From: a virus | Lineage: Duplodnaviria; Caudoviricetes | Virus record (IMG/VR): IMGVR_UViG_3300025653_000041 | Coordinates: 1-58,718 of that record | Direction: 5' to 3' (one strand) | Length of the DNA: 58,718 nt | Shown: piece after piece, positions 1 to 58,718 of the stretch | Position numbering within the stretch: position 1 is the first letter of the stretch | How the letters are laid out: each line of letters opens with the position of its first letter | Made by a program: the position numbers and the translations under genes | Notes under the pieces: model-generated | What the model was told of the DNA's origin: nothing | What the model saw: the letters and a program-made list of their open reading frames with translations, nothing else | The model's database searches: none

Positions 1-496
1 TCTACTACGCCCACTAGGTGAAGGTTTCTTCCGCTTTAACATGCAGTTTGACTTTGACCCTGAAATTAAAGGCGACTTAGAAGTTAAGGCACGTGGAACT
101 GAAAGTCTTATGGCTAACGAAGTACGTAGCCAGCGTTTGATGCAGTTCTTACAAGTAGCAAGTAGCCCAGCACTTGCACCTTTTGCTAAGTTCCAATATG
201 TAATCCGTGAGATTGCAACATCACTTGACTTAGACCCCGACAAAGTAACCAACAATATGGATGAAGCTGCTCTGCAAGCAGAGATTATGAAAGGCTTCCA
301 AGCACCTGCACAACCAGAACAAGGTATGGCTACTGGTAGTCCAATGGACCCAACTGGCGCAGGTGGTGGTAATATAGGCACAGGACAAGTTCCTGTACCG
401 GGTGAACAAGGATTTAGTGCAAATGGACAAGAAGCAAATACTCAGCAGCCTCAAGCCGCTGGTGGGCAACAACCACCAATGGGAGGCATTCAATAA
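1..496 (+). CDS. portal protein, C-terminal fragment (5' truncated)
   Basis: Near-identical to the C-terminus of the full 711-aa ORF 53607..55742 that follows terminase. Confidence 0.85.
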   Translation, partial: LLRPLGEGFFRFNMQFDFDPEIKGDLEVKARGTESLMANEVRSQRLMQFLQVASSPALAPFAKFQYVIREIATSLDLDPDKVTNNMDEAALQAEIMKGFQAPAQPEQGMATGSPMDPTGAGGGNIGTGQVPVPGEQGFSANGQEANTQQPQAAGGQQPPMGGIQ

Positions 497-638
497 TTAC
501 TTAGATGATGCAATAGAACAGCATCACAAGGTAATGGAACAATCAACGGATACTGTTGCACTGCATAGACAACAAGGTGCAATAACTGTATTACGTAGGC
601 TAAAACAACTAAGAGATGAGATAAATGGAATTACCTAA
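423..638 (+). CDS. small conserved protein downstream of portal (head-associated)
   Basis: MDKKQILS... ORF overlapping the portal stop; conserved in the second copy; LHRQQGAI helix typical of small post-portal genes. Confidence 0.7.
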   Translation: MDKKQILSSLKPLVGNNHQWEAFNNYLDDAIEQHHKVMEQSTDTVALHRQQGAITVLRRLKQLRDEINGIT

Positions 639-2895
639 GTCAAAATCCCCTGATGCTTTTGAAAGGTTTAAAGAGGACCGTAGTAAAGTATATAAAGCAA
701 ACAAAAATAAAGTTGTAGAACATTTACAAAAAAGAGGATTACGTAAAGAAGCTATAGCTGCTATGTTAGCTAATATAGATGTTGAAACAGGTGGTTCTTT
801 TGACTTTACCCAAAAACAAACAGTATCTGGTCGTGCTGGCGATCCTGAAACAGTAAAAGGTGGGGGTGTAGGATTATTTCAATTTGATGATTATCAAAAA
901 GGTGTAGGTAATGAATCTTGGTATAAAGAATACTTAGAAGATTCTGGTAAAAAAGACAGTACCGAATCTCAAATAGACTACGTATTAGATGCTATATATG
1001 CAGAGAGTGATAAAGACGTAGGATGGAAATCTAAGTTAAAAATTGGAAAAGGTGATCTTGAAGTACTTAAACAATATTTAGATACTACCGAAAATCCTCG
1101 TGATATAGCAGATGCATTTGTTGACCGTTTTGAAAAAGCAGGGATACCACATTCTGATAAACGTAGAAATAGAACTGATAAGTATTTTAAAGAATTATCT
1201 TCTGAACAAAACATAAATCAAAATGAACCTATACAAGATGTAGGCAAAGATATTCCTATGAAAGACGAAAAGTTTCCTATGGAAAGAGTACAAGACATAC
1301 CAGAAGAAAAAAGTATGTATGAAACTATAAAGCCGTATGTCCCTATACTACGGCACTTTAATGAAGGTGGAGCAGTACCAATGCAAAAACAAATGGAAAT
1401 GTTTGAGGACGGTGGACTCAAAGATGAAGGTGGTTCAGTAGACCCTGTATCCGGCAATGATGTGCCACCCGGTTCTACACAAGAAGAAGTACGTGATGAC
1501 ATTCCAGCACAGCTAAGTGAAGGTGAGTTTGTATTCCCTGCTGATGTAGTGCGCTTTATTGGTCTTAACAATCTTATGCAGATGCGACAGCAAGCTAAGA
1601 TGGGGTTGAAACAAATGGAAGAGATGGGTCAAATGGGTAATAGCGAAGAAGCTACTATGCCAGATGATTTGCCGTTTGACATTAATGACCTTGACATGGA
1701 AGATGAGTTGGAGTATAATGTTGGTGGTTTTGTTCCCGGCACATTAGAGCAGCAGCAATATGGTATTAGTGGTATGCAAAAAGCTGATGCACCAACAACG
1801 GGCGTAGCAGCCGTACCACAACAAGCTGCATCAAGTCAGTATGTACAACCTATACAAGCTGCAGTGCCTACTGCTCCTGTGTACAAACCTGCAGAAGTTC
1901 CTACCTTTAAAGGCTTTGTAGGAGAGAATGTTCCCGGCGTGGATTTTGAATATGTAGAATATAAGAATGAAGCAGGTAATATTATTAAACTACGTAAAAG
2001 TAAAACAACAGGTGACTTACTAGACCCTGTACCAGAAGGCTATACATTTGTAGACCCAGAGGCTACTAAGGTAGAAGAAGCAACTGTAGCACCTACAACA
2101 CCGCAAACTACCAGTGTACGTGAAGAACAGACAGGTGGGGAAGACCGTGACTCTTATGGTCCTACTGATGAAGAAATATATGGTCCGGGTGGAGGACGTT
2201 TAAGTGTAGCTGGTGAAAAATATGGTGTATCTTTTGGTAATATGGGTGGTTTACCGGGTCCTGCGGGTGCTGTTCAGGGTGTGTTTGGATTAGCAACAGG
2301 CAAGGCACTACCGTCAGGTGCTACAGTTACTTTTCAAAATGCTGACGGTAAATTTACTCTTAAAGGAAGTGAATATAATGCTCTTAAAAATACTATTGCG
2401 GGTGCAGATGGTGGTGTAAATTCACCAGAAGTAAAAACTATGTTTGATGATTTGAAAAAATCTGCACAAGCAAGAAAAGAAACAGAACAAAAAATAAAAG
2501 AAGAAAAAGAAAGACGGGATAAAGATAAAAGAACCAAAGAACAACAACGTCAAGATGCTATTGCAGAACAAGTGGAAAAGGCACAAATAAAAACTGACAT
2601 TAAACAAGCCCAAGCAAAAGCAAGAGCAGAAATGAAAGCAAAAGAAGATGCTGCCGCTACTGCCGCAAGAATATCAAGAGAACAATCTGAAATAGCTAGT
2701 GGGCAGTATCAAGATTCTGGTGGTAATGATACTACTGCTCAACAAGCCTCAGATGATTATACAGCAAGTGCAGTTTCTGAAGCAGTAAGCACAGGAGATT
2801 ATAGTAGAGGTTTTAATGAAGGTGGCCTAGCTTCTAAACCAAAACCTAAAGTTAAGAAGAAAATGAAGCGTGGTGGATTAGCTTCTAAAAAATAA
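625..2895 (+). CDS. putative internal virion protein with N-terminal phage tail lysozyme-like domain
   Basis: N-term GLRKEAIAAMLANIDVETG...GVGLFQF...FVDRFEKAG resembles Phage_lysozyme2; followed by DDIPAQLSEGEFV motif; lies between portal and scaffold. Confidence 0.65.
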   Translation: MELPKSKSPDAFERFKEDRSKVYKANKNKVVEHLQKRGLRKEAIAAMLANIDVETGGSFDFTQKQTVSGRAGDPETVKGGGVGLFQFDDYQKGVGNESWYKEYLEDSGKKDSTESQIDYVLDAIYAESDKDVGWKSKLKIGKGDLEVLKQYLDTTENPRDIADAFVDRFEKAGIPHSDKRRNRTDKYFKELSSEQNINQNEPIQDVGKDIPMKDEKFPMERVQDIPEEKSMYETIKPYVPILRHFNEGGAVPMQKQMEMFEDGGLKDEGGSVDPVSGNDVPPGSTQEEVRDDIPAQLSEGEFVFPADVVRFIGLNNLMQMRQQAKMGLKQMEEMGQMGNSEEATMPDDLPFDINDLDMEDELEYNVGGFVPGTLEQQQYGISGMQKADAPTTGVAAVPQQAASSQYVQPIQAAVPTAPVYKPAEVPTFKGFVGENVPGVDFEYVEYKNEAGNIIKLRKSKTTGDLLDPVPEGYTFVDPEATKVEEATVAPTTPQTTSVREEQTGGEDRDSYGPTDEEIYGPGGGRLSVAGEKYGVSFGNMGGLPGPAGAVQGVFGLATGKALPSGATVTFQNADGKFTLKGSEYNALKNTIAGADGGVNSPEVKTMFDDLKKSAQARKETEQKIKEEKERRDKDKRTKEQQRQDAIAEQVEKAQIKTDIKQAQAKARAEMKAKEDAAATAARISREQSEIASGQYQDSGGNDTTAQQASDDYTASAVSEAVSTGDYSRGFNEGGLASKPKPKVKKKMKRGGLASKK

Positions 2896-2967
2896 TCCAC
2901 AATTCGTTGGCTACTCACTCCCCATGCCCGACAGTGTGGCTACGGTGGCCCCAACAAGGAGAATACA
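2896..2967 (+). promoter_or_regulatory. structured 5' leader of scaffold gene
   Basis: GTTGG/CCAAC closing stem, CCATGC/GTGTGG and GGCTAC/GTGGCC stems next to SD AAGGAG; U-G to C-G change in the second copy. Confidence 0.5.
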
Positions 2968-3834
2968 ATGAACGATACAATCATGGCAGAAGAAATGCAG
3001 TCAACACCAAAGGCAGCATTTGTAAATAAACCTTACACGCAAGAAGAACGAGTAAAGCGTGATGAGGAAGAACTAGAAGAACTGATGAAGGCACGTGACG
3101 GTGAAGAAGAAGTAGAGGAAGTAGAAGCTGAACCTACTAGCGCAGAAGAGAAAACATTTAAGAAGCGTTACTCTGACCTACGCCGACATCAGCAGAAACA
3201 AGCAGAAGAATTTAAGACTGAACTAGCTGCGCTTAAAAGTCAACTGGAAAGTGCTACTAAGAAAGAAATGAAGTTGCCTAAGTCCGATGAGGACATTGAA
3301 CAATGGGCTTCAGACTATCCTGATGTAGCAGCTATCGTTGAAACAATTGCAATGAAGAAGGCACGTGAGCAATCAACTGCTCTTGAAGAACGTCTTAAAG
3401 CAATTGATGAGTTACAAAACTCAGCTACGAAAGAAAAAGCAGAAGCAGCATTAATGCAGATGCATCCAGACTTTGATGACATTCGTGACAGTGATGACTT
3501 CCACGAGTGGGCAGAAGAACAACCTAAGTGGGTACAAGACGCACTGTACGAGAATGATAATGACGCACGTTCAGCAGCAAGAGCAATCGACCTCTACAAA
3601 TCAGATAGAGGCATTGGCAAAGAAACTAAGAGCAAGAGCAATAAGAGTGCAGCAGAGGCGGTTTCGACAAAGAATAAAAGAAGCAAGCCGCAAAGCGATG
3701 AAGCGTCTACATACCTTAAAGAGTCAGATGTAGACAAAATGTCTACACAAGAGTATGAGAAACACGCAGATGAAATCATGGATGCTATCCGTAGTGGTAA
3801 GTTTATCTATGATTTATCTGGCTCTGCACGATAA
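2968..3834 (+). CDS. capsid scaffolding protein
   Basis: Acidic coiled coil, FKKRYSDLRRH and HPDF motifs, C-terminal IMDAIRSGK; directly upstream of MCP. Confidence 0.8.
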   Translation: MNDTIMAEEMQSTPKAAFVNKPYTQEERVKRDEEELEELMKARDGEEEVEEVEAEPTSAEEKTFKKRYSDLRRHQQKQAEEFKTELAALKSQLESATKKEMKLPKSDEDIEQWASDYPDVAAIVETIAMKKAREQSTALEERLKAIDELQNSATKEKAEAALMQMHPDFDDIRDSDDFHEWAEEQPKWVQDALYENDNDARSAARAIDLYKSDRGIGKETKSKSNKSAAEAVSTKNKRSKPQSDEASTYLKESDVDKMSTQEYEKHADEIMDAIRSGKFIYDLSGSAR

Positions 3835-3841
3835 AAAAGAG

Positions 3842-3869
3842 TTGACAAGTACTTATTTATAAGTATAAC
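3842..3869 (+). promoter_or_regulatory. sigma70-type promoter for major capsid gene
   Basis: TTGACA-16-TATAAC, retained in the second copy. Confidence 0.65.
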
Positions 3870-3889
3870 TATAGTCATGTATGATGTAA

Positions 3890-4075
3890 ACGGGTTAGCT
3901 ACTTGTTTACATTGTCAATCCGCAAACGACAAAAATCTTAAAGATTACCTGATTAGCATGGCCTATTGAGTACATTGGTTGCAACCCTTGTATAAGATAC
4001 ACCCTACGTTAGACAGCCTCTGCAAAGAATTGTACTGTTTGCATCTGTACAATCCAAAACAATAGGAGATGGATT
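3890..4075 (+). ncRNA. putative structured RNA in the 5' UTR of the major capsid gene
   Basis: Several hairpins; changes between the two copies are compensatory or wobble-compatible in stems, or fall in loops. Confidence 0.6.
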
Positions 4076-5131
4076 ATGGCTTTCCCAAGAGCAGCGGGTT
4101 ACAACAACTTACCTAATGGTAATTTTAGCCCGGTAATTTACTCCAAACAGGTGCAGCTTGCATTCCGCAAGGCCGCTGTTTGTGACGCAATTACGAATAA
4201 CGACTACTTTGGTGAAATCGCAAACTTTGGTGATTCAGTTAAAATCATTAAAGAACCCGAAATCACTGTTAAGGCATACGAACGTGGTACTACAATCACG
4301 CCGCAAGACCTTGACGATGAAGACTTCACACTGACCGTTGACAAAGCAAACTACTTTGCATTCAAAGTTGACGACATTGAAGAAGCACATTCGCACGTAA
4401 ACTTTGAGTCTCTCTCAAGCAACCGTGCAGCATACCGCCTAGCCGACCAGTTTGACCAAGATGTTCTTGGCTACCTGTCAGGCTTTAAGCAGTCTGCAAT
4501 CAGTGGTACACCTGACACTGTTAACAACGTAGTTAACGGTACTAAGTCAGTTACAACTGCTGGTTCTGACGAACTGCTGGCAAGCATGAAGCTGAATGCA
4601 TCCGACTTCAACGCAGGTAATGCTGCTAACTGTGTCGGTCTGAAGCCTCGCGCATCAGAAGCTGTTCCTACAACTGCTGGTGTAGCTAACCCACTTACCG
4701 TGATTGCACGTATGGCACGTCAACTTGACCTGCAAAACGTAGACTCTCAGGGACGTTGGTTGGTTGTTGACCCAGTGTTTGTTGAACTGCTGAAAGACGA
4801 AGACTCACGTCTGTTTGATTCAGACTTTGGTGGTTCTGGTCTGCAGAATGGTTTGATTCTGAATAACCTGCATGGCTTTAAAGTCCATGTTTCTAACAAC
4901 CTACCTAAAGTTGGTACTGGTCCTTCTACTACTGGTGGAACCAATGCTAATAACTTTGGTGTGATTGTTGGTGGTCATTCATCAGCCGTTGCTACTGCTG
5001 ACCAAATCAACAAGACTGAGACTTACCGCGACCCGGACAGCTTCGCTGATATTGTCCGTGGTATGCATCTGTATGGCCGCAAGATTCTTCGTCCTGAAGC
5101 ACTTGTTAACGCCAAATACTGCTTGGTATAA
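4076..5131 (+). CDS. major capsid protein
   Basis: FSPVIYSKQVQLAF, FAFKVDDIE, C-terminal DIVRGMHLYGRKILRPEA typical of podovirus HK97-fold MCPs. Confidence 0.92.
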   Translation: MAFPRAAGYNNLPNGNFSPVIYSKQVQLAFRKAAVCDAITNNDYFGEIANFGDSVKIIKEPEITVKAYERGTTITPQDLDDEDFTLTVDKANYFAFKVDDIEEAHSHVNFESLSSNRAAYRLADQFDQDVLGYLSGFKQSAISGTPDTVNNVVNGTKSVTTAGSDELLASMKLNASDFNAGNAANCVGLKPRASEAVPTTAGVANPLTVIARMARQLDLQNVDSQGRWLVVDPVFVELLKDEDSRLFDSDFGGSGLQNGLILNNLHGFKVHVSNNLPKVGTGPSTTGGTNANNFGVIVGGHSSAVATADQINKTETYRDPDSFADIVRGMHLYGRKILRPEALVNAKYCLV

Positions 5132-5143
5132 GGAGAATAGATT

Positions 5144-5623
5144 ATGGCACTAGGTGATAACACTCTCCAAGCCGCACGTGGCAACTCGCAGCGTGGGCGT
5201 AATCCATACATGGTTCAGACCACATTTGACTTTGCAACAGCACTGTCTGACAAAGGTGGCGCACTTGCCGCTGGCGATGTCATTCCAGTAATTGCTGTTA
5301 AAAAAGGCATGATGGTGATGAATGCAGGTATTGAAGTTGATACTGCCTCTGACGGTTCTACTCTTACTGTAGACCTTGGCATGATTGCAGCTGAAGATTT
5401 CGTTGATGGTTTTGACGGAACTTCTGCAGCAGGTGTTGTAGCACAGAACCCAGCAGCCTATTCTCCACGGATGGCTGTTGCTGATGACAACATCGACCTC
5501 AAACTTGTTACCCTGTCAGGTGGCGCAGTTACTACGGGTAAACTCCGTATCTGGGCTGTCATCATGGATTGCAATGACGAAGGCGATTTGACTGCTCAAG
5601 AAGTAGCACGTGACTTTGCTTAA
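5144..5623 (+). CDS. putative capsid decoration/minor capsid protein
   Basis: Beta-rich 159-aa ORF between MCP and terminator. Confidence 0.55.
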   Translation: MALGDNTLQAARGNSQRGRNPYMVQTTFDFATALSDKGGALAAGDVIPVIAVKKGMMVMNAGIEVDTASDGSTLTVDLGMIAAEDFVDGFDGTSAAGVVAQNPAAYSPRMAVADDNIDLKLVTLSGGAVTTGKLRIWAVIMDCNDEGDLTAQEVARDFA

Positions 5624-5636
5624 ATAACATAGTATT

Positions 5637-5670
5637 GGGGCAGGGCAACTTGCCCCTTTACCTTTATTTT
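5637..5670 (+). terminator. Rho-independent terminator after capsid genes
   Basis: GGGGCAGG-GCAA-CTTGCCCC hairpin followed by a T-rich tract. Confidence 0.8.
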
Positions 5671-5686
5671 ATTATAAGGATGCACA

Positions 5687-6403
5687 ATGGCATACACTTA
5701 CCTAGACATTACTAATGAAGTCATTGCACGTATGAATGAAGTTGCGCTTACGTCAGCTAACTTTGGTTCTGCCCGTGGCTTTCAGGTACAGTGTAAGAAT
5801 GCAGTCAATGATGCTATCAACTATGTCAACCAGCGAGAGTTTGGTTGGCCTTTTACACATTCAACACAGACACAAACATTAGTAGCTGGGCAAACACGCT
5901 ACACTATTCCTGCTGATGCACAGTCCGTAGACTACGATACATTTAGAATTAGCAAAGACGATACTCTAGGTGTGTCAGGAATTACTTTACGTATTATAGA
6001 TTACAAAGAATATACACAAAAATATATTGACCAAGAAACTACATCAGATGTAGGCGCAGTTCCTATCTATGTATTTCGCACACCAGATAATAACTATGGC
6101 ATGTATCCATACCCAGATAAAGCCTATGAACTAAAATATGAATACTTCCAAAAACCTACAGCTTTGTCAGCGCATGGTGATGTACCTACCATACCAGAGC
6201 AGTTCAGACAAGTGATTGTAGATGGTGCTACTGCATACGCATATCAGTATCGTGGTGAAGCACAACAGTATGGAATTAACTTTGCACGTTTTGAGGACGG
6301 TATTAAACAAATGCAAACTATTCTTCTCAATCGTGCTGACTACGTTAGGTCTACATATATTCCCTACTCACAAAGGTATGGTGCTGGCGCGGGTGGATTT
6401 TAG
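5687..6403 (+). CDS. tail adaptor (tail tubular protein A-like)
   Basis: TYLDITNEVIARMNE N-terminus, WPF, YPYPDKAY and PTIPEQF motifs; position after capsid genes. Confidence 0.75.
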   Translation: MAYTYLDITNEVIARMNEVALTSANFGSARGFQVQCKNAVNDAINYVNQREFGWPFTHSTQTQTLVAGQTRYTIPADAQSVDYDTFRISKDDTLGVSGITLRIIDYKEYTQKYIDQETTSDVGAVPIYVFRTPDNNYGMYPYPDKAYELKYEYFQKPTALSAHGDVPTIPEQFRQVIVDGATAYAYQYRGEAQQYGINFARFEDGIKQMQTILLNRADYVRSTYIPYSQRYGAGAGGF

Positions 6404-6412
6404 AGGTTTTAA

Positions 6413-7921
6413 ATGGCAGATGAATCTGGCCTTAATCCCTTTGTGTTTGCATGTCAAGGTGGTCTAGTTCTCGACCAATCAACCTTTGCAATGCAGCCGG
6501 GGATGGCACTTGAACTAGAAAACTTTGAACCTGCCACTACTGGTGGGTACAGACGTATCTCAGGTTATAACAAGTGGAACTCTAACATTGTTCCGCAAGA
6601 CCAATCTGCCAGTGAGTCTGTACTTATGTCGGCATACTTTAAGGGTAGTATCCTAGCCGCACGTGGACGTAAGATACATAAGGCTGCAACAGGTAGCGGT
6701 TCTTGGACTGAGATAGACTCAGGTAGAACAAGTGCAGGACGCTATACATTCTTTAGATACAATCTAGCTGGCACAGATTTTATTGTATGGGCTGATGGTG
6801 CTAATCGTGCATCTAAATATGACAATACTACTGTAACAGATATTAACGCTACTGGCGCACCTACAGACCCTAAGTTTGTAACCGGATTCAAGAACGCACT
6901 ATTCTTTGCTGGTATGTCTTCTACTCCACAAGAGTTAGTATTTACTGCACCATACACCGATACGGATTTTAATACGGCTAACGGTGCTGGTTCTATAAAA
7001 GTAGATAGTGATATTACAGGATTGTTTCCGTTTCGTGATGCACTGTATATCTTCTGTGAAGAACGTATATTTAAGCTGGTAGGTAACACTGTAGCTGACT
7101 TTGTACTGCAACCTGTAACAAGAGAGATTGGTTGCCTCAACGGATTTACCATCCAAGAATTTGCAGGTGATATTATTTTCTTAGGTCCAGATGGACTGCG
7201 TACTGTTGCTGGTACAGAGAGAATTGGTGACGTAGAACTTGGTACAATCAGTCGCGCAGTGCAAGAACGCTTTGAAGGACTGTCTGACGTAGATGAGTTT
7301 GACAGTGTAATTATCCCAGATAAGACACAGTATCGCATCTTCTTTAGTAACAATGCTACGCCGCGTTCTACCACTACTGGTGTTATCTGTGTACGTAAAG
7401 GTGATAGCTACGAGTTTGCAGATATTAAAGGTATCAGGCCAAGTAGCACAGACAATATTGTAGTAGCAGGTGACACTATTGTAGTACACGGAGACTTTGA
7501 TGGTTACGTGTATCGGCAAGAACAAGGCGATGACTTTGACGGTAACGTAGTAACAGGCAAGTATCGTTCTCCTGATTTGACTATGGGCGATGCAGGACTA
7601 CGTAAGACCTTTGAACGTGTTATCATTAACTATGCACCAGAAGCGGCAGTTAACGCTGACTTGTTTGTACGATACGACTATGAGTCACCAAATGTGGCAA
7701 GACCAGCAGCGTACCCATTTGATACAGCTACATCGGTAGCTATCTATGGTACATCTACATACGGCGTTGCAACATACGGTGGACAATCTAACCCATTGGT
7801 AAGACAACCGATTGAAGGCAGTGGATTTGCTGTAGCACTGCGGGTTAACGATAGAGGCACATCAGCACCATATTCACTTAAAGGATTTCAGCTAGAGTTC
7901 CAAGCTGATGCAAGGAGATAA
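6413..7921 (+). CDS. tail nozzle (tail tubular protein B-like)
   Basis: GGL...LENFEP...GGYRR N-terminus, beta-propeller-like composition, follows adaptor. Confidence 0.7.
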   Translation: MADESGLNPFVFACQGGLVLDQSTFAMQPGMALELENFEPATTGGYRRISGYNKWNSNIVPQDQSASESVLMSAYFKGSILAARGRKIHKAATGSGSWTEIDSGRTSAGRYTFFRYNLAGTDFIVWADGANRASKYDNTTVTDINATGAPTDPKFVTGFKNALFFAGMSSTPQELVFTAPYTDTDFNTANGAGSIKVDSDITGLFPFRDALYIFCEERIFKLVGNTVADFVLQPVTREIGCLNGFTIQEFAGDIIFLGPDGLRTVAGTERIGDVELGTISRAVQERFEGLSDVDEFDSVIIPDKTQYRIFFSNNATPRSTTTGVICVRKGDSYEFADIKGIRPSSTDNIVVAGDTIVVHGDFDGYVYRQEQGDDFDGNVVTGKYRSPDLTMGDAGLRKTFERVIINYAPEAAVNADLFVRYDYESPNVARPAAYPFDTATSVAIYGTSTYGVATYGGQSNPLVRQPIEGSGFAVALRVNDRGTSAPYSLKGFQLEFQADARR

Positions 7922-7924
7922 TTA

Positions 7925-9727
7925 ATGGCAGGTTATACTAGACAATCCAGTTATGCTGACGGTGACATTATTAATGCAGCCGACAGTAATGACGAGTACA
8001 ACCAATTACTAGCAGCATTTGTAAATACAACAGGTCACAAGCATGATGGCACAGCCGCAGAAGGTCCAGTCATAGGATTGATTGGTGACCCCGGCGTTGT
8101 TACTCCAAAGAACAAAGTCGTAGTAGACGATGCTAATAATCAAGTAGAAGTATCTATTGACGTAGGCGGTACAAGCACTGAACAGCTTGTTATTAAGGAC
8201 GGTGTAATTGAACCTACTACAGACAATGACATTGACTTGGGTGCATCAGGTAAAGAATTTAAAGACCTATATCTTGACGGTACAGCAAACATTGACGCAC
8301 TTGTAGCTGACACTGCTGACATTAACGGTGGTACGGTAGACGGTGCAGTAATAGGTGGCGCATCTGCTGCTGCTATTACAGGTACAACAGTTGTTGCTAA
8401 TACTAGCATTAACATTGCAGGTGACGGTGCTACCGTTACAGGTATCAAAGACGAAGATGATATGTCATCTAACAGTGCGACTAAACTCGCTACTCAGCAA
8501 TCAATTAAGGCTTATGTAGATGCCCAAGTTACCGCGCAAGACCTCGACTTCCAAGCAGACTCAGGTGGAACATTATCTATCGACCTTGACAGCGAGACTT
8601 TTACGCTTACAGGTGGCACAGGTATTGATACTGCTGGTTCTGGCAATGCTGTTACTTTTGCTATTGATAGCACCGTAGCAACTCTTACAGGGTCACAGAC
8701 GCTTACTAACAAGACTATTGATGTAGACAATAACACTGTATCTAACATCGAAGTAGACAACCTCAAGTCAGGCGTACTTGATACTGACCTGTCTAGCGTA
8801 GCTGGTACAGATACTACACTGGCATCCGCTAAAGCTATTAAGACTTACGTAGACGCACAGGTAACTGCACAGGACTTAGACTTCTCAGGTGACAGTGGTG
8901 GCGCACAGAACGTAGACTTAGATAGTCAGTCACTGACATTCACTGGTGGTACAGGTATTGATACTACAGGTTCATCACAGACAATGACTGTAGCTATTGA
9001 CAGCACTGTAGCTACACTAACAGGGTCACAAACTTTAACAAATAAAACCTTGACAAGTCCTGTGCTGAATAGTACAATAAGTGGAACTTCAATTAAAGAT
9101 GAAGACGATATGTCTTCTAACAGTGCCAGCCACTTAGCAACACAGCAATCAATCAAAGCATACGTAGATACACAAGTAGCTACAATACCTACAGGCGATA
9201 TTACTTCTGTAGTAGCTGGTTCAGGTATGACAGGTGGTGGTACATCAGGTGATGTTACTCTTAATGTTATCGGTGGTACAGGTATTACTGCTAATGCTGA
9301 TGAAATTACTATTGACGCTACAGTAGCCACACTGTCTGGTACACAGACACTTACAAACAAAAGTATTGATGCATCACAGCTTACTGGTACAGTAGCTAAT
9401 GCAAGACTAGATGCAGAGTTACAAGCCCTAGCAGGTTTAACATCTGCAGCAAATAAAGGTATTGAGTTTACAGGTTCAGGAACTGCAGGAACTTATGACT
9501 TAACTGCCGCAGGTAAAGCCTTGTTGGATGATGCCGATGCAGCAGCACAACGTAGTACATTAGGTCTAGGCTCTGCTGCAGTATTGACAGCAGGTACATC
9601 AGCAAGTAATGCAGTACAGCTAGATGGTTCTGCAAGACTACCAGCAGTAGATGGTTCGCAGTTGACTAATCTACCAGCAACAGGTGCAACTGCTGGCTTT
9701 GCAGTAGCTATGGCAATTGCACTTTAG
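7925..9727 (+). CDS. tail fiber protein with internal repeats
   Basis: MAGYTRQS...GHKHDGT anchor, repeated ATQQSIKAYVD/QDLDF/TQTLTNK units, C-terminal FAVAMAIAL. Confidence 0.8.
   Translation: MAGYTRQSSYADGDIINAADSNDEYNQLLAAFVNTTGHKHDGTAAEGPVIGLIGDPGVVTPKNKVVVDDANNQVEVSIDVGGTSTEQLVIKDGVIEPTTDNDIDLGASGKEFKDLYLDGTANIDALVADTADINGGTVDGAVIGGASAAAITGTTVVANTSINIAGDGATVTGIKDEDDMSSNSATKLATQQSIKAYVDAQVTAQDLDFQADSGGTLSIDLDSETFTLTGGTGIDTAGSGNAVTFAIDSTVATLTGSQTLTNKTIDVDNNTVSNIEVDNLKSGVLDTDLSSVAGTDTTLASAKAIKTYVDAQVTAQDLDFSGDSGGAQNVDLDSQSLTFTGGTGIDTTGSSQTMTVAIDSTVATLTGSQTLTNKTLTSPVLNSTISGTSIKDEDDMSSNSASHLATQQSIKAYVDTQVATIPTGDITSVVAGSGMTGGGTSGDVTLNVIGGTGITANADEITIDATVATLSGTQTLTNKSIDASQLTGTVANARLDAELQALAGLTSAANKGIEFTGSGTAGTYDLTAAGKALLDDADAAAQRSTLGLGSAAVLTAGTSASNAVQLDGSARLPAVDGSQLTNLPATGATAGFAVAMAIAL
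8444..9180 (+). repeat. intragenic repeats in tail fiber
   Basis: IKDEDDMSSNSA..LATQQSIKAYVD twice plus a SAKAIKTYVD variant; QDLDF..DSGG...TGGTGIDT...AIDSTVATLTGSQTLTNKT twice. Confidence 0.85.
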
Positions 9728-9730
9728 CAC

Positions 9731-9759
9731 TTGACAAACAAGTAAAAGTATGGTATAAT
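9731..9759 (+). promoter_or_regulatory. consensus sigma70 promoter for tail-appendage module
   Basis: TTGACA-17-TATAAT with extended -10 TG. Confidence 0.85.
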
Positions 9760-9785
9760 TATACTTATCTTAATTAGGAGATGAA

Positions 9786-10112
9786 ATGGCACAGGATTTT
9801 GAAAGAAACATTGCAAGGAATGTTGGTACAGGCGCAGTAACAATGCGTACAGCTAACTCCGATGATGCACTGATTGGTATCAATATTGCTAATGTTACAA
9901 CAACACAGATTCTAATGGATGTGTTTATTAATGATGGGTCTAACGATTACTACATCATTAAAGATGCACCTATCCCTGTAGGTTCAGCCTTGCAGGTACT
10001 AGATGGTGGTGCAAAGGTTGTAATGCAAAACAATGACGTACTCAAGGTACAGAGTGATACTGCATCAAGTGCAGATGTTTGGGTTTCCGTAGTCGATACT
10101 ATTAGTTCATAA
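9786..10112 (+). CDS. small beta-sandwich virion protein
   Basis: SD AGGAG; similar to 47206..47565. Confidence 0.6.
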   Translation: MAQDFERNIARNVGTGAVTMRTANSDDALIGINIANVTTTQILMDVFINDGSNDYYIIKDAPIPVGSALQVLDGGAKVVMQNNDVLKVQSDTASSADVWVSVVDTISS

Positions 10113-10122
10113 GGAATAAAGT

Positions 10123-10572
10123 ATGCCGTATATTGGTCAAAAAGTTCCGGGTAGCTATCAAGCCACTAAAGCAGTACAACGCTTTAATGGTGACGGTAGT
10201 GATACCACATTTACACTGACTACTACAGTATCTTCTGTGCAAGATGTGCTGGTGTCAGTTGATGGTGTTGTACAAGACACTGCCGCCTACACTATTCCTG
10301 ATGGCACTACACTAACATTTACTGCCGCCCCTTCCTCTGGTACTGGTAATATCTTTGTGAATTACCTTGCCCCACAAGCGGGTACGATTACACCAGCCGC
10401 TGAGAACAAAGGCAACTTCAAAGCTGGTGGTCTGTTCCGTACCAATGCACAAACCCTTACAGCAAATACAACCATCCTTGCTACAGAAAACGCCAATGTA
10501 ACTGGTCCGTTTACTGTGGCTAGTGGTGTTACATTAACCGTTGAAAGCGGTGGGACATTGGTGACGCTATGA
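10123..10572 (+). CDS. tail-appendage protein (MPYIG family, copy 1)
   Basis: FNGDGSDTTFTL...VSVDGVVQ...FTAAP domain and C-terminal beta-helix-like tail; paralog of 13808..14269. Confidence 0.65.
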   Translation: MPYIGQKVPGSYQATKAVQRFNGDGSDTTFTLTTTVSSVQDVLVSVDGVVQDTAAYTIPDGTTLTFTAAPSSGTGNIFVNYLAPQAGTITPAAENKGNFKAGGLFRTNAQTLTANTTILATENANVTGPFTVASGVTLTVESGGTLVTL

Positions 10573-10949
10573 GTACATTAAAAGCAGATACCATTCAGAG
10601 TACAGGCGGTGGTGCGGCTACGCTGACTAAGCAGAGTGCGCCAAAACATTGGATTAGGCATAGTAACGGCGCATCCATAACCAACAGTTTTAACAACACA
10701 AGTTTAACTGATTCTGGGACAGGAACATATATTGCTGTTGTTACAAGCGCATTTTCTGATGCTAATTATTGTGTTGTTATTAATGCTGGCGGTACAGATA
10801 CGGCTGGTGGAAATGCTACATTTGAAAGTACAGAAACACTTACCAGCAATAATGTCGGTCATAATGTTAGAGATGGAACAACGTCCACCAACGCTGGTCG
10901 GCAGGATGCAACGCAAACCTGTGTTTCTTGTTTAGGAGACCTAGCATGA
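10569..10949 (+). CDS. small tail-appendage protein (GDLA family 1)
   Basis: PKHW...SFN..SLTD.GTG.Y...GDLA* shared with four paralogs. Confidence 0.7.
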   Translation: MSTLKADTIQSTGGGAATLTKQSAPKHWIRHSNGASITNSFNNTSLTDSGTGTYIAVVTSAFSDANYCVVINAGGTDTAGGNATFESTETLTSNNVGHNVRDGTTSTNAGRQDATQTCVSCLGDLA

Positions 10950-11818
10950 GTGAAGTAAAGACAAATAAAATCAGCAGTCTTGCTAGCAACAACGACATTA
11001 CGATTGACCCTGATGGCACTGGTAACACCATTGTTGCCTCAGGCAAATTAGCTGTAGGCACTACGACACCATCAAGTTACAACGGTGGTGCAGATGATTT
11101 AGTTCTAGCCACCACAGGTTCAACTGGTATTACTATTGCCTCTGGAACAAGCAACAATGGTTCTTTGTTCTTTGCTGATGGTACTTCTGGTGCGTCCCAG
11201 TATAGCGGTTATATTCAGTATGACCAAAACAATAATGCTATGAGTTTTGGAACTAACTCTGCTGAACGGATGCGTATTGATTCGGCAGGTGCCATACGTT
11301 TAGCAAACACAAGTATGAATATTGACAACTCTGGAAATACGGCAACTGGATTAAGTGTTGCTAGTACAGGAGTAACACATATTGCAACAAGTGGAAATAA
11401 CACTAGCTTGATTATCCAGCGTGTAAGTGATACTGGAACTGACTATGCAGTATTTTTTATGTACGGTTCAGCGGGTGTAGGTAGTATTACAGTTAATGGT
11501 TCTTCCACAGCCTACAACACATCATCCGACTACCGACTCAAAGAAAATGTCACATACGATTGGGATGCTACAACCCGCCTAAAGCAACTCAAGCCAGCAC
11601 GTTTTAACTTCATTGCTGATGCAGATACCACAGTCGATGGCTTCTTAGCGCATGAGGCGCAAGCAGTCGTACCAGAAGCGATTACAGGCACTAAGGATGC
11701 AGTAGATGCTGATGGTAATCCTGTAATGCAGGGAATAGACCAGTCTAAAATCGTCCCATTGCTTGTGAAGACCATCCTTGAATTAGAAGCGCGTATTACG
11801 GCGTTGGAGACTGAATAA
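10946..11818 (+). CDS. tail fiber/spike with C-terminal intramolecular chaperone (peptidase S74-like)
   Basis: YNTSSDYRLKEN autocleavage motif, GFLAHEAQAVVPEA, C-terminal coiled coil; start at ATG after GGAG. Confidence 0.85.
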   Translation: MSEVKTNKISSLASNNDITIDPDGTGNTIVASGKLAVGTTTPSSYNGGADDLVLATTGSTGITIASGTSNNGSLFFADGTSGASQYSGYIQYDQNNNAMSFGTNSAERMRIDSAGAIRLANTSMNIDNSGNTATGLSVASTGVTHIATSGNNTSLIIQRVSDTGTDYAVFFMYGSAGVGSITVNGSSTAYNTSSDYRLKENVTYDWDATTRLKQLKPARFNFIADADTTVDGFLAHEAQAVVPEAITGTKDAVDADGNPVMQGIDQSKIVPLLVKTILELEARITALETE

Positions 11819-12213
11819 TGGCACTAGGTAAAATCAAAGCAGATACCCTAGAACACAGCACCGCAGGGTCACTTGATACGCAGTACGTTGTGAATGGTAG
11901 TGCGAAGGCTTGGATTAACTTCAATGGCACAGGAACTATAGCTACTAGAGAATCCTTAAATATAAGTAGTATTACGGATGTTACTACTGGAACATATAAT
12001 GTGACTAAGACTAATAGTTTTTCAAATGCAAATTATATTACAAATGTTTCAACAGGGGGCGGGTCTTTTGTAACGCCGTGTGTAGGGCATCAAAATGGTT
12101 CCTTTACCATATATACTGCTTCTGTAACACAAACAGAAAATAGAAATCAAAATGCGGGAGACTTATTCGATGCAACTTTGATGCTTTTATCTTATACCGG
12201 AGACCTAGCATAA
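11818..12213 (+). CDS. small tail-appendage protein (GDLA family 2)
   Basis: GSAKAWINFNGTG...SSITD...GDLA*. Confidence 0.7.
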   Translation: MALGKIKADTLEHSTAGSLDTQYVVNGSAKAWINFNGTGTIATRESLNISSITDVTTGTYNVTKTNSFSNANYITNVSTGGGSFVTPCVGHQNGSFTIYTASVTQTENRNQNAGDLFDATLMLLSYTGDLA

Positions 12214-12686
12214 TGCAGACACCTGAATTTCAAGGCACACATCTATTTGACCGCCTATGTTGGGCAAAGGAAAACCTAGAAGGTCATCAGTCTGACTATC
12301 GTGTAGTTTATGAGGACAGCGTAGATGAGTGTGCAAAGATACTGGTTCCTGACCCTAACTGGATGGCGTGTGCGCTACAGGGCGGTATCCTGCCTCCTGT
12401 CGAAGTGTATTGGGAACTAGCAAAAGATGAAGCACAACCAGACTTCAAGAAGCATACTCGTGGCTACCTGTTACATGACACCAAGCCTATTGATGCTATG
12501 ACCGAAGAACAGGCTATTGAATACCTGATTATGAAAGACTGCCCACAGCATGTGTGGCAAAATTGGAATCAAGGCAACAAACCAAAGATGGTTATCTGCC
12601 GTAAAGAACAGCTTCCCGGCTCACGTGAGTGGCGCAATGCTTGGAAGATTACTGAAGAACTTAGCGTCACCGATTTAGCAGCCTAA
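12213..12686 (+). CDS. conserved phage protein, possible tail-fiber assembly chaperone
   Basis: Translationally coupled; LPGSREWRNAW C-terminal motif. Confidence 0.5.
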   Translation: MQTPEFQGTHLFDRLCWAKENLEGHQSDYRVVYEDSVDECAKILVPDPNWMACALQGGILPPVEVYWELAKDEAQPDFKKHTRGYLLHDTKPIDAMTEEQAIEYLIMKDCPQHVWQNWNQGNKPKMVICRKEQLPGSREWRNAWKITEELSVTDLAA

Positions 12687-12699
12687 GAGGAGAAACCTA

Positions 12700-13071
12700 A
12701 TGGCACAAACATACATCGTAGACAAGGACGGGAATCAGATTGATGCTTCAACTGCAACTGTCCCTGCAGACCGTCACTTCCGTGGTGCATGGTCATTGAG
12801 TGGCACAGTCATAACAGAAGATATGGCAGCAGCCAAAACAATCTTTCAAGATAAAATCCGTGAAGTACGTGGTCCACTGCTAGAGGCAGAAGACGTAGTG
12901 TACATGAAGGCACTTGAAGCTGATGACGCAGACGCAAAGGCAGCATCGGTAGCTAAGAAAGCAGCACTGCGTGATGCACCTGCGGCATCTGCAATCACTA
13001 ACGCTGCTGACATTGCAGCACTCAAGGCAGCTTGGGATACAGACGTACTTGGCGATAGCCCATACGCATAA
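12700..13071 (+). CDS. tail fiber assembly chaperone-like protein
   Basis: DRHFRGAW, IREVRGPLL and KAALRDAP motifs typical of fiber chaperones. Confidence 0.6.
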   Translation: MAQTYIVDKDGNQIDASTATVPADRHFRGAWSLSGTVITEDMAAAKTIFQDKIREVRGPLLEAEDVVYMKALEADDADAKAASVAKKAALRDAPAASAITNAADIAALKAAWDTDVLGDSPYA

Positions 13072-13083
13072 GGGAGATAGACT

Positions 13084-13638
13084 GTGGCGTTAACTAAAGT
13101 AAACAGAGGTGGGTTAAATACAGGCATTTCTGATTCTAGTGATGCTACAGCTATTACTATTGACTCATCAGAAAACGTATCTTTCACTGGTATTTTAACT
13201 ACTGGTGCGGGTTCAGTAGGCATGGGACCAGCTTTTTTTGTACATCCTTCAAGTGGGCAGTCAGTATCACAAGCAACTTTTACAAAGGTAGCACTAGGCA
13301 CGGAAGTTTTTGATACAGACAACAAATTTGCATCTGATAAATTTACTCCAACCGTAGCAGGATATTATCAAATTAATGCCTCTGTAACTTTTTCCAATGC
13401 AACTTTTACTCAAGGTGGTGCTATCTTGCAAGTACGTAAAAACGGGTCAACAATTTTTGCTTTTAATTCTGTCGTAGGCGGGTTTGAATCTCGACATGGA
13501 ATTAATGGTTCTGGTTTAGTTTATTTAGACAGTGATGATTTTGTTGAAATGTGGATTTATAATGCTAGTTCAGCAGTAACAATTGCTGACGCTACTAATG
13601 AAACTCACTTTTCTGGTGGAATGATAAGGAAAGCATAA
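13084..13638 (+). CDS. C1q/TNF-like receptor-binding domain protein
   Basis: GPAF...EVFDT...FTPTVAGYYQIN...LVYL...D.VE...THFSG pattern; GTG start with GGGAG SD. Confidence 0.7.
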   Translation: MALTKVNRGGLNTGISDSSDATAITIDSSENVSFTGILTTGAGSVGMGPAFFVHPSSGQSVSQATFTKVALGTEVFDTDNKFASDKFTPTVAGYYQINASVTFSNATFTQGGAILQVRKNGSTIFAFNSVVGGFESRHGINGSGLVYLDSDDFVEMWIYNASSAVTIADATNETHFSGGMIRKA

Positions 13639-13808
13639 TGACGTTATATGATAAAATCATAAAAATTTACCCTGCTCTTGAAGGCAAAGATTTTTCTATA
13701 GTCGGCATTATCCTTGAAAATAAATCAGATGGTAATGGCGATTACATTAAAGAGTGGAATCACGCCAGTCTTTCACAGCCAACACAAAGTCAGTTGGAGG
13801 ACGCATAA
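13638..13808 (+). CDS. 56-aa XkdW-like fiber chaperone (not in ORF track)
   Basis: MTLYDKIIKIYP...SDGNGDYIKEWNH...QPT; TAATG coupling at both ends. Confidence 0.65.
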   Translation: MTLYDKIIKIYPALEGKDFSIVGIILENKSDGNGDYIKEWNHASLSQPTQSQLEDA

Positions 13809-14269
13809 TGCCATACATAGGTAAATCCCCACAGAACGGTGTACGTAACCGTTTCGTATATCAGGCCACAGCAGGGCAGACTAGCTTCTCTGGTAGTGAT
13901 GCTGACTCTAAGGTACTTACCTATCAAGATGGTCTGTACATGGACGTGTATCAGAATGGTGTACTACTTAAACCCGGTACAGACTACACTGCCACCACAG
14001 GTACAACAGTCGTGCTGGTCACAGGTGCATCACTAAATGACGTAGTTGAGATGGTAGCCTACGATGTGTTCTCTGTAGCCAACAGCTACACAGTGACAGA
14101 AAGTGACACACGCTACCCATTCAAAGGTAACAACAGCATCATCCGCTTGAATGGTCAAAGCATCACGGCAGACGTTACTATTGATGCAGATGAAAATGGC
14201 GTGAGTGCAGGTCCGATTACACAGGACAATGCCACCGTCACTGTTAACGGATATTGGAGTATCGTATGA
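13808..14269 (+). CDS. tail-appendage protein (MPYIG family, copy 2)
   Basis: MPYIGKSP...ATAGQTSF...DVYQNGVLL...DYTAT; C-terminus resembles 10123..10572. Confidence 0.65.
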   Translation: MPYIGKSPQNGVRNRFVYQATAGQTSFSGSDADSKVLTYQDGLYMDVYQNGVLLKPGTDYTATTGTTVVLVTGASLNDVVEMVAYDVFSVANSYTVTESDTRYPFKGNNSIIRLNGQSITADVTIDADENGVSAGPITQDNATVTVNGYWSIV

Positions 14270-14691
14270 CCAGTCAACTTAATGTAGATACCATTGTAGA
14301 CAAGGCTGGCTCTGGTGGCACGAATGTAAAGGTTGCCAACAATGCTGTTGCTGTGGCTGAAGGTGGCAGTGCAACAACCAATGTTGTGCAGGGTCTGGCG
14401 AAGGCTTGGTCTCAGGTAAAACAGACAGACACCTTTGCAGTAAACGATTCCTTTAATATTAGTTCTGGGGTTGACCAAGGTACAGGCATTGCCCGAATGA
14501 ATTTATCTACATCTTTTGCTAACACAACTTTTTCTGGTCATTGTACAAATGACTCTTCTGGGTGGGGTCATAACGGATGTATAGATGATGTAGCAACTTC
14601 TCGTTATGATATGTATCAGATGCAAACAGATACAACAGGAGCCGCTGATACCCCCAGAACTCAATCGGTAGCATTTGGAGACCTCGCATAA
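14266..14691 (+). CDS. small tail-appendage protein (GDLA family 3)
   Basis: QGLAKAW...DSFNISS..D.GTG...GDLA*. Confidence 0.7.
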   Translation: MTSQLNVDTIVDKAGSGGTNVKVANNAVAVAEGGSATTNVVQGLAKAWSQVKQTDTFAVNDSFNISSGVDQGTGIARMNLSTSFANTTFSGHCTNDSSGWGHNGCIDDVATSRYDMYQMQTDTTGAADTPRTQSVAFGDLA

Positions 14692-15083
14692 TGGCTAGTC
14701 AATTAAAAGTAGACTCAATCACAGGAGTAACCACGGCTGGTTCTATTAGCGTGACAGGTGAAGGCAACTCAACTACGACTAATCTGCAACAGGGGCTGGC
14801 GAAGGTGTGGTGTGCGTTTAATGGTCAAGGGACTATTGCAGTTAGAGATTCGTTCAATACGGCTAGTCTTACTGACAATGGAACAGGCGCACACACTGTC
14901 AATTATACGTCAGCGATTGCAACAGTCGAATATGCAGTGACAACAAGTCATCAAGAAAATCAAGTTAATTGCTGCTACGATGGACCAACAGTAAGTAGTG
15001 TTAGAGTTGATAGCCGAAACGATGCTGGAACATACTATGACATTAACCATAAATCAGCGGTAGCACACGGAGACCTCGCATAA
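14691..15083 (+). CDS. small tail-appendage protein (GDLA family 4)
   Basis: QGLAKVW..FNGQG...RDSFN.ASLTDNGTG...GDLA*. Confidence 0.7.
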   Translation: MASQLKVDSITGVTTAGSISVTGEGNSTTTNLQQGLAKVWCAFNGQGTIAVRDSFNTASLTDNGTGAHTVNYTSAIATVEYAVTTSHQENQVNCCYDGPTVSSVRVDSRNDAGTYYDINHKSAVAHGDLA

Positions 15084-15472
15084 TGGCTAGTGAACTTAGA
15101 GTAAACACATTAAAGGATGCCTCTGGTAACAACAGCATTGCTACTAGCTTTGTGGCAGGTGGTAGTGCGAAGGCGTGGGTGAACTTCGATGGCACCGCAT
15201 CTGGTGCGGCGGCAAGAGATTCATTTAATGTTGCGTCTATGACAGATAATGGCACGGGGCAGTACACTGCTAATTTTTCTAGTTCCATGATAAATGATGA
15301 TTTTGCACACAATGTAACTGCTCGCTTGACTACAGGTTCAGGTGCTGTTTTTGGGTCTATTAGAGAAGGTTCCTATTCTACTTCTGCAATGGGCATATAT
15401 ATATTTCTTCCAAACGACAGTTTGTCAGATGCGGCGTATATTGCAACCTCACTTCAAGGAGACCTCGCATGA
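15083..15472 (+). CDS. small tail-appendage protein (GDLA family 5)
   Basis: GSAKAWVNFDGT...RDSFNVASMTDNGTG.Y...GDLA*. Confidence 0.7.
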   Translation: MASELRVNTLKDASGNNSIATSFVAGGSAKAWVNFDGTASGAAARDSFNVASMTDNGTGQYTANFSSSMINDDFAHNVTARLTTGSGAVFGSIREGSYSTSAMGIYIFLPNDSLSDAAYIATSLQGDLA

Positions 15473-16455
15473 GTAAGGCAGCAGAACTAGCCGCACTGAT
15501 TGGTTCGCAGTCGGCGTTGTCGAACAGGAACCTGATTATCAACGGTGCGATGCAGGTGGCGCAACGTGGTACGAGTGAGACCAGTGTATCAACAAGCCAG
15601 TATGCTAACGCTTGTGACCGATTTAAGGTTAATGGAAACAATGGTACTTGGACAATATCGCAAGATACTAATGCACCTTCTGGTTTTTCTAATTCTTTTA
15701 AGATGCTACTGACAGCAACAGAAACTATAGGTGGAACATCGTATTGGTCAGTAGAACATAAAATAGAAGGCCAAAATCTTCAACAGTTATCTTATGGCAC
15801 ATCAGATGCTGAGACTGTTACTGTATCATTTTATGTAAAATCTAATATTACAGGAACGTATTGCTTAAATCTTTATCAGGATGACGGAAGTAAAAACTTT
15901 CCTAAAACCTATACGATTGACAGTGCAAATACTTGGGAACGTAAGACTATTTCATTTGTTGGAGATACATCTACTGCACTAGATAATGACAACGCAAGTA
16001 GCTTACGAACACAGTTCTTTGTTGTGGCTGGTTCGTCATATAACAGCGGAAGTGCAGGTTCACGAGTTGCCTACTCAGACGCAACATTTGCGGCAGGTCA
16101 GTCAGCGCAAGTTGATGCAGTCAACGATTATTGGCAGATTACTGGCCTTCAGATGGAAATTGGCGAACAGGTCACGCCTTTTGAGCATAGGTCTTATGGT
16201 GAAGAACTTTTGGCTTGTATGCGCTACTACTGGAAAGACACTGCACCAGTTTATTTAACACAATATGGTTCAAACGCTATTGCAAATATCTATGCACCTG
16301 TACCTATGAGAGCGACACCTTCTGTATCACAAATATCAGGAACTACAATGTTATTTGGGCAAGCATCAAATGTGCCTTATAGGTATTTTTATGCTTATGT
16401 AGCAGGGAGTTCAGGGGATGCTTATAATGGTACTATAGCAGATGCGGAGTTATAA
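15469..16455 (+). CDS. tail fiber protein with carbohydrate-binding-like domain
   Basis: NRNLIINGAMQVAQRG...ITGLQMEIG..TPFEHRSYGEEL..C.RYY...MRATP motifs common in marine phage fibers. Confidence 0.75.
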   Translation: MSKAAELAALIGSQSALSNRNLIINGAMQVAQRGTSETSVSTSQYANACDRFKVNGNNGTWTISQDTNAPSGFSNSFKMLLTATETIGGTSYWSVEHKIEGQNLQQLSYGTSDAETVTVSFYVKSNITGTYCLNLYQDDGSKNFPKTYTIDSANTWERKTISFVGDTSTALDNDNASSLRTQFFVVAGSSYNSGSAGSRVAYSDATFAAGQSAQVDAVNDYWQITGLQMEIGEQVTPFEHRSYGEELLACMRYYWKDTAPVYLTQYGSNAIANIYAPVPMRATPSVSQISGTTMLFGQASNVPYRYFYAYVAGSSGDAYNGTIADAEL

Positions 16456-16457
16456 TT

Positions 16458-16625
16458 ATGGATATTACATCAGCACAATATAATGAACAACTTGGCGATA
16501 GAAATATCAAAGCCACAATAGATGGGCAAGTAATGTTCGTACCCTTAGACCCCGCCAACAGACACTACGCAGAAATCATGCGTCAGGTAGAAGCTGGCGA
16601 TTTGACTATAGCTGACGCCGACTGA
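16458..16625 (+). CDS. 55-aa fiber chaperone-like protein (not in ORF track)
   Basis: MDITSAQY...VPLDPANRHYAEI...TIADAD; directly follows fiber gene. Confidence 0.65.
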   Translation: MDITSAQYNEQLGDRNIKATIDGQVMFVPLDPANRHYAEIMRQVEAGDLTIADAD

Positions 16626-16831
16626 TGAAGATGATACAGCAACAGGAACAAACCTTGAAAGTAGCAATGGACTTGGAGTCACACGAGAAAGAGTGTGCGA
16701 TGTTCCGTGAGTTGGTACACGGTAAGCTGGACAGTTTAGATAAGCGCATGTGGCGTCTGGAAGCAATGATAATGGGTAGCACTGTAATGGTGGTGGCTAT
16801 GGTAGTTACAGTATTTATGGGAATGAATTAA
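16625..16831 (+). CDS. small coiled-coil protein with C-terminal TM helix
   Basis: HEKECA...LDKRMWRLE followed by a hydrophobic tail. Confidence 0.55.
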   Translation: MKMIQQQEQTLKVAMDLESHEKECAMFRELVHGKLDSLDKRMWRLEAMIMGSTVMVVAMVVTVFMGMN

Positions 16832-16832
16832 T

Positions 16833-18800
16833 ATGGCGATGTTCAAAGCATTTAAACCTGAAGCAATGAATAAGATTGCAGGGGCAATGGGATATACTGG
16901 TAACATGGATTCATTCCAGCAGTATATTGAACAAGACCCAGCACGTAAGGCACGTATGGATGGCTTTGTAAAAGCTGCACAGACTATGGCTAAAGGTGGG
17001 ATGGTTAAGAAGATGCAGACTGGTGGTGTTGTACGCGCACAGCCACCCGGCGGTGAAGTACCTCCCGGTGGTAGTCCGTTTACAGCACAACCCACACCTG
17101 CTGCTCCTACAACGCCTATAACAAACACTAATCAATCTGTTATAGGTGAAGTTGCAACACAGCGTTTATTTTCTCCAGCCTTACCTACTGGCAGTGTAAC
17201 ACAAGCTGCTATGACACCGACAGGTCCGGGTCAAGCTATTGCACAGGGTACTGGTCAACTTACAGGTGCAGTTGCAGTGCCTACAGCAATGGCACAAACA
17301 GCTACAACTACCCCACAACAAGAGTCACAAGCAAATGTAATGGAAGCCGCTACAGCCGCACCAGCAGTTGATGCAGCTATGAATGCTACACAGGCAGCAC
17401 AGGCTACCGTAGACCCCCGCGCACAGGTCACAGCGGCCCAGCAAACAGCTACTAGCGTAGGCAATCTATCTGCTGCACAGGGTAATGCCACACTTATTGA
17501 CAATCCTGTACAACGTAACATACAAGCAGGTGAACTTATTACTGGTGCTGCTGATGCACAGACTGCTGCTACCTTTACTGAACAGGTACAAGCGGCTACA
17601 GCTACACCATCTACACAGGCTACCGTACAGGGTCAGCTTGCTTCTCTAACAGCTAACTTTGATGCCGCTAACCCACCAGCATGGGCAGCAGGTGCTATGC
17701 GTAATGCTACAGCACAGATGGCTGCACGTGGACTAGGTGCTTCATCCCTAGCTGGTCAGGCTATTGTACAAGCTACACTAGAGTCTGCACTACCTATCGC
17801 ACAGGCTGACGCTGCTACAGTAGCACAGTTTGAGGCACAAAACCTATCTAACAGACAACAACGTGCTATGCTTTCTGCACAGCAACGTGCGCAGTTTATC
17901 GGTCAGGAGTTTGACCAAGCATTTCAATCACGTGTACAGAATGCCTCTAAGATTAGTGACATAGCTAATATGAACTTTACTGCAGAGCAGCAGGTACAAC
18001 TTGAGAACTCTCGTGCTGCTAATACAATGAACCTTAACAATCTATCTAACTCACAGGCAATGGTCATGGCAGAAGCATCTGCACTGGCACAGATGGATGC
18101 ATCTAACCTCAACAATCGCCAACAAGCAGCAGTAAATAATGCACAGACATTCCTGCAGACTGATATGGCTAACTTGTCTAATCAGCAACAGACAGATTTA
18201 TTTAAGGCACAGCAGCGTACACAGTCTATGTTTACTGACCAAGCCGCTGCTAATGCGGCACGTCAGTTCAATGCATCTAGCCAAAATCAAGTTGACCAGT
18301 TCTTTGCTAATCTAGCACAGCAGACAGCACAGTTTAACTCGACACAACAAAATGCACAGTCACAATTTAATGCAGGTCAAGCTAATACAGTTAATCGTTT
18401 TAATGCTGAGATGAATAACCAGCGTGACCAGTTCAATGCACAGAACCAGATTGTGATTGGACAATCTAACGCCCAATGGCGTAGGCAGATTGCTACAGCA
18501 GACACTGCGGCAGTTAACCGTGCTAACGAAATCAATGCTGCAGCTATACTAGACGTTAGTAAAACTGCATATGATAATTTGTGGCAGTACTATGCAGATA
18601 CTATGGAGTGGGCGTGGACATCAGGTGAAAATGATAAAGATAGATTGACACAACTATCCACTGCAGAACTTAATGCAAAAACCAATATGGATATGCAGAA
18701 GTTAAAAACAGACGCAGAAGAAAGTGGTGCCATTGGTGGTTTCTTTACAGATGTATTGACAAGTCCGTTAACTGGTAGTATACTAGGTAAATTTTTCTAA
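16833..18800 (+). CDS. internal virion (ejection) protein, Q/A/N-rich
   Basis: Long low-complexity helical protein with QFNA repeats; position after tail genes. Confidence 0.65.
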   Translation: MAMFKAFKPEAMNKIAGAMGYTGNMDSFQQYIEQDPARKARMDGFVKAAQTMAKGGMVKKMQTGGVVRAQPPGGEVPPGGSPFTAQPTPAAPTTPITNTNQSVIGEVATQRLFSPALPTGSVTQAAMTPTGPGQAIAQGTGQLTGAVAVPTAMAQTATTTPQQESQANVMEAATAAPAVDAAMNATQAAQATVDPRAQVTAAQQTATSVGNLSAAQGNATLIDNPVQRNIQAGELITGAADAQTAATFTEQVQAATATPSTQATVQGQLASLTANFDAANPPAWAAGAMRNATAQMAARGLGASSLAGQAIVQATLESALPIAQADAATVAQFEAQNLSNRQQRAMLSAQQRAQFIGQEFDQAFQSRVQNASKISDIANMNFTAEQQVQLENSRAANTMNLNNLSNSQAMVMAEASALAQMDASNLNNRQQAAVNNAQTFLQTDMANLSNQQQTDLFKAQQRTQSMFTDQAAANAARQFNASSQNQVDQFFANLAQQTAQFNSTQQNAQSQFNAGQANTVNRFNAEMNNQRDQFNAQNQIVIGQSNAQWRRQIATADTAAVNRANEINAAAILDVSKTAYDNLWQYYADTMEWAWTSGENDKDRLTQLSTAELNAKTNMDMQKLKTDAEESGAIGGFFTDVLTSPLTGSILGKFF

Positions 18801-18816
18801 AGGATGATAAGGCAAG

Positions 18817-19026
18817 ATGAGTACAGAACGTAGACCTGCTAAACTAGCGATAACTAATCTCAGAAGAGATTTGGATAACATGATGACTGTTCCCGAAGAA
18901 AAGGAAATTCTAGGTGGCTTACTTGCGCCTAGACAGAAGAAAACTGTACCTGAAGAAACTATCAGTAATGAAACACAAAGAGTATTAGGATATATGAAAG
19001 CTATCAGGGAATCAGGAGTAGTATAA
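18817..19026 (+). CDS. hypothetical protein
   Basis: Coupled ORF in ejection-protein cluster. Confidence 0.5.
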   Translation: MSTERRPAKLAITNLRRDLDNMMTVPEEKEILGGLLAPRQKKTVPEETISNETQRVLGYMKAIRESGVV

Positions 19027-19523
19027 TGGCACTAGAAACAGGCTCACTTGATGCTCCTATTCCGGGAATGTCTCTTACACATGAACTGGGTGCGAGACCT
19101 TGGCAAAGTCCACCACAGTATGCCACACTAGAAGAGGCACTAGATTTTTATCTACCTAAATTAACAGACCCCACTTTGGCGGCACGTGCTTTGGAAATAG
19201 TAGAGAAGAATATACCTCTTACTGCTATAGCTGAAACATTAACTGTTGGTGGAGTTATGCAAGGGCTACACAGTGTTGACGTTGCAGTACTGTTAAACCC
19301 TATTATCGTAGAACTACTAGAAGTAATGGCAAAAAGCGCAGGTGTAGATTACATACTGGGTGATGCCGCTTCAGATGAAGCACCTGACCCTGAACTTATA
19401 AGACAGGCTGTGGCTAGTGTACGAGACATAGATAAAGAAGAATTAAAGGAAGAGATGGAAACACTTGATGAGCCAGTAGAAGAACAGCCAAGGGGTCTTA
19501 TGGCTCGTAGAGGAGACGTGTAA
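19026..19523 (+). CDS. conserved virion-associated protein
   Basis: APIPGMSLT...PWQSPPQ motif, C-terminal RGLMARR. Confidence 0.55.
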   Translation: MALETGSLDAPIPGMSLTHELGARPWQSPPQYATLEEALDFYLPKLTDPTLAARALEIVEKNIPLTAIAETLTVGGVMQGLHSVDVAVLLNPIIVELLEVMAKSAGVDYILGDAASDEAPDPELIRQAVASVRDIDKEELKEEMETLDEPVEEQPRGLMARRGDV

Positions 19524-21475
19524 TGGCGTTTAGATTTCAATCTTTTGCTGCTGGTGCGGCTACACGTGCGTCTGAACGCATGAAAGAAATGGAAGCAGAC
19601 ATGAAGGAGCGAGTAAAAACATCCGCTGTTACTATCGCATCTCAAATGGAAGATACACGTAAGAAAAGAGTAGAGGCTGCTACAGGATATAAAAGCACTG
19701 CTCGTAATTTACAGAGTCGTTATGGTCTCAACGATAAGCAAATCGAAGTACTTCTTGCGGGGGGCTTAGAGAATGCTAAAGCCTTTGAAGAAACGATTAA
19801 ACAAGGTGAAGCAAAAGCCTATTATGAAGGTGTTGCATTTGACCGTGAAGCCTTTATTGCAGATAGATTTCAGTTACAGGGTGATACAGAGGCACTTGAC
19901 CTTGAAGCGCAAGCACAAGCATTTGCTGCAGCCACGGCTCCTCGCATTAGTGGTGGTGCTATGGAACAACAGGCAGAACAAATATCACAATCTACTCGTA
20001 GTCTTTTAGGTCAGGTATCTCCTGAAGTAGCACAAGCTATGCTTCAGGCAGAGATAACTGCACGTGGTGGCAAACCTATAACCGATTATAGTGGCCGTGA
20101 ACTTGGTGGTATTGGTTCTGTTAAACTTGCTGATATGACTGTACAAGAAATGCTAGGTATACAGAAAGCACAAGCTGATATTGCAGGTACGGAAGCAGGA
20201 ACAAAGAAGACTCTGCAAGATGTTATTGTTTCAGAAGCTATGCTTCCTTTAGACGTGGAAGAAATGAAAGCCCGTACCGCACAAATTGGTGCAGCTATTG
20301 GCTACGCCGAAGCACAAACGGAAGAGGTTATGCAGATGCTGCCTCTAAATAAACAATACAAAGAAGCACAAATAGCTAGTGTCTTGCAAAACGTAAAACA
20401 GTCTGAAGCTACTATCGCTAAGATGGTATCAGAAGGAAAGGTTGACGAAGCAAATGTTGACCTTATCCGTGGTAAAATTGCAAAGCTATCTGTAGATACA
20501 GAAACTGCAGAAATGCTGCAAGACCTTAGTGCTAAAGAACTTGAAGCTAAGATTGCCTCAATGGAAAGCGCAAGTAAACTTAATGATAAGCGTTCACAGA
20601 TGCTTGACAAAGATATTGAATGGGCAGATGAAACAGCACAAGCAGAAGTAGACCGTATCAGGTCAACTATTGACAAAGAAGGTGTGCAAACAGAAACACT
20701 ACAGAAAGAACTTGACCTGCTTAATCAGTTTGGTGCTGCAGATAAACAAGCTGCACTGAATTTGATTGAAGCTAAAATACTACAAGCTGGAAGTTATAGT
20801 GACTTAGAAGCCTTCCAAGTAGCGATGATGTCAGAGAACAAGAAACTTGAAGAACAGATTGCTAGGCTTCCAGATACAGAAGATGCAAATGCTGTACGTG
20901 ATAGTCTTCAGAATCAGATTGATGCTAACAATAGTCGAATTGGTTCATCTGCATTGGCCTTGTCAGATACAGAAGGTTTTCAAGAGTTGCTTAATAAAGG
21001 TCAAGCCCCTACTGTTTATAATCATATGGTTAAACAAAACCTGCAAGGGTTTGGTATTGACCAACAGTTCAGTTCACTTGAGCAAGTTATCTCAAACATT
21101 GACGAAAGTCAGTATCCTCAATACTTTGGTGCAGTTATTAATGGCATTAAAGAGTTTGATAATGTATATGGCAATGACAAACAGGGCTATGCTTATGCTA
21201 CTCAGAAAATGAATAGCATGAATAGTATGCTTGCTGATTATGCGCGGCGTATAGGTGAACCTGTTGATACAACCGGATTGTCTGGTTCAAAGTTGAGGCA
21301 AGCAAACTCACAAAACGCATTGGCTAGTTTGAATCTTGGACAAATGACACTAGACGAGATAGCTAACCACGATGGACAAGAAGGAGAGGTAGTTTCATAC
21401 GCAGACCCTAATGACCCAGATAATATAATTTATGCTGTATTTACTGGCGGTACATTTGTATCTGCTAAGTTTTAA
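19523..21475 (+). CDS. internal virion (ejection) protein
   Basis: 650-aa helical protein, coupled, in core-protein position. Confidence 0.55.
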   Translation: MAFRFQSFAAGAATRASERMKEMEADMKERVKTSAVTIASQMEDTRKKRVEAATGYKSTARNLQSRYGLNDKQIEVLLAGGLENAKAFEETIKQGEAKAYYEGVAFDREAFIADRFQLQGDTEALDLEAQAQAFAAATAPRISGGAMEQQAEQISQSTRSLLGQVSPEVAQAMLQAEITARGGKPITDYSGRELGGIGSVKLADMTVQEMLGIQKAQADIAGTEAGTKKTLQDVIVSEAMLPLDVEEMKARTAQIGAAIGYAEAQTEEVMQMLPLNKQYKEAQIASVLQNVKQSEATIAKMVSEGKVDEANVDLIRGKIAKLSVDTETAEMLQDLSAKELEAKIASMESASKLNDKRSQMLDKDIEWADETAQAEVDRIRSTIDKEGVQTETLQKELDLLNQFGAADKQAALNLIEAKILQAGSYSDLEAFQVAMMSENKKLEEQIARLPDTEDANAVRDSLQNQIDANNSRIGSSALALSDTEGFQELLNKGQAPTVYNHMVKQNLQGFGIDQQFSSLEQVISNIDESQYPQYFGAVINGIKEFDNVYGNDKQGYAYATQKMNSMNSMLADYARRIGEPVDTTGLSGSKLRQANSQNALASLNLGQMTLDEIANHDGQEGEVVSYADPNDPDNIIYAVFTGGTFVSAKF

Positions 21476-21489
21476 AGAGGAGTACTCTA

Positions 21490-24400
21490 GTGGCTTTATT
21501 GGATGGTCAAGAAATAGGTTCGACCCGGCGTAGAACTACAGGTGTATCACAGCCTACAGAAACAGAGCAAGCATTCTCTCTGGGTATAGAAGGTGAGGAT
21601 ACTGCTGTATCTGCAGAAGAATACTTTGCTGATAAAGATAAAGAGTTTGATACCGAAGCGCAAACAGAAGCAATGCTTCAGGAATACTTAGAAGGTGAAG
21701 GTGCGGCTGATGGCTATAAGTATGAAGAAGAATATCTACGTTCTCTAAAACCTAATAGACTAATTGATATTCTGTACGAAGAAGACAGAGACTTAGTTAC
21801 TAAGTACCAAGACCCTACATCACAAGAAGCTGAAGATAATGAGTTTGTTGTTTCATCTGTACCAAGAGCGATTGCACCATATGTACGTGTAGTCGCTAAA
21901 GGTGCTGGCTATGCTGTAATTAAACCACTTAAAGAAGTAGAGCCAGTCATTGCTGAAGGTGTTCAAAAGGCATTAAGAGAACGGCAAACTGAAGAAGTAT
22001 CTGAAGGAGCAGAAATATCTGCACGTGAGTTGACTACACGTGAACGGCATGAGGCTGGTATAGCTAACTTGCTAGAGAAAACAGGTGTAGCAAGCAGTAC
22101 ATATAGTGCTAGGCAAATGGCTAGAAGTTTTGTAGGTGATGCTAATGCTGATAGTGTACTTGGTTCTATTGGTGCTGCAGATTTAACTCCACTAGGAGCC
22201 TATTACGCTGTAGACGAGGCAGCAGATGATATTGCAGCCGCTAAAAGACGCGATGCTGATGCTATAGAGTACGTAGCACCAGCAGTTGTAATGGGTTTGT
22301 CTGCCCTTGAAGCATTCCCACTTACTAAAGGATTAGCAAAAGCAGGTAAGCGTGTAGTTCGTGGTAAGGGTATAGGCGCACTAGATGAAACAAAGACTAT
22401 AGATGATATACGACTTGATGTGGACTCAAGAGAAGCGGCGTATGCGGCAGAGCAAGCAAACAAGAAGTACAATATAGATAGAACTGTTAAATTAACTGAA
22501 GAGGTGCAAGAAGCACAAAAGAAAGCAGCGCGTGAAGTAGCATCTAAGAATCAAGACCTTATGGATGAACTTATTACTGCGTATGAGAAGACACACTTTG
22601 ACGGTGAACCAGCCATCTCTAAAGTTGTAAAAGGTAAGAAGGTCATTGACTATGAGAAAGTTCGTAGTGTAGGTGTTAGTCGTATGACTGACCTTGACTT
22701 ACCAGAAGATGAAATATCTACACTAGGCTTTGGTGCAGATGGTTATCGTATGCCATTCCTTGCTCCTGACAAACTAGACCCTTTGATTGCTACTATTGCA
22801 GACCTTAAAGCAGCTAATCCAAATTTGTTTGAGGTAGCTGATGAAGGTACAAATGGATTTGAAAGACTATTCCGTGCTAGTGTCGAAGGTGACTTACTAG
22901 CTTCACCAGAATTAGCTGAAGCACTTAGCAAGTATGGCTTGAGTATGGATGACTTTGTACTACAGGTTGCAGGTTCAGGTCACGAAGCTGGTAAAGCACT
23001 ACAGAAACATAGACAAATTGTAGAGGCTATGAGAGCCAAGAAGACACCAGAACAAATTGCCGAAGAAAAACTAAATGAAACCATGAAGGGTATGAGTACT
23101 GGCGGTAAGATAGTGCGGCGTGTGGAGAATATTATACGTGGTTCTATGGTGTCTACTATTGCTACCGCTGCTCGTAACTTTGAAGGATTTCTTGTACGTG
23201 CGCCAATGGAAGGTCTGACCAACCTGTTTACTAATGCAATCCATGCGAGTGCAACAGGTGAATTTCTGCCTTTCATTAAATCTAACCCATTCAAAAACAG
23301 TATGCAAACCTACGGAGAAATGTTTAAAGATAGGCAAGGTATACAAGAATATACTGACTTTATCTTAAATAGACCTGAGTTTTCTAAGCAGTTTGAGCGT
23401 TTTTATAATCAGGTAAACGAGGTTCAAACTGGTTTGGGTAGAGGTGAAGCTAGAGAAAAACAAATAGAAGCCTTTATGAAAGCAGAGAAAGAAGCTGCTA
23501 AGAAATCAAAGAAGAAGTTTGATAAGGTACAGGCTCGTGAGAATGCAGAGAAACTAGCAGATGAAACTATGTCTGCTGGTAAGATGACGGACTACACTCT
23601 CACAAAGATGGAAGATTTTGTACACTTTCTAAATGGCCCTAACCGTATGCAGGAATTTCTTGTACGCAGGACAGCCTTTATAGATAAGCTAGGACAACTT
23701 ACTAAACGTGAGTATGGATTAGACTTAGTTGAGACTATCAATAGTGGTAAATTTGGTGACTTGTTGAACGATAATGCTATTCTCATAGGAGACAATAAGC
23801 GTTCATTTAAGGAGTTGGTAGCAGATGCAACAGAGGCATCTCTGGATGTTACGTATGCTAATTCTCCTAAGTTTGGTGCGTTTAAGTGGGCATTGGAAGG
23901 TCTTAACGCTGTACCCGGTAGTACTCTTGCGCTACCTTTCCCACGGTTTATGTTTAAAGCTGCAGAGTATATGTATGAGACAACGCTAGGTCTACCTACC
24001 GCTATGACACGCCGTATCTTTGGTTTAGGAGAAGCGGGTGGTAAGTTTGTTACAGCCCAAGGTAAGGCCACATACAATACAGAGATGGCTGCTCGTGGCA
24101 TGGCTGGCTGGTCTGCTATTGGTGCCACATATATGGCGGCAGAAGCAGGTCTGATTACAGATGATAATAAGGTTCGCATACCCGGAACAAATAAAAAGAT
24201 AGACGTGACTCCACAGTTCCCACTAGCCCAGCTAGTATATCTTGGTAATGGTATGAAAAAGATGCTGTCCTCAGAGAAAGATTTCTTTGAATGGTTTGAT
24301 GGAAGGGAATTTGTAAAGCTATTCAGTGGTACTAACTTCCGTACCAACACAGGTCTTGGTGAGTTCATTGATGATATGTTTGAGATGGCATCTAATGAAT

Positions 24401-25272
24401 CAAAGATTGAGAAGAAAGAGAAATTAGCAGAAGCGGTAGGTAAATTCTTTGCTGACATTACTACTCGTGTTGCACAACCTTATCAGCAAGTTATTGACCT
24501 TGAGCGTGGTCTTGGATTTAGAGATAAGACAATTCGTAGCTATGAAAGTGACCCTACTATGACCATGTTTGGTATTGGCGAAGAAGGGCTTGGCTCGTTT
24601 GGTAAGGGCTTTCAAGAGAAGCTACAGACTCGTGGCTACACTACTCAAGAAGGCGGTCTTACTGCCAAGATAGGTGAGGCTATGGGCATGGGTATGACTG
24701 AAGATGACAGGTATGCCCCTGTAAAAGAGTATGCTACCAAGCCGGGCGGCAAGGAAAGAGAGTTCCCTTTAATTAAGTTTGCTCTTGGTCTTAACATTAT
24801 GGAACAAGGCACAGAAGAGCAGCAATTCTTTAAGAAATATGGCTTTAACGATTGGGATTTCAGTAGCAAGACAGGGGTTGGTACTGTAGACAATACAATG
24901 AATGAAACACTTAGTGGCCTTCTACCTAGTCTAGCACAATCTATGATGAATCTTGAATTGCGATATGAGAGTCGGGGTAAAAGCGATAAATTTATTAAAC
25001 AAGAGATTGCCGCACGTATTAAGCAAGCATCTAACAATATTAAATCTAAGATTATAAAGCAAGGAATTAAAGCTAGAGGTGCAGACGACCCTGCTTACGT
25101 ACAAGAGTTGTTTAAGCTACGTACTTATAGTGCTGAAGCGCAAAGGATTATTGTTACTAGGTTTACAGAAGCTAATGATGGTATACCACCTGACCTTAGT
25201 AACACCTCAGACCTACGAGACTTAAATAAAATAGGTACTAGGGGTAGGTACAAGAAGAACCTGTTTGAGTAA
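21490..25272 (+). CDS. large internal virion (ejection) protein
   Basis: 1260 aa, last gene of structural arm, GTG start with GAGGAG SD; T7 gp16-like position. Confidence 0.6.
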   Translation: MALLDGQEIGSTRRRTTGVSQPTETEQAFSLGIEGEDTAVSAEEYFADKDKEFDTEAQTEAMLQEYLEGEGAADGYKYEEEYLRSLKPNRLIDILYEEDRDLVTKYQDPTSQEAEDNEFVVSSVPRAIAPYVRVVAKGAGYAVIKPLKEVEPVIAEGVQKALRERQTEEVSEGAEISARELTTRERHEAGIANLLEKTGVASSTYSARQMARSFVGDANADSVLGSIGAADLTPLGAYYAVDEAADDIAAAKRRDADAIEYVAPAVVMGLSALEAFPLTKGLAKAGKRVVRGKGIGALDETKTIDDIRLDVDSREAAYAAEQANKKYNIDRTVKLTEEVQEAQKKAAREVASKNQDLMDELITAYEKTHFDGEPAISKVVKGKKVIDYEKVRSVGVSRMTDLDLPEDEISTLGFGADGYRMPFLAPDKLDPLIATIADLKAANPNLFEVADEGTNGFERLFRASVEGDLLASPELAEALSKYGLSMDDFVLQVAGSGHEAGKALQKHRQIVEAMRAKKTPEQIAEEKLNETMKGMSTGGKIVRRVENIIRGSMVSTIATAARNFEGFLVRAPMEGLTNLFTNAIHASATGEFLPFIKSNPFKNSMQTYGEMFKDRQGIQEYTDFILNRPEFSKQFERFYNQVNEVQTGLGRGEAREKQIEAFMKAEKEAAKKSKKKFDKVQARENAEKLADETMSAGKMTDYTLTKMEDFVHFLNGPNRMQEFLVRRTAFIDKLGQLTKREYGLDLVETINSGKFGDLLNDNAILIGDNKRSFKELVADATEASLDVTYANSPKFGAFKWALEGLNAVPGSTLALPFPRFMFKAAEYMYETTLGLPTAMTRRIFGLGEAGGKFVTAQGKATYNTEMAARGMAGWSAIGATYMAAEAGLITDDNKVRIPGTNKKIDVTPQFPLAQLVYLGNGMKKMLSSEKDFFEWFDGREFVKLFSGTNFRTNTGLGEFIDDMFEMASNESKIEKKEKLAEAVGKFFADITTRVAQPYQQVIDLERGLGFRDKTIRSYESDPTMTMFGIGEEGLGSFGKGFQEKLQTRGYTTQEGGLTAKIGEAMGMGMTEDDRYAPVKEYATKPGGKEREFPLIKFALGLNIMEQGTEEQQFFKKYGFNDWDFSSKTGVGTVDNTMNETLSGLLPSLAQSMMNLELRYESRGKSDKFIKQEIAARIKQASNNIKSKIIKQGIKARGADDPAYVQELFKLRTYSAEAQRIIVTRFTEANDGIPPDLSNTSDLRDLNKIGTRGRYKKNLFE

Positions 25273-25278
25273 TAGATA

Positions 25279-25304
25279 AGGGGGCAATTAAGCCCCCTCT
25301 TTTT
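25279..25304. terminator. terminator between convergent genome arms
   Basis: AGGGGGC-AATTAA-GCCCCCT followed by T run, at the convergence point. Confidence 0.8.
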
Positions 25305-25443
25305 ATGTCCAGTATTCTGCAGTCCACCAACCGTTTAATTCCCTAGTACAGTCGCAGACCATTTCCGTTACAGCCATGCCCATTAAATAGCATAGCCAGA
25401 GAACAATCAATATGCCGGGTATCTTCCTAGCGATTGTCACCAT
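25303..25443 (-). CDS. 46-aa putative membrane peptide (not in ORF track)
   Basis: MVTIARKIPGILIVLWLCYLMGM...; fills the gap to the terminator. Confidence 0.4.
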   Translation of the reverse strand: MVTIARKIPGILIVLWLCYLMGMAVTEMVCDCTRELNGWWTAEYWT

Positions 25444-25810
25444 CACCACTAATCTTCCCACGGTCTTTCCTTCCCTGTAACTTGTTCAAGTTAGCTGCTG
25501 CCAGTGCTGACAACTCAAAGCCTAAGTCATTAGCTAGTGCCGCACAGTACCAGAGTACATCCCCAATCTCTGCAGCAATCTCCGTCTTCTTAACCTCAAA
25601 CGATTCACGGTCAGCACCGTCACGTATAAACTTCTTTACCTTGTTAGCTACCTCACCAGCCTCACCAGCCAGCCCTAAAGCTGGGTAGGTGATTGCATGT
25701 GTATTAGGGTAGATGGCAAACTCAGCGGCCTTCTCTTGGTAATCTTGTAGTTTCATATCTTTGTACCTCTCTTTCATCCAGTTACTAGCTTCTTGCTCTA
25801 GCTTGTTCAT
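25427..25810 (-). CDS. mazG: MazG-like nucleotide pyrophosphohydrolase
   Basis: LGLAGEAGEVANKVKK...EIGDVLWY...NLNKL motifs. Confidence 0.9.
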   Translation of the reverse strand: MNKLEQEASNWMKERYKDMKLQDYQEKAAEFAIYPNTHAITYPALGLAGEAGEVANKVKKFIRDGADRESFEVKKTEIAAEIGDVLWYCAALANDLGFELSALAAANLNKLQGRKDRGKISGDGDNR

Positions 25811-26024
25811 TGTGTTGTACCCTTTTCAAGTTGGCGTAGTAGGCATCATTATACCCACGTAGCCATTCACGATGCTGCATTGTGTTGTGGTCAATGCCGC
25901 TGTCACCTATGTAGAACTTACCCTTCTTTGACTTCAGGGTTTTGCCCTTCATAAAAGCATCGAAGCCCCACTGGTATTGTATCTTTAGTGGGGCATCATA
26001 CTTGCTTAGTCCGTTACGCCGCAT
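25785..26024 (-). CDS. hypothetical protein with Rmf-like motif
   Basis: QWGFDAFMKG...REWLRGYNDA. Confidence 0.5.
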   Translation of the reverse strand: MRRNGLSKYDAPLKIQYQWGFDAFMKGKTLKSKKGKFYIGDSGIDHNTMQHREWLRGYNDAYYANLKRVQHNEQARARS

Positions 26025-26439
26025 CAGCTTGCTCCTTAAATGCTTTGATAACATCAGAAGAGAATAGCTTCTGTAGGTTCAGCAAGTACATACGTGATGC
26101 ATTGTTGTCCCCACCAGAAACACTACGCTTCTTGTCTAGGTTGGCAATGATGCGCTTCAACGAGGCAGTATCGAACACCAGTGTTGCAAATGTTTCATCA
26201 CCGATACATAGATTGTGGAACCAGTAATCTGATTCCGTAGCGTTAATGCCACTTGGTTTGCCGTAGCACTCATACTCAATAGCGATGTTACCAGTTTTTT
26301 GCCATACGTCTCTTTCACTTTTCACCTCAATCTTTTTGTCCTGTAGCATATCAGCTACCTGTTGCTCACGTACCTTTCCATACTCTAAATCAATGTCAAA
26401 CTTCTTTCGGTCTTCAATCTTTGGTTCTAGGTTTTTCAT
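26014..26439 (-). CDS. conserved phage protein, possible PD-(D/E)xK nuclease fold
   Basis: KFDIDLEYG...IEVKSE...TGNIAIEY...SGI..TESDYW; start after GGAG. Confidence 0.6.
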   Translation of the reverse strand: MKNLEPKIEDRKKFDIDLEYGKVREQQVADMLQDKKIEVKSERDVWQKTGNIAIEYECYGKPSGINATESDYWFHNLCIGDETFATLVFDTASLKRIIANLDKKRSVSGGDNNASRMYLLNLQKLFSSDVIKAFKEQADAA

Positions 26440-26569
26440 TACTGCTCTCCTTCTCTTCATGTTTCTGTTTAATCTTCTGCCATTCGTCCCACTGTTCTGA
26501 CTTACGGGGTGGGTCATATCGTAAGTACCCATCCCGTAATTCCCAGATTAGTTTACCATTATGCAGCAT
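26414..26569 (-). CDS. 51-aa hypothetical protein (not in ORF track)
   Basis: MLHNGKLIWELRDGYLRYDPPRKSEQW...; bridges the RNR stop and the next gene. Confidence 0.4.
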   Translation of the reverse strand: MLHNGKLIWELRDGYLRYDPPRKSEQWDEWQKIKQKHEEKESSNEKPRTKD

Positions 26570-28499
26570 TCAAGTCAACTATTTCACAAGCATCTGCAGT
26601 ACACGCTAACTCACGTCCACCTGATGTTGTATCTTCTTTCTCAAACTCCTGTAGCAATGACCAGTCTACACTCTTAGGCATCTGTGCCAGCATAGCATCA
26701 TACTCGTCCTCTGTACAGTCCTGATACGGTGCTTGCTTGTACGTATGGTCACTGAATGGTAGGAAGCTGATACCTGACACTTCATCAAAGTGGTCATATA
26801 CCCACGAGCCTACCTGCATCCATTCGTTTTCCTTCACAGAAATTGTTACGCTAGGCTTATGTTCGCACCAAAATCTTTGATAGGTAAGCCACAACTCAAG
26901 CTGTTCAATAGCCGACAGAATTGTGCGTGTTACCGCCCCACGTGGTGATGCCATTGGGAAGCTGAACACTGTAGTAGACTCAGGCTTCATAACATCTGGC
27001 TCATTAGGGATACCTTCTGCGATAAGGAACTGTGTAAGTGGGTCTTTGTTATCACCACGCACAGTCCGAATGTAGTGTGGGTTGTGCCTTGCATGAATGC
27101 CAGACGCACTGTCCACAAGCTGTGACACTGTACCACTAGGCTTCACACAGGTAATAGCTGTTGACTGTGGGATACCAAGCTGTTGTGCCATAGCCGCATT
27201 AGTCTCTACTGCTGTGTCACGCAATGTCTCTAGTGTCTGACCAATGTTCTTACCAAGGTGGGCTGATGTGCCACTGAGCAAGTCATTGTCCATGATACCT
27301 GTAAGTGATACACCCAACAAGCGTTCTTCCTCTGTGTTCTTCTTCCAGATATTACGAAGATACTTGAAGTCAGTCAGTGTAGATTGGAATGTACCCAAGA
27401 TTGTAGCCAAGCGTACCTTCTCTCGTAGTGTCTGCTGTGTATCACCAGCACGTGCTACTACCTCTGACAGATTACAGAACTGGTATGGGCGTAGCAGGAT
27501 TTCACTGCAAGGGTTACACCCGAAGTCATGTTCTGTATCACGTCTGCCATTCTTAGCGGCTTGCTTCTTAGCAGATTCACGGTTGAAGATACCACGTTCA
27601 CCTGACTTACTCTCGTACAGTGACACCCATTCACGCATAAATGTACCCATCTCAGGCTTGCCTTTGTATGCCACAGAGTTATTAGCCAGCGCACGTTGCC
27701 CTTCATTCTCCCACCACTGACCTGACTTGGCGTGTGCCATCTGGTCATCATTAAGATTAGATAATGAAATCAATGCACTACGGCGTACACCACCGACTAC
27801 AACAACCTCACCAATCTTACACATGATGTCGTGGCATTCGATAGGGAACAGCTTACGACCTGCCGCATTCTTGAACTTGTCAATAACAAACTGGAATAGT
27901 TCTTCCAGAGGTGCTGGGCCGGATGCCCTACCGCCAAATGTCTTGAGTCGTTCACCTGCTGGACGTACAGCAGACACATCCCATTTAGGAATCTGACCAG
28001 CATATAGCATAGCAATCAATTCACGTAGAGACTTAGCCCATCCGGGGCGGCTGTCACCTACCTTGATTACTGTGTCAGTCTCATGCATGTCTTCATTAAC
28101 TGTAGGCATCTTCTCAATGTTGTGTCGTTCCACAGAGAAGCCTACACCAGTGCCACACATTAGGATGTACATAGTTTCATCGAAGGCTCTAGGGCTGTCC
28201 ACAGGGACGTAAGAGCAGTTGTATGCCCCTACGTGGCAACGGTCTAGTGCAGGGCCAGATGTCATCAAGGCTCTCATGCTAGGCATGATGTCCTGATTGA
28301 GTACAGCTTCTTCTAGTTCACCACGTAGTTCATCTGATAGCACATAGTTACACGTGCTTTGTAGATGGTTCTTCATGTAATCAAAGTAGCGTTCTACTGT
28401 CTCAACCCATGTCTCACGGCGTTGTTCATCTTCTTTCCATCGGGCATACCGTGATAGCGCGATGAAGTTTTGGTAGTCTGTTGGTAGGTAATTGTTCAT
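26559..28499 (-). CDS. nrdJ: class II (adenosylcobalamin-dependent) ribonucleotide reductase
   Basis: MPSMR, YNCSY, VVVGGVRRSA, GCNPCSEI, TCVKPSGT, C-terminal C...C pair; no beta subunit gene present. Confidence 0.9.
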   Translation of the reverse strand: MNNYLPTDYQNFIALSRYARWKEDEQRRETWVETVERYFDYMKNHLQSTCNYVLSDELRGELEEAVLNQDIMPSMRALMTSGPALDRCHVGAYNCSYVPVDSPRAFDETMYILMCGTGVGFSVERHNIEKMPTVNEDMHETDTVIKVGDSRPGWAKSLRELIAMLYAGQIPKWDVSAVRPAGERLKTFGGRASGPAPLEELFQFVIDKFKNAAGRKLFPIECHDIMCKIGEVVVVGGVRRSALISLSNLNDDQMAHAKSGQWWENEGQRALANNSVAYKGKPEMGTFMREWVSLYESKSGERGIFNRESAKKQAAKNGRRDTEHDFGCNPCSEILLRPYQFCNLSEVVARAGDTQQTLREKVRLATILGTFQSTLTDFKYLRNIWKKNTEEERLLGVSLTGIMDNDLLSGTSAHLGKNIGQTLETLRDTAVETNAAMAQQLGIPQSTAITCVKPSGTVSQLVDSASGIHARHNPHYIRTVRGDNKDPLTQFLIAEGIPNEPDVMKPESTTVFSFPMASPRGAVTRTILSAIEQLELWLTYQRFWCEHKPSVTISVKENEWMQVGSWVYDHFDEVSGISFLPFSDHTYKQAPYQDCTEDEYDAMLAQMPKSVDWSLLQEFEKEDTTSGGRELACTADACEIVDLNAA

Positions 28500-28504
28500 A
28501 TCTG

Positions 28505-28666
28505 TCACTCCGTTATTGTTCTCATTGTTCTAATGTCGGCACCTTCTACATCATAGAAGTATTCACGTATGCCATCTTCTATCTCTTCCCCCACCTGTCC
28601 ATCAGCAGGGATGGGGTATTCCTCTTCATCTATATCCAAGGTAATAAACATTTTAACTCTTACCAT
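28505..28666 (-). CDS. 53-aa acidic protein (not in ORF track)
   Basis: MVRVKMFITLDIDEEEYPIPADG...; fills the gap between DUF3310 and RNR. Confidence 0.55.
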   Translation of the reverse strand: MVRVKMFITLDIDEEEYPIPADGQVGEEIEDGIREYFYDVEGADIRTMRTITE

Positions 28667-28952
28667 CTGCTATTACCTCTTCAATCAACTTATCCAAGTA
28701 CCACTTGGCTTTCTCTAAATCCTCAACAGGCTTGTCCTTGTAGTCAAACCGCCATAGATACTTGAGGATGTTACCTTGCAGGTAATACTTGAACCCATCA
28801 CCAGTAGCCGCAGAGATAGCATGAATACACTCAATGCCTGTCTGGTTGTAATGTGGTGGACTATTCACCATGTCCACACCACCATAGGCTTCCTTGCCAG
28901 CTTGCTCTGCTTCATCTTCCATCATCTGTTTCATGTATGCCTCGTGTCTCAT
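28653..28952 (-). CDS. DUF3310-family protein (T7 gp1.7 nucleotide kinase-related)
   Basis: VNSPPHY...IECI.AI...GNILKYLWR...EDLEKAKWYL. Confidence 0.85.
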   Translation of the reverse strand: MRHEAYMKQMMEDEAEQAGKEAYGGVDMVNSPPHYNQTGIECIHAISAATGDGFKYYLQGNILKYLWRFDYKDKPVEDLEKAKWYLDKLIEEVIADGKS

Positions 28953-29317
28953 GCGTTACCCCCTGTCTTTGTGTTGAAGTTAAGATGAACTACGTTACCA
29001 TCGTACTCTTTCTCAACGCCCACCTTCTCCTCTAGTTCTACATCAATTTCCATCTCGTTGTCAATAACTTTTGTGACATACTCATGCACAATATTACGAA
29101 TACTTTCTTCTTGCTCCATGATAGGCACAGTAGCACACATCATCTTACAGAAATGCATGACATTGCCATAGTCATCATCCGTCATAGGGTTGTCAGGGAA
29201 TGCCATGATTGAGATGTCTATCTCACCACTCCATTCACCGTCATCGTCAGCGAAGGGTCTTACTCGTATAATGAAATCCTCGTCTTGTATTCTTTCCATC
29301 ATTTCATCTTTGTTCAT
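28949..29317 (-). CDS. hypothetical protein
   Basis: Coupled acidic ORF ending NVVHLNF. Confidence 0.6.
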   Translation of the reverse strand: MNKDEMMERIQDEDFIIRVRPFADDDGEWSGEIDISIMAFPDNPMTDDDYGNVMHFCKMMCATVPIMEQEESIRNIVHEYVTKVIDNEMEIDVELEEKVGVEKEYDGNVVHLNFNTKTGGNA

Positions 29318-29775
29318 TTCTTTTTTCTCCTCTTCACTGTTGAGTTTGGGTGGCTGATAAAGTCAGGGTGTTTGTCTTTGCCTTTCTCTTTCAGCCAATC
29401 TTCTGGAATGATACGGTCATAGTATCTGAAACCATTCTTGATACACCAATCACCGTATGTTGTCTTTGCTCCTTTACGTATCTTGCTCTTACTATTCTCA
29501 AACACAAAGCGTATATCCAATTCAGGATGTTGCTTCTTGATTTCAATGTGCTTACGTCTATCTGCCGTAACGAACCTACCTTTTACCTCAACGATGATAC
29601 CATTGTCAAGTATGTAGTCGGGTGTATAGGTACGGTAGGCTAGGTCTTCCCATTCAATCTTGATGGCCTCGTATCTAAACGATACTTTGTCTGCCTTCAA
29701 CTTCTCTGCTATGGTCAACTCTAGCCCACTACGATACCCATACTTCCGTGCGGCTCTCCATGCCTTATGGTACAA
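29314..29775 (-). CDS. T7 endonuclease I-like Holliday junction resolvase
   Basis: YRSGLE, YTPDY, IVEVKGRF, DIRFVF motifs. Confidence 0.9.
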   Translation of the reverse strand: MYHKAWRAARKYGYRSGLELTIAEKLKADKVSFRYEAIKIEWEDLAYRTYTPDYILDNGIIVEVKGRFVTADRRKHIEIKKQHPELDIRFVFENSKSKIRKGAKTTYGDWCIKNGFRYYDRIIPEDWLKEKGKDKHPDFISHPNSTVKRRKKK

Positions 29776-30619
29776 CTACATCTCCTATGTATGATACAGT
29801 CGGTGGCACTTTAGCCTTGGACATTACTGCTGGGCGTTCAGTTAGGGTGTCCCAACAATCGAAACGATAAGAGCAAAACTTACACCCATCATTAAGTACT
29901 TTATTGCCTGTCTCTTTTCCTCTGAACTTCTCTTCAACTGGTGCGAAACATCTTTCAAACTTATTCTCCTCTACTGTTGTTACGGTATCCTGTATCTTGG
30001 CTACCTCTGTGTCTACGTCTAAGCCTGTAGCTGGTACGTACTTGAACTCGCCATTGGCTTTGTTCACTACCCACCATCCACCAGCCTTCTTACCTGCGGC
30101 TTTAGCATACCCAGCAAGCTGTGCTATGTACCCAAAGCCATCACCTGCCGCCAGTGTATCATATGATTCAAACTTGTTCTGATACGACCAGTTGCTTGCA
30201 GATTTAATATCATCAACAGCGTCATTGATTACAATGTCGTACTCACCGTTGATGCTTGTGTTGTCTAGTTCTAGTGTGACCTTTGTATTGTCTTGGTAAT
30301 CCACACCTGCTTCTTTGAGCAAGCCCTTGAATACAGCCTCTACAATATCACCTAGCATCATGTTCATAATGAATGTGGTAGGGAAAGGGAGAGCAACTTC
30401 AGGCTTGTTCTTAGCATACCAAAGCTGGCAGTTAGGTCTGCCAACATTGGACATACGTAGCTTGAAGTCGTCTCTCGACTTACCCCCACCAAACTGACGC
30501 TTCAGTGCGTCTGCTACGTCAGTCGCTACCTGATTGATGGTAGTCTCTGACATAGTGCTGTTACCATTAACAGCATCAGACATATACTGATGTAACGCCA
30601 GTTCAGCAGGATGGTTCAT
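29765..30619 (-). CDS. Cas4/RecB-like PD-(D/E)xK exonuclease
   Basis: RMSNVGRPNCQLW, GEYD...DDIKS, QLAGY, C-terminal CKFCSYRFDC. Confidence 0.8.
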   Translation of the reverse strand: MNHPAELALHQYMSDAVNGNSTMSETTINQVATDVADALKRQFGGGKSRDDFKLRMSNVGRPNCQLWYAKNKPEVALPFPTTFIMNMMLGDIVEAVFKGLLKEAGVDYQDNTKVTLELDNTSINGEYDIVINDAVDDIKSASNWSYQNKFESYDTLAAGDGFGYIAQLAGYAKAAGKKAGGWWVVNKANGEFKYVPATGLDVDTEVAKIQDTVTTVEENKFERCFAPVEEKFRGKETGNKVLNDGCKFCSYRFDCWDTLTERPAVMSKAKVPPTVSYIGDVVVP

Positions 30620-31521
30620 TATGCTACCTCTTCTTCTACTTCAATATCAACGATACCATCAAGGTCAACATCATCCAAGTCATCATCCTGCTTGGATATA
30701 GCCTTCTCTGCATAGGTATTGATGATATACGTATTGTAGTTCTCAATCCATGCCATGAAGTCAGCGAACCTGTTCTGGTCATCCTGTGACAGTTCGACTG
30801 TCTTGGTGACATCCAGATTAACAACAGGCAGGTAGAAGCTACTACCATTAGGTAGCTTACGTTCTTCTGTCTGTGCTGAAATCATGTGCTGTACAGGAAG
30901 ACGCTTCATCTTAGCCAGCTTGGTGAAACATGCGCCGACAGTCTTGAAGGCATCACGATTGTCAATCTCCCAGATGAATGGTGTAGTCTGTACCTCTACA
31001 GAGTTACCGTTTGCATCCACAGGGTCAATCAAATCAACCGTACCAAGAATGACACGCACTCGCTTGACAGACTTGATAAGTTCCTTCGTAGCTTCTGGCA
31101 GTGACTTGTAGTCTTCAATCCAACCAGAAGGCTTACCACAGTTGAAGCCACCATCGTTGTCTTTCAAGTCCATGTTGATGTTGTCACTCATAACAGTCTT
31201 GACGTAGCGATTAGGTGTGTTACCTGATGCCATCACAAACTTCTTATACATGAAGCGTTGCATGAATGGACGCACCTTAATATCTTTAGCGTAGTAAGTC
31301 GGACCGTCTGGGATTTCCAGCTTGTAGTGTCCACCTTCAATCACTTCCATATTAACACGCTTGCCATTTACTTCTGCTTCACCCATGATAGGTGTGTGAT
31401 GGATGCGCAGACGAGCCAGTGTGCTAGTCTGTTGCTTAGTTGAACCGCCTTCATGTGCAATGCCCATAGCTTTAGACATAGCGGCGTAGTTGTTAGTATC
31501 AATAGTTGTAAGTTCAGTCAT
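30619..31521 (-). CDS. putative ssDNA-binding protein
   Basis: Follows the polymerase gene; acidic C-terminal tail. Confidence 0.5.
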   Translation of the reverse strand: MTELTTIDTNNYAAMSKAMGIAHEGGSTKQQTSTLARLRIHHTPIMGEAEVNGKRVNMEVIEGGHYKLEIPDGPTYYAKDIKVRPFMQRFMYKKFVMASGNTPNRYVKTVMSDNINMDLKDNDGGFNCGKPSGWIEDYKSLPEATKELIKSVKRVRVILGTVDLIDPVDANGNSVEVQTTPFIWEIDNRDAFKTVGACFTKLAKMKRLPVQHMISAQTEERKLPNGSSFYLPVVNLDVTKTVELSQDDQNRFADFMAWIENYNTYIINTYAEKAISKQDDDLDDVDLDGIVDIEVEEEVA

Positions 31522-31554
31522 ATGTTTATCTCCTTTTCTGAGTCAAGTTCCATA

Positions 31555-31583
31555 GTTATATCAGGTTACATCCACTACGTCAA
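31555..31583 (-). promoter_or_regulatory. sigma70-type promoter
   Basis: TTGACG-17-TATAAC with extended -10 TG on the minus strand. Confidence 0.65.
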
Positions 31584-33603
31584 GCCAATTCTTTCCTATT
31601 TTTGCTTCTAATAGTAGTGGAACATTGAACACCACACCCCAACGAGATGTGATGAGTGAAGGTAGTGCATCATTCGTGTCCTGTATGACCTTGATTACCT
31701 GCTGTTCTTCATCAGGATGCACGTCAATAACTATACTGTCGTGTACTGAATTGACCACACAACTACGCATGTCCTTGAGTAAGGCATCAATGTGTAGCAG
31801 TGCAACAGGTACAATGTCTGCAGTAGCAAATGATTGCACAGGGTAGTTCTTAATCTGAGTAAAGAATGATACTGTACCGTTAGCCCTACGTACAACGTCA
31901 GGGAAAGCGAACTGCCTACCTGATGGTGTAGTAATGTGCCTAGTGTTTACAGCTTCTTTAGCCAGTCGGGAATGCCAAGCTGAGACCCCCTTGTACTTCT
32001 CGTTGAAGTGTTCGTAGTATGCGGCTTCGGCTTTTGTTCGTCCGTATCCGCTGGCACCGTAGAGTGGTGCAAACGTGTGCGCCTTCGCATCTTGGCGAGA
32101 CGTATGTTGACCAGCATCGGTAATAACTTTAGCGGTATATGCATGTACATCAAATCCAGTAGAGACTTCTTCAATTGCAACTCCATCTTGTGATAGGAAT
32201 GCGGCGGCGCGAAACTCAAGCTGTGCAAAGTCAGCTTCCATTACCTTACCACCAGCAAACCGTGATACGAATACCTTCTTAACAGGGAAGGTGCCGCCGC
32301 GCGGCATGTTCTGCATGTTAGGGTCAGCACCAGAGAACCTACCAGTAAAGGTGCGGTGCTGTAGTAGACGGACATGCAGCTTTCCGTCTTTCTTAATATT
32401 CCTACTAATGCCATCAACAAATGATGACAGATAAAGATATACGGCTGACAACCTGCGAACTTTAGATAGGAAGTCAACTGCGTCTGTCATACCTTTAGAT
32501 TTAGCGACAGACTCAAGTAACTCAAGGTTAGTTTTGCTGGTAGTGAATCCATTAGCACTAGCCCACTTCGCGGAAGGTGGTTTGAACTTTAATCCCGCAA
32601 GAGTAGATAGATTGACCAGATTATAACCAGCACCACCACATGTTTTACAAGTGTGATGTCTTGTATAAAGTGTTCCATCGACCTTTACCTTTCTTATCTT
32701 TCCAGTACCATTACATTCATTGCACTGCTCTGCTGTTGTCTTGTACACACGTTCTGTACCGCCAGCCACTAAACTATTAAAGTCTGCATCTGGCATATAA
32801 GGGTCAATAGCGTTACCCCAATAAGGCTTGTCCAATACCTTGCGGCTGTAGATAACCCATGACAATTGCTCTGGGCTGTTGAGGTTGATAGGTGTATCAC
32901 CCATCAGCTTACGTACATGAACCTGCAAATCGTCAATAAGCTGACGCTTCTCTTGTTCAAATTCTTGACGCACTTCATCCAGCTTGGTAACGTCAACACT
33001 GAAACCACGCTGATAGATACGTGAAAGGCACACAGCTACCTCATTGGTGAGTGTCACTGTAGGCATAAGCCGTGCATCAGCTTGTGTGTTGAGGCGGTAT
33101 ACCAACCTGTCAGACAGTTGCTGTGTAGCATGTAAGTCAGCAGATAAATACTCAGACAACTCAGCGTGAGGAATGTCACGAGTAGAGTAGCCTTTCTTGA
33201 AGTACTCTTTGAGTGTATCTTGCTTCTTAGTGTCCAACTCATAGCGTTCAGCACAAGCCTCAAGTGATAGCGGCTCTTTGATACCACGCTGTAGCACATA
33301 CTCTGCAAGCATCGTGTCAAAGACAGCACCATCATACTTGAAGCCAGACTCCCAAAGCCACAGCAAATCATGTGCGGCATTGTGCATGATAAGAACAGTA
33401 GCGGCATCAAGGAACTCCTGTACCAGTACGTGTCCACCTTCATCTGCATCCACCTCACTGTGGTCAAAGGTAACAATACGTTCAACGCCTTGGTCTGTAA
33501 GCATACCAACCATAGTCAGTGAGTTCTCTGGCTCAAAGGGGTCAAGGTAAAGGCGACCATCTCTAGTTACCGTAGTGTTTTCTACATCAAGTGTTAGCTT
33601 CAT
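31561..33603 (-). CDS. family A DNA polymerase with DnaJ-like zinc-finger insert
   Basis: Exo DVE, HNAAHD, DTM; pol TGRFS, ADFAQLEFR, KAHTFAPLYG, NYPVQS, VHDS; CNECNGTG and CKTCGGAG insert. Confidence 0.95.
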   Translation of the reverse strand: MKLTLDVENTTVTRDGRLYLDPFEPENSLTMVGMLTDQGVERIVTFDHSEVDADEGGHVLVQEFLDAATVLIMHNAAHDLLWLWESGFKYDGAVFDTMLAEYVLQRGIKEPLSLEACAERYELDTKKQDTLKEYFKKGYSTRDIPHAELSEYLSADLHATQQLSDRLVYRLNTQADARLMPTVTLTNEVAVCLSRIYQRGFSVDVTKLDEVRQEFEQEKRQLIDDLQVHVRKLMGDTPINLNSPEQLSWVIYSRKVLDKPYWGNAIDPYMPDADFNSLVAGGTERVYKTTAEQCNECNGTGKIRKVKVDGTLYTRHHTCKTCGGAGYNLVNLSTLAGLKFKPPSAKWASANGFTTSKTNLELLESVAKSKGMTDAVDFLSKVRRLSAVYLYLSSFVDGISRNIKKDGKLHVRLLQHRTFTGRFSGADPNMQNMPRGGTFPVKKVFVSRFAGGKVMEADFAQLEFRAAAFLSQDGVAIEEVSTGFDVHAYTAKVITDAGQHTSRQDAKAHTFAPLYGASGYGRTKAEAAYYEHFNEKYKGVSAWHSRLAKEAVNTRHITTPSGRQFAFPDVVRRANGTVSFFTQIKNYPVQSFATADIVPVALLHIDALLKDMRSCVVNSVHDSIVIDVHPDEEQQVIKVIQDTNDALPSLITSRWGVVFNVPLLLEAKIGKNWLDVVDVT

Positions 33604-34823
33604 CCTTCATACCTCGCTGTCAGATAGTCCAACTCACAGTTCACCATGCCGTGCCAGCCATTCAGCTTGTTCTTCACGATGTTCATGTGACGTAGTGGGC
33701 TATCCTCTTCCTGTCCTTCAACAGTAGGTGACTTACCAATCAGTATCATAAGGTCAGCCTCTGCCGCCTTACCAGTACGTGAACCTTCCATCATAGACTG
33801 ATTAAGTTGTGACCGTCCTTCTGCCTCTGCGGATAGCTGAGACATATAGAATACAGCACAGTCATACGTCTTGGCAATCTGCCTAGCATGAATAGCGCAA
33901 GCCTTGAGTGCCTCGTCAGGGCGAGAGAAGCCACCAGCAGTCTGGAACTTATCACCCATGTCAAGCACAAGAATGTCAGGCTTGTACGACTTACATACAG
34001 ATTCAACCCACGCCATGTCACGTCCACCAGCTTCTTTAATCTTGATGTTATTCATCACTGGTTCATACAATGACTTAGCCATTGCCATGTTAGACTTGAC
34101 ATCACGTGCTGACATACCAGCGGCGGCTGTCAGATACCTAGCACCAACACGGTGGGTGGGTTCCTCATTACACAGGATGACACATCTAGCACCCTGTGAT
34201 GCGAACCCACCCGGCGCGGCTATAAGACTGGCATGAAAGGAAGTCTTGCCAGTGTTAGGCCGTGCGCCTACCTCAATCAGTTGACCAGCACTAACGCCTT
34301 CAACCTTACGTGCTACGCTAGGTATATTGAATGACCACTTGGCTTCTAGTTCAGCCTTCGCCATCAATGTCTCAATGCTGATGTCATCCCACTCAATCTT
34401 TAGATTAGGGGTGAAGTCATCACCATACTGCTCAAGTAGATTGCGTAGCTTCTCAAGCGTAGCGGCAGAGCCGTTGACCATATCGAATCCGATATTGGCT
34501 ACGTCCTCACCAATAACCTGCTGGAATAGTTTAGATAGCACCTCTTGTGCTACGTCACCACCCATAGGTTGCTCACGCTTGATGGTATTGAACAGGGATG
34601 TATAGGCTTGCTTCTGTGCAGTGGTGAGTGTCGGGTTGTTCGACATGAACAATGCCTCAATCTCGTCAGGTGTAACAGTACGTTCATACCTATCCATAGC
34701 TGTATCAATAGCTTCTTTAATCTTACGCACGTCCTTGCTGAACAAGCGTGTTGGACAGCGCGAACCACGATGGTCATCGTAGAACTCTTTATCCATTAGG
34801 CTTCTTATAAGTGTAAGTTCCAT
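33600..34823 (-). CDS. DnaB/T7 gp4-like replicative helicase
   Basis: GARPNTGKT Walker A, NEE, LVLD, SQLS, KNK. Confidence 0.9.
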   Translation of the reverse strand: MELTLIRSLMDKEFYDDHRGSRCPTRLFSKDVRKIKEAIDTAMDRYERTVTPDEIEALFMSNNPTLTTAQKQAYTSLFNTIKREQPMGGDVAQEVLSKLFQQVIGEDVANIGFDMVNGSAATLEKLRNLLEQYGDDFTPNLKIEWDDISIETLMAKAELEAKWSFNIPSVARKVEGVSAGQLIEVGARPNTGKTSFHASLIAAPGGFASQGARCVILCNEEPTHRVGARYLTAAAGMSARDVKSNMAMAKSLYEPVMNNIKIKEAGGRDMAWVESVCKSYKPDILVLDMGDKFQTAGGFSRPDEALKACAIHARQIAKTYDCAVFYMSQLSAEAEGRSQLNQSMMEGSRTGKAAEADLMILIGKSPTVEGQEEDSPLRHMNIVKNKLNGWHGMVNCELDYLTARYEG

Positions 34824-34827
34824 GTGG

Positions 34828-35607
34828 TTATTCTCCTATCTGTTTGCGGAGAGCATCTAGCTTCTCCATGTCTGTCGGGTTTCTATACTTTATATCATCC
34901 ACCAACCTCAATACACGAACATCCGAAACGTGTCCACGTAATTCTTTCGCCATAGCAAGTGTCTTAGGTAAGGCATCGGGGTCTAATGCTATGACTGCTG
35001 TTGAGAACTGTGCAAGATACCTTCTATGCGACTCTTGGAGAGATGTACCAAGAAGCGCAACCCCGACAAAGGAACCATAACCAACAATGGCCGCACTCAC
35101 ACAGTCCTCAACAACTACAGCGACTTTACCACAACCTGATGTATATGGCAAGCCACTATTTCCATATCGTTTCCATTTAGGAATACGTTTACTCAATGTT
35201 CTGCCTGTTGCATCAACCAGCTTGCCATCATGTACGACAGGGAACACCACACGGTCTTCCTTTACATCATACATCAGGGCATGTTCATCTTCGTTGATAC
35301 CCCACTCAGCACACCACTTAACCACGGCACGTTTGCCACGATGGGGTACGATGTAGGTAGGAAGTTCAAACTTTTCTTCAGCGAAATCTTCAGCACCTGT
35401 GAAGCCGCGCTTGATGTCTTCCACTGTGAGATGGACACGAGTGCCACCTGATACACCACAAGATACCTTGTAGCAGTTCCAGATAAGTTTACCCATGTTG
35501 TTAGTCACAGTGAATGTCTTGTGTCCATTACATGAAGGACAGTTCATACGTTTGGTTTCTCCATTACGTATATCTAATTCACTTACTATGTTATATATAT
35601 TACTCAT
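34828..35607 (-). CDS. DNA primase (Zn ribbon plus TOPRIM)
   Basis: CPSC...CYKVSC; VVVEDCVSA; ALDPDA. Confidence 0.88.
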   Translation of the reverse strand: MSNIYNIVSELDIRNGETKRMNCPSCNGHKTFTVTNNMGKLIWNCYKVSCGVSGGTRVHLTVEDIKRGFTGAEDFAEEKFELPTYIVPHRGKRAVVKWCAEWGINEDEHALMYDVKEDRVVFPVVHDGKLVDATGRTLSKRIPKWKRYGNSGLPYTSGCGKVAVVVEDCVSAAIVGYGSFVGVALLGTSLQESHRRYLAQFSTAVIALDPDALPKTLAMAKELRGHVSDVRVLRLVDDIKYRNPTDMEKLDALRKQIGE

Positions 35608-35631
35608 ATAATATCACTTTCTCTGCGGCAG

Positions 35632-36510
35632 TTAAGTGCTTTTACCATGAGATTTACGTGCTGTCAATGCATTATTTGCAGAGGCATACGTATTTTTCAT
35701 GTAAGGTTTAACTGACTGTGGGTTACTATGTCCTGTTACCGACATGATTTGTCCCATAGACACACCAGCTTCGACCATCTGTGTCGTACCAGTGCGCCGC
35801 AAGTCCATCAGTCGTAACTCGTCAGGCAGTCCAGCTTCGCGCATGACAGCCCTTCCAGCTTTCGATAGCCTCTCCATGCTGTATGGGTGGTACTCGCCCT
35901 GTGTGGGGCTTGTACGCGGAGCAACGTAGCTTTGAAAGCCAAAGTCTTGCTCCTGCTGGGTCAGCATCTCAAGCAAGTCATCTTCGATAGGCAAAGTTAC
36001 CTCTGCCCTACGCTTAGACTGCTCAAGATACAGCTTCTTCTCAGGTAAATCAAGGTTATCCCATGTCAATAAGCGCATGTCACCTAGTCGCTGACACCAC
36101 TCATAGGCCATGTGTACGATAAGTCCAAGGCTACGCCACTGAAACTCACTGTATGCAGTGTCAAGGAACTGACGCACATCATCCTCAGACCACACAACTT
36201 TTCGTTGTGGTGCAGTCTTACGTCTGACGTTAGCGAATGGGTTCACCTCTGCATACTCCATCTCAATAGCGTAGCGATAGACGATAGATGAAACAGTACA
36301 GACATGGTTGGCGAGGCTGATACCCCGCGCAACCCACTCCTCATACGCATGTTTAGCTTGCTTGCTAGTGAGTTCGTCAAACTTTACATCGGCAAAGTTG
36401 TCAAGCATTACACCAAGAAAGTATTCATAGTCTTTCTTAGACCTGTCGCGTAACATATTGTAATCATTAGAAGTATAATACTTCTGTACTAAATCATCTA
36501 CCGTAATCAT
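35632..36510 (-). CDS. tyrosine integrase/recombinase
   Basis: QRLGD (R), QSK (K), DLRRT (R), TGH, PY catalytic residues. Confidence 0.85.
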   Translation of the reverse strand: MITVDDLVQKYYTSNDYNMLRDRSKKDYEYFLGVMLDNFADVKFDELTSKQAKHAYEEWVARGISLANHVCTVSSIVYRYAIEMEYAEVNPFANVRRKTAPQRKVVWSEDDVRQFLDTAYSEFQWRSLGLIVHMAYEWCQRLGDMRLLTWDNLDLPEKKLYLEQSKRRAEVTLPIEDDLLEMLTQQEQDFGFQSYVAPRTSPTQGEYHPYSMERLSKAGRAVMREAGLPDELRLMDLRRTGTTQMVEAGVSMGQIMSVTGHSNPQSVKPYMKNTYASANNALTARKSHGKST

Positions 36511-37340
36511 GCCGCTACCGCAAGTGACTTGAACACAGGACTTTCAACCCAGCCAGCTACTTCAACTTCACGCATGAACAATGACTTAGCTTGTGTATCA
36601 CCGCCAGTGTTACGCTGAGTAAAACCATTGCGTTCATCTGCATAGGTAGCGTAGTTGGTGAAGGCAGAATACAGTGACCACAGGTTGTGTCCACGTGTGG
36701 CTACCTCTTGGTTATATAAGATGTGCATCTTCTCTGCCTTACGGTCAGACTTGAGTAATGTTTCAAGCATGTCCTTAACATCCACATTGACTAGGCTAGT
36801 GTTTGCCCAGCGTTGCATCTGTTCTGCCTGTGCAGTGAAGTCCTGCTGAGACTTATGCAGTTCAGTGATGAACTTGTCTATGTTGAAGCCACTGGTGTTC
36901 TTACGCATCACCTTGTCATGCTTGCCACGTATCTGCCCATTGAGACAGAAGAAGTCGATAGCACCAAAGATGGTGGTGTTAGAACAAGTACCATTCACAC
37001 CATGCAGGGCAATGATACGCTTCATTAGTGTAGTCTCATGCTTGTCAGTAGCAATCTTAGCTGTCACGTTGGGCAGGGTCATGTCCATCATAGCCCAGCC
37101 ATCCTTGTGTGCGCTACGCCAGCTAATGTGTGCGTCTTCCATGTCATGTTCTGACAGTGTTTCAGTTGTCGTGTCCATAACTTTGCGGAAGAAGTCACCA
37201 TGATTGGCGCAGGTAAAACCATTGCCTACGACACCAATGTACTCACCTGTATCGCCATTGATAACATACTTCTTATCTTCAACTTTAGTAGGTTCAAACT
37301 CTACCTCAAAGTCGAGATGTTCTGGAATATATTCTAGCAT
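36507..37340 (-). CDS. DUF932-like protein
   Basis: GVVG..F....H, FFCLNG, NLWSLYSAFT.YAT motifs. Confidence 0.7.
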   Translation of the reverse strand: MLEYIPEHLDFEVEFEPTKVEDKKYVINGDTGEYIGVVGNGFTCANHGDFFRKVMDTTTETLSEHDMEDAHISWRSAHKDGWAMMDMTLPNVTAKIATDKHETTLMKRIIALHGVNGTCSNTTIFGAIDFFCLNGQIRGKHDKVMRKNTSGFNIDKFITELHKSQQDFTAQAEQMQRWANTSLVNVDVKDMLETLLKSDRKAEKMHILYNQEVATRGHNLWSLYSAFTNYATYADERNGFTQRNTGGDTQAKSLFMREVEVAGWVESPVFKSLAVAA

Positions 37341-37371
37341 TATCATTCTCCTTTCGATTGTGTAAGAGGCA

Positions 37372-37400
37372 GTTATATCATATAAGATATATGATGTCAA
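37372..37400 (-). promoter_or_regulatory. sigma70-type promoter for replication genes
   Basis: TTGACA-17-TATAAC with extended -10 TG. Confidence 0.75.
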
Positions 37401-37826
37401 CTACTCCCACCTATAAAAGATGTGGTCATTAATCCTGACCGTCATAGTCTTAGTCTTAGCCCACTCAGGTGTTACATAGTGGGCATGGTAATGTGTCGCA
37501 CCTTCAACAAAGTCATCCAAGTTACCATGATACACACCATGTGCAATCATCAGAGCCTTGGCATAAGCCTTTGTATTCCTTGGCTTATCAGACTTGCCAT
37601 CACAGTACCAGCTAAACTGGCACCGATTACGAACAGGGAAGTCGGGCTTCCATGAGTAGGTAGGTGACTGCTTGACCACCTCACATACTGTGTTGGGATA
37701 CCTGTCATCATGCACCCTGTTCATCACCACTTGAGCAACCGCAACCTGCCCCACAAAGGGCTGGTCACGTGCCTCATGGTATGTGTTAAGTGCTAGGCAT
37801 ACAAGTGCCGCCTCAATCATCGTCAT
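37401..37826 (-). CDS. SleB-like cell wall hydrolase (Hydrolase_2)
   Basis: CLALNTYHEAR...AVAQVVMNRV...CQFSW...GATHYH...HIFY. Confidence 0.9.
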   Translation of the reverse strand: MTMIEAALVCLALNTYHEARDQPFVGQVAVAQVVMNRVHDDRYPNTVCEVVKQSPTYSWKPDFPVRNRCQFSWYCDGKSDKPRNTKAYAKALMIAHGVYHGNLDDFVEGATHYHAHYVTPEWAKTKTMTVRINDHIFYRWE

Positions 37827-38028
37827 CGTCTTTTACATCTTCGGCGTACTCATAGTCTGCCCAATACTTAGTCTTGGCGAATGCACCAATCCCACGCAAT
37901 GTATATTCAGCATACTGCAATTCACACACTTGGTTGTATGTGATAGGCAGTTTTTCATCGGTAGTTATGCCAATATCTTTTATTAGATTGATTACTTTCA
38001 GTAGTTTCTTGCGGTCATGTTCAAGCAT
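37813..38028 (-). CDS. hypothetical early protein
   Basis: GGAG SD, coupled. Confidence 0.55.
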   Translation of the reverse strand: MLEHDRKKLLKVINLIKDIGITTDEKLPITYNQVCELQYAEYTLRGIGAFAKTKYWADYEYAEDVKDDDDD

Positions 38029-38488
38029 ATTGGTTCTCCTCTTGCATCATTTCAGTTATACCAAACTCGTCATCAAGTTCTGGGCGTACCTCACCGATAC
38101 TCTCAATGTCAGCAGTTGACCAATCAAAACCATCAACATACTCACCAACGTACCCCCACCCTTCATCAAGGTATCTTGCATTTATCTCATAGCCCATGTC
38201 TGTCAGCTTGTCAAAGACAGGGATAGGTGGTGACCATGCAGTGTAGAAGGTCATGGACAATGTGTTAGCATCAATGCGAGTGCAGTGCGTCTCATAGATG
38301 TCCCACTTCGTACCCCAATTATCCAGCCGCCACTCATACCAATCGCCACCATCAAGCAGGGACTCGTTCATAGGGATGATGTGTTGCAGTAGTGAAGCAT
38401 CGTCTGTGTTCATCACATTGTAGATGTCATCAATCTTCTGGCTGTCAGCGTGTGACAGGATTACTCTGTTATCTGTATGATTAGGCAT
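38021..38488 (-). CDS. DUF1281/YubB ferredoxin-like domain protein
   Basis: MPNHTDN...WYEWRLDNWGTKWD...FYTAWSPP...YLDEG. Confidence 0.75.
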   Translation of the reverse strand: MPNHTDNRVILSHADSQKIDDIYNVMNTDDASLLQHIIPMNESLLDGGDWYEWRLDNWGTKWDIYETHCTRIDANTLSMTFYTAWSPPIPVFDKLTDMGYEINARYLDEGWGYVGEYVDGFDWSTADIESIGEVRPELDDEFGITEMMQEENQYA

Positions 38489-38663
38489 ATTGGTTCTCCT
38501 CAAATTTACAACGTACAGTATAGTAAGCCATTAGCATTGCGGCAATCTCTGGGAATGATTCCCAATCAGGTTTTCCACCTGTCTCAAACATATAATCAAT
38601 CTCAGTGTCCATTGCGACTAGCATGGCGTTGACTTGTTTTGGTGGTAGGTTAAGTGTTATCAT
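38481..38663 (-). CDS. hypothetical early protein
   Basis: SD AAGGAG, coupled. Confidence 0.55.
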   Translation of the reverse strand: MITLNLPPKQVNAMLVAMDTEIDYMFETGGKPDWESFPEIAAMLMAYYTVRCKFEENQYA

Positions 38664-38808
38664 TGTTTGTCTCCTTATCTAAGATAGCCCAATACTGGTC
38701 AAATGTATATACTTGGGTATCGGTTTCAACTTCCATTGGGTATGCACCAAAATGTTCATAATGGTCAAGCACATATTCTTTGATGGCTTCAAAATCATCA
38801 GTCATCAT
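38650..38808 (-). CDS. 52-aa hypothetical protein (not in ORF track)
   Basis: MMTDDFEAIKEYVLDHYEHFGAYPMEVET...; SD AAGGAG. Confidence 0.55.
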   Translation of the reverse strand: MMTDDFEAIKEYVLDHYEHFGAYPMEVETDTQVYTFDQYWAILDKETNNDNT

Positions 38809-39007
38809 TTTCATTCTCCTTCTTTGGATACATTTGTTCGGCAGTGTAGTATATCACTTCCCAATTAATACCAATGCAAGCATCGTGTCTGTGTTCTATT
38901 GCCTGTAGTACATCAAGGGCTTGTTCATCAGTCAGCCATTCACATTCTTGTTTCACATCTTCGGCTGACCAGATGATTGCAATTTCATTGTCCTGTAGTT
39001 TCATCAC
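38798..39007 (-). CDS. hypothetical early protein
   Basis: WSAEDV...LTDEQALDVL...HDACIGINW. Confidence 0.6.
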   Translation of the reverse strand: MMKLQDNEIAIIWSAEDVKQECEWLTDEQALDVLQAIEHRHDACIGINWEVIYYTAEQMYPKKENENDD

Positions 39008-39170
39008 TATTCTCCCACTTTATGTTGAGTTCAATTTCATTCCATGCAGATTCATAAGCGGCATCCCAACTAATGTGGTATCCTCTGGATACATCTTCGT
39101 CAGCCATTAAGATTGCCCAACGGTTAATGCAAGGCTCATGGTCTAGTGGTAAATTAAGTTGATTAGTCAT
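38985..39170 (-). CDS. hypothetical early protein
   Basis: SD AAGGAG. Confidence 0.5.
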   Translation of the reverse strand: MTNQLNLPLDHEPCINRWAILMADEDVSRGYHISWDAAYESAWNEIELNIKWENSDETTGQ

Positions 39171-39321
39171 CGTCTGTGTTCTCCTTTGGATACCATACGT
39201 CTACATCACATCCACATTTAGGACAGTGCAAGCAAGTCCTCATGCTGTAGAAATCTTCTTCATCTGATACGTCATGGTCAATACCCCATATCAGTTCTGT
39301 CTTACAGTGCCAGCAGTTCAT
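39163..39321 (-). CDS. 52-aa zinc-ribbon protein (not in ORF track)
   Basis: MNCWHCKTELIWG...HCPKCGCDV. Confidence 0.6.
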   Translation of the reverse strand: MNCWHCKTELIWGIDHDVSDEEDFYSMRTCLHCPKCGCDVDVWYPKENTDDD

Positions 39322-39542
39322 TCTTCTAGCTCTACATACGCAGTGCTGTAGTCTTGGTCACCATACGCCCAGCCACCATCGTTTTCCACATCTATGTCAA
39401 CACCAATCAGGTGCATGGTCTGTTCCCTTGCCATCTCACCCGCTTTTACTTCTGCTTCTAAGACATCGTATGCCTCAATCTCAAAGTTGCGGTCATACCA
39501 AATCTCAAAGTCAATCTTTACGTTGTATAGTTTTTTATCCAT
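39318..39542 (-). CDS. hypothetical acidic early protein
   Basis: Coupled ORF. Confidence 0.5.
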   Translation of the reverse strand: MDKKLYNVKIDFEIWYDRNFEIEAYDVLEAEVKAGEMAREQTMHLIGVDIDVENDGGWAYGDQDYSTAYVELEE

Positions 39543-39717
39543 CTGTTTCAAACTCCTTAACAAACTCTAGTTCAATGTGTGCATTAGGGTACAAGGCTTG
39601 CGCCATGTCCATTGCATGTTCAACAGCATGATTCCATACTGACTCAGCCAATGGCTGTGGGTGTACATTGTACACACCACTGACGCCATCCATCTTGATA
39701 CCGATTTCCCAATACAT
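39535..39717 (-). CDS. hypothetical early protein
   Basis: Coupled ORF. Confidence 0.5.
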   Translation of the reverse strand: MYWEIGIKMDGVSGVYNVHPQPLAESVWNHAVEHAMDMAQALYPNAHIELEFVKEFETDG

Positions 39718-39718
39718 A

Positions 39719-40126
39719 TTATGCTACCTTCCTGATTGCCTTACGTCCACGCTTGCCACGAGCAAGGTCACGCAGGTTGTCGATTTGAAGTGTACCAATC
39801 TCAACAGAGATAGGCTTGCGGTTCTTGCGGCGTACAGCCTTGCCAAGTGCCTTGTGCATTACATCAAGTGCCTTGAGTACAATAGCACCAGCATCACCAT
39901 GAATGAAGCCACCACTGTCAGCCTTAGTCTCACGAGCAAGCGGCAGGATAGCACGATACAGGTTGTAACGGCCTAGAGACACGCCATGATACTGCTCATA
40001 CAGTCTTTCTACTTTACCCAGCTTGGCCTCAATCTGAGGTGTTGCAAGTACTTGTCCTGTCATACCTGTTGAACGCTTGTGATATGTGCCAGACTTGATG
40101 GTGTTCTCAATGTTAAGTGTTGTCAT
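39719..40126 (-). CDS. basic hypothetical early protein
   Basis: Strong SD AAAGGAGA; 135 aa. Confidence 0.65.
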   Translation of the reverse strand: MTTLNIENTIKSGTYHKRSTGMTGQVLATPQIEAKLGKVERLYEQYHGVSLGRYNLYRAILPLARETKADSGGFIHGDAGAIVLKALDVMHKALGKAVRRKNRKPISVEIGTLQIDNLRDLARGKRGRKAIRKVA

Positions 40127-40148
40127 AATAATATCTCCTTTGTGTTGG

Positions 40149-40553
40149 TTAGTTGGTTAGTCCGCTGTCGGACTTAGGGTTGTTGCTTTGGTAAGCCCAT
40201 ACACATGGCCTACCTTCGGATTTACCGACAACGATGGTGTCAATGTCGGTAACAGATTCACCTGTATCTCTGAACACAAAGGTGTCATTGACATAGGGAT
40301 TGTATGTGACAGGTCTGCAAGTATCTTGCATGAAAGCCCTAGCATCCAAGGTTGATACTGTGCCTACAGCAAAGGCGTGAACATTCTTCTTGCCTTCACG
40401 TCTCACCTTTTCTTGCCCAGCTTTGCGAACAACAAACTTGCCAGCAGATAGGACGCAAGTAGTCTCATGTCTGATTACTCTGCCTGTCTTGCGGTCTTGT
40501 ACAGACCAACATTTCTTATGAAGATTCCAATATATTCTTACTTGGTTACCCAT
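40149..40553 (-). CDS. conserved phage protein
   Basis: YWNLHKKCWSV...KKNVHAF...TYNPY motif family. Confidence 0.65.
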   Translation of the reverse strand: MGNQVRIYWNLHKKCWSVQDRKTGRVIRHETTCVLSAGKFVVRKAGQEKVRREGKKNVHAFAVGTVSTLDARAFMQDTCRPVTYNPYVNDTFVFRDTGESVTDIDTIVVGKSEGRPCVWAYQSNNPKSDSGLTN

Positions 40554-40698
40554 AGCTTTGCTCCTGTGCTATCTGAGTGTTACGCCTTGCAGTACGTCTT
40601 ACATTCTGCTTGCGCTTGTTGTAACTACGCCAATGGTCACGCTTGCCTTCTGGCTTAGTTGTCTTTTGGTTCTTCATGTTGTCTAGCTTGATTTGCAT
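40546..40698 (-). CDS. 50-aa basic protein (not in ORF track)
   Basis: MQIKLDNMKNQK...; overlaps both neighbours. Confidence 0.4.
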   Translation of the reverse strand: MQIKLDNMKNQKTTKPEGKRDHWRSYNKRKQNVRRTARRNTQIAQEQSYG

Positions 40699-40810
40699 TG
40701 TGCTTATCTTTCTTTCGATTGTATTTGGTTTTGTCAGGCACTACTTGTGAACGTCTGCGATTATTCTGTAGGAGTGCCTTTGCTACAGGATTGATTGTCT
40801 TAATACGCAT
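40655..40810 (-). CDS. small basic protein (NPVAK...KYNRK motif)
   Basis: Start after GGAG SD; MRIKTINPVAKALL...KTKYNRKKDKH. Confidence 0.6.
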   Translation of the reverse strand: MRIKTINPVAKALLQNNRRRSQVVPDKTKYNRKKDKHNANQARQHEEPKDN

Positions 40811-40857
40811 TGTCAATTCTCCATTAGTCCGCTGTCGGACTAGTCTAGTATATCTAA

Positions 40858-40932
40858 GTAACAATATATACTTCACTAAAGTATCAGTATATATGTTACA
40901 TAAGATATACATAAGGTTTTTCAGCTTGTCAA
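40858..40932 (-). promoter_or_regulatory. promoter plus hairpin with ACTTTAGTGAA loop (copy A)
   Basis: TTGACA-17-TATATC followed by a 14-bp stem with a bulge. Confidence 0.6.
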
Positions 40933-41579
40933 GCGATACCGTGTAACTTTCTCCAAGTCACCCAAGTGATAGCTTGCAACTCATACGCTTTCAATCGCTT
41001 GCCGTTGACACGACAACGTGATGCCGCAATGCGGTACGCATCTTGAAGATTGCGATACTCGACAACACCGATATTGGTTTTGTTGTCAGTCAGATTGACA
41101 CGTTCATTGTAAGCAATGTTACGTGCATGACCATCAATGGTACAGGTATCATCACCCATGATGTTTTCGTAGAAACATACAATCTTCTTGCCATTGAGAA
41201 TGGTTTTGACTTCATCAACAATAACGGTGTCATGTTCGGAATACCGCATTGGCATCTGCTCAAGGATAGACCATGCTTTCAGCTTCATGGCATTGTATGT
41301 ACATACTGATACATCTTCGGGCTTGCCGCCATTACGCCATGCCGCAATCAAGTTGTCAGCATTGGTGACATTGATAGCCCAGCGATTGTTTGGTGACAGT
41401 GCCGCCACGACACCAACAACAATGTATTCTGGCAAGTTGTACTTGTCAGCCATGATGCGGCATTCTTCATACGCTTCGGCGTACCATGCAATGCCATGTG
41501 CTACATCTGCTGGCTTTGCCTTGCGCCGCATAGCAATGATATTCTTGACAGCAAGTGCCATATTAAATTCGGTTTTCAT
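40929..41579 (-). CDS. conserved phage protein, possible HhH glycosylase-like fold
   Basis: WY...VVAALSPNNRW..N...CTIDGHA...LQAITWVTWR. Confidence 0.6.
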   Translation of the reverse strand: MKTEFNMALAVKNIIAMRRKAKPADVAHGIAWYAEAYEECRIMADKYNLPEYIVVGVVAALSPNNRWAINVTNADNLIAAWRNGGKPEDVSVCTYNAMKLKAWSILEQMPMRYSEHDTVIVDEVKTILNGKKIVCFYENIMGDDTCTIDGHARNIAYNERVNLTDNKTNIGVVEYRNLQDAYRIAASRCRVNGKRLKAYELQAITWVTWRKLHGIA

Positions 41580-41851
41580 TACACATTCTCCATGTTTGGA
41601 ACATCAATTTCAATTACTTTCCATGCCGCCCAGACTTCGCCTGTCTCAGCATGTACTACAGCACAAGTGCCATGAGGCCAACGCCAATTTATGATTGCAT
41701 TGGATTCCCATTTCCAGCCCATAGCTTCGGCACATTTTTCTTCGGCAGATTCAGATGCAATTTCCTGTGCCTCAAACACATCATTACATACCACTGGCAT
41801 AGGTTGCCAATCCCACGTCATAGTCCATTCCATTACAATAAACTGTTTCAT
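41579..41851 (-). CDS. hypothetical early protein
   Basis: Start MKQFIV after GGAG SD. Confidence 0.55.
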   Translation of the reverse strand: MKQFIVMEWTMTWDWQPMPVVCNDVFEAQEIASESAEEKCAEAMGWKWESNAIINWRWPHGTCAVVHAETGEVWAAWKVIEIDVPNMENV

Positions 41852-41864
41852 TACACCCACTCCA

Positions 41865-42101
41865 TTAAAATCTGGTAGAATCTTGGTCACTATATAGTGG
41901 GTCAGGGTAAGTATTACCCTTGTCACTATATACAATAAGGTCATTGTCAAAGTCAATATCGCCATATGACCTATAGTCATGGTAAGAGTGGATAAAGTCA
42001 GGTTTACCAAACACTCTCACCGCCGCGCTGTACTGCGCATCTGTACGGAATCCAACAAAATGCACAGCGGCATAGTAAGTATCAAAACATCTAGCAGTCA
42101 T
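41865..42101 (-). CDS. hypothetical early protein
   Basis: VHFVGFR...AVRVFGKPDFIH; flanked by a 19-bp direct repeat. Confidence 0.6.
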   Translation of the reverse strand: MTARCFDTYYAAVHFVGFRTDAQYSAAVRVFGKPDFIHSYHDYRSYGDIDFDNDLIVYSDKGNTYPDPLYSDQDSTRF

Positions 42102-42370
42102 TACACCCACTCCATTTCATAAGCATCTTCAAGCCAACGCATAGCTGTAGCTATATCAGGACAGCCACTGTCCATGCAAGAATTAATTGCATCATCTTCT
42201 AGCTTGCGCTGATGACGTAGTTCCTCATCAAGCATACGTTGAAGCGTAGCAACCTCAGACTGTAGGTCTGTGATAGAACACAGGTCATAGTTCATGCCAC
42301 GTGGCCTTACACCATGTACATCCTTGAACAAATCCCACAAGGTCTGTAGTAATTCATCTTTGTAAGTCAT
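42101..42370 (-). CDS. hypothetical early protein
   Basis: WDLFKDVHGVRPR motif; GGAG SD. Confidence 0.6.
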   Translation of the reverse strand: MTYKDELLQTLWDLFKDVHGVRPRGMNYDLCSITDLQSEVATLQRMLDEELRHQRKLEDDAINSCMDSGCPDIATAMRWLEDAYEMEWV

Positions 42371-42421
42371 CTAAAACTCCAAGTTGTTAGTCCGCTGTCG
42401 GACTAGTTAAGTGTTATATAA

Positions 42422-42486
42422 GTAATACATACTTCACTAAAGTATCAGTATGTATTACGTTATACACTATACCAAATTCTTGTCAA
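42422..42486 (-). promoter_or_regulatory. promoter plus hairpin with ACTTTAGTGAA loop (copy B)
   Basis: TTGACA-16-TATAAC followed by a perfect 12-bp stem. Confidence 0.65.
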
Positions 42487-42724
42487 TCATCCTTTGCTTC
42501 AAGTCAAACAATGCTTGCATTTGTGCTTGCCGCTTTGCATCTGCCGCAATCTTGGCATCATACTCAGCTTGCCAAGCATCAGCTTGACCCGTCACATAAA
42601 CATGGAAATCAGGCCGTGTCTCAGGCTCATAGCTACGGCTATAGGCTTGAGTATCCATGCTACGCCAGCTTGAGCCTAACGGCTTGTGCTTACCCATATC
42701 TACGATTGCACCACGTTTAGCCAT
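42467..42724 (-). CDS. hypothetical early protein
   Basis: Start MAKRG after GAGG. Confidence 0.55.
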   Translation of the reverse strand: MAKRGAIVDMGKHKPLGSSWRSMDTQAYSRSYEPETRPDFHVYVTGQADAWQAEYDAKIAADAKRQAQMQALFDLKQRMIDKNLV

Positions 42725-42953
42725 TGTTTCTATACCTCTCAATAATTTCATCTTCGATGCGGAACTGTCTAATCCGCAAAGCACTCTCATAAAAACACAA
42801 ACCCATTGCCCAAGTCATAAAGCTAATGCAAAGCATTATTCCTGCAGACATGGCATCATGTAGCACAAGGATAATGGGTGATGATGCAAACGCCATGAAC
42901 GCTATACACCACCAGAACAGGCAACAAATGCTATGGAAATATTCTCTAATCAT
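42717..42953 (-). CDS. small 2-TM membrane protein
   Basis: Two hydrophobic segments; GGAG SD. Confidence 0.55.
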   Translation of the reverse strand: MIREYFHSICCLFWWCIAFMAFASSPIILVLHDAMSAGIMLCISFMTWAMGLCFYESALRIRQFRIEDEIIERYRNNG

Positions 42954-43015
42954 AATTTAATACTCCGTATTAAGCTAAGTCCGCTGTCGGACTAAGAAAA
43001 GGTAGACTGTAGGGA

Positions 43016-43648
43016 TTACCCTACAGCCTCAAAAGGTACAACTTCGTTGTCTTGTTTAATCATACCAATAGCATTTGCTATTGCAATCTCAAAATCAGCT
43101 ATGCTGATATTATTCATTTCTACTTGCAGTAGAACTTCAAGTGCCAAATCTTCAGCAGTCTTTTCAGACTGTACAGAGGACTTGTCCTCAATCTGCTTAA
43201 CCTCATCTTGAGGTTCAACAGGTGTTTCAACCTCTGGTTCAACAATCTCTTCAACCTTTGGGTTGACAATCTTATCGACTGCTTTCAGCAAATCTTTCAT
43301 GCTACAAATCGAAGATTTCTTACCAAGCAAATCGTTTTCAACGATTACAGAGAAGTTCTCAAAGAACTTCATGGCTTCACTACGGCGTTGCTTTGCAACG
43401 GTATGAAGATTGGCATCTTTCAGCAAAGCTGAGTCAGTACGATTACCACCGGACTCTGTCCGTAGCTTTACAAGTATTTCTCCAAGGGAGAACCAAAAGC
43501 CACCAAACTCACAGAGTTTCTTGAAGCGACTGACATCACCTTTGGTGATTGACTTATCCCATTGGGATAATACTAAGCCTTTGTCTTGGAGAGTGTTATT
43601 AGCTTCAGCTAATTGAACAGAGAACGATTTTGAAGTTGATTTAGCCAT
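43016..43648 (-). CDS. first early gene, hypothetical
   Basis: 210 aa, SD AAGGA, first ORF of the minus-strand arm. Confidence 0.7.
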   Translation of the reverse strand: MAKSTSKSFSVQLAEANNTLQDKGLVLSQWDKSITKGDVSRFKKLCEFGGFWFSLGEILVKLRTESGGNRTDSALLKDANLHTVAKQRRSEAMKFFENFSVIVENDLLGKKSSICSMKDLLKAVDKIVNPKVEEIVEPEVETPVEPQDEVKQIEDKSSVQSEKTAEDLALEVLLQVEMNNISIADFEIAIANAIGMIKQDNEVVPFEAVG

Positions 43649-43681
43649 GATATTTTCCTTTTATCTATCTTTAGGTTTTAT

Positions 43682-43724
43682 AGGGATATATCCCCTTTCA
43701 CTAAAGTTCAAGGGGTATATTCCT
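43682..43724 (-). promoter_or_regulatory. hairpin with ACTTTAGTGAA loop (copy C)
   Basis: Same 11-nt core as copies A and B but with a different stem sequence. Confidence 0.6.
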
Positions 43725-44320
43725 TAAAACCGTAAGAAGATAGTTAAAGTTTGGAGTTTGCCTCGCGCCATCGTCTGCGCTTGCCGTTTCGCTTGTGATT
43801 GCAGGAAACTACGTTTCCGAAATTGGTGCGCGAAACTCGTGACGGGTAGCGAGGTTTGGCGGTGTAGTGTGACATATATGCAACAGTAAACTGTTGACAG
43901 CAAGTCCGACAGCGGACTAAGGACAGCATAGCTGAGTAGTAGAAGCATGAGCATTACAACTTGTTGTAAATCTGTGAAGTCAGCCATTTACAATCATACT
44001 TCGTATGGCAACTGATACCATAACAGTTGTTTACAACTGGCTGAGAACATCATATCTACTACATCTTGATGTAGACGGATGCTTGGTCACTACATCTGGC
44101 TCTAACCATGCGCTACGCAACGCATTATGCGGCGCATCACCCGCGCAGTTAGGTGGCCGGGCAGGAGCCATGCGGGGGTATAGCGTATATATACTTGTAT
44201 ATCTACACAGATTAGGTAAATTCAGTGTTAACCACAGAGGCAACTGTCATTACATATATGCACAAGTATTGTGCAACTGCCTAAAAAATAGGCAACTATA
44301 GATGCATGAAAATAAAAGAC
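43725..44320. other. non-coding divergence region, probable genome termini/DTR
   Basis: Lies between oppositely oriented arms; nested inverted repeats; GC-rich then AT-alternating tract at 44130-44210. Confidence 0.5.
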
Positions 44321-44349
44321 TTGACAACCCCCCTGAAATCTGGTATAAT
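44321..44349 (+). promoter_or_regulatory. consensus sigma70 promoter for the late arm
   Basis: TTGACA-17-TATAAT with extended -10 TG. Confidence 0.85.
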
Positions 44350-44352
44350 TAG

Positions 44353-44500
44353 CACTATAACTAAGACTCACTTAAGTGACTTACTTAAATGTTATTTACT
44401 TCTAATTAAAATACACTATAACTAAGTCACTTAAATGTAGCATTGTTAGCTATCCCTAAATTTTCTTTGCTAATACAGTTTAACTGTAACACTTAAGTGT
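44353..44500. repeat. AT-rich short-repeat array (CACTATAACTAAG x2, ACTTAA x4)
   Basis: Direct repeats plus palindromes TCACTTAAGTGA and ACACTTAAGTGT. Confidence 0.75.
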
Positions 44501-44542
44501 AATGCTATGATTGTCTTATCTGTACAAAGAAAGTTCTTGACA

Positions 44543-44755
44543 ATGGCGAAGAAATCTGTAAAACTATACACAGACAATGTACTTGAAGCATTCTACCATG
44601 CTATCCGTACTAATACATTAGACAAACTCCACATACCCCATAGTGATGTTTTCTACGTGCGACAGGCAGTGGAAGCACACTATGGTCGTTCCTTTACTCT
44701 GAAACACGTAGAAGATGCTATGAGAGCAGAAGGGTGGACAGAGAGGAATGAGTGA
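44543..44755 (+). CDS. hypothetical protein
   Basis: MAKKSVKLY...HIPHSDVFYVR; start uncertain. Confidence 0.55.
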   Translation: MAKKSVKLYTDNVLEAFYHAIRTNTLDKLHIPHSDVFYVRQAVEAHYGRSFTLKHVEDAMRAEGWTERNE

Positions 44756-44955
44756 TGTTTTATGCAGCTATATTAGCCTGTACAATAATAAACCCTGATG
44801 CTTGTGTTGAGGCAGAGGATACTCGTGGTCCATATAAGACCAGAGCAGAGTGTGTCCTACGTGTTGAAGAGATGATAGCAGATACAATACCTCTGTTACC
44901 TCGTATACCTCACAGCTTCAAGTTTAAATGCGCACCTAAAGGAACACCTACGTAA
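44752..44955 (+). CDS. small Cys-containing exported protein
   Basis: Signal-like N-terminus, four Cys, GPY motif. Confidence 0.5.
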   Translation: MMFYAAILACTIINPDACVEAEDTRGPYKTRAECVLRVEEMIADTIPLLPRIPHSFKFKCAPKGTPT

Positions 44956-45248
44956 TGGCTATACCTGAAAGAGTAAAGAATAAAATGAAAGAAGAAGGGT
45001 TGTCTGGCGTTAACAAGCCTAAGAAGACACCTAACCATCCTAAGAAGTCACATTGTGTGATGGCAAAGGAAGGTGACACATACAAGTTTATTCGCTTTGG
45101 ACAGCAAGGCGTATCTGGTGCTGGGAAGAATCCTAAGTCTGCTAAAGACAAAGCACGTAAGAAGTCCTACTATGCACGTCACAATGCACAGGGCAAGCCG
45201 ACCAGCAAGCTGTCAGCGAAGTACTGGTCACATAAAGTGAAATGGTAA
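44955..45248 (+). CDS. basic conserved phage protein
   Basis: NKPKKTPNHPKKSH...IRFGQQG...YYARH...KYWSHKVKW. Confidence 0.7.
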   Translation: MAIPERVKNKMKEEGLSGVNKPKKTPNHPKKSHCVMAKEGDTYKFIRFGQQGVSGAGKNPKSAKDKARKKSYYARHNAQGKPTSKLSAKYWSHKVKW

Positions 45249-45263
45249 TAGGAGAATCAACAG

Positions 45264-46157
45264 ATGTCATTCGCTAAATTTATAGGAGAAATTGCAGAGA
45301 ACGGTATTACTACCGCACGTGCAATGTATGGTAGATTAGATAAAGGTGCTACGGATGCACAAAAGAAACGTATTGATGCTGCTAAAGCAAAATTTAAAGA
45401 GCGTCCTAAATCTCGTAGTAAAACACAATCAGAAGGTATGGCTCAAGACCCAATTGCAGGTGATAAAGTAAAAGGTGCGGTAGACGTACAAAAAGGCAAG
45501 GCTGGTAAGGTAACACAGTCACCGGAGCCGGGTTTCTTACAGCAGCAGCGTAGTGAAGGCTCACGAGCAAGGGCAGAAAGAAAAGTAGAAGCATCTCAAA
45601 AGAAACGTACAGGCAAAACTAAAGCTGAACGCGAAAGCGCAGCCAGACGTGAAGAGGAAATGGAAGCAAAAGATGTTCGTGATACTATGAGTGCTAGGGC
45701 TAAAGCATCTGCTACTGCGCGAGGAAAGAAAAGAAAAGAGCCTGATGATTTTGCCACTGCAATTAATCGCAAGACGGGTGAAATTAATGAGGCGGCGTTT
45801 AATCGCCTAACTAAAAATCAACAAGAGTCTCTTATGCGAGACATTCGTGCAAGATTTAGCACGACACGTGCGCGTGAGATTATGGCTCGTATTGATGAAA
45901 TGGAACCTACAAAAGCAGGTGAGTCAGGTGTTCGTAGACGTAGTGGTAGAGCTAGTGACCGTATTGGAGCAGCACCACGTTCAATGCAAGGACCAAATGC
46001 GAGGTCGCCAAAACCTAGTCCTAGTCGCCGTAAAAGTGGTGTAACTGGACGTGGTGGAGAATCCTTTAATAAGGGTGGTATGCCGCGTAAAGGAAGCATC
46101 GACTACCGTAAAGGTGGTATGGTAAAAGCAATACACAACAATAAAAGAGGTGGCTAA
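45264..46157 (+). CDS. K/R-rich hypothetical protein (possible capsid-internal DNA binder)
   Basis: Very basic; C-terminal FNKGG/YRKGG motifs. Confidence 0.6.
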   Translation: MSFAKFIGEIAENGITTARAMYGRLDKGATDAQKKRIDAAKAKFKERPKSRSKTQSEGMAQDPIAGDKVKGAVDVQKGKAGKVTQSPEPGFLQQQRSEGSRARAERKVEASQKKRTGKTKAERESAARREEEMEAKDVRDTMSARAKASATARGKKRKEPDDFATAINRKTGEINEAAFNRLTKNQQESLMRDIRARFSTTRAREIMARIDEMEPTKAGESGVRRRSGRASDRIGAAPRSMQGPNARSPKPSPSRRKSGVTGRGGESFNKGGMPRKGSIDYRKGGMVKAIHNNKRGG

Positions 46158-46159
46158 AT

Positions 46160-46537
46160 ATGTCTATGAAAGAAAAACCAACGCCAGCTTTGAAAGCTAT
46201 GCTAATGAAGAACAGTGGTGCTACTGCTACAGAAGTTCGTGCTGCTATTAAAGAACTTAAAAAGCGTGGAGAGGATACTCCTGCGCCTTCTATGGTTACA
46301 GGTGGCCGTAAACTTAATAAAGGTGGTTCAGTTAAAAAGGATGTTCCTGTACTAGCTATTAGTATTGGAATGGGTAAAATGAAAAAACCCAAAAAGAAAA
46401 CACAAATGGCCTATGGTGGTATGTCAGGTGGCAAGAAGCATATGTATGCAGCAGGTGGTATGGTTAAAGATAACCCCGGCCTAATAGCATTGAAGGCTGA
46501 AAGCCCAGAAGCGTACAAGAAAATCACTGGTAAGTAA
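46160..46537 (+). CDS. basic hypothetical protein with xxxGG motifs
   Basis: LNKGG, MAYGG, YAAGG. Confidence 0.6.
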   Translation: MSMKEKPTPALKAMLMKNSGATATEVRAAIKELKKRGEDTPAPSMVTGGRKLNKGGSVKKDVPVLAISIGMGKMKKPKKKTQMAYGGMSGGKKHMYAAGGMVKDNPGLIALKAESPEAYKKITGK

Positions 46538-47064
46538 TGCACCCTGTTGAACAGGACATACGTAAGTGGTCACATAACTTTCTTGAGATACCGAATGTAA
46601 AGTTAAATGGCCTACCACCCTGTCCATACGCTAAACAGGCATGGGCAGATAACAAAGTCACATTCAGTATCAACACAGGTATTGATGGGCTGTTAGAAGC
46701 TGTACGTGTATTTGATACACATGACTATGACATTGTGGTGTGGGCTAGTGAAGTACTGCCAGACATAAAGTACCTAGATGGCTTTTGTGATGGCATGAAT
46801 GAATTGATGTCAGTCGCTGGCATTGACTTGCACCTTATGGTGTTCCATCCAGACTATAACGCTGAACAAGCTGGTCTGGACTTTCTAATCGAAGATGACA
46901 TCGTAGATGAATCTTTGACATACTGCATGGTATTCGTGCAGAAGCTATCGCTGCTTGACGATGCAGCACTGAGTCTGGAAAAGAGTGGATACTACAAACA
47001 CTTTCCAGAAGATACATTTGAAAGCCTTGTGCTAGAAAGACGGAGATTACGTAATGAAGGGTAA
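46537..47064 (+). CDS. DUF1415-like protein
   Basis: GLPPCPYAK and MVFHPDY motifs. Confidence 0.55.
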   Translation: MHPVEQDIRKWSHNFLEIPNVKLNGLPPCPYAKQAWADNKVTFSINTGIDGLLEAVRVFDTHDYDIVVWASEVLPDIKYLDGFCDGMNELMSVAGIDLHLMVFHPDYNAEQAGLDFLIEDDIVDESLTYCMVFVQKLSLLDDAALSLEKSGYYKHFPEDTFESLVLERRRLRNEG

Positions 47065-47206
47065 AACTAAAATGGCATCAAAGAAGATGATGCGTGGTGG
47101 TGCAGCTACTAAGACAGCACCGAAGCGTATGCGTGGCGGTGGTATGATGAAAGCAGCATCAAAGAAGAAGATGATGCGCGGTGGCATGGCTAAGAAGAAG
47201 AAGTAA
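47054..47206 (+). CDS. 50-aa K/M/G-rich peptide (not in ORF track)
   Basis: MKGKTKMASKKMMRGG...MRGGG...MMRGGMAKKKK; GGAG SD; TAATG coupling. Confidence 0.7.
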   Translation: MKGKTKMASKKMMRGGAATKTAPKRMRGGGMMKAASKKKMMRGGMAKKKK

Positions 47207-47565
47207 TGCCAGTATTACAATCAGGTTCAAAGTTTCGTACTGAAGTTGTGCCGTTGTCTACAACGAACAAGACAACTGTGTACACTGTACCCGCAAACTT
47301 TTCTTCTCACTTAGGAAACTTTTTTGTGAGTAACAATCATACAGGTAACGTGACTTTGAGCCTACACCTTTTTCATGCAGACGATAACACAGAGTATGAC
47401 CTACTGACTGCCCATAATGTTGCAGGTGGTTCGTATGAGTCTATATTTACTAGAAACAATCAGCTATTTTTACATGCGGGTGATATTATAAAATGCACAG
47501 CAGGTACAGCAAGCAAGCTAGTTGTTACTACGTCATGCGAAGAATTTTTTGACCCAGCGAGATAG
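47206..47565 (+). CDS. small beta-sandwich virion protein
   Basis: TTVYTVP...LFLHAGDII; similar to 9786..10112. Confidence 0.55.
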   Translation: MPVLQSGSKFRTEVVPLSTTNKTTVYTVPANFSSHLGNFFVSNNHTGNVTLSLHLFHADDNTEYDLLTAHNVAGGSYESIFTRNNQLFLHAGDIIKCTAGTASKLVVTTSCEEFFDPAR

Positions 47566-47575
47566 GAGACAGGAG

Positions 47576-47857
47576 ATGGTACGTGTCACTAAAAAGCCAG
47601 CCGCTAAAAAGAAAGCCCCATCGGTTGCAGCGAAAAAGAAACCGACTAGAAAGGTTAGCCTTGCGAAAGGCGGTGCGCCACAGAGCAAATCGAGAGTTAA
47701 CGAAGCTGGCAATTATACTAAGCCCGGAATGAGGAAGCAACAATTCAATCGCATTAAAGCTGGCGGTAAAGGCGGCGCACCCGGTCAGTGGTCAGCGCGT
47801 AAAGCCCAGATGCTTGCGTCTGCTTACAAGAAAGCTGGTGGTGGGTATAAGTCGTGA
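47576..47857 (+). CDS. basic conserved phage protein
   Basis: NYTKPGMRK...GGKGGAPGQWSARKAQMLA..YK..GGGY. Confidence 0.65.
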   Translation: MVRVTKKPAAKKKAPSVAAKKKPTRKVSLAKGGAPQSKSRVNEAGNYTKPGMRKQQFNRIKAGGKGGAPGQWSARKAQMLASAYKKAGGGYKS

Positions 47858-48084
47858 CCGCACACGTATTCCTGCTTCTCGTTTATCTGGGAACCGGGGA
47901 TGCACGTAGACTAGAAAGTGGTGATATGTACTTTCGTGATATAAACGAATGTAATTACTTTGCCTCGCGTGTTACTAAACGCTACGGTAACTACCAATAC
48001 AAATATCTAATAGACCCAAAAGATAGAGTAACTGCGTACTGTGTACCCAGATATGTAAACCCAGAGGATGTAAAACTTTATTAA
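47854..48084 (+). CDS. small exported/membrane protein
   Basis: HVFLLLVYLG...MYF..INEC..FA...AYCVP. Confidence 0.55.
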   Translation: MTAHVFLLLVYLGTGDARRLESGDMYFRDINECNYFASRVTKRYGNYQYKYLIDPKDRVTAYCVPRYVNPEDVKLY

Positions 48085-49175
48085 TGCCGCCACGTAATCA
48101 TAAACAATGGACTAAGACCCCCAGCATAGAACACATCAGTTCGCTTATCTATTCTGACTATGACCTATATGAGCAAGAGATTGAAAAGATATTTGCTAAA
48201 GTATGGGTGCCAGTGTGCCACGAGAGTGAACTACCAGAAGTAGGACGTTATCGTACATCACAGATTGCACACAAGAATGTATTGATTGCACATGAGGCTG
48301 ATGGCATCCAAGCCTATCTGTATCACAACCCCGGCATTATGCGAGTGGCAGGTAATCTGTCTGAACTAGATTATGCTGCATGGGATAAGCTACACACAGA
48401 GGTAGCCTACGGTGGGATGGTGTGGACTACACTAGACCGTAATCCTACACAGGGACTTGAGCAGTGGCTAGATGGTGCGTTTGACTGCATTGATGATGCT
48501 ATCAATACTGAACCACTAGAAGTGTTTCACTACCACAAGGCTATTATTGACACGAACTACAAACTGTGGCATGACACTAACAGTGAGTTCTACCATGACT
48601 TCATGCACTACCACAATAGAGTCACAGGATTTAACGATGCATACTTTGCCCGTAAGAACATACCATTCAACAACGGACACGTAAACGTATCTAGCTTCAC
48701 AGTGAACTACGAAGAGTATGAAGGCTTTGAAGACAGAGGTGAGTTATCTTTCCCTAACCTGCCACCAAACCAGTGGTATATGGTTGACCTGTTCCCCGGC
48801 TTTAACTTCAACTTACGTGGCAGTGCGTACCGTAGCGATAGCGTAACCCCACTTGGACCTAACAAGGTACTGATTGAGTTCCGTGGCTACGGCTTGAAGA
48901 GTGACAGCCCAGAAGATAGAGCCACACGTATTGAACACCACAACTCTATCTGGGGGCCGTTTGGTCGTAACCTACACGAAGACTTGATTGGCGTAGCTGG
49001 TCAAGGGACTACAATGCGTACAGGCACAGAGCCACGTAACATCCTGCATGGGCGACACGAAGGCGGCACAATCCACGATGAGGTGGGTATGCGTCACTAC
49101 TACGCTGAGTGGTCTAAGTGGATGGGCGTATCAGCACAGAATCCTGTAGAAGAACTAGCGGAAGAAGCTGCATAG
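48084..49175 (+). CDS. ring-hydroxylating oxygenase alpha-subunit homolog lacking Rieske cluster ligands
   Basis: EIEKIFAKVW.PVCHESELP N-terminus, NYKLWHDTNSEFYHDFMH, LFPGF, HEDL, DEVGMRHYY.EW; no CxH...CxxH. Confidence 0.85.
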   Translation: MPPRNHKQWTKTPSIEHISSLIYSDYDLYEQEIEKIFAKVWVPVCHESELPEVGRYRTSQIAHKNVLIAHEADGIQAYLYHNPGIMRVAGNLSELDYAAWDKLHTEVAYGGMVWTTLDRNPTQGLEQWLDGAFDCIDDAINTEPLEVFHYHKAIIDTNYKLWHDTNSEFYHDFMHYHNRVTGFNDAYFARKNIPFNNGHVNVSSFTVNYEEYEGFEDRGELSFPNLPPNQWYMVDLFPGFNFNLRGSAYRSDSVTPLGPNKVLIEFRGYGLKSDSPEDRATRIEHHNSIWGPFGRNLHEDLIGVAGQGTTMRTGTEPRNILHGRHEGGTIHDEVGMRHYYAEWSKWMGVSAQNPVEELAEEAA

Positions 49176-49883
49176 ATGGACCCTATTAGCGCAATGGCTA
49201 CAGCATCGGCTGCTTTCGGTGCTATCAAAAAGGGGATGCAAGTAGGTCGTGACATTGAGTCTATGGCTGGTGACTTGTCTCGCTGGATGGGTGCGCTAAG
49301 TGATATTGACCAAGCGCAGAAGGAAGCCAAGAACCCACCTATCTTCAAGAAGCTATTTAGTGGCGCAAGCATTGAAGAAGAAGCTATTACTGCTTTTGCT
49401 AACAAAGAAAAGGCAGCAGCACAGCGATACGAACTGCAACAGTGGATTAGCCTGACTATGGGTAGGTCTAAATGGGATGACCTAGTTCGTATGGAAGGTC
49501 AGATACGTAAGCAGCGACAGCAGACTCTATATAGACAGCGTGAACGTAGACAAAAGTTTGTAGAGATTGTGGCATGGATTGTTATGCTTGGACTAGCTGC
49601 AGCAATTCTTTACTCTTTTATTATGTTCCTTATGTCTAAGCAAGCTAGGGCAGACGAGATAAAGTGGACTACATGTAGACTGGTTGCCTATGAAAGAACT
49701 AAGGTAAAAGAAAATCCATACACAGAATATATCTGTACGTATAAAGGCGCAAACAATACAATCGAAACTATAACGATTAGCGAGTTTTGTCCACGGCAGT
49801 ATCAGTGCATTTATAATCCACGTGAAAAAGACGAACCCACACTGAAGGAAACACTGAAGTCAATTAGGGAAAAACTACAATGA
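49176..49883 (+). CDS. membrane-anchored hypothetical protein
   Basis: MDPISAMA coiled-coil N-terminus, one TM helix, Cys-containing C-terminal domain. Confidence 0.6.
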   Translation: MDPISAMATASAAFGAIKKGMQVGRDIESMAGDLSRWMGALSDIDQAQKEAKNPPIFKKLFSGASIEEEAITAFANKEKAAAQRYELQQWISLTMGRSKWDDLVRMEGQIRKQRQQTLYRQRERRQKFVEIVAWIVMLGLAAAILYSFIMFLMSKQARADEIKWTTCRLVAYERTKVKENPYTEYICTYKGANNTIETITISEFCPRQYQCIYNPREKDEPTLKETLKSIREKLQ

Positions 49884-50119
49884 AAAAACCACAGCAGAGT
49901 TTAAAAAACTGGACAGCACAGAAGTGGCGTACTAAATCAGGCAAGCCTTCTGCAAAGACAGGAGAAAGATATTTACCTGAAAAAGCAATAAAGTCCTTGA
50001 CAAGTGCGGAGTACTCTGCTACAACTAGGGCTAAGAGAAAAGGTAAGGCTGCAGGTAAACAGCACGTAGCACAGCCTAAAGGTATTGCAAAGAAGACAGC
50101 AAGGTTTCGGAGAGGCTAA
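49880..50119 (+). CDS. basic conserved phage protein
   Basis: QQSLKNWTAQKWRTKSGK...ERYLP. Confidence 0.65.
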   Translation: MKKPQQSLKNWTAQKWRTKSGKPSAKTGERYLPEKAIKSLTSAEYSATTRAKRKGKAAGKQHVAQPKGIAKKTARFRRG

Positions 50120-50502
50120 TGTTGAATTTATTGATTGGACCAATTGCTAATTTAGCGGGGACATGGTTAGATGGAAAAGTTGAAAAAACTAAAGCAGAAG
50201 CTGCAACAAAAGTGGCAAGGGCTAAAGCAGAAGCTACAGTCATGGAAAGAAAAGCTACTGGCGAGATTGACTGGGATTTGGAAATGGCTAAAGGTAGTCA
50301 GTCATCGTGGAAAGACGAGTGGCTTACAATTCTGTTCAGTCTACCTCTTGTTCTTGCGTTCATACCGGGTATGGAAGAAATAGTTGCAAACGGATTTGCG
50401 CAACTCAACTCAATGCCTGAATGGTATCAATATTCCTTGGGAGTTATCGTTGCCGCTTCTTTTGGAGTACGTAGCGCAACTAAATTCTTTGGAAAGAAAT
50501 AG
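50119..50502 (+). CDS. holin-like protein (3TM/GTA type)
   Basis: SSWKDEW followed by two TM helices, PEWY, ASFGVR; near lysozyme. Confidence 0.65.
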   Translation: MLNLLIGPIANLAGTWLDGKVEKTKAEAATKVARAKAEATVMERKATGEIDWDLEMAKGSQSSWKDEWLTILFSLPLVLAFIPGMEEIVANGFAQLNSMPEWYQYSLGVIVAASFGVRSATKFFGKK

Positions 50503-50559
50503 TGTACCATATGTGGGACATGCACAACAGGACTACGGAAGAACAAGCGAGGATTAATC

Positions 50560-50763
50560 GTGGCAGAACTAACAATGGAAAGATTTCTAAAGTGGAAGAT
50601 ACTACCCCGCTTTATGATGCTGATGATGTCAATATCAGCGTGGAGAGTAGTGGAATGGTTCATGCTTCTTCCAGACCCGACAACACAACAGTCAGCACTG
50701 GTGAGTGTAGTCACGGGGGCAATGACAGGTGCATTTGCGGTGTGGCTAGGACATGAGAAATGA
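50560..50763 (+). CDS. 2-TM membrane protein (lysis accessory)
   Basis: WKILPR, two hydrophobic helices, coupled to lysozyme. Confidence 0.55.
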   Translation: MAELTMERFLKWKILPRFMMLMMSISAWRVVEWFMLLPDPTTQQSALVSVVTGAMTGAFAVWLGHEK

Positions 50764-51245
50764 AATATCGTAGAGAAGACTTTATACAGAAACTAATTGC
50801 ACATGAAGGTTTACGCCTTCAGGTATATCAGGATACACTTGGAATTGATACTATTGGTATCGGACGTAACCTAGAAGACCGTGGCATCACTAAAGAAGAA
50901 CTGGAATGGATGGACATACCTAATATGGCTATTGTTCATACTGAAGGTATCACGGAAGCAGATGCTATGTATCTAGCACAGAATGACGTGCAGATTGTCG
51001 AGGAAGAACTTGTACGTGCGCACCCTTGCGTAGACAAGCTAGACAGTGTACGTCAACTTGTACTTATGGATATGGCATTCAATATGGGTGTCCCAAGACT
51101 GTGTAAGTTCGTAAAGATGTGGAATGCTATCCATGAAGGTAAATTTGATATTGCAGCAAAAGAAATGCTTGACAGCAGGTGGGCAATTCAGGTAAAATCA
51201 AGAAGTACAAAATTAGCAAATGCAATGCACAATGGTGAGTTTTAA
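50760..51245 (+). CDS. endolysin, T4-lysozyme-like (GH24)
   Basis: HEGLRLQVYQDTLGIDTIGIG (E-x8-D-x5-T), MAFNMG, DSRW. Confidence 0.9.
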   Translation: MKYRREDFIQKLIAHEGLRLQVYQDTLGIDTIGIGRNLEDRGITKEELEWMDIPNMAIVHTEGITEADAMYLAQNDVQIVEEELVRAHPCVDKLDSVRQLVLMDMAFNMGVPRLCKFVKMWNAIHEGKFDIAAKEMLDSRWAIQVKSRSTKLANAMHNGEF

Positions 51246-51616
51246 TGGCTAGACAATTAACTGATAAGCAACAAGCACTACTCAACGTCCTGTTTGAAGA
51301 GGCAGGTGGCGATATGGTGCAAGCAAAGAAACTGGCGGGATATGCTGACACTTCTAGTACTGCAGAAATTGTTAAAGGTCTTAAAGAAGAAATACTTGAG
51401 GCGACTCAAATGTACATGGCACGTAATGCACCGAAGGCTGCGATAGCTATGACACATGCATTGTATGACCCAACTGAGTTAGGCATACGTGATAAGATGT
51501 CTGCCGCTAAAGAACTGCTTGACCGTACTGGTCTGGTAAAAACTGAGAAGATGCAAGTAGAAGCATCGGGCGGTGTAATGCTTATGCCACCTAAAGCAGT
51601 TGTAGAAGATGACTAG
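51245..51616 (+). CDS. putative terminase small subunit
   Basis: LTDKQ...AKKLAGY HTH-like N-terminus, AAKELLDRTG. Confidence 0.6.
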   Translation: MARQLTDKQQALLNVLFEEAGGDMVQAKKLAGYADTSSTAEIVKGLKEEILEATQMYMARNAPKAAIAMTHALYDPTELGIRDKMSAAKELLDRTGLVKTEKMQVEASGGVMLMPPKAVVEDD

Positions 51617-51776
51617 CTTTATTGATTGGGATGCACCCATTAAAGAAAGTAGAAAAAAAGATACCTGTCCGAACTGCATAACTAAAAACATGAAACGTAA
51701 GGGCAAAAACAGACGTATATGTTTAGATTGTGATACATTATTTATTAGGCCAACAAATGACACGCAGCATAGGTAA
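51609..51776 (+). CDS. 55-aa zinc-ribbon protein (not in ORF track)
   Basis: CPNC...CLDC. Confidence 0.5.
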   Translation: MTSFIDWDAPIKESRKKDTCPNCITKNMKRKGKNRRICLDCDTLFIRPTNDTQHR

Positions 51777-52158
51777 GTGGAAGCTACCACAACCAACCGA
51801 CATTAAAGAAGAAAACGAATGGGTGCAGATACCTCGCATTGCAAGGACTGTACCTTTCGGTTATAAAAGAAATGATGAAGACCCCGACATTCTTGACCCA
51901 ATACCAACAGAACTTGACCTGCTAGAGAAGGCTAGGTCACACGTAAATCAGTATAGTTATCGTGAAGTAGCCAACTGGCTAAGTACCAATACAGGAAGGT
52001 ACATATCTCACGTAGGTCTAAGGAAACGGTTACAGAATGAACGACAGCGTAAGAACCAAGCTAAAAGCCTCCTCAAGTGGGCAGAGTATGCGGAAACGGC
52101 AATCGCCAAAGCGAAAAGTCTCCAAGAAGAAAGAACAGGCTCCAAAGCCAACGGTTGA
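51757..52158 (+). CDS. DNA-binding protein with recombinase-like HTH domain
   Basis: RTVPFGYK...YSYREVANWLS...ISHVGLRK. Confidence 0.6.
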   Translation: MTRSIGKWKLPQPTDIKEENEWVQIPRIARTVPFGYKRNDEDPDILDPIPTELDLLEKARSHVNQYSYREVANWLSTNTGRYISHVGLRKRLQNERQRKNQAKSLLKWAEYAETAIAKAKSLQEERTGSKANG

Positions 52159-53596
52159 TATACAGCCTATTGAATATGAAACACAAGCTATTGAAGAAAC
52201 AGCTAACGTACTATTCAAGCCTAACCCCGGCCCACAGACTGACTTTCTAGCGGCAGCGGAACGAGAGGTACTATATGGTGGAAGTGCTGGCGGTGGTAAA
52301 TCCTACGCTATGTTATCTGACCCACTACGTTACATGGGGCATCCCGCATTTAGTGGATTGCTACTGCGACATACAACAGAAGAACTAAGAGAACTTGTAT
52401 TTAAGTCGCAGGAGTTGTACCCAAAAATCTGGCCGGGTATCAAATGGTCAGAGAGAAAAATGCAGTGGACTGCACCATCTGGCGCAAGGTTGTGGATGTC
52501 ATATCTTGATAGGGATGATGATGTCTTGCGTTATCAGGGTCTAGCGTTTAGCTGGATAGGGTTTGACGAATTGACTCAGTGGGCCACACCCTACGCTTGG
52601 AATTACATGCGTTCACGTCTACGGTCCACTGCACCTGACTTGCCTATCTTTATGAGAGCCACAACTAACCCCGGAGGAAGAGGTCATCACTGGGTTAAGA
52701 AAATGTTTATTGACCCTTCACCGTATAATAGAGCCTTCGATGCCACAGATAGCGAAACAGGAGAGGTACTGCGATACCCTGCAGGACACGAGAAGGCTGG
52801 AAAGTCTTTATTTAAAAGGCGGTTTATCCCAGCACGATTATCAGACAATCCTTATCTGGCAGAGTCGGGTGACTACGAAGCAATGCTGCTTTCCATGCCA
52901 GAGCAACAAAGACGCCAACTCCTTGAAGGTGATTGGGATATTAAAGAAGGTGCGGCTTTTACGGAATTTGACCGTAATATTCATGTTGTCGAGCCTTTTG
53001 ATATTCCTCACAACTGGGTTAAGTTTCGCGCTTGTGACTACGGTTACGGTAGTAAGTCTGGTGTTATTTGGTTTGCTGTTGCACCTAATGAACAGCTTGT
53101 GGTATATAGAGAACTTTACGTTTCTAAAGTCCTTGCCGCAGACTTGGCAGATATGATACTTGAATTAGAGGCGGGTGATGGAACTATTAAATATGGTGTG
53201 TTGGATAGCAGTCTTTGGCATAAGCGTGGTGATACTGGACCGTCTCTTGCGGAGACTATGATTGCACGAGGATGCCGTTGGCGTCCATCAGATAGAAGCC
53301 GTGGTAGCCGTGTAGCAGGTAAGAACGAAATACACAGGCGTTTGCAGGTAGATGAATTTACAGAGGAGCCTAGACTTGTATTCTTTAATAGCTGCACAAA
53401 TACAATATCGCAGTTACCAGCCATCCCGCTTGATAAGAAAAATCCAGAAGACATTGATACGAATAGTGAAGACCACTTGTATGATGCCTTAAGATATGGT
53501 ATAATGTCCAGACCAAGATTTAGTATATTTGATTATGACCCTATGGGAAGACCAAGTACAGGTATGCGTGTAGCAGACAGCACATTCGGATATTAA
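52037..53596 (+). CDS. terL: terminase large subunit
   Basis: PNPGPQ, YGGSAGGGKS, IGFDEL, TTNPGG, ACDYGY, DHLYDALRY; true start may be downstream. Confidence 0.93.
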   Translation: MNDSVRTKLKASSSGQSMRKRQSPKRKVSKKKEQAPKPTVDIQPIEYETQAIEETANVLFKPNPGPQTDFLAAAEREVLYGGSAGGGKSYAMLSDPLRYMGHPAFSGLLLRHTTEELRELVFKSQELYPKIWPGIKWSERKMQWTAPSGARLWMSYLDRDDDVLRYQGLAFSWIGFDELTQWATPYAWNYMRSRLRSTAPDLPIFMRATTNPGGRGHHWVKKMFIDPSPYNRAFDATDSETGEVLRYPAGHEKAGKSLFKRRFIPARLSDNPYLAESGDYEAMLLSMPEQQRRQLLEGDWDIKEGAAFTEFDRNIHVVEPFDIPHNWVKFRACDYGYGSKSGVIWFAVAPNEQLVVYRELYVSKVLAADLADMILELEAGDGTIKYGVLDSSLWHKRGDTGPSLAETMIARGCRWRPSDRSRGSRVAGKNEIHRRLQVDEFTEEPRLVFFNSCTNTISQLPAIPLDKKNPEDIDTNSEDHLYDALRYGIMSRPRFSIFDYDPMGRPSTGMRVADSTFGY

Positions 53597-53606
53597 GGAA
53601 AACATT

Positions 53607-55742
53607 ATGGCTGAAGAAGAAATTATGATTGAAGACGATGCAATTGCACTAGAAGACACAGATGATTCTGTAGTTGTAGATGCCGATGTATCATCCATCA
53701 TTCCATTTATTTACGAAAGATACCAGCGTTCAGAAGATTATCGTGAACAAGATGAAGACCGCTGGCTACGTGCTTACCGTAACTACCGTGGTCTATATGG
53801 ACCTGATGTACAGTTTACTGAGGCAGAAAAGTCTCGCGTATTTATTAAAGTAACGAAGACAAAGACGCTGGCAGCTTACGGACAGATTGTAGATGTCTTG
53901 TTTGCTAATCAGCGTTTTCCTTTATCTGTAGACCCTACTGAGTTACCAGAAGGCGTGGTAGAAGATGTTAGCTTTGACCCACAGGAACCAGAGCAACTAC
54001 GTGGTGACACAGCACTGTCTACTAGCCCATACGGTTTTGCTGGTGATGGCAACGACTTGGAGCCGGGTGCTACTGCACAGTCACTGCAAGAGAAGCTAGG
54101 CGTAGTACAGAACAAACTAGAGCCAGTGCAGGAGAAACTAAAAGAAGGTCCGGGTAAGACACCTACAGCGATTACATTTAGCCCTGCTATGATTGCTGCT
54201 AAGAAGATGCAAAAGAAGATACACGACCAACTAGAAGAGTCTGGTGCGGGTAAGCATATGCGTAACTCTGCATTTGAGATGGCACTGTTTGGTACAGGTG
54301 TAATGAAAGGCCCGTTTGCTACGGACAAAGAGTATCCTAATTGGGATGATGAAGGTAACTATGACCCACTGTTTAAGACAGTTCCGCAAGTACAGCATGT
54401 ATCAGTTTGGAATTTTTATCCTGACCCTGATGCGAATAACATGGATGAAGCGCAGTACGTAATTGAACGGCACAAGATGTCACGTTCACAACTACGTAGT
54501 CTCAAGAAGCGTCCATACTTCCGTGGTCAAGTAATTGACGAGGTTATTGCTATTGGTGAGAACTACACAAAGAAGTATTGGGAAGATGACCTATCTGACT
54601 ATGCACCTGAGTCTTCTATTGAACGCTTTGAAGTACTTGAGTATTGGGGCATGGTTGATGTCGATATGCTTGAAGAGCAAGACATTACAATACCAGATGA
54701 GTTGCAAGACTTTGACGAACTGCAAGCAAACGTGTGGATATGTAATGGCAAACTTATTCGTATGGTTCTTAATCCATTCAAGCCTAGCAAGATTCCATAC
54801 CATGCTGCGCCATACGAACTGAACCCGTACTCTTTCTTTGGAGTGGGTATTGCAGAAAACATGGACGATACACAAACTCTTATGAATGGGTTTATGCGTA
54901 TGGCTGTCGATAACGCTGTCCTATCGGGTAACTTGATTATGGAACTAGATGAAACTAATCTAGTGCCGGGTCAGGACTTGTCACTATATCCGGGCAAGGT
55001 ATTCCGTAGACAAGGTGGTGCGCCGGGTCAAGCTATCTTTGGAACTAAGTTTCCAAATGTATCATCAGAGAATATGATGCTGTTTGACAAAGCACGTCAG
55101 TTATCAGACGAAAGCACAGGTATGCCTAGCTTTGCTCATGGGCAAACAGGGGTATCTGGTGTAGGCCGTACTGCATCCGGCATATCAATGCTTATGGGTG
55201 CTGCCAGTGGTGGTATCAAAACTGTTGTAAAGAATGTGGATGATTATCTTCTACGCCCATTAGGCGAAGGTTTCTTCCGTTTTAATATGCAGTTTGACTT
55301 TGACCCTGAAATTAAAGGCGACCTAGAAGTTAAGGCACGTGGAACTGAAAGTCTTATGGCTAACGAAGTACGTAGTCAGCGTTTGATGCAGTTCCTGCAA
55401 GTAGCAAGTAGCCCAGCACTTGCACCTTTTGCTAAGTTCCAATATGTAATCCGTGAGATTGCATCATCACTGGACTTAGACCCCGACAAAGTAACCAACA
55501 ATATGGATGAAGCTGCTCTGCAAGCAGAGATTATGAAAGGCTTCCAAGCACCTGCACAACCAGAACAAGGCATGGCTACTGGTAGTCCAATGGACCCAAC
55601 TGGCGCAGGTGGTGGTAATATAGGCACAGGACAAGTACCTGTACCGGGTGAACAAGGATTTAGTGCAAATGGACAAGAAGCAAATACTCAGCAGCCTCAA
55701 GCCGTTGGTGGGCAACAACCACCAATGGGAGGCATTCAATAA
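53607..55742 (+). CDS. portal protein
   Basis: 711 aa after terL; FGTGVMK, FYPDP, FFGVG, AVLSGN motifs. Confidence 0.88.
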   Translation: MAEEEIMIEDDAIALEDTDDSVVVDADVSSIIPFIYERYQRSEDYREQDEDRWLRAYRNYRGLYGPDVQFTEAEKSRVFIKVTKTKTLAAYGQIVDVLFANQRFPLSVDPTELPEGVVEDVSFDPQEPEQLRGDTALSTSPYGFAGDGNDLEPGATAQSLQEKLGVVQNKLEPVQEKLKEGPGKTPTAITFSPAMIAAKKMQKKIHDQLEESGAGKHMRNSAFEMALFGTGVMKGPFATDKEYPNWDDEGNYDPLFKTVPQVQHVSVWNFYPDPDANNMDEAQYVIERHKMSRSQLRSLKKRPYFRGQVIDEVIAIGENYTKKYWEDDLSDYAPESSIERFEVLEYWGMVDVDMLEEQDITIPDELQDFDELQANVWICNGKLIRMVLNPFKPSKIPYHAAPYELNPYSFFGVGIAENMDDTQTLMNGFMRMAVDNAVLSGNLIMELDETNLVPGQDLSLYPGKVFRRQGGAPGQAIFGTKFPNVSSENMMLFDKARQLSDESTGMPSFAHGQTGVSGVGRTASGISMLMGAASGGIKTVVKNVDDYLLRPLGEGFFRFNMQFDFDPEIKGDLEVKARGTESLMANEVRSQRLMQFLQVASSPALAPFAKFQYVIREIASSLDLDPDKVTNNMDEAALQAEIMKGFQAPAQPEQGMATGSPMDPTGAGGGNIGTGQVPVPGEQGFSANGQEANTQQPQAVGGQQPPMGGIQ

Positions 55743-55884
55743 TTATTTGGATGATGCGATAGAGCAACATCACAAAGTAATGGAACAATCAACCGATACT
55801 ATTGCATTACATAGACAGCAAGGTGCAATAGCAGTATTACGTAGACTAAAACAACTTAGGGATGAAATCAATGGCTCTGAATAA
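55669..55884 (+). CDS. small post-portal protein (allele 2)
   Basis: Homolog of 423..638. Confidence 0.7.
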   Translation: MDKKQILSSLKPLVGNNHQWEAFNNYLDDAIEQHHKVMEQSTDTIALHRQQGAIAVLRRLKQLRDEINGSE

Positions 55885-57352
55885 ACAAATGGAAATGTTT
55901 GACGATGGTGGTCTTATGGATGAAGGTGGTACAGTAGACCCTGTATCTGGTAATGACGTGCCGCCCGGTTCTACACAAGAAGAAGTACGTGATGACATTC
56001 CGGCACAGCTAAGTGAAGGCGAGTTTGTATTTCCTGCTGATGTTGTACGCTTTATTGGTCTTAATAATCTTATGCAGATGCGACAGCAAGCTAAGATGGG
56101 ATTAAAACAGATGGAAGAAATGGGTCAAATGGGCAATAGTGATGAAGCTACTATGCCAGATGATTTGCCATTTGATATTAATGACCTTGACATGGAAGAT
56201 GAGTTAGAATATAATATAGGTGGTTTTGTTCCTGCGACTGCACAACAACAACAATATGGTATTAGTGGTATGCAACAAGCTGCAGCACCAACAACAGGTG
56301 TAGCAGCTATACCGCAACAAGCTGCATCACAACAATATGTACAACCAGTGCAAGCTGTAGTACCTACTACTCCTGTGTACACACCTGCAGAAATTCCTAC
56401 TTTTAAAGGCTTTGTAGGGGATAATGTTCCGGGCGTAGACTTTGAATATGTAGAATATAAAAATGAAGCAGGTAATGTTATTCAACTACGTAAAAGTAAA
56501 ACAACAGGTGACTTACTAGACCCTGTACCAGAAGGCTATACGTTTGTAGACCCTGAAGCTACTAAGGTAGAAGAAGCAACTGTAGCACCTACAACACCGC
56601 AGACTACTACTGTACGTGAAGATGGAGGTGATGCTGACCACGCTAAATCAGAAGAAGAAAAGTATGGTCCGGGCGGTGGTAGACTAGGCATTCCGGGTAC
56701 GGATATAATTTATGGAGTATCTTTTGAAAATATGGGTACGTTACCGGGTGTATTTGGGGGTGTACAAGGTGCATTAGGTTTAGCTACAGGTAAACCCCTG
56801 TCATCTGATGCATTAGTTAACTTTAAATTAGATGATGATGTATTTACTTTAACGGGTGATGAGTACAACAAAGTTAAAACTGCATTTGACAATGATGCAC
56901 TTTCAAGAAAAGAAAAACAAGATATTTTTGAAGCTGCTAGGTATGAAGGTAAAGTGCGACAAGCAGAAAAAGCTATAGAAGAAGCAAAGAAAGCAGAAAA
57001 AAGAGTTAAAACTTCTGATGTATTTAAAGATTCAGGATTCCAAGAAACAGGTGGTGATGAATCGGTAGACACATCATCAAAGGGAGCAGCTTTAGAAGCA
57101 AGTCTGAGAGGCTCCCCAACTCCGGGTGGTACAGGTAGAGGACGACAAGACTATTCTGGTGGTTATTCGCAAGATGATACAGCAGGAAATGAAACACCTC
57201 AAGATAGTGGTTTTAGTATGGGTTCTGATTTTAGTGCATCTGAAAGAGATGAATTGGGTCCGGGTGGTTATAACCAAGGTGGCCTAGCTTCTAAACCTAA
57301 ACCAAAGAAAACTAAGAAGATGAAGAAGGGTGGACTAGCTTCTAAAAAATAA
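55871..57352 (+). CDS. internal virion protein (allele 2, no lysozyme domain)
   Basis: Homologous to residues ~253-756 of 625..2895, with a different C-terminal third. Confidence 0.7.
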   Translation: MALNKQMEMFDDGGLMDEGGTVDPVSGNDVPPGSTQEEVRDDIPAQLSEGEFVFPADVVRFIGLNNLMQMRQQAKMGLKQMEEMGQMGNSDEATMPDDLPFDINDLDMEDELEYNIGGFVPATAQQQQYGISGMQQAAAPTTGVAAIPQQAASQQYVQPVQAVVPTTPVYTPAEIPTFKGFVGDNVPGVDFEYVEYKNEAGNVIQLRKSKTTGDLLDPVPEGYTFVDPEATKVEEATVAPTTPQTTTVREDGGDADHAKSEEEKYGPGGGRLGIPGTDIIYGVSFENMGTLPGVFGGVQGALGLATGKPLSSDALVNFKLDDDVFTLTGDEYNKVKTAFDNDALSRKEKQDIFEAARYEGKVRQAEKAIEEAKKAEKRVKTSDVFKDSGFQETGGDESVDTSSKGAALEASLRGSPTPGGTGRGRQDYSGGYSQDDTAGNETPQDSGFSMGSDFSASERDELGPGGYNQGGLASKPKPKKTKKMKKGGLASKK

Positions 57353-57424
57353 TCCACAATTCGTTGGCTACTCATCCCCCACGCCCGACAGTGTGGCTAC
57401 GGTGGCCCCAACAAGGAGAATACA

Positions 57425-58294
57425 ATGAACGATACAATCATGGCAGAAGAGATGCAGTCAACACCAAAGGCAGCATTTGTGAATAAACCTTACACGCAAG
57501 AAGAACGAGTAAAGCGTGATGAGGAAGAATTAGAAGAATTGATGAAGGCACGTGAAGGTGAAGCAGAAGAAGTAGAGGAAGCAGAAGCTGAACCTACTAG
57601 CGCAGAAGAAAAAACATTTAAGAAGCGTTATTCTGACCTACGCCGACATCAACAGAAACAAGCAGAAGAATTTAAAACTGAACTAGCTGCGCTTAAAAGT
57701 CAACTGGAAAGTGCTGCTAAAAAGGAAATGAAGTTGCCTAAGTCTGATGAAGACATTGAAAAATGGGCAAAAGAATATCCTGATGTAGCAGCTATCGTTG
57801 AAACAATTGCAACAAAAAAAGCACGCGAACAATCAACTGCTCTTGAAGAGCGTTTGAAAGCAATTGACGAGTTACAAAATTCAGCTACAAAAGAAAAAGC
57901 AGAAGCAGCACTAATGCAGATGCATCCAGACTTTGATGACATTCGTGATAGCGATGACTTTCACCAATGGGCAGAAGAACAACCTAAGTGGGTACAGGAC
58001 GCACTGTACGAGAATGATAATGACGCACGTTCAGCAGCAAGAGCAATTGACCTCTACAAAGCAGATAGAGGTATTGGCAAAGAAACTAAGAGCAAGAGCA
58101 ATAAGGGTGCAGCAGAGGCAGTTTCGGCGAAAAATAAACGAAGCAAGCCGCAGACTAATGAAGCGTCTACGTACCTTAAAGAATCAGACGTAGATAAAAT
58201 GTCAGCACATGAATACGAAAAGCGTTCAGATGAAATCATGGATGCAATCCGTAGTGGCAAATTTATCTACGATTTATCTGGCTCTGCACGATAA
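57425..58294 (+). CDS. capsid scaffolding protein (allele 2)
   Basis: Homolog of 2968..3834. Confidence 0.8.
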   Translation: MNDTIMAEEMQSTPKAAFVNKPYTQEERVKRDEEELEELMKAREGEAEEVEEAEAEPTSAEEKTFKKRYSDLRRHQQKQAEEFKTELAALKSQLESAAKKEMKLPKSDEDIEKWAKEYPDVAAIVETIATKKAREQSTALEERLKAIDELQNSATKEKAEAALMQMHPDFDDIRDSDDFHQWAEEQPKWVQDALYENDNDARSAARAIDLYKADRGIGKETKSKSNKGAAEAVSAKNKRSKPQTNEASTYLKESDVDKMSAHEYEKRSDEIMDAIRSGKFIYDLSGSAR

Positions 58295-58534
58295 AAAGAG
58301 TTGACAAGTAGTTATTTATAAGTATAACTATAGTCATGTATGATGTAAACAGGTTAGCTACTTGTTTACATTGTCAATCCGCAAACGACAAAAATCTTCA
58401 AGATTACCTGAATAACATGGCCTATTGAGTACATTAGTTGCAACTCTTGTACAAAATACACCCTACGTTAGACAGCCTCTGCCAAGAATTGTATTGTTTG
58501 CATCTGTACAATCCAAAACAATAGGAGATGGATT

Positions 58535-58718
58535 ATGGCTTTCCCAAGCGCACCGGGTTATAACAACTTGCCGAATGGCAATTTTAGCCCCGTAATTTAC
58601 TCCAAACAGGTGCAGCTTGCATTCCGCAAGGCCGCTGTTTGTGACGCAATTACGAATAACGACTACTTTGGTGAAATCGCAAACTTTGGTGATTCAGTTA
58701 AAATCATTAAAGAACCCG
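58535..58718 (+). CDS. major capsid protein N-terminal fragment (allele 2, 3' truncated)
   Basis: MAFPSAPGYNNLPNGNFSPVIYSKQ... Confidence 0.88.
   Translation, partial: MAFPSAPGYNNLPNGNFSPVIYSKQVQLAFRKAAVCDAITNNDYFGEIANFGDSVKIIKEP

Follow-up and report, generated by a model that had tools for sequence, protein, structure and literature searches.

The window, a 58,718-nt stretch of viral DNA, encodes six otherwise dissimilar proteins that share the short motif [FYML]xxGG (Table 1). All 16 pentapeptides listed in the initial annotation were recovered in their frames and at their coordinates, and two further copies were identified, YGPGG at 2179 in the gp49-like and MVTGG at 46292 in the gp67-like protein. 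The dissimilarity of the six carriers was likewise confirmed: with just these six sequences as the BLASTP database, no pair scored better than an E value of 0.095, and the motif itself accounted for the short matches. Because approximately 4.26 kb is duplicated at both ends of the window, the gene at 55862..57352 is a second, 83–95% identical copy of the window start, and the "alleles" FDDGG, YNIGG, YNQGG and MKKGG map to this copy.

Table 1. Motif-bearing genes of the window, their motif copies, and the motif-free gp66-like gene.
Feature	Position	Strand	Description
gp49-like modular protein	625..2895	+	756 aa; adjoins portal gene
Motif copies in gp49-like	FNEGG 1357-1371, FEDGG 1402-1416, YNVGG 1714-1728, YGPGG 2179-2193, FNEGG 2812-2826, MKRGG 2863-2877	+	
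gp49-like second copy (variant)	55862..57352	+	496 aa; without lysozyme domain
Motif copies in second copy	55898, 55916, 56210, 56663, 57254, 57269, 57320	+	
gp25-like protein	16833..18800	+	655 aa
Motif pair in gp25-like	MAKGG 16986-17000, MQTGG 17013-17027	+	
gp68-like basic protein	45264..46157	+	297 aa, net +35
C-terminal motif pair in gp68-like	FNKGG 46065-46079, YRKGG 46104-46118	+	diverged type B tail
gp67-like basic protein	46160..46537	+	125 aa, net +18
Motif copies in gp67-like	MVTGG 46292, LNKGG 46313, MAYGG 46406, YAAGG 46445	+	
gp66-like acidic protein	46537..47064	+	175 aa; motif-free
50-aa repeat protein	47054..47206	+	net +19, 20% Met, 30% Lys
Three motif units in 50-aa protein	MMRGG 47087, MRGGG 47129, MMRGG 47171	+	
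gp63-like basic protein	47522..47857	+	ATG start 47576 or TTG start 47522
Motif copy in gp63-like	LAKGG 47660-47674	+	followed by conserved C-terminal domain (phrog_17747)

The gp49-like protein at 625..2895 consists of an N-terminal PF18013 tail-lysozyme domain, a conserved core, a variable middle and a Lys-rich C-terminal tail, and it carries 6 motif copies versus 0.98 expected (7 versus 1.1 in the second copy). The core has more than 6500 homologues and yielded no Pfam or PDB match, and no MuF domain was found. Other gp49 variants matched ART-PolyVal, LPD23 and Hint below the curated Pfam cut-offs, and two contain an HExxH / DUF6782-like segment (E 2.5e-3, also below those cut-offs). In every long gp49 variant, a hydrophobic residue (Phi) in the arrangement Phi-x-x-GG precedes the start point of the short forms ('M..KQMEMF'). 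The gp25-like protein has a conserved 50-aa N-terminal domain, the motif pair, and then a hypervariable Q/A/N-rich body. Its relatives retain at least two motif copies in 62 of 63 unique N-termini; the alignment shows no variation at Phi (M/F/Y) or GG (the fixed residues being M, A, G, G and the second GG) between divergent flanks, and entropy rises to 2.4–3.7 bits directly after the second copy. These conserved/variable junctions in the gp49-like and gp25-like proteins bear out the earlier placement of the motif at domain boundaries.

The remaining carriers form a cluster at 45264..47857 and are very basic (net +18 to +35, pI 10.2–12), and a charge-hydropathy plot places all of the small carriers in its disordered region. 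The conserved core of the gp67-like protein, 'M..GGMSGGK.HMY..GGMVKDNPGL', comprises the MAYGG and YAAGG copies; the 50-aa protein holds three motifs versus 0.23 expected and ends in what we call the type A tail, 'MMRGGMAKKKK'. Between these motif genes, with overlapping start and stop codons, lies the gp66-like gene, whose product is 72–100% conserved with invariant C29, C84, H99, H104 and C130. It is the sole conserved Cys/His protein nearby and showed no protease match; a glutaredoxin-like CPYx match was weak (E 0.51), among the members of neighbouring clusters 18% carry DUF1415 and 14% DUF6875, and we regard the protein as a candidate partner or enzyme. A neighbouring basic family matches phrog_220, 'minor head protein and DNA pilot' (E 4e-6). 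A perfect sigma-70-like promoter at 44321-44349 shortly precedes the cluster; that the cluster is late is our assumption, and it could be expressed early, its products then acting inside the cell on DNA of the host or the phage and not in the capsid.

Counting both duplicated ends, [FYML]xxGG occurs 36 times versus 17.7±4.2 in within-protein shuffles, and 0 of 2000 shuffles reached 36. The proposed enrichment over composition-keeping shuffles also held in the deduplicated window (29 versus 16.3±4.0, with 7 of 3000 reaching 29), and the narrower [FYM]xxGG[MLAVFI], a post hoc definition chosen from the same data, gave 16 versus 3.4±1.9 (0 of 3000). Controls with shifted spacing were flat, at 18 versus 16.4 for [FYML]xGG and 19 versus 16.2 for [FYML]xxxGG. 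GG by itself is also enriched in the window (135 versus 100), which accounts for part of the excess. An unbiased scan of three-letter gapped patterns in the window ranked M..GG just 7th (11 versus 3.3, p 6.5e-4); the window alone is therefore modest evidence, and it is the conservation among relatives that carries the argument. The excess is confined to the plus-strand operon (32 versus 14.0±3.7; minus strand, 4 versus 4.0), and the motif glycine codons are mostly GGT (38 of 50) and not GGAGG, placing the signal at the protein level.

Across 66 IMG/VR loci of relatives, the motif was present in 20 of 20 unique gp49-like sequences (5–7 copies per protein), 28 of 28 unique gp67-like homologues, 9 of 9 members of the 50-aa family, 9 of 11 gp68-like sequences and 11 of 19 unique gp63-like homologues, while copies per protein were near zero for portal (0.03), TerL (0.02), coat (0) and scaffold (0). 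M, F, Y or L occupied position −3 at 246 of 505 GG sites in motif families versus a 17% background. An extended consensus built from 239 unique instances suggests a module core of Phi-x-x-G-G-Phi-[V/A], with Phi mostly M, F or Y. The motif is kept in orthologues, the gp25-like and gp67-like proteins among them, while the x-x residues and flanks vary. It also occurs in acidic gp49 contexts (FEDGGL, YNVGGF) besides basic ones, and so appears independent of charge.

C-termini are a preferred location, with 58 ORFs carrying the motif there versus 28.5 expected. A type B tail, D[YF]RKGG[ML]V.S.VDNRKKK, ends 78 unique ORFs that fall into 36 unrelated N-terminal families; it is strictly conserved over 18 residues, reaching 12 residues past GG. 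Nearly all of its loci (94 of 95) lie in an HMO-2011-type context, and 596 Gb of prokaryote genome sequence contained no instance of the pattern. LysM occurs in 2 of the 78 ORFs, and together with the PF18013 lysozyme this points to cell-wall-active cargo among the motif carriers, some of which also show polyvalent-protein-like architectures. In arrays of 3–11 'MAKGG' units the motif makes up small basic proteins in structural modules, including those of other phage groups; 113 unique repeat ORFs have 2–11 units each, 79% of 524 spacings are 9–14 residues (mode 12), and the arrays vary among close relatives. These genes lie 2–4 genes upstream of SU10-type adaptor genes and share cassettes with DUF6321-like and gp63-like genes, which likewise encode small basic proteins. 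Phages whose coat belongs to another family (Phage_capsid_4 / Mu gpT-like) have repeat proteins too, so a coat-specific receptor is unlikely; the window's own coat protein has no Pfam match.

What the sequences establish is a genuine, conserved and portable motif that exceeds chance, favors C-termini and domain junctions, and is carried by cell-wall-active cargo in structural modules. Based on these sequence patterns, we tentatively favor a portable short linear module that sits in disordered, mainly Lys-rich stretches and marks proteins housed within the capsid; virion location, binding and any partner of the motif proteins are what we infer. The marked proteins, products of the head-and-packaging operon in HMO-2011-type phages (an abundant marine group), would be the very basic small proteins (50-aa repeat, gp67-, gp68- and gp63-like), the polymorphic portal-adjacent gp49-like protein bearing lysozyme or other effector domains, and the gp25-like protein, whose gene lies where the tail module ends in ejection proteins, all most likely internal capsid proteins. 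The hydrophobic-GlyGly-hydrophobic clip may make a specific contact with a putative receptor (scaffold, portal or neck, coat) or with its own copies, and the Lys-rich flanks may retain the proteins on packaged DNA; under this model, loading and retention of the cargo would be followed by its ejection along with the genome. Of the capsid-docking signal originally proposed, the portable behavior stands at the sequence level and a coat-specific site is unlikely. We found no virion proteome or structure of any HMO-2011-type phage in the literature searched, and none is mentioned in the consulted parts of PMC9038755 and PMC6918029.

Chance, or an artefact of protein compositions rich in Gly, Met and Lys, is very improbable: the pattern was picked after data inspection, M..GG ranked low in the unbiased scan and GG itself is enriched, but the refined count was never reached in the shuffles, the spacing controls were flat, and conservation recurs independently in hundreds of related sequences. 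The shuffles, the family-specific counts in relatives and the gp25-like invariance already contradict it. A DNA-condensing or charge-neutralizing repeat, in which Lys-rich ~12-residue units would attach to DNA in capsid or cell much as histone-H1-type or protamine-type tails do, with Phi-x-x-GG-Phi serving just as their turn or wedge and no protein receptor involved, is rather doubtful yet has more in its favor: the extreme basicity of the carriers, the regular units of the 113 repeat ORFs, the cassettes shared with other small basic proteins, and the occurrence across coat families, which fits DNA as a partner common to all phages. It does not account for the recurrence of the motif, its +1/+2 preferences unchanged, in acidic, Lys-free gp49 contexts (FEDGGLKDEGG, DELEYNVGGFVPG), for the equally basic motif-free window proteins at 44955..45248 (+19) and 49880..50119 (+20), or for a type B tail conserved beyond any charge requirement.

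Low-complexity grammar with no dedicated receptor also appears unlikely. Aromatic or Met 'stickers' beside Gly-Gly in disordered chains would provide weak homotypic cohesion or condensates, or else a tolerated, easily duplicated unit would have spread via repeat expansion and recombination; the motif may resemble the kinked aromatic-Gly segments found in low-complexity domains of eukaryotes, and the multivalence with variable copy number (2–11), disordered composition, arrays that differ between close relatives and general GG enrichment all fit. Against this are the strict positional conservation in non-repetitive contexts (62 gp25-like and 28 gp67-like sequences) and the type B tail kept on 36 unrelated N-termini. 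Quite unlikely, finally, is Gly-Gly processing, the second original suggestion, by which a protease comparable to the adenovirus enzyme acting on core-protein precursors would cut after GG, freeing gp49- and gp25-like domains and breaking the repeats down into ~12-residue cationic peptides. The position at junctions, before the short-form start and at the end of the gp25 N-domain, agrees with it, as do the HExxH / DUF6782-like segments and the resemblance of gp49 variants to polyvalent proteins, some of which, such as P1 DdrB, are cleaved before packaging according to the part of PMC5512222 consulted. However, the 70 window proteins showed no prohead or other maturation protease family (just Peptidase_S74 among the 25 of 27 matched families listed), a set of 20 proteins examined showed none either, and the gp66-like protein had no such match; in addition, the adenain-type spacing, Phi-x-GG, is not enriched, the type B tail is conserved well past GG, and terminal copies would free just 5–6 residues (MKRGG|LASKK).

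Several known systems resemble the favored capsid-cargo module in part. GlyGly-CTERM / rhombosortase signals and double-glycine leaders also place Gly-Gly within a terminal sorting or processing signal, and the phage motif is often terminal; yet it is followed by only ~6 hydrophobic residues and no transmembrane helix, is not an N-terminal leader, its type B tail is absent from the prokaryote genomes searched, and neither a C39 peptidase nor a rhombosortase is present. Adenovirus protease sites, (M/I/L)XGG-X, lie in basic core-protein precursors, much as the motif combines a hydrophobic residue and Gly-Gly in polyprotein-like arrays inside very basic, DNA-associated-type proteins, but here the hydrophobic residue is one position farther from GG, and no adenain-like or other maturation protease was found among the 70 window proteins (25 of 27 matched families listed). 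Encapsulin cargo-loading peptides, which dock inside an HK97-fold shell, are short, Gly-containing, hydrophobic and basic like the phage motif, and sit at the C-termini of unrelated cargo; the consensus differs, however, and the repeat proteins are found in phages of at least two coat families. In the part of Iyer et al. 2017 (PMC5512222) consulted, ART-PolyVal, LPD23 and Hint families are regarded as capsid-packaged effectors, and no recurrent Phi-x-x-GG junction motif appears. Like such polyvalent proteins and the MuF/SPP1 gp7-type effector-fused head proteins, the gp49-like protein is portal-adjacent and modular, with lysozyme, ART-PolyVal-like, LPD23-like, metallopeptidase-like or Hint-like modules on a conserved core (Pfam matches of the variants being sub-threshold), though it lacks a detectable MuF domain. 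The T4 capsid-targeting sequence (CTS), as described in the part of PMC9026906 consulted, is a single N-terminal 10-residue propeptide that targets the scaffold core and is cut off by the gp21 protease, whereas the phage motif is internal or C-terminal, often multi-copy, of another consensus, a candidate only for a packaging role, and without an identified protease among the 70 window proteins. The CTS is nonetheless carried by diverse, fast-evolving, often basic proteins (IPI-III, Alt, gp21) and suffices to load foreign cargo into the head (PMC9026906), and the phage motif is similarly a short conserved peptide on diverse, often basic proteins with hypervariable cargo.

Every pentapeptide that the initial annotation had listed for the motif [FYML]xxGG was found where it had been placed, along with two further copies (YGPGG and MVTGG), and the six carriers showed no detectable similarity to one another apart from the motif, with a lowest pairwise E-value of 0.095. 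For a mechanical set of 88 ORFs, we counted 36 copies against 17.7±4.2 in within-protein shuffles. That annotation would have been refuted by a lack of enrichment over composition-matched shuffles; enrichment persisted after the duplicated end of the window was dropped (29 vs 16.3±4.0 in 85 proteins of 17,903 aa; reached by 7 of 3000 shuffles). The sharper form [FYM]xxGG[MLAVFI], which was defined on the very data it was counted in, occurred 16 times in the same 85 proteins against 3.4±1.9 expected and was reached by none of 3000 shuffles. Moving the hydrophobic residue one place nearer to the glycines (18 vs 16.4) or one place further (19 vs 16.2) gave no excess. The excess was confined to the plus-strand operon (32 vs 14.0, compared with 4 vs 4.0 on the replication strand); GG itself was enriched as well (135 vs 100), and M..GG ranked merely seventh in an unbiased three-letter scan. 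Because the glycine codons of the motif are GGT in 38 of 50 cases, an origin at the DNA level, with Shine-Dalgarno-like GGAGG arising from K-G-G codons, was ruled out. Enrichment within the window alone is suggestive, and it is the comparative data that decide: they confirm the observation and widen it.

Across 66 IMG/VR loci, retrieved with the gp67-like and gp49-like proteins, motif density was family-specific, as the table sets out. Both M-A-x-G-G and the second G-G are fully conserved among 62 unique N-termini of the gp25-like family, where only M, F or Y fills the second hydrophobic position and column entropy climbs to 2.4-3.7 bits directly past the second copy. Of the 505 GG sites in the carrier families, 246 are preceded at position -3 by M, F, Y or L, against a background of 17%, and the consensus of 239 unique instances is (K-rich)-[MFY]-[ANM]-[KRAE]-G-G-[MLA]-[VA]-(K-rich). 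The +1 and +2 preferences are the same in acidic contexts (FEDGGL, YNVGGF), and other proteins of the window that are as basic as the carriers are free of the motif. Family-specific conservation, the shuffle counts and the invariant gp25-like positions all contradict a chance origin of these copies, which is very improbable.

Features of the window, with motif content of the respective families across the 66 IMG/VR loci
Feature	Position (nt)	Motif content of family	Comment
Duplicated end, whole	1-4259 and 55247-58718		two variants of one ~4.26 kb
Duplicated end, part 1	1-628 vs 55247-55874		94.9% identity
Duplicated end, part 2	1387-2366 vs 55883-56855		83% identity
Duplicated end, part 3	2809-4259 vs 57266-58718		92.5% identity
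Lysozyme domain insertion/deletion	629-1386		
gp49-like gene	625-2895 and 55862-57352	5-7 copies per protein; 20/20 unique sequences	
Motif copy YGPGG	2179		additional copy
gp25-like gene	16833-18800		
Sigma-70-like site	44321-44349 (+)		perfect TTGACA-17-TATAAT
44955-like gene	44955-45248		phrog_7595
gp68-like gene	45264-46157	9/11 unique sequences	
gp67-like gene	46160-46537	2.4 copies per 122 aa; 28/28 unique sequences	
Motif copy MVTGG	46292		additional copy
gp66-like gene	46537-47064		without motif in the window
50-aa protein	47054-47206	3.7 copies per 77 aa; 9/9 unique sequences	
gp63-like gene	47522-47857	11/19 unique sequences	
Ring_hydroxyl_A (PF00848) protein	48084-49175		
55-aa zinc-ribbon ORF	51609-51776		
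gp53-like HTH protein	about 51760-52158		
Sigma-70-like site	56187-56215 (+)		perfect TTGACA-17-TATAAT
Portal		0.03 copies per protein	
TerL		0.02 copies per protein	
Coat		0 copies; 0 unique sequences	
Scaffold		0 copies; 0 unique sequences	

Two motif-bearing C-terminal tails recur. Type A, Phi-x-[KR]-GG-[LMA]-A-x-KKK-stop, is carried by gp49 variants and repeat proteins (e.g. MKRGGLASKK in gp49 and MMRGGMAKKKK in the 50-aa protein). The DNA pattern of type B, (Phi-x-KGG-x-V-K-x4-6)-D[YF]RKGG[ML]V[LI]S[ST]VDNRKKK-stop, matched 96 stretches in IMG/VR, with no match across the 596 Gb of prokaryote genomes searched; 78 unique ORFs of 69-388 aa end in this tail, representing 36 unrelated N-terminal families, with LysM in two ORFs and HMO-2011-type neighbours at 94 of 95 loci. 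Among 1216 unique ORFs, the motif lies at most 12 residues from the C-terminus in 58, against 28.5 expected, and its placement at domain boundaries, as originally described, was borne out at domain junctions and termini. TerL was considered as the partner of the type B tail because 51 tailed ORFs lie between the TerS-like gene and TerL, directly upstream of the latter, and was dropped because the tail recurs at the gp68 position. The gap between the TerS-like HTH gene and TerL is a hotspot of variable small genes with type B ends (loci L069-L163; homologues of window 51245-51616 to TerL), and the window has a zinc-ribbon ORF and a gp53-like HTH protein there instead.

The gp49-like gene adjoins the portal gene and exists in modular variants (loci L042-L068 and both copies in the window). 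Variable N-terminal domains lead through 'Phi-x-x-GG-x3-M-x-KQMEMF[DE][DE]GGL' into a conserved core of ~90 aa with more than 6500 homologues, and short forms begin precisely at 'M..KQMEMF'. The N-terminal modules comprise PF18013 lysozyme, a PF00959-like segment, ART-PolyVal, LPD23 and a DUF6782-like HExxH segment, and the C-termini are the Lys-rich type A tail, replaced in some variants by a sub-threshold Hint-like module; PF18013 scored above its Pfam cut-off, with ART-PolyVal (26.9 vs 31.2 bits), LPD23, Hint and DUF6782 below theirs. Sequence searches gave no Pfam or PDB match for the core, and no MuF domain was found in gp49-like proteins. Judged from its architecture, this portal-adjacent family is a polymorphic protein of putative polyvalent type with swappable N- and C-terminal modules.

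The genome itself is of the HMO-2011 type of marine podophages: its gene order parallels HMO-2011, its unit length is ~54.5 kb, and 44000-58718 is 87.1% identical to Puniceispirillum phage HMO-2011 over 75% of the length. Its two ends, each running from the portal C-terminus through the gp49-like gene and the scaffold to the start of the coat, probably arose when a circular or concatemeric assembly was closed across two strains. Within the window the portal lies at 53607-55742, the scaffold at 2968-3834, the coat at 4076-5131 and the adaptor at 5687-6403. As they are variants of the same segment, the 'alleles' cited initially (FDDGG, YNIGG, YNQGG, MKKGG) correspond to the two gp49-like gene copies, only one of which bears a PF18013 lysozyme domain at its N-terminus. 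The end variants, 83-95% identical, differ by insertion or deletion of that domain.

The small carriers of the window lie in a cluster of Lys-rich genes. A perfect sigma-70-like site stands upstream of this basic cluster at the divergent junction, with no terminator-like site on the plus strand downstream of it before 52959, and a second perfect site, also plus-strand and upstream of the scaffold gene, falls inside the gp49-like variant; promoter-like sites overall were not above shuffle expectation (29 vs 30.1). Stretches within 44000-58718, among them the basic cluster, are represented in RNA contigs from four libraries of three studies; contigs do not rank expression, and DNA carry-over is possible. 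Between motif genes, which its start and stop overlap on either side, the acidic gp66-like gene is 72-100% conserved and its basic neighbours are hypervariable; its protein has invariant C29, C84, H99, H104 and C130 and a glutaredoxin-like segment 'PPCPYAKQAW'. It was rejected for now as a recognisable protease, the matches being a weak glutaredoxin-like one (E 0.51) and DUF6875 (E 0.24), with DUF1415/DUF6875 in neighbouring clusters. The HMO-2011 record (locus L021, 4503-4655, between gp66 and gp65) has a 50-aa ORF that is 94% identical to the one in the window and carries no annotation, so this three-unit repeat protein is absent from the deposited annotation. Beyond the cluster lies an auxiliary metabolic gene, that of the PF00848 protein (methanesulfonate monooxygenase in the HMO-2011 annotation), with the basic cluster on one side and lysis/terminase genes on the other.

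Repeat proteins built on the motif extend well past HMO-2011-type phages. A pattern of two MAKGG units 5-14 residues apart matched at least 120 IMG/VR stretches. Among the matches listed, 117 of 119 new loci (L164-L282) have an in-frame small basic ORF, yielding 113 unique ORFs of 41-448 aa (median 99) with 2-11 units, and unit spacing is 9-14 residues in 79% of 524 cases with a mode of 12. Again among the matches listed, 56 of the 117 repeat loci have no protein in common with the window, and coat hits among their 120 large ORFs number 23 for Mu-gpT-like and 22 for Phage_capsid_4 proteins, accompanied by terminases and SU10-type adaptors; the coat protein of the window had no Pfam hit. The repeat gene lies mostly amid other small basic genes (gp63-like, 44955-like, DUF6321), 2-4 genes upstream of SU10-type adaptor genes, and one adjoining basic family has a phrog_220 hit ('minor head protein and DNA pilot', E 4e-6). 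Small basic proteins of 'K.KG/Y-[MY]AKGG-[AM].K' units occur commonly in marine viral contigs with no relation to the window, where their genes belong to structural modules. The 44955-like and DUF6321-like families also recur as C-terminal modules within PHROG families that are much larger (L201, L211), one of them called 'minor head protein and DNA pilot', which suggests that the whole basic cassette consists of detachable tail modules.

The repeat proteins had no name or Pfam family among 191 hits and no curated family; phmmer with one of them, run on 1.84 billion representatives, returned 102 hits headed by unrelated giant repetitive proteins, and tblastn against cultured phages gave no match, probably owing to the low-complexity filter. 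Small carriers matched no Pfam family at E<=0.01, no NCBIfam family and only PHROGs families of no assigned function, with no match to other curated families or to the stress-protein KGG repeat (Pfam PF10685). PDB sequence searches returned nothing for gp49 and gp25 and chance matches alone (E about 1) for gp67; in the ESM Atlas the gp67-like protein hit only viral clusters without name, and two unrelated papers were all that literature searches for DUF5872, DUF6321, DUF6496 and DUF5754 returned. HMO-2011 gp44 is described as tubular tail protein B (PMC4819975); the 'motif' passages of PMC9038755 do not mention the motif, the passages searched in PMC6918029 contain no virion proteomics, and no virion proteome of HMO-2011-type phages was found in the literature searched.

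With invariant key positions around a free x-x, junction and terminal sites, transfer among unrelated proteins and variable copy number, the motif behaves, as far as sequence patterns tell, as a short linear motif in chains predicted to be disordered from a charge-hydropathy plot. This behaviour makes the loading tag proposed initially plausible and supports it in part. We tentatively favor a tag for the capsid interior as a quite possible function. The hydrophobic-GG-hydrophobic core would make a specific contact with a putative receptor or with other copies of itself, the Lys-rich flanks would bind DNA, and the tagged proteins would ride in the capsid and exit together with the DNA. Travel in the capsid is suggested because the carriers include cell-wall-active and polyvalent-type cargo and their genes lie in head and neck modules. 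A coat-specific receptor seems unlikely since coat families differ between motif-bearing phage groups, leaving as candidates the scaffold, the portal or adaptor (SU10-type in both groups), or homotypic contacts.

A pure DNA-condensing repeat is conceivable but on the unlikely side: it would account for the charge, for the period of 12 residues and for the breadth of phages concerned, but not for the acidic copies. Because preferences persist in those copies and equally basic proteins lack the motif, the core is not just a side effect of lysine tracts that bind DNA. We regard as unlikely an unspecific low-complexity grammar, which would account for the repeat expansions but not for the strict positional conservation. 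Gly-Gly processing sites, the other function proposed initially, agree with the junction positions and with the analogy to polyvalent proteins; however, no protease family occurs in the 70 window proteins among the matches listed, adenain-type spacing is not enriched, and conservation extends 12 residues beyond the GG, so that we consider processing quite unlikely.

HMO-2011-type phages are among the most abundant marine viruses. If the motif is a capsid-loading or retention tag, it would explain how such phages package variable injected proteins, provide a sequence rule by which viral dark matter could be searched for injected effectors and anti-defence proteins, give a role to a large class of nameless small basic 'MAKGG' repeat proteins, and offer a handle to load foreign cargo into these capsids. 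If it is only a DNA-binding repeat, it would still mark an undescribed kind of phage DNA-associated protein. The tag reading is directly testable because cultured members exist (HMO-2011, CRP roseophages). A more doubtful extension is that HMO-2011-type phages and several other marine podophage lineages use one universal cargo tag in multiple copies (Phi-x-x-GG-Phi-V flanked by Lys-rich stretches). This tag would bring a fast-evolving arsenal into the capsid, comprising lysozymes, proteins with LysM, polyvalent effectors of ART-like and peptidase-like kinds and polycationic peptides, and would maybe double as a Gly-Gly processing site; if true, phages would have their own equivalent of both encapsulin cargo loading and the maturation of adenovirus core proteins.

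Among known systems, adenain-type sites, (M/I/L)XGG-X, have the hydrophobic residue at P4, i.e. Phi-x-G-G, and are cut by a cognate cysteine protease. In the window that spacing, [FYML]xGG, occurs 18 times against 16.4 expected, compared with 29 against 16.3 for [FYML]xxGG, and no Pfam family of an adenain-like or other cognate cysteine protease was present among the matches listed for its proteins. In GlyGly-CTERM signals the GG is followed by a C-terminal transmembrane helix and basic cluster, whereas here just ~6 hydrophobic residues follow in tails of type B and 2-3 in those of type A. Encapsulin cargo-loading peptides dock on the inner face of an HK97-fold shell protein; like them, the motif is C-terminal on unrelated proteins, and unlike them, many copies are internal or beside N-terminal domains. 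The gp49-like proteins resemble in architecture the polyvalent/MuF-type packaged effectors outlined by Iyer et al. 2017 (PMC5512222), with Pfam hits besides PF18013 sub-threshold. The T4 capsid-targeting sequence, as described in PMC9026906, is an N-terminal propeptide of ~10 residues removed by the prohead protease, whereas the phage motif here is internal or C-terminal, never at the N-terminus, and no such protease family appears for the 70 window proteins among the matches listed, nor in further searches of 20 proteins. What the two share is a conserved peptide on diverse, fast-evolving cargo, as in the 36 families and 78 unique ORFs of the type B tail.

Follow-up and report, generated by a model that had tools for sequence, protein, structure and literature searches.

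The segment 3870-4078 of the window, by which the whole 58,718-base stretch of DNA analysed here is meant, is best explained as the structured 5' untranslated leader of the capsid mRNA of an HMO-2011-type podophage, with an invariant promoter of its own. The comparative evidence strongly supports a real and widespread structured RNA, for which no prior characterisation was found. Two features of the element are unusual, namely a dyad of invariant YAC/CC internal loops and an evolving palindromic tip. HMO-2011-type phages have SAR116 and Roseobacter bacteria as hosts and are among the most abundant marine phage types. The element precedes the most highly expressed structural gene in each lineage examined, with a different core in a sister clade. 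The initial annotation of this DNA had proposed a conserved RNA, backed by covariation, between a promoter and the Shine-Dalgarno site of the capsid gene, and that proposal is borne out, the RNA lying on the + strand and the promoter being conserved.

The locus and its two copies

The window is one IMG/VR virus record, both ends of which overlap as strain variants. In a within-record comparison, 2809-4259 is 92.5% identical to 57266-58718, and the first 4.3 kb and the last 3.5 kb of the record represent one genome region at 83-95% identity. Since the record ends overlap, the leader copy at 58329-58537 is a strain variant of the 3870-4078 locus; both copies lie on the + strand and show 10 differences over 209 nt. 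The nearest named relative is Puniceispirillum phage HMO-2011, with 80.5% identity over 341 bases around the leader.

The gene downstream of the leader (4076-5131) matches phrog_267, major head protein, with an E value of 7e-64, and the HMO-2011 homologue of its product is annotated 'putative coat protein'. For the gene before the promoter (2968-3834, 288 aa) no known function was found; judged from position only, its product could be a scaffolding protein. No tRNA or tmRNA was found in the window. The longest small open reading frame in the leader codes for 31 aa. A small protein encoded in the leader was also considered, in the form of a 30-aa + strand reading frame at 3877, and was rejected as its start codon is missing in most relatives. 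The features of the locus are as follows.

3842-3869, + strand: predicted sigma-70-type promoter, with -35 TTGACA at 3842-3847, a 16-nt spacer and -10 TATAAC at 3864-3869
3870-4078, + strand: structured leader
3883-3895 with 3901-3913, + strand: P1, the 5' hairpin of 13 pairs, with loop UAGCU at 3896-3900
3922-3927 (GCAAAC) with 4037-4042 (GTTTGC), + strand: P2, which closes the main domain
3942-3944, + strand: AGA (GGA in most relatives), followed by the 5' side of loop A
3945-3948 (UUAC) opposite 4017-4018 (CC), + strand: loop A, adjoining P4
3949-3951 (CUG) with 4014-4016 (CAG), + strand: P4
3960-3961 (GG) with 4003-4004 (CC), + strand: P5
3962-3963 (CC) opposite 4000-4002 (CAC), + strand: loop B, between P5 and P6
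3964-3966 (UAU) with 3997-3999, + strand: P6
3971-3992, + strand: apical hairpin region, comprising P7 and P8
3972-3975 with 3988-3991, + strand: P7
3977-3978 with 3985-3986, + strand: P8, the apical hairpin
3979-3984, + strand: apical hexaloop UUGCAA, with palindromic core UGCA at 3980-3983
4019-4021, + strand: UCU after the 3' side of loop A, resembling an anti-Shine-Dalgarno sequence
4037-4048, + strand: 12-mer GTTTGCATCTGT, made of the 3' strand of P2 (4037-4042) and ATCTGT, to which no role is assigned
4064-4068, + strand: Shine-Dalgarno site AGGAG
4076-4078, + strand: ATG of the major capsid gene 4076-5131
58301-58537, + strand: second promoter (58301-58328) and leader copy (58329-58537)

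Relatives, alignments and distribution

A capsid protein search of IMG/VR gave at least 598 relatives, the best 80 of which were kept, and 160 more loci came from scans that used the capsid of CRP-1 and a divergent capsid. Of 243 loci in all, 234 had enough upstream sequence, and these gave 169 distinct sequences and 123 clusters (<95% identity). Two alignments were used. A1 is a MAFFT alignment of 64 leaders that was not fitted to the fold model, while A2, with 86 leaders, was fitted to it, so that the pair counts of A2 are inflated. A covariance model of the leader, R1, was run on the window and 99 loci chosen from 109 clusters at <92% identity; this run omitted ten close relatives of the window and the main clades and six sister-clade loci that R1 misses.

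R1 matched the window at 3870-4078 (185.5 bits) and 58329-58537 (181.5 bits) only, both on the + strand, and gave 86 matches at E<=1e-5 in the run on the window and 99 loci. The named carriers of the leader are HMO-2011 (195.6 bits) and the roseophages CRP-1 (90.5 bits) and CRP-345 (88.3 bits). The leader precedes the capsid gene in more than 100 distinct HMO-2011-type phage contigs. Furthermore, when IMG/VR was scanned with a core pattern, 70 of the 80 matches listed had a capsid homologue on their strand 20-200 nt further downstream, and the remaining 10 were not R1 matches. These observations place the leader exclusively before the capsid gene. Bacterial and archaeal genomes contain at least 120 stretches with the core pattern, and none of the 80 matches listed is an R1 match at E<=0.01. 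The bacterial and archaeal matches listed come mostly from GC-rich genomes, the pattern being too loose, and they do not bear on whether cellular genomes carry the leader.

The near-invariant blocks of A1 are GCAAAC, ACCUGA, GGCC, CACCC, AGCCUCU and GUUUGCAUCUGU, and between them lie stretches with paired changes on both sides of the stems. The sister clade, represented by 13 non-redundant leaders, keeps the promoter and a P1-like hairpin, has a different core and gives no R1 match. In its consensus fold a conserved UCCUUA is predicted to pair with the Shine-Dalgarno sequence UAAGGA, both sides being invariant; this predicted pairing hints that leaders at the capsid position may control translation.

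Fold and covariation

The 33-pair model was obtained from RNAalifold on A1 and its subclades, together with reading of the alignment, and its architecture is that of a 5' hairpin (P1) and one long irregular hairpin (P2-P8). On A1, 91.8% of 1995 cells are standard pairs, as compared to 29.8-40.5% when the partners are slid by 1-3 columns, and 337 cells are changed on both sides, as compared to 27-64 in the slid controls. The covariation score of A1 is 0.455, as compared to 0.066 at most in the controls, and none of 500 shuffles reached the observed score. All 33 pairs show changes on both sides in A2, the alignment fitted to the model. The initial annotation had asked for a covariance model of the capsid leaders of related phages; such a model was built, and covariation was far above both shuffled and slid controls with 64 as well as with 86 relatives. 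G-U pairs are frequent in the leader helices of A1 and A2, and the fold z-scores are -1.68 and -3.01 for the + strand and -0.15 for the - strand. These results identify the + strand as the one that folds.

The individual helices differ in how they vary. In P1, 11 of the 13 pairs are changed on both sides on A1, and all 13 on A2, where 82.5% of cells are paired. P2 is paired in 95.9% of cells on A1 and mostly invariant there, with 15 G-C to G-U changes, and its both-side changes are seen in A2, the wider, fitted set. P4 is 100% paired on A2, and its pair 3951-4014 is G-C in 39, A-U in 15 and G-U in 7 sequences of A1. In P6, no sequence of A1 breaks the pair 3964-3999, 39 having C-G and 23 having U-A, and the pair 3965-3998 is G-C in 44, A-U in 17 and G-U in one. 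In the apical region formed by P7 and P8, six of six pairs are changed on both sides in both alignments. The 12-mer GTTTGCATCTGT, which contains the 3' strand of P2, is nearly invariant in the 64-sequence alignment and is replaced in more distant clades.

An earlier comparison of the two copies within the record had led to a row of five local hairpins, and the substitutions on which it was based are all present. G3892>A converts a G-U to an A-U pair in stem 1, A3940>C falls in the loop of stem 2, and stem 3 shows a double compensatory change, G3977>A with C3986>T, that replaces G-C by A-U, while its outer pair G3970-U becomes G-C by T3993>C. In stem 4, A4024>C falls in the loop, and in stem 5, C4035>T converts C-G to U-G. 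All substitutions within stems keep pairing, and the other differences (3953, 3956 and 3996) are unpaired in the five-hairpin model. Family-wide, stems 1 and 3 are kept, whereas stems 2, 4 and 5 are not. Stem 1 corresponds to P1, and stem 3 takes in P8 and part of P7, both with strong support; the long-range helices P2, P4, P5 and P6 had been missed, so that the pairing of the family is that of the 5' hairpin and one long-range domain rather than of five local hairpins.

Stem 2 (AATCT/AGATT) is paired in 51.5% of cells over the 86 leaders, with fewer both-side changes than in shuffles. Stems 4 and 5 are paired in 60.4% and 54-56% of cells across A2, respectively, with slid controls at 38-51%. 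Stems 2, 4 and 5 and the alternative helices were counted on A2, where this region is aligned by sequence only and may be misaligned between clades. Stems 2, 4 and 5 may form in the close relatives of the window. Two other pairings were tried. The AGA/UCU pairing reaches 72.9% but is not proven, as only one of its pairs, and in just one sequence, is changed on both sides; a long-range UCUU/AAGA alternative is paired in 45.6%. None of these stems and alternatives is clearly above the controls.

Invariant internal loops

Eight bases, A3947, C3962, C3963, C4000, A4001, C4002, C4017 and C4018, are unchanged in 86 of 86 leaders, and C3948 is kept in 85. All of the bases invariant in the 86 leaders are unpaired, and no paired base is invariant. 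They fall in loop A, where UUAC faces CC beside P4, and in loop B, where CC faces CAC between P5 and P6. Read 5' to 3', each strand presents a helix, YAC, a helix, a linker, a helix, CC and a helix, and this common order of elements relates the two YAC/CC loops by a pseudo-dyad. The presence of variable helices around loops that never vary suggests a specific tertiary fold or a binding site rather than a stem that serves only for stability.

In at least 30 of the 86 leaders, the tip of P1 is a third, hairpin-capped version of loop A with its flanking helix (GCC-YCY ... GGA-YUAC-CU). This third copy is lost in the clade of the window.

The palindromic apical loop

The apical hairpin was read from the model-based alignment, a regular expression applied to 171 upstream cuts having taken wrong segments. 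In the 73 leaders with a hexaloop, the loop centre is self-complementary at the inner pair in all 73 and at the outer pair in 68. When the 13 odd-length loops are included, all of which are palindromic when read by eye, the 4-nt loop centre is a palindrome in 81 of 86 leaders. The palindrome differs by clade, being GGCC, UGCA, GUAC, GCGC or GAUC. The hexaloops observed are AGGCCA, CGGCCA, UGGCCG, UUGCAA (window), UGUACA, AGCGCA, UGCGCA and CGAUCA; the odd-length examples include UGAUCA, carried by the six leaders that make up the CRP-1, CRP-345 and L092 lines, and GUAC, which occurs in five short hairpins. The palindrome extends to six nucleotides in five UGCA, four hexaloop GUAC and six UGAUCA cases, and has no such extension in CGUACA, CGAUCA and most GGCC cores. 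A purine lies directly 3' of the palindrome in 71 of 73 leaders.

The two flanking bases of the hexaloop are unpaired in 42 of 73 leaders, and adjacent hexaloop bases cannot pair, so the palindrome is not merely the stem running on. On a tree computed without the loop columns, the loop core undergoes 19 changes of state, only five of them to non-palindromes and each of these at a single tip; the tree is a quick maximum-likelihood one with many weak forks, and the counts are approximate. Each switch from one palindrome to another needs two matched substitutions, the simplest reading of which is selection for loop-loop pairing. The clade-switching palindrome points to a putative kissing-loop homodimer. 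The loop has a self-complementary centre that is unable to pair within the loop and whose self-complementarity is kept through change, as in loops of the dimerisation initiation site (DIS) type.

Palindromic kissing loops occur in the HIV-1 dimerisation initiation site (SL1) and in oskar mRNA. As in these systems, the leader places a self-complementary loop centre of 4-6 nt beside an unpaired purine, and the palindrome differs by lineage while its self-complementarity is preserved. Unlike the HIV-1 site, the leader belongs to the mRNA of a DNA phage and not to an RNA genome, and its core is mostly of 4 nt; no family relationship exists. RNA dimerisation is the subject of a review, used here in extract (PMC7357161).

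Dimerisation of the leader by kissing of the apical hexaloops (UUGCAA in the window; NGGCCA, UGUACA, NGCGCA and UGAUCA elsewhere) is accordingly offered as a tentative proposal, one that we think more likely to be wrong than right. If it occurs, capsid mRNAs would pair or cluster as their concentration rises, which would couple translation, stability or the site of synthesis to dose, and the YAC/CC dyad would be a docking site for a dimeric partner. A second palindrome, AGCU or GCGC, occupies the P1 loop in 16 of the 23 leaders from the clade to which the window belongs, by manual count, and such bivalent leaders could build chains or clusters. To our knowledge, no palindromic-loop mRNA dimerisation element has previously been described in a bacteriophage, and the leader would be the first.

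Promoter, Shine-Dalgarno site and transcription

The promoter reported in the initial annotation, TTGACA and TATAAC separated by 16 nt, lies as claimed at 3842-3847 and 3864-3869. It is found with unchanged hexamers, as TTGACA-N16/17-TATAAC, in 133 of the 169 non-redundant upstream cuts; most of the other 36 end before the -35 element, having longer leaders, and two are without the promoter. Between the -10 element and the ATG lie 180-229 nt (median 208). The pattern occurs at four sites in the window as compared to 0.06 expected; two of the four belong to the leader copies, and the other two stand before genes whose leaders measure roughly 30 and 80 nt. Going by the position of the -10 element, transcription would start near 3875-3878. 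A consensus promoter scan missed TATAAC because this -10 element ends in C.

The conserved domain ends at 4042-4048, at least 16 nt before the Shine-Dalgarno site, which argues against direct occlusion of the ribosome site. The predicted accessibility of the Shine-Dalgarno site (mean 0.40 unpaired; >0.5 in 32 of 75 leaders) is uninformative. Some relatives carry CCUCCU at the position of the loop A CC and the following UCU, and one of them (L010) is predicted to have its Shine-Dalgarno site fully paired. No terminator-like site was found between the upstream gene and the promoter, nor before the Shine-Dalgarno site.

The leader is found joined to the capsid coding region in contigs of four metatranscriptome runs, which lend weak support to its transcription; such contigs show no start, strand or level, and DNA carry-over is possible. 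They extend upstream of the promoter, starting at 3490, 3771, 3781 and 3811, and the starts at 3771-3811, from three runs, are probably strain break points. The low RNA depth outside 3500-5620 is no evidence, because the runs were found using that stretch.

Comparison with known RNAs

Of the 4227 models of Rfam 15, none matched 3700-4200 of the window at E<=10, and this check, which the initial annotation had called for, leaves the leader outside every family of that release. Among six diverse relatives searched at E<=1, the only hit was a chance-level snoRNA match elsewhere in a locus. Literature searches on HMO-2011, on structured RNA in phages, and on kissing loops and mRNA dimerisation in connection with phage capsids yielded no description of the leader element, whether of the fold, of the invariant loops or of the palindrome at the tip.

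Phage translational operators and autogenous control are exemplified by the T4 gene 32 pseudoknot and by autoregulation of the P22 scaffolding protein. As with these operators, a highly expressed phage gene is preceded here by a structured leader, to which a phage protein might bind and so balance the output of structural protein; the leader differs from them in being much larger (∼170 nt) and in ending at least 16 nt before the Shine-Dalgarno site, and no homology is involved. Such operators, DIS hairpins, riboswitch aptamers and 5' stabiliser hairpins are functional analogies of the leader, without family relationship.

The T4 gene 32 case is mentioned in an available extract of Fremin et al. 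2023 (PMC10690425). The same extract describes 8495 unnamed 'DNAVirus_X' candidate structured RNAs of 29-151 nt from IMG/VR, five of them upstream of the major capsid protein domain PHA00201, and pieces of the leader may be among these candidates. The leader resembles GP20-a, GP20-b and the DNAVirus_X set, as far as the extract describes them, in being a candidate cis-regulatory RNA directly upstream of a phage gene that was recognised by comparative analysis. GP20-a (RF02991) and GP20-b (RF03003) are contained in Rfam, and neither matched the leader.

Proposed function and alternatives

We consider it probable, with considerable room for doubt, that the leader serves in cis as a recognition platform, engaged by a protein or through RNA-RNA pairing, and thereby sets translation or stability of the capsid mRNA. 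The folded domain would be bound by a protein, possibly a dimer matching the pseudo-dyad; alternatively or additionally, a second copy of the leader would bind through the palindromic loop. The element would set the amount of capsid protein via translation initiation or mRNA lifetime, and P1, near the 5' end, would probably protect against 5'-end-dependent decay. In this scheme we infer the transcription start, the binding partner and the direction of regulation.

As an RNA fold the leader is new and well defined, and it raises the question of why eight of its unpaired bases never vary. It is also a natural case of selection for loop self-complementarity, in which phage mRNA dimerisation can be tested with loop and compensatory mutants. 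It further provides a handle on post-transcriptional dosage of capsid protein in tailed phages, and a compact promoter-plus-leader cassette for expression in marine alphaproteobacteria.

The strongest competitor, which we nevertheless regard as unlikely, is that the leader is purely an mRNA stabiliser or processing element without a specific partner, either protecting the 5' end from 5'-end-dependent RNase or providing a cut site that frees the capsid mRNA from a longer late transcript. The position of P1, a hairpin of 12-13 bp within ∼10 nt of the inferred start, agrees with stabilisation, while the lack of a terminator-like site between the upstream gene and the promoter, and the RNA-library contigs that cross the promoter, are compatible with read-through transcripts and their processing. 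However, a stabiliser needs stems and not eight unpaired bases that are invariant in 86 of 86 leaders, nor would it need self-complementarity of the loop to be restored after each change. Even if the leader were only a stabiliser, it would be a new RNA family suitable for Rfam.

An improbable alternative is that the P4-P6 core is the aptamer of a metabolite or ion riboswitch, through which capsid synthesis would follow the state of the host cell. Aptamers in 5' leaders usually show internal-loop bases that stay invariant between covarying helices, and this combination is found here; the UCU or UCC after loop A, moreover, resembles an anti-Shine-Dalgarno sequence. Unlike riboswitches, the leader has no match to a riboswitch in Rfam, no recognisable expression platform, in that neither a conserved alternative pairing nor a terminator was found, and no candidate ligand. 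Its cargo is the capsid gene, the sole associated gene, which suggests none. The palindromic loop would also be left unexplained.

Still less probable is action in trans, whereby the leader would be a stable processed RNA, dimeric or oligomeric, with a role in virion assembly, in localisation of capsid synthesis or in counter-defence. Intermolecular assembly is known for the phi29 packaging RNA and for the multimeric bacterial RNAs GOLLD, ROOL and OLE. The self-complementary apical loop of 81 of 86 leaders would suit such a role, and an RNA with a palindromic P1 loop as well, as in 16 of the 23 leaders from the clade of the window, would be bivalent. The phi29 RNA and the multimeric bacterial RNAs, however, are free non-coding RNAs, whereas the leader is fused to an mRNA, shares no sequence match with them and is far smaller than GOLLD or ROOL (multimeric RNAs are treated in a preprint, consulted in extract, bioRxiv 10.1101/2024.12.08.627333). 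Further against it, there is no 3' end or terminator before the Shine-Dalgarno site, the element is always fused to the capsid gene, and the contigs are continuous with no sign of a separate small RNA.

We think it very improbable that the leader is a new self-cleaving ribozyme that trims the 5' end of the capsid mRNA. Invariant internal loops between covarying helices would fit a ribozyme, and some relatives read CUGACGAG, which resembles the hammerhead core. That core consists of an unpaired CUGANGA and a GAAA between three stems. The window, in contrast, reads CUGAUUAG, its CUG pairs and covaries with CAG (G-C 39, A-U 15), and no ribozyme family of Rfam matches; a hammerhead was rejected on these grounds. 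The last alternative, a DNA-level element (operator, origin, packaging site, or methylation site at the palindrome), is scarcely credible: the loop cores GGCC, GATC, GCGC, GTAC and TGCA are indeed typical 4-bp recognition palindromes, but the many G-U pairs become A-C mismatches on the opposite strand, only the + strand folds better than shuffles, and the palindrome shifts in sequence between clades while staying at the tip of a covarying RNA hairpin, with a non-pair between it and the stem in 42 of 73 leaders.

P1 loop and P1 tip

The loop of P1, the 5' hairpin of the capsid leader, is often palindromic in the relatives as well as in the window.

3896-3900 (window; columns 32-84 in the relatives in A2, the model-fitted alignment of 86 leaders), + strand: P1 loop, often palindromic

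The palindrome is AGCU in the window and GCGC in many main-clade relatives. By manual count, 16 of the 23 leaders in the window's larger clade carry a palindromic P1 loop, the rest having UCGCU or similar. If the P1 loop and the apical loop of the main domain both kiss, pairing with their counterparts in a second leader copy, the result would be a bivalent RNA. A small hairpin, GCC-YCY...GGA-YUAC-CU, forms the end of P1 in at least 30 of the 86 leaders (L036, L103, L111 and 27 other loci). Judged by its sequence, this hairpin is a third copy of the motif, repeating the invariant YAC/CC loop of the main domain together with its flanking helix.

Elements near the ribosome site

A short pairing can be drawn at the capsid start codon.

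4050-4075 (window), + strand: candidate 5-bp hairpin, in which AAUCC (4051-4055) is able to pair with GGAUU (4071-4075) in the window's clade

The Shine-Dalgarno site would sit in the loop of this candidate hairpin, which ends at the start codon; the sequence of the AAUCC/GGAUU pairing is identical across all close relatives. The sister clade (L182, L186, L188, L189, L198 and others) has the same promoter with a different leader behind it. These leaders have a separate hairpin immediately 5' of the ribosome site and a conserved UCCUUA, which is predicted to pair with the Shine-Dalgarno sequence UAAGGA.

Apparent promoter reuse and genomic context

Exact matches to TTGACA-N16/17-TATAAC were also found at two sites on the strand opposite to the capsid leader.

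37372-37400 (window), - strand: promoter-type site 5' of a gene
42459-42486 (window), - strand: promoter-type site 5' of a gene

The leaders of these genes are roughly 30 and 80 nt long. This promoter type seems, from its sequence matches, to be reused several times across the genome; among the genes behind it in the window, only the capsid gene has a long structured leader.

In roseophage CRP-345, the second gene upstream of the leader (L083 722-1426) is annotated as a class I SAM-dependent methyltransferase, whereas the window has no methyltransferase at the corresponding place.

Positions 1-4259 and 55247-58718 of the window represent one genome region twice, with 83-95% identity, at both ends of the 'linear' record. 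Because of this repetition, two strain variants appear to have been joined in the record, as in an assembly that is concatemeric or circularly permuted, and the true genome length would be ∼55.2 kb.

Follow-up and report, generated by a model that had tools for sequence, protein, structure and literature searches.

The window analyzed here, a stretch of DNA 58,718 nucleotides in length, is the complete genome of an HMO-2011-type (SAR116-phage-like) podophage. As read from the sequence, the early genes of its leftward operon are punctuated by a recurrent cassette composed of a host-type promoter, a long hairpin with a fixed tip, a fixed mini-hairpin, and a ribosome-binding site. The long hairpins are denoted A, B, and C, and the elements are located as follows.

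40159-40174, minus strand: mini-hairpin upstream of the gene starting at 40126, preceded by a short GC-rich hairpin
40826-40841, minus strand: mini-hairpin of cassette A, AGUCCG-ACAG-CGGACU (-9.9 kcal/mol, z = -3.6)
about 40848-40910, minus strand: hairpin A (inverted repeat I1, 25-nt arms), inner stem 40858-40899, outer stem including the -10 box
40885-40873, minus strand: tip of hairpin A as read from the sequence, GATACTTTAGTGA
40933-40905, minus strand: predicted promoter A, TTGACA 40933-40928, 17-nt spacer, TATATC 40910-40905, predicted start near 40898
42389-42404, minus strand: mini-hairpin of cassette B, followed by SD GGAG 42380-42377 and ATG 42370
about 42415-42465, minus strand: hairpin B (inverted repeat I9), perfect 12-bp inner stem 42422-42458, outer stem including the -10 box
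42446-42434, minus strand: tip of hairpin B as read from the sequence
42486-42459, minus strand: predicted promoter B, TTGACA 42486-42481, 16-nt spacer, TATAAC 42464-42459, predicted start near 42452
42978-42993, minus strand: mini-hairpin upstream of ATG 42953
43029-43004, minus strand: terminator-like GC-rich hairpin with T-run, lying before the mini-hairpin at 42993-42978
about 43662-43742, minus strand: hairpin C, inner stem 43682-43724, upstream of the first early gene (ATG 43648)
43709-43698, minus strand: tip of hairpin C as read from the sequence, GAACTTTAGTGA
43903-43918, plus strand: mini-palindrome in the divergent non-coding region

The core motif TTCACTAAAGT occurred exactly three times in the window, at 40872, 42433, and 43697 on the plus strand, and with up to one mismatch allowed there were 7 matches against 1.9 expected, a number reached in 1 of 100 shuffles. 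An earlier sequence-only reading had delimited the three hairpins by what proved to be their inner stems, for which minus-strand folding energies of -14.3, -18.3, and -20.5 kcal/mol (z = -2.8, -5.1, and -4.6) were obtained for A, B, and C, respectively. The sites are real, but their true extents are longer: the AT-rich, bulged arms reach about 25-33 bp, hairpin lengths are given as 63-81 nt, and the full-length folds have energies of -22.4, -23.8, and -30.7 kcal/mol. Hairpin A is the longest of the 14 inverted repeats listed for the window. When the whole window was searched, unfiltered, with a covariance model whose training set included A and B and left out C, only A, B, and C were significant (E = 1.2e-8, 5.9e-9, and 0.003), the next-best match being the antisense of B (E = 0.3). 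The proposal of a common core carried on differing stems was borne out, and the sequence itself shows both the compensatory change from T-A to C-G between A and B and the GC-richer stem of C. The AU-rich hairpins lack a U-tract and so do not qualify as canonical intrinsic terminators. An ordinary terminator-like hairpin does occur at 43029-42978, where it takes the slot held elsewhere by hairpins A and B, ahead of a mini-hairpin and an SD site.

A covariance-model search, of the kind that the sequence-only reading had suggested for marine phages, returned 94 matches at E ≤ 0.05 in 725,198 bases, all 94 on the operon strand; as the related sequences are not independent, this and every other count given here overstates the number of independent events. 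The hairpin was found in 60 of 80 related IMG/VR loci, in roseophage CRP-1, and in the window, and its range of conservation extends from SAR116-type phages to CRP-1. It is restricted to the early leftward operon and has a single orientation. Phages with just 24% identity between their first early proteins still agree in position, orientation, and tip sequence. Among species-representative bacterial and archaeal genomes, none of 24 motif matches was flanked by matching stems.

The stems of these relatives covary. In the first 9 pairs of 34 distinct inner hairpins, 279 of 306 cells are Watson-Crick, compared with 165 ± 10 when partners were shuffled (maximum of 205 in 1000 shuffles). A model-fitted alignment of 41 distinct rows gave 98.0% paired positions versus 87.2% in shuffles and a covariation score of 0.256 versus 0.078, neither value being reached in 500 shuffles, with both-sided changes in four of nine pairs. 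The outer stems behave similarly, that of A alternating between TATATC:GATATA and TATACC:GGTATA, and that of C between GGTTTTA:TAAAACC and, in HMO-2011 and locus L025, GGTTAGT:ACTAACC. Stem GC content among the model matches ranges from 0.11 to 0.36. The tip follows the consensus GA(N)AC-N3-4-GUGA, with loops of 11-13 nt. The loop had been described as invariant, and the tip is indeed fixed; it is not a simple loop, however, because a GA...GA bracket enclosing an AC/GU mini-helix makes it a structured module. Tip variants differ between lineages, and in locus L112 two copies with different stems share the same variant tip. Covarying stems, a fixed tip, one orientation, confinement to the early operon, and conservation as far as CRP-1 together uphold the general idea of a conserved-loop structural element dedicated to early-gene control.

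The 16-mer palindrome AGTCCGACAGCGGACT constitutes a second element, a GUCC...GGAC mini-hairpin that usually lies 10-30 nt before a start codon. The palindrome had been noticed before the SD sites of A and B; further copies had been missed, and the element is separate from the long hairpin and far more numerous. Five exact copies are present in the window (40159, 40826, 42389, and 42978 on the minus strand and 43903 on the plus strand) against 0.23 expected, and none of 100 shuffles reached five. In cassette A, the mini-hairpin is followed by SD GGAG at 40822-40819 and then by ATG 40810. All 80 related loci contain the element. Of 278 distinct contexts, 222 fall within roughly the initial 3.5 kb of the operon, another 52 are at most 500 nt upstream of its first gene, and the remaining 4 are farther upstream. 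An SD site and start codon follow within 60 nt for 142 of 213 mini-hairpins, compared with 63 ± 7 (maximum of 80) for random positions; the other 71 are followed by no recognizable start. The mini-hairpin type is uniform within 76 of the 80 loci and changes in concert between lineages.

The TTGACA promoters proposed next to A and B are present as predictions, but the description of the hairpins as sitting immediately after them misses an overlap, since the -10 box and predicted start fall inside the left arm. The -35 box of A, in turn, overlaps the stop codon of the upstream gene. A sigma-70 scan listed neither promoter because each -10 box ends in C. The pattern TANNN[TC] was taken as the -10 consensus of alphaproteobacterial promoters. 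In relatives, TTGAC occurs at shifted positions relative to promoter A, and the arrangement of promoter B is common to many. Hairpin C has no clear -35 box in the window, and HMO-2011 carries TTGACA-15-TATCTT at the corresponding position. Within the 90 nt upstream, TTGAC was found in 29 of 53 distinct contexts and was missing from 24, the background rate being 0.127 per 90 nt. The full pattern TTGACN-16..18-TANNN[TC] fitted 25 of the 53 contexts and failed in 28. In all 25 fitting cases, the predicted start lies inside the left arm, either 3-13 nt (18 cases) or 29-32 nt (7 cases) upstream of the tip. With the -10 box and start so placed, a cassette's own transcript would be unable to form the full hairpin.

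Comparison of genomes places the cassettes at the joints of gene-module exchange, where they form the best-conserved DNA of a variable region. Homology to relatives stops or resumes at cassette edges (42387, 40932/40915, and 40185): that to L042, L043, and others stops at 42387, at the edge of cassette B, and that to L042 and L028 resumes at 40185. Locus L082 matches cassette B at 100% identity over 68 nt (42467-42400), with flanks that are 65-85% identical or give no match. Two genes are swapped in order in L042.

These features recall the PeSL (promoter-early stem-loop) elements of T4-type phages. A PeSL is reported to consist of a sigma-70 promoter, a stem-loop that lies between the -35 and -10 boxes, covers the -10 box, or stands just upstream of the start site, an SD site, and an ATG; the stem-loops terminate transcription, and PeSLs mediate module shuffling (Arbiol et al. 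2010, PMC2839356; Comeau et al. 2014, PMC4122927). The cassettes resemble PeSLs in their order of parts, with the upstream stop codon followed by a sigma-70-like promoter, a stem-loop at or across the -10 box and start, an SD site, and a start codon. They likewise recur in a variable early region where many genes have no known function, and form islands of high identity at crossover points that flank variable genes. The likeness in promoter holds by prediction for A and B and for the 25 fitting contexts of 53, and that in stem-loop position for all 25. By contrast, the podovirus described here belongs to a different lineage and infects Alphaproteobacteria, its stems are AT-rich arms of 25-33 bp rather than G/C tracts, its tip is conserved and structured, and a second, fixed mini-hairpin precedes the SD site. 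Terminator activity has been shown for PeSLs, whereas the present cassettes are known from sequence. Given that neither descent nor sequence likeness connects the two, the cassettes are classed as PeSL-like in working and not as members of the family. Our leading, though tentative, interpretation, to which we would give a probability of about 0.45, is that they are composite early-operon regulatory units of HMO-2011-type podophages that work as PeSLs do.

Such a unit might operate as follows. Host sigma-70 RNA polymerase would start at the TTGACA/TA...C promoter, inside the left arm, and the resulting transcript would begin with the tip and a shortened stem only. RNA reading through from upstream would hold the entire 25-33 bp hairpin, which may stop transcription, be cut, or shield the 3' end of the upstream message; acting on that message, the full hairpin would insulate neighboring gene modules. 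The tip, in which a G.A/A.G bracket encloses a 2-bp AC/GU helix and a small loop, may serve as one sequence-specific signal and the mini-hairpin just 5' of the ribosome-binding site as another, both read by a putative factor that is probably phage-encoded. Such a factor is suggested by motifs that are uniform within genomes and changed between lineages. Genome comparison shows that the cassettes are, in addition, joints for exchange of gene modules. PeSL logic leaves the conserved tip unexplained, and no reader protein was recognized among the 39 distinct proteins scanned; the scan gave no match to RNA polymerase, sigma factor, RNase III, N, or Q, and the first early protein gave no PDB fold match.

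Two further systems share part of this layout. The early operon of T7 has one promoter cluster at its start and RNase III hairpins between its genes. Like those hairpins, the present ones are long and intercistronic within an early operon transcribed by host polymerase, and their bulged arms of 25-33 bp would supply the roughly two helical turns of double-stranded RNA expected of a T7-type RNase III site. They differ in that a predicted promoter lies inside each hairpin and in that the tip is conserved. In Cluster K mycobacteriophages, the SAS is a short fixed motif at the start codons of a subset of non-structural genes, and an inverted repeat with a 4-13-bp spacer lies ahead of about half of its copies (Pope et al. 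2011, PMC3203893). Resemblances to SAS and ESAS are the fixed motif by start codons, the single orientation, and a consensus that differs between subclusters. However, SAS is asymmetric and itself contains the SD, and its 13-bp GGGATAGGAGCCC is not found here, where the motif is GTCC-N6-GGAC, so that the likeness is one of layout only. ESAS has conserved arms and a variable spacer; the long hairpin shows the reverse, and the mini-palindrome is alike.

Processive antitermination of the nut/put type is an unlikely alternative to PeSL-like units. Here, the tip hairpin, the mini-hairpin, or both would bind a phage protein or RNA polymerase in nascent RNA and render polymerase from the early promoters resistant to terminators inside the operon. 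The arrangement would suit the positions of two hairpins within about 75 nt directly downstream of early promoters, the terminator-like hairpin at 43029-43004, and the small Arg/Lys-rich proteins encoded right after cassette A. The loops of lambda nut (boxA/boxB) and HK022 put sites are likewise specific in sequence and suited to a reader particular to the phage, and the boxB/N pairs of lambdoid phages differ between lineages much as the tip does, being specific in sequence on a freely varying stem and uniform per genome. Nonetheless, own transcripts probably do not contain the full hairpin, with no more than 13 nt of the left arm retained in 18 of 25 given the predicted starts, and three internal promoters make antitermination less necessary. 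In the mini-hairpin the stem is fixed and the loop is variable and sometimes flipped, the opposite of boxB; comparison of 38000-46000 with Rfam covariance models gave no match at E ≤ 1; no N or Q family was found in the 39 scanned proteins; and the small protein after cassette A is ArfA-like rather than N-like. The elements do not fit a lambda-type nut site, with its 5-bp boxB stem, GNRA-like pentaloop, and N, as the loops are of 11-13 nt or of 4 variable nt.

A structure formed at the DNA level seems comparably improbable. The AT-rich inverted repeats could extrude as cruciforms or fold on a single-stranded lagging-strand template, with a protein recognizing the tip in replication priming or origin function, in supercoil-dependent promoter control, or as the hairpin promoter of an unrecognized polymerase. 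Both strands fold about equally, which fits DNA at least as well as RNA, and the stems are nearly pure Watson-Crick, with G.T in 3 and A.C in 1 of 306 inner-stem cells and 1 G.U in 345 of the model-fitted alignment. The 25-33 bp arms overlap the promoter, a fork moving out of the divergent region would use the motif strand as its lagging-strand template, and three large virion proteins (650-1260 aa) match no PHROG family. Position and orientation, however, are tied to gene starts and SD sites, and the fifth pair of the mini-hairpin, which in the operon part is A:U in 126 contexts, G:C in 86, G.U in 8, and A.C in 1, hints at function in the sense strand. No polymerase, HUH, or initiator family was detected among the 39 proteins. 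The hairpin promoters of the N4 virion RNA polymerase have 5-7 bp stems and 3-nt loops and need that virion polymerase. The present hairpins, likewise three in number, share with them fixed loop bases, a place ahead of early genes, and a single orientation, but their dimensions do not fit this type, and no polymerase was recognized among the 39 proteins scanned.

It is also doubtful that the GTCC...GGAC palindrome is a double-stranded DNA operator, a "stoperator"-like site for a dimeric repressor, with the long hairpin a separate matter. Fixed half-sites around a free and sometimes flipped centre, the uniformity and concerted change of type already described, clustering in the divergent control region and early operon, the presence of copies within coding sequence (three of five in CRP-1), and the phage-encoded integrase would all accord with an operator. 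The copies, by contrast, do not overlap the predicted promoters, that of B lying about 45-60 nt after the predicted start, and their excess directly before SD sites and start codons speaks against an operator. The centre has a preferred orientation relative to transcription (ATGT 101 versus ACAT 15; ACAG 29 versus CTGT 1), a 17-nt variant in L028 alters the half-site spacing, and no HTH repressor was recognized.

Selfish or neutral palindromic repeats kept by recombination and template switching, with no regulatory role, are very improbable: quasi-palindrome template switching can yield perfect arms with no G.U intermediates and flip centres, as seen in the copy at 43903-43918 (flipped relative to four of six aligned relatives that keep the palindrome), and the cassettes do sit at recombination joints, but retention of position, orientation, and tip despite divergent early proteins, occurrence of the hairpin in 60 and the mini-hairpin in 80 of 80 loci, and tight placement relative to promoters and SD sites all speak against it.

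To our knowledge, nothing is known of early-gene control in HMO-2011-type phages, and no description of the cassette elements was found in the searchable literature on this group, which did not include the original HMO-2011 paper or supplementary files. The main text of PMC9038755 contains no occurrence of promoter, hairpin, stem-loop, or intergenic, and PMC6918029 contains none of promoter or stem-loop. The hairpin model and the mini-hairpin define a searchable family of cis-elements, the start site inside a hairpin arm offers a testable logic, and the cassettes account for where variable early genes are swapped. If they are PeSL-like units, the PeSL idea would reach beyond T4-type myoviruses infecting enterobacteria and vibrios to include podoviruses whose hosts are marine Alphaproteobacteria. 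A tip that is both fixed and structured and, ahead of the ribosome site, a fixed mini-hairpin would be two added features, and both call for a reader acting in trans.

The gene that follows cassette A (ATG 40810) encodes an ArfA-like peptide. A decidedly speculative extension, which we regard as quite unlikely, is that the tip and GUCC mini-hairpin form an early-mRNA code by which a phage factor cuts or ends messages, and that the ArfA-like peptide frees ribosomes reaching the ends of the truncated messages, without tmRNA tagging. Were this so, mRNA processing would be coupled to ribosome rescue by phage-encoded means in a very abundant marine group; HMO-2011-type phages are reported to be a dominant, widely distributed marine viral group (PMC9038755). 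The ArfA-like gene lies after cassette A wherever a relative keeps both.

The three long hairpins proposed by the sequence-only reading were recovered on the minus strand (sense for the leftward operon). Their shared core is an 11-mer that occurs exactly three times in the window, and all three sites fold. The features concerned are as follows:

40848-40910, minus strand: long hairpin A, the longest inverted repeat found by the repeat tool across the whole window.
42415-42465, minus strand: long hairpin B.
43662-43742, minus strand: long hairpin C.
43004-43029, minus strand: terminator-like hairpin of 11 pairs, six of them GC, followed by a T-run; it lies directly after the first early gene, inside the operon.

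The extents originally assigned to the long hairpins were too short; once outer stems are included, lengths reach ∼63-81 nt, with folding energies of -22 to -31 kcal/mol in the window and as low as -37.6 kcal/mol among relatives. A covariance model was trained on 18 related inner hairpins with the structure specified by hand. In an unfiltered search of both strands of the window, this model gave three significant matches, which were exactly A, B and C, the last being outside the training set. Given that the MAFFT hairpin alignments (A2, A3 and A5) were in the wrong structural register, with RNAalifold returning no structure for A2, pairs were instead counted by script on ungapped arms and on a model-fitted alignment. 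The sample comprised 34 distinct inner hairpins, drawn from the window, from 100 IMG/VR loci (two sets sharing contigs) and from the roseophage CRP-1; a regex match in locus L040 (8770-8806, tip GACACGGCAGTGA) and one unstructured match in L024/L034 were left out as doubtful. The six pairs adjacent to the tip were Watson-Crick in 33-34 of the 34 hairpins, each position showing two or three types of pair, and over the first nine pairs 279 of 306 cells were Watson-Crick, compared with 165 ± 10 when partners were shuffled. The model-fitted alignment, which leans towards the model, agreed on the pairing. Covariation extended to the outer stems of A (TATATC:GATATA versus TATACC:GGTATA) and C (GGTTTTA:TAAAACC versus GGTTAGT:ACTAACC). 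The cassette feature is real, strongly non-random and widely conserved. No Rfam family matched the hairpin region. Strand assignment by folding or wobble was abandoned, the sense and antisense energies being similar and G·U pairs too few, and an alternative fold of B's own transcript, in which the 5' end pairs with the start region, had an ensemble frequency of only 0.03.

The hairpin loop had been described as invariant. Its GA...GA ends and an inner AC/GU pair-former are indeed fixed, but the innermost three to four bases vary (UUUA, GUA, AUA, GUAA, GUUA or CUA). On the simplest reading of these sequences, the tip would consist of two sheared G·A pairs atop the stem, then a 2-bp helix and a small cap. 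In more distant relatives, the equivalent positions have long hairpins with different tips, such as GAATGTTTATGA, GAAATGTATATGA, GATATTTATTGA and GAGTTCTTACGA, the last being present twice in a single locus (L112), each time on a different stem; common to these alternatives are a 5' GA and a 3' (U)GA. Another reading took the tip for a -35 box serving a -10-like hexamer within the right arm. Spacing suits B and C but not A, and in HMO-2011 and L025 the hexamer is replaced by compensating stem changes; this reading was rejected.

A second element, the 16-mer mini-hairpin of general form (A)GUCC-R-N4-Y-GGAC(U), is separate from the long hairpin and far more numerous, being present in all 80 loci, typically at four to six copies each. 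Among 278 distinct contexts, 222 lay within ∼3.5 kb downstream of the first early gene start, 52 in the 500 nt upstream of it and only 4 in the several further upstream kilobases that the loci also cover. In the operon part, 142 of 213 copies were followed within 60 nt by a Shine-Dalgarno (SD) sequence and start codon (63 ± 7 for random positions), and about a third were not at recognizable starts. The fifth pair (n = 222) was A:U or G:C in 212 cases, G·U in 8 and A·C in 1, and the type was identical across all copies within a locus in 76 of 80 loci. The 4-nt centre is variable and sometimes flipped, although one orientation relative to transcription dominates: the divergent-region copy in the window is flipped relative to four of the six aligned relatives that keep a copy there, and HMO-2011 has a cassette B copy whose centre is flipped with respect to the window's. 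Each of the five window copies is preceded by some hairpin, namely A, B, the terminator-like hairpin (43029-43004) or one of two short ones.

The promoters previously noted before A and B were borne out as predicted elements, TTGACA-17-TATATC and TTGACA-16-TATAAC, respectively. Such -10 boxes ending in C are typical of alphaproteobacterial sigma-70 promoters, and the built-in sigma-70 scan missed both because it requires a T at that position. The -10 boxes form part of the hairpin left arm. Across 53 distinct upstream contexts, 29 had TTGAC within 90 nt and 25 fitted the full promoter pattern; in these 25, the predicted start preceded the tip by 3-13 nt (18 cases) or 29-32 nt (7 cases) and was always within the left arm. 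In many cases TTGACA overlaps the end of the upstream gene (its last codons or its stop codon), and it shifts by several bases among relatives while the hairpin block stays put. No clear -35 box was found upstream of hairpin C in the window, where HMO-2011 has TTGACA-15-TATCTT. In the B-type cassettes of L020, L025 and L029, the left outer arm reads TGTG(T/A)ATAA and overlaps the -10 box; it matches the DnaA-box consensus in reverse, which may be chance in AT-rich sequence. Likenesses to DnaA-box, IHF and boxA sites noted by eye in the arms did not exceed AT-rich expectation.

The covariance model found 94 hairpin sites (E ≤ 0.05) among 725 kb of sequence, every one of them on the operon strand. 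These sites fall in CRP-1, the window and 60 of the 80 IMG/VR loci that had been collected with a profile of the first early protein. Even CRP-1, a phage of a Rhodobacteraceae host whose first early protein is only 24% identical to that of the window, keeps the same cassette: a hairpin with an identical 13-nt tip is followed by a palindrome, SD and ATG. In one genome per bacterial or archaeal species, an 18-base tip pattern gave 24 scattered matches, none with stems, which is chance level, and no prophage copy was found among the prokaryotic species representatives. Four RNA runs from one metatranscriptome study hold related-phage contigs that cover 40824-40916 (hairpin A and the mini-hairpin after it) and extend over hairpin C as far as 43766, with the proviso that DNA carry-over is possible and contigs cannot show RNA ends. 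Several contig joints fell at mini-hairpin edges, with sides of <30 nt.

Comparison of the window's early region with 14 relatives by blastn revealed that homology ends or restarts at cassette edges. In the closest relative, L042, homology was unbroken as far as 42387, at the edge of the mini-hairpin of B; the two genes after cassette B were in swapped order (5333-5827 versus window 41866-42365), and two window genes at 41865-40933, one of them DUF7178, were absent. Homology restarted at 40932, the -35 box of A, stopped again at 40550 and resumed at 40185, shortly ahead of the following mini-hairpin. Cassette B includes 68 nt that are 100% identical in L082, the flanks otherwise being 65-85% identical or without a match. 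The genes following cassette B vary among relatives; the gene following cassette A is the same in most.

The cassettes are a variation on a known kind of phage regulatory cassette. PeSL stem-loops are described as terminating transcription, and PeSL cassettes as mediating module shuffling, in T4-type phages (PMC2839356, PMC4122927). As reported for those elements, an upstream stop codon, a host-type promoter, a stem-loop over the -10 box and start, an SD and an ATG follow in order, and copies of the cassette recur at crossover points in a variable early region (PMC2839356). Given this match in layout, repetition and crossover position, a PeSL-like logic was adopted, with a probability of roughly 0.45. 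Read-through RNA would form the full hairpin and be stopped, cut or protected at its 3' end, and RNA started within the cassette would be unable to form it. Beyond the PeSL plan, these cassettes add a fixed structured tip and, ahead of the SD, a fixed mini-hairpin. Their layout is also reminiscent of the SAS/ESAS repeats of Cluster K mycobacteriophages, described as being of unknown function (PMC3203893).

Several properties weigh against a reading at the RNA level: G·U pairs are almost absent from the stems, both strands fold equally well, no U-tract follows the hairpins, and a third of the mini-hairpins lie away from recognizable starts. For these reasons, a hairpin or cruciform acting in DNA stands as a real rival, albeit an unlikely one, and so, with similarly low probability, does the mini-palindrome as an operator-like element. 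Antitermination of the nut/put type is a further real rival that we consider improbable to the same degree. Scanning of 39 distinct proteins against Pfam and/or PHROGs gave no match to N, Q, RNase III, RNA polymerase or sigma factor families; the host polymerase therefore presumably serves early transcription. The same protein scan left three large virion proteins without a family assignment.

Since tip and mini-hairpin are uniform within a genome and different between lineages, the data point to a trans-acting reader of both, most simply phage-encoded. As a candidate reader, the first early protein (43648-43016) was examined and matched neither a Pfam nor a PHROG family. The labelled Atlas cluster closest to it is DUF3102 (label on 29% of members, score 0.92), and the protein's all-helical AlphaFold model (pLDDT 80) gave no PDB match at E ≤ 0.001, the best being 0.99.

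Directly after cassette A lies a 51-aa gene (40810-40655, minus strand), predicted to encode an ArfA-like peptide (alternative ribosome-rescue factor A). Its family comprises 54 ORF matches in 81 searched loci. Pfam ArfA (PF03889) was matched by 9 of 22 aligned members (best E 3.5e-7), and six of seven matches of the family profile to PDB sequences were ArfA chains, over the KKGKGSY-RK motif (best E 0.0074). The window's own copy is without GKGS and matches only DUF7230, below the DUF7230 cut-off. In Escherichia coli, termination or RNase III is described as truncating the arfA mRNA itself at a stem-loop (PMC8012679); a link between the gene and the cassettes is speculation. No paper on ArfA ribosome rescue in a phage genome was found in the literature searched.

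The window, at 58,718 bases, corresponds to a single complete IMG/VR virus record. Its genes point rightward over 1-25272, leftward between 43648 and 26014, and rightward once more from ∼44500. Small genes of unknown function open the leftward operon, which further along encodes a cell-wall hydrolase, an integrase, a primase-like protein, a DnaB-like helicase, a family-A DNA polymerase and ribonucleotide reductase. The Puniceispirillum (SAR116) phage HMO-2011 is ∼79% identical to the window across 42465-44400. The record end (55246-58718) repeats its start (1-4259) in three blocks of 90-95% identity; hence the true genome size is ∼55 kb, as in HMO-2011, the contig continuing round a genome that is circular or permuted and on into a variant strain. 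Given that a tyrosine integrase gene lies within the early/replication operon (35632-36510, minus strand) and that CRP-1 also has one, a temperate lifestyle with a repressor is possible.

The rightward operon is headed by a consensus sigma-70 promoter (44321-44349, plus strand; TTGACA-17-TATAAT with TG before the -10 box). Its leader (44369-44499, plus strand) contains three CACTTAA(G/A)TG palindromes, at 44369, 44428 and 44490, which resemble the commonest inner hairpin stem of the relatives (ACACTT/AAGTGT) and may be operator sites. In the divergent region, which contains several small hairpins, non-coding blocks at 44155-44300 and ∼44005-44035 are strongly conserved, the block at 44161-44237 still being 79.7% identical in CRP-1; the HMO-2011 ORFs annotated there, gp72 and gp73, overlap each other on opposite strands. 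This conserved region may serve as an origin or packaging signal, or encode a small RNA.

Follow-up and report, generated by a model that had tools for sequence, protein, structure and literature searches.

The open reading frame (ORF) at positions 48084..49175 (+ strand) of the window, by which we mean the whole 58,718-base stretch of DNA analysed here, raises the question of how the alpha subunit of a Rieske oxygenase could be of use to a phage when the segment that binds its Rieske cluster is missing. The window is a complete relative of the SAR116 phage HMO-2011, with 86% nucleotide identity over 66% of the queried 18.7 kb, and the protein encoded by the ORF is 93% identical at the amino acid level to HMO-2011 gp61, annotated as 'methanesulfonate monooxygenase'. 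The two genes are orthologues that occupy the same place in a syntenic block (Puniceispirillum phage HMO-2011, NC_021864), although the phage genomes are separate, with 55,282 bases in HMO-2011 and 58,718 here. In the accessible text of one study the HMO-2011 'MsmA' is regarded as a putative MsmA responsible for the first step of methanesulfonate oxidation (PMC4928673), and within the literature texts that are open to searching we found no explanation of how it works without a cluster. The answer that we moderately favour is that the ORF encodes the phage's version of 'alphaC', by which we mean the catalytic alpha subunit, devoid of a cluster, of a split, SAR116-type methanesulfonate monooxygenase, and that its electrons would come from a host paralogue, 'alphaR'. 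The absence of the cluster probably reflects a sharing of tasks with the host, and not a defect.

The ORF begins with ATG and runs for 363 amino acids without an internal stop, and is therefore intact as originally described. Its sole Pfam match was to the PF00848 catalytic domain (residues 145-348; E 7.3e-7; 29.7 bits against a cut-off of 24.9), with no match to the PF00355 Rieske domain, and the protein matched no PHROGs family significantly (best E 0.062). Residues 1-75 (48084..48308, + strand) form an N-terminal segment in which the first strands of the Rieske fold are kept; it includes VWVPVCHESELP, with the motif IFAKVWVPVCHESELP at residues 36-51, and residues 21-80 aligned with the start of alpha-subunit Rieske domains in a phmmer search against the PDB. 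This segment is followed by a Cys-free hypervariable linker (residues 76-108; 48309..48407, + strand), which replaces the CXH-X26-CXXH cluster-binding loops, and then by the catalytic domain (residues 109-345; 48408..49118, + strand), which contains GGMVWTTLD at residues 110-118 and is near-invariant across the family. An alignment of 23 homologues likewise showed a catalytic domain rich in invariant columns and a variable, indel-rich linker. The predicted fold of the phage protein had a pLDDT of 87.7 and a pTM of 0.88, with N-terminal strands at residues 42-46, 55-61, 64-71 and 74-79 modelled at pLDDT >90 and the linker at 78-80, and its top Foldseek matches were Rieske-oxygenase alpha subunits (query-normalised TM 0.72-0.75; E down to 9e-21).

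We compared the phage protein with genuine MsmA. It is 57% identical to the long-form MsmA homologue of Filomicrobium insigne (L035), and the gap columns between the two total 49 and cover the CPH-X26-CMFH segment, with no Cys among residues 76-108. In a 92-row alignment of 58 long MsmA, 21 cellular short forms, 3 phage short forms and 10 alphaR, cluster ligands 1 and 2 were replaced and ligands 3 and 4 deleted in the phage protein; the CXH-X26-CXXH motif with its 26-residue spacer was absent from it and present in 58/58 long forms and 10/10 alphaR. The claim that the phage encodes an alpha subunit without a cluster site was thus borne out, with PF00848 present, PF00355 absent and the cluster loops gapped. 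In its accessible text, an earlier study proposes the 26-residue spacer as a signature of MsmA, describes the long-spacer Rieske motif in the MsmA of every organism proven to grow on methanesulfonate, and had already, in 2015, reported the motif to be missing from HMO-2011 'MsmA', from many ocean-survey and virome MsmA sequences, and from one of the two MsmA-annotated proteins of the HMO-2011 host (PMC4433239). The missing Rieske site is real, but it is not new, and what we add is a likely explanation for the absence of the cluster.

The putative iron site sits in two motifs of the catalytic domain. EFYHDFMH (residues 168-175; 48585..48608, + strand) holds E168, a putative bridging carboxylate, and the putative Fe ligands H171 and H175, while HEDL (residues 298-301; 48975..48986, + strand) supplies D300 as the putative carboxylate Fe ligand. 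E168, H171, H175 and D300 align to D207, H210, H215 and D356 of 7vju_A (profile E 2.8e-53), which we take to be the bridge and iron ligands of that enzyme, with histidines spaced H-x3-H here versus H-x4-H in solved relatives, a mismatch that tells against the reading we favour. All four cluster ligands together with D164, E168, H171, H175, H298, E299 and D300 were kept in 58/58 long MsmA. The EFYHDFMH-site residues E168, H171 and H175 were found in 58/58 long, 21/21 cellular short and 3/3 phage rows and were absent or replaced in 10/10 alphaR, and HEDL was present in every long and short row and deleted in 10/10 alphaR. By alignment, then, the 2-His-1-carboxylate set is present, with a bridging carboxylate before the first His, in agreement with the original prediction, and it is invariant in long and short forms alike; E168, which aligns with the carboxylate that faces the cluster of the neighbouring subunit, is also invariant.

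Relatives of the gene were found on at least 595 viral contigs, and two or more other window genes were present at 78 of 80 viral loci. Among full-length IMG/VR copies, CxH..CxxH occurred in 0/79, and EFYHDFMH and LHEDL in 79/79. The median dN/dS was 0.054 overall, with ~0.11 in the N-terminal segment, 0.305 in the linker, where the gene has its maximum, and 0.025 in the catalytic domain. These values indicate strong purifying selection on the phage gene, which is a conserved phage-borne homologue of a host metabolic gene, as in auxiliary metabolic genes. That the ORF is a decaying pseudogene under relaxed selection, or an artefact of assembly, has next to no probability given its intact frame, a dN/dS of ~0.05 and an architecture common to 79/79 independent viral contigs and 21 genome loci. 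Contigs of 227-348 bases from RNA libraries (X3 and X4 from one study, X11 from another) also matched parts of 48843-49246 with ~93-97% likeness, with DNA carry-over possible; the RNA-library runs contained small shares of the gene, and X1 is probably DNA.

The phage genome itself encodes none of the expected partners. In a six-frame search of all 58,718 bases no PF00355 Rieske match exceeded the cut-off of 20.3 bits, with 11.9 bits inside the ORF (model positions 2-34), and there was no match at E <= 0.1 to the beta subunit (PF00866), Fer2 (PF00111) or Pyr_redox_2 (PF07992); msmB, msmC and msmD are likewise not encoded by this genome. The earlier statement that no ferredoxin, reductase or beta subunit lies nearby therefore extends to the genome as a whole. 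When alphaR was used in tblastn searches, matches past residue 390 in phage loci were rejected as run-ons from the msmA-like ORF and not reductase genes. The ORF had also been placed among late and lysis genes, which is roughly correct, with an endolysin (50760-51245), a terminase (52037-53596) and an adaptor/portal gene (53607-55742) downstream, but its immediate neighbours could not be assigned a function. Promoter and terminator searches around the gene returned 6 and 2 sites, where 4.9 and 2.2 would be expected, and nothing usable.

The deletion is not confined to the phage, since SAR116-type cells have a short form of this kind as a native gene in an msm-like operon. A shared operon type surrounds 17 short-form loci, 12 of them titled SAR116 or Puniceispirillum, and here the cellular alphaC has as neighbours an MsmE-like binding protein, alphaR-reductase, Ring_hydroxyl_B, a Rieske ferredoxin and an unknown ~276-amino-acid protein, with LysR, a TauE sulfite exporter, a PanB-like gene and FTHFS after it. 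The free Rieske ferredoxin of this operon is 133 amino acids long, and the same kind of ferredoxin is found in the canonical Filomicrobium operon. The ~276-amino-acid protein is always encoded beside cellular alphaC and had no Pfam, NCBIfam or GST Pfam match, with DUF5996 as its only Atlas lead. The short form resembles canonical MsmA in its near-identical active-site region (EVFHYHKAI..TNYKLWHDTNSEFYHDFMHYHNRVTGFNDAYFARKN) and, in cells, in adjoining a beta subunit, a Rieske ferredoxin, an MsmE-like binding protein and TauE. It differs in that the hallmark CXH-X26-CXXH is missing and that the cellular form is paired with an active-site-dead paralogue fused to a glutathione-reductase-type reductase, in place of the Fer2/FAD/NAD MsmD, while the phage copy stands alone.

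This cellular context bears on whether the phage protein could be a dominant-negative or modulating subunit that shuts down or redirects host oxygenase rings. The lack of a cluster and of phage partner genes would suit such a role; however, the host operon encodes the same short subunit, and a poison needs neither iron-site residues in 79/79 copies nor a catalytic-domain dN/dS of 0.025, and we regard it as very unlikely. The earlier suggestion that the protein mixes into and alters host trimers is thus retained in its first part, joining host subunits being the reading we favour, but not in the sense of poisoning, because the host makes the same subunit.

The paralogue alphaR has an MsmA-type Rieske site (CPH-X26-CMFH) and in most cases forms one polypeptide with an FAD/NAD ferredoxin reductase; open frames for alphaR-reductase are 787-857 amino acids long in 15/16 distinct alphaR, with two ORFs in one genome. 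In 10/10 alphaR of the 92-row alignment the C, H, C and H cluster ligands are kept, H171 and H175 are missing and HED is deleted, and 24/24 short forms show the reverse, with the iron site kept and the cluster ligands lost. Six further distinct alphaR followed the same pattern, with for example KFHQDFMK in place of EFYHDFMH, so that the complementary loss holds for 16/16 alphaR and 103/103 short forms examined. The cluster segment of alphaR is almost invariant while the remaining alpha part has decayed, which points to the cluster as the function of alphaR. Among 151 genomes sampled from one order, the short form occurred in 6, with alphaR in 6/6 of those, and one other genome had the long form only. 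The SAR116 operon was missing from the bins of four short forms, and in one of these genomes (G004) no alphaR was seen, which means that some carriers may lack the partner, or that those contigs are phage. We found no description of alphaR in the searched, partly accessible literature on MsmA, Rieske proteins, SAR116 and split oxygenases, though SAR116 supplementary gene tables might mention the fusion.

The iron of an alpha subunit in a Rieske oxygenase receives its electrons from the cluster of the adjacent alpha subunit, and a mixed alphaR/alphaC assembly could therefore work. We propose that in SAR116-type cells the ancestral function of MsmA has been distributed over two paralogues, with the cluster on alphaR and the 2-His-1-carboxylate site on alphaC, and that a mixed assembly of the two, together with the beta subunit and the small Rieske ferredoxin, could make a workable enzyme. 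The phage would then contribute a spare catalytic subunit that receives electrons from host alphaR, much as in the split NdmCDE oxygenase, and since it supplies alphaC only, whatever enzyme is active in an infected cell would be a chimera of phage and host. The likely effect would be to sustain or raise the oxidation of methanesulfonate to sulfite plus formaldehyde, to the presumed benefit of the phage. The full proposal, of a naturally split SAR116-type enzyme in which one alpha paralogue is a pure cluster carrier fused to a reductase and the other is purely catalytic, with the phage, whose type ranks among the most abundant in the ocean, carrying the catalytic half alone and a chimeric oxygenase forming in infected cells, is one that we put forward tentatively, at a little short of an even chance.

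We modelled a complex of alphaR (residues 1-375) with the phage protein, using the alphaR of genome G025 as a stand-in, which may not be that of the host of this phage. The model scored 0.81 against 0.00 for the best of three controls, passing a mark that 58 of 80 solved complexes and 2 of 110 mismatched pairs attain, and runs agreed in at least 82% of contacts with partner pLDDT of at least 85. In the modelled interface, alphaR residues 83-92 and 116-119, which hold the cluster motifs, face residues 164, 170-174 and 302-332 of the phage protein. The pass may reflect likeness, because solved alpha3 rings exist, and the model shows compatibility of alphaR with the phage protein and not binding.

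Against this electron path, the free Rieske ferredoxin kept in the cell could be the direct donor. Here alphaC would still be catalytic, but the small ferredoxin or another host carrier would dock at the position of the lost loop, and alphaR would be structural or regulatory. The 133-residue ferredoxin is indeed retained in the SAR116-type operon despite the fusion of reductase and alphaR, and a protein of the same kind belongs to the canonical Filomicrobium operon. However, the near-invariance of the alphaR cluster segment amid a decayed alpha part, the invariance of E168 opposite the expected cluster, and the placing of the alphaR cluster loops on the alphaC iron site in the complex model, with the caveat of likeness to solved rings, all speak for alphaR, and we consider a ferredoxin donor unlikely. 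We give much less weight still to a non-redox protein that binds iron or a small ligand, as a member of the Bet v1-like fold group, or to a cluster-independent mononuclear-iron enzyme with a new reaction. Such readings, which had been offered in the original prediction, draw on the missing cluster site and on the fact that the fold of the catalytic domain also serves ligand-binding proteins elsewhere. They are improbable because the host encodes a dedicated Rieske-carrying partner with a dead active site, which co-occurs in 6/6 genomes, and are further opposed by the invariant E168, by an active-site region near-identical to that of genuine long MsmA, and by an operon context with a sulfite exporter and C1 genes.

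The proposed split enzyme, with alphaC lacking a cluster and the cluster on the usually reductase-fused alphaR of the host side, as known from sequences, has a counterpart in the NdmCDE N7-demethylase of Pseudomonas putida CBB5. According to the accessible text on that system, NdmC is an oxygenase that has non-heme iron but no Rieske cluster, the reductase NdmD carries the cluster, and an extra protein, NdmE, is also needed (PMC4408171). The unknown ~276-amino-acid protein beside cellular alphaC may parallel NdmE, although NdmE is GST-like and the neighbour here lacked a GST Pfam match. The origins are independent, with NdmA/B chains matching the family profile only at E ~2e-10 and over the Rieske part, and the SAR116-type system differs in keeping a whole decayed alpha paralogue as cluster carrier, in its reductase type, in having a beta subunit and a free Rieske ferredoxin, and in the existence of a phage copy. 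Cyanophage psbA offers a second comparison, as a phage auxiliary metabolic gene that replaces one subunit of a host complex. In both cases an abundant marine phage carries one catalytic subunit, strongly conserved, of a host redox enzyme built from several subunits and leaves the partners to the host, but the enzyme and pathway are others and the present case is known from sequence.

The distinction matters for surveys of the marine sulfur cycle, although the whole of this argument rests on sequence, models and context. Virome surveys count the gene as a sulfur-cycle 'MsmA' auxiliary gene even though the feature that defines MsmA is absent, and whether HMO-2011-type phages truly influence methanesulfonate turnover depends on whether its product is active. 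Where msmA is recognised by the long-spacer Rieske motif, a marker survey would pick up alphaR in SAR116, a paralogue devoid of iron ligands, and miss the subunit with the active site. If the proposal is true, the SAR116-type enzyme would join NdmCDE as a second Rieske oxygenase, of independent evolution, that has its cluster on one polypeptide and its active site on another, and the two decayed copies of the same subunit would provide a clean natural test of inter-subunit electron transfer.

We finally considered the direction of transfer between phage and cell, where copies are 70-78% identical. In a maximum-likelihood tree, 51/51 short forms made one clade (support 100) nested among long MsmA, and the 17 cellular copies formed a clade (support 95) placed inside phage diversity by three starred branches. 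If true, this nesting would mean that the short form first worked in phages, in hosts with ordinary MsmA. An origin of this kind, which leaves the mechanism unaffected, would have the Rieske-less form arise in phages from a captured long msmA and join mixed rings with host MsmA, with SAR116 acquiring it later and its own MsmA turning into alphaR. We find this order of events doubtful, since the tree came from a quick LG+G4 search and roots the short clade on a long branch (0.47), and since a topology that unites all 30 phage rows was not rejected in an AU test (p 0.288; lnL difference 25.3). A CP[S/Q/L] relic of the CPH motif, counted by motif, disagrees with the tree on direction, being found in 16/17 cellular copies and 0/82 phage copies, a distribution that is simplest if the cellular copies are nearer the ancestor.

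The ORF at 48084..49175 (+ strand) encodes 363 amino acids with no internal stops, and each motif named in the original prediction is present, with IFAKVWVPVCHESELP at residues 36-51, GGMVWTTLD at 110-118, EFYHDFMH at 168-175 and HEDL at 298-301. Absence of the Rieske site, as first observed, was also confirmed. The only Pfam domain detected in the ORF was the catalytic PF00848 (residues 145-348, E 7.3e-7), Rieske being absent, while solved alpha subunits aligned with residues 21-80, corresponding to the first Rieske-fold strands, and then weakly with the C-terminus. A six-frame search for Rieske domains across the whole genome gave a best score of 11.9 bits, which was below threshold, inside the ORF itself and confined to model positions 2-34. 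Above cut-off the window has no Rieske domain, and searches of it for a beta subunit, Fer2 and Pyr_redox_2 gave no match.

At 58,718 bases, the window is a complete virus record and shares 86% nucleotide identity, over 66% of the 18.7 kb queried, with Puniceispirillum (SAR116) phage HMO-2011, whose gp61, annotated as 'methanesulfonate monooxygenase', is 93% identical to the ORF product. Loss of the cluster site in the phage gene is already published and not new, since the accessible text of Henriques and De Marco (2015; PMC4433239) states that CXH-Xn-CXXH is missing from the HMO-2011 protein. The same text reports that the motif is missing too from many MsmA-annotated ocean-survey and virome sequences, that the HMO-2011 host strain has two MsmA-annotated proteins with the motif in only one, and that the motif with a 26-residue spacer is present in all proven methanesulfonate growers. 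A review, in its accessible part, repeats the idea that phage MsmA starts methanesulfonate oxidation (PMC4928673).

Relatives of the ORF are encoded on at least 595 IMG/VR contigs, from which 80 viral loci were kept and examined. Of these loci, 78/80 each shared at least two further genes with the window, and 79 yielded a full-length protein, with CxH..CxxH in 0/79 and EFYHDFMH plus LHEDL in 79/79. Rough Nei-Gojobori estimates (80 coding sequences; 1,010 pairs at 80-97% amino acid identity, with 370-475 usable pairs of unsaturated dS per region) gave a median dN/dS of 0.054 for the whole gene, 0.112 for residues 1-75, 0.305 for the linker (residues 76-108) and 0.025 for the catalytic domain (residues 109-345), and comparison of the window gene with an HMO-2011-length record gave dN 0.052 and dS 0.673. 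That the ORF is a decaying pseudogene or an assembly error is excluded by these ratios and by the uniform motifs of the full-length viral proteins. Upstream, window 45264-47857 (+) holds a run of small Lys/Arg/Gly-rich ORFs (297, 125, 50 and 111 aa) repeating KGGM- or MMRGG-like motifs, and the two of the four that were scanned (297 and 125 aa) matched no PHROG family. Directly 3' is a 235-aa ORF (49176-49883, +) with a phrog_32327 match limited to residues 1-152; gp60, its equivalent in HMO-2011, has an annotated length of 456 nt (~151 aa).

The phage protein is 57% identical to the MsmA homolog encoded at locus L035 of Filomicrobium insigne, with an almost identical active-site region and gaps totalling 49 columns at CPH-X26-CMFH and the next loop. 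L035 encodes the canonical set of alpha (Rieske and catalytic), beta, Rieske ferredoxin, Fer2/FAD/NAD reductase and TauE. Cellular relatives were sought in one genome per prokaryote species, and the best 80 of 173 were kept, comprising 58 long forms with both cluster motif and iron site (~1,200-1,240 nt matched, 55-60% identity) and 22 Rieske-less short forms (~1,035-1,085 nt matched, 70-77% identity). The deletion had been regarded as phage-specific, which is wrong, as the short form is a cellular gene too, in one operon type common to 17 loci, 12 of these records being titled SAR116 or Puniceispirillum. This SAR116-type operon consists of an MsmE-like binding protein (opposite strand), an ~800-aa protein, a Ring_hydroxyl_B beta subunit, a 133-aa Rieske ferredoxin, dmsABC-like genes in some genomes only, a ~276-aa protein without assigned family, the short form, and then LysR (opposite strand), sulfite exporter TauE, a PanB-like gene and formate-tetrahydrofolate ligase. 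At L173:6912-11499, and also at loci L174 and L175, this operon is interrupted by DMSO-reductase-like dmsABC genes (Molybdopterin, Fer4_11, DmsC), which separate the Rieske ferredoxin from the 276-aa protein; an msmA-dmsABC neighbourhood is mentioned in the accessible part of PMC8547437.

The N-terminal part of the ~800-aa protein resembles MsmA, contains a Rieske domain and shares 32% identity with the phage protein; Pyr_redox_2 and Reductase_C domains follow. In this paralog, here termed alphaR, CPHRG...CMFHAW is intact, EFYHDFMH is absent and the NLHEDL segment is missing. Residue patterns were compared in a 92-row alignment of 58 long MsmA, 10 alphaR, 21 cellular short and 3 phage short sequences. 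All 58 long proteins have the four cluster ligands (C, H, C, H) together with D164, E168, H171, H175, H298, E299 and D300. The four cluster ligands are likewise present in 10/10 alphaR, where H171 is absent (nine gapped, one Gln), H175 is replaced (Q/N/K/E) and H298-E299-D300 is deleted in 10/10, while in all cellular and all phage short forms cluster ligands 3 and 4 are deleted and the iron-site residues all kept. Six more distinct alphaR from other genomes showed the same pattern (e.g. KFHQDFMK for EFYHDFMH) in an alignment extended by nine rows, which also included one duplicate each of L005 and L171 and one motif-intact long form. The cluster segment of alphaR is almost invariant, with few invariant positions in its former catalytic part, and the short form has a nearly invariant catalytic part and a hypervariable linker; conservation in the two paralogs is thus a mirror image. 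Neither a host-side alphaR partner nor complementary paralog decay was found described in the literature searched, and these two points are what the present analysis adds.

At L006 and L010, where alphaR is not adjacent to the short form, it is in the same genome 11-12 kb off, and at L012 and L016 (2/17 cellular loci) contig ends made alphaR uncheckable. When 151 genomes were sampled within the order to which genome G001 belongs, seven had a match, with the short form in six, alphaR in the same 6/6, and a long form only in the seventh, G005. No second MsmA-like ORF was found in the fetched flanks of the 58 long-form loci (0/58). Not every genome has the ~800-aa fusion: in the SAR116 single-cell genome G003 (L171/L167, G003:C5:71188-73571), one of the two in which alphaR is away from the short form, alphaR and reductase are adjacent ORFs of 341 and 491 aa. 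The host's beta subunit, ferredoxin and 276-aa protein had no homologs in 83 phage records totalling 708,559 bases, where an alphaR query matched only the msmA-like ORF itself.

An AlphaFold2 model of the phage protein (45-row alignment; mean pLDDT 87.7, pTM 0.88) kept strands at 42-116, with a helix-grip catalytic domain after them. Using Foldseek, 159 PDB chains were retrieved at E <= 0.001, and the top matches were all Rieske-oxygenase alpha subunits (salicylate 5-hydroxylase, terephthalate dioxygenase, CntA, stachydrine demethylase, and biphenyl and naphthalene dioxygenases), with query-normalised TM of 0.72-0.75 and 13-19% identity. The family profile matched terephthalate dioxygenase (E 2.8e-53) and aligned E168, H171, H175 and D300 with D207, H210, H215 and D356 of 7vju_A, which we take to be the bridging aspartate and three iron ligands; between the paired histidines 7vju_A is one residue longer than the phage protein.

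We modelled the phage protein (22-row alignment) with alphaR residues 1-375 from G025 (13-row alignment), a genome standing in for that of the phage's own host. The complex scored 0.81, against 0.00 for the best of three controls, and passed a mark also passed by 58/80 solved complexes and 2/110 mismatched pairs, which is rough here given the custom alignments. Contacts agreed by at least 82% between runs, and partner pLDDT was at least 85. In the confident interface, the two cluster motifs of alphaR (residues 83-92 and 116-119) and its residues 132-151 faced phage residue 164, the iron-site helix (170-174) and residues 302-332. Solved alpha3 rings have the same head-to-tail contact between alpha subunits, and the pass possibly reflects that likeness; the model shows the pair to be compatible with an alpha-alpha ring contact and does not imply binding itself.

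In Rieske oxygenases the electron leaves an alpha-subunit cluster and reaches the iron of the neighbouring alpha subunit via a bridging carboxylate. Because transfer runs between neighbouring alpha subunits, a ring or pair of alphaR and the short catalytic subunit, alphaC, would keep one complete path, leading from NADH through the reductase domain, possibly a free Rieske ferredoxin, and the alphaR cluster to the alphaC iron. The phage would contribute alphaC alone, and the active enzyme of an infected cell would therefore be part phage, part host. The original prediction that the protein might mix into and alter host oxygenases probably holds as to the joining of host subunits, in the sense of constructive assembly rather than alteration, with host alphaR as the candidate partner. 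Methanesulfonate is the most likely substrate, given the identity to MsmA and its near-identical active-site region, and given the sulfite-exporter and C1 genes of the cellular operon. Speculatively, extra sulfite or formaldehyde could serve the phage as a source of energy or one-carbon units, or the phage could be replacing a subunit that wears out.

In the split N7-demethylase NdmCDE of Pseudomonas putida CBB5, according to the accessible text of PMC4408171, NdmC lacks a Rieske cluster, an additional cluster is borne by the reductase NdmD, and GST-like NdmE is needed. The SAR116-type system would work like NdmCDE but is built differently and independently, as its cluster carrier is a whole decayed alpha paralog, its reductase is of another type, it retains a beta subunit and free ferredoxin, and its conserved neighbour, unlike NdmE, has no GST signature. 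This neighbour, a 274-279-aa protein always directly 5' of the cellular short form (L173:11555-12382; L015:6921-7742) and absent from the phage, had no Pfam or NCBIfam match, the only lead being DUF5996 in the Atlas (29% of a look-alike cluster), and it could serve as an NdmE-like adaptor. Surveys of msmA using the CXH-X26-CXXH spacer would in SAR116 pick up alphaR, without iron ligands (e.g. L173:3157-5550), and overlook the subunit carrying the active site.

A quick IQ-TREE search (LG+G4; 85 rows, 355 columns) took every third long form (20/58) and every third viral sequence (27/79, within 30 phage rows), together with the full sets of 10 alphaR and 21 cellular short forms and with 4 distant outgroups. 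The short forms (51/51) made one clade inside long MsmA (support 100), and alphaR one fast-evolving clade (support 99) whose position the tree did not resolve. The 17 SAR116-type cellular copies formed a clade (support 95) nested within phage diversity, which, taken at face value, would mean that the short form moved from phage to cell. However, an AU test did not reject a grouping of all phage rows together (p 0.288), and a CP[S/Q/L] relic of CPH, seen in 16/17 cellular and 0/82 phage copies, favours a cellular origin, and for both reasons phage-to-cell transfer is read with caution.

Four short forms (L018, L020, L022 and L058) lie in MAG bins with the titles Rickettsiales, Verrucomicrobiales, Hellea and Legionellales. 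None of the four has a CP relic or is flanked by the SAR116 operon, nor do their flanks clearly resemble HMO-2011, and no alphaR was found in G004, the genome of one of them; these loci may belong to phages of other types or to contigs placed in the wrong bin. Among the best 80 of 173 relatives, many further genes of the window phage were present at a single short-form locus, L004.
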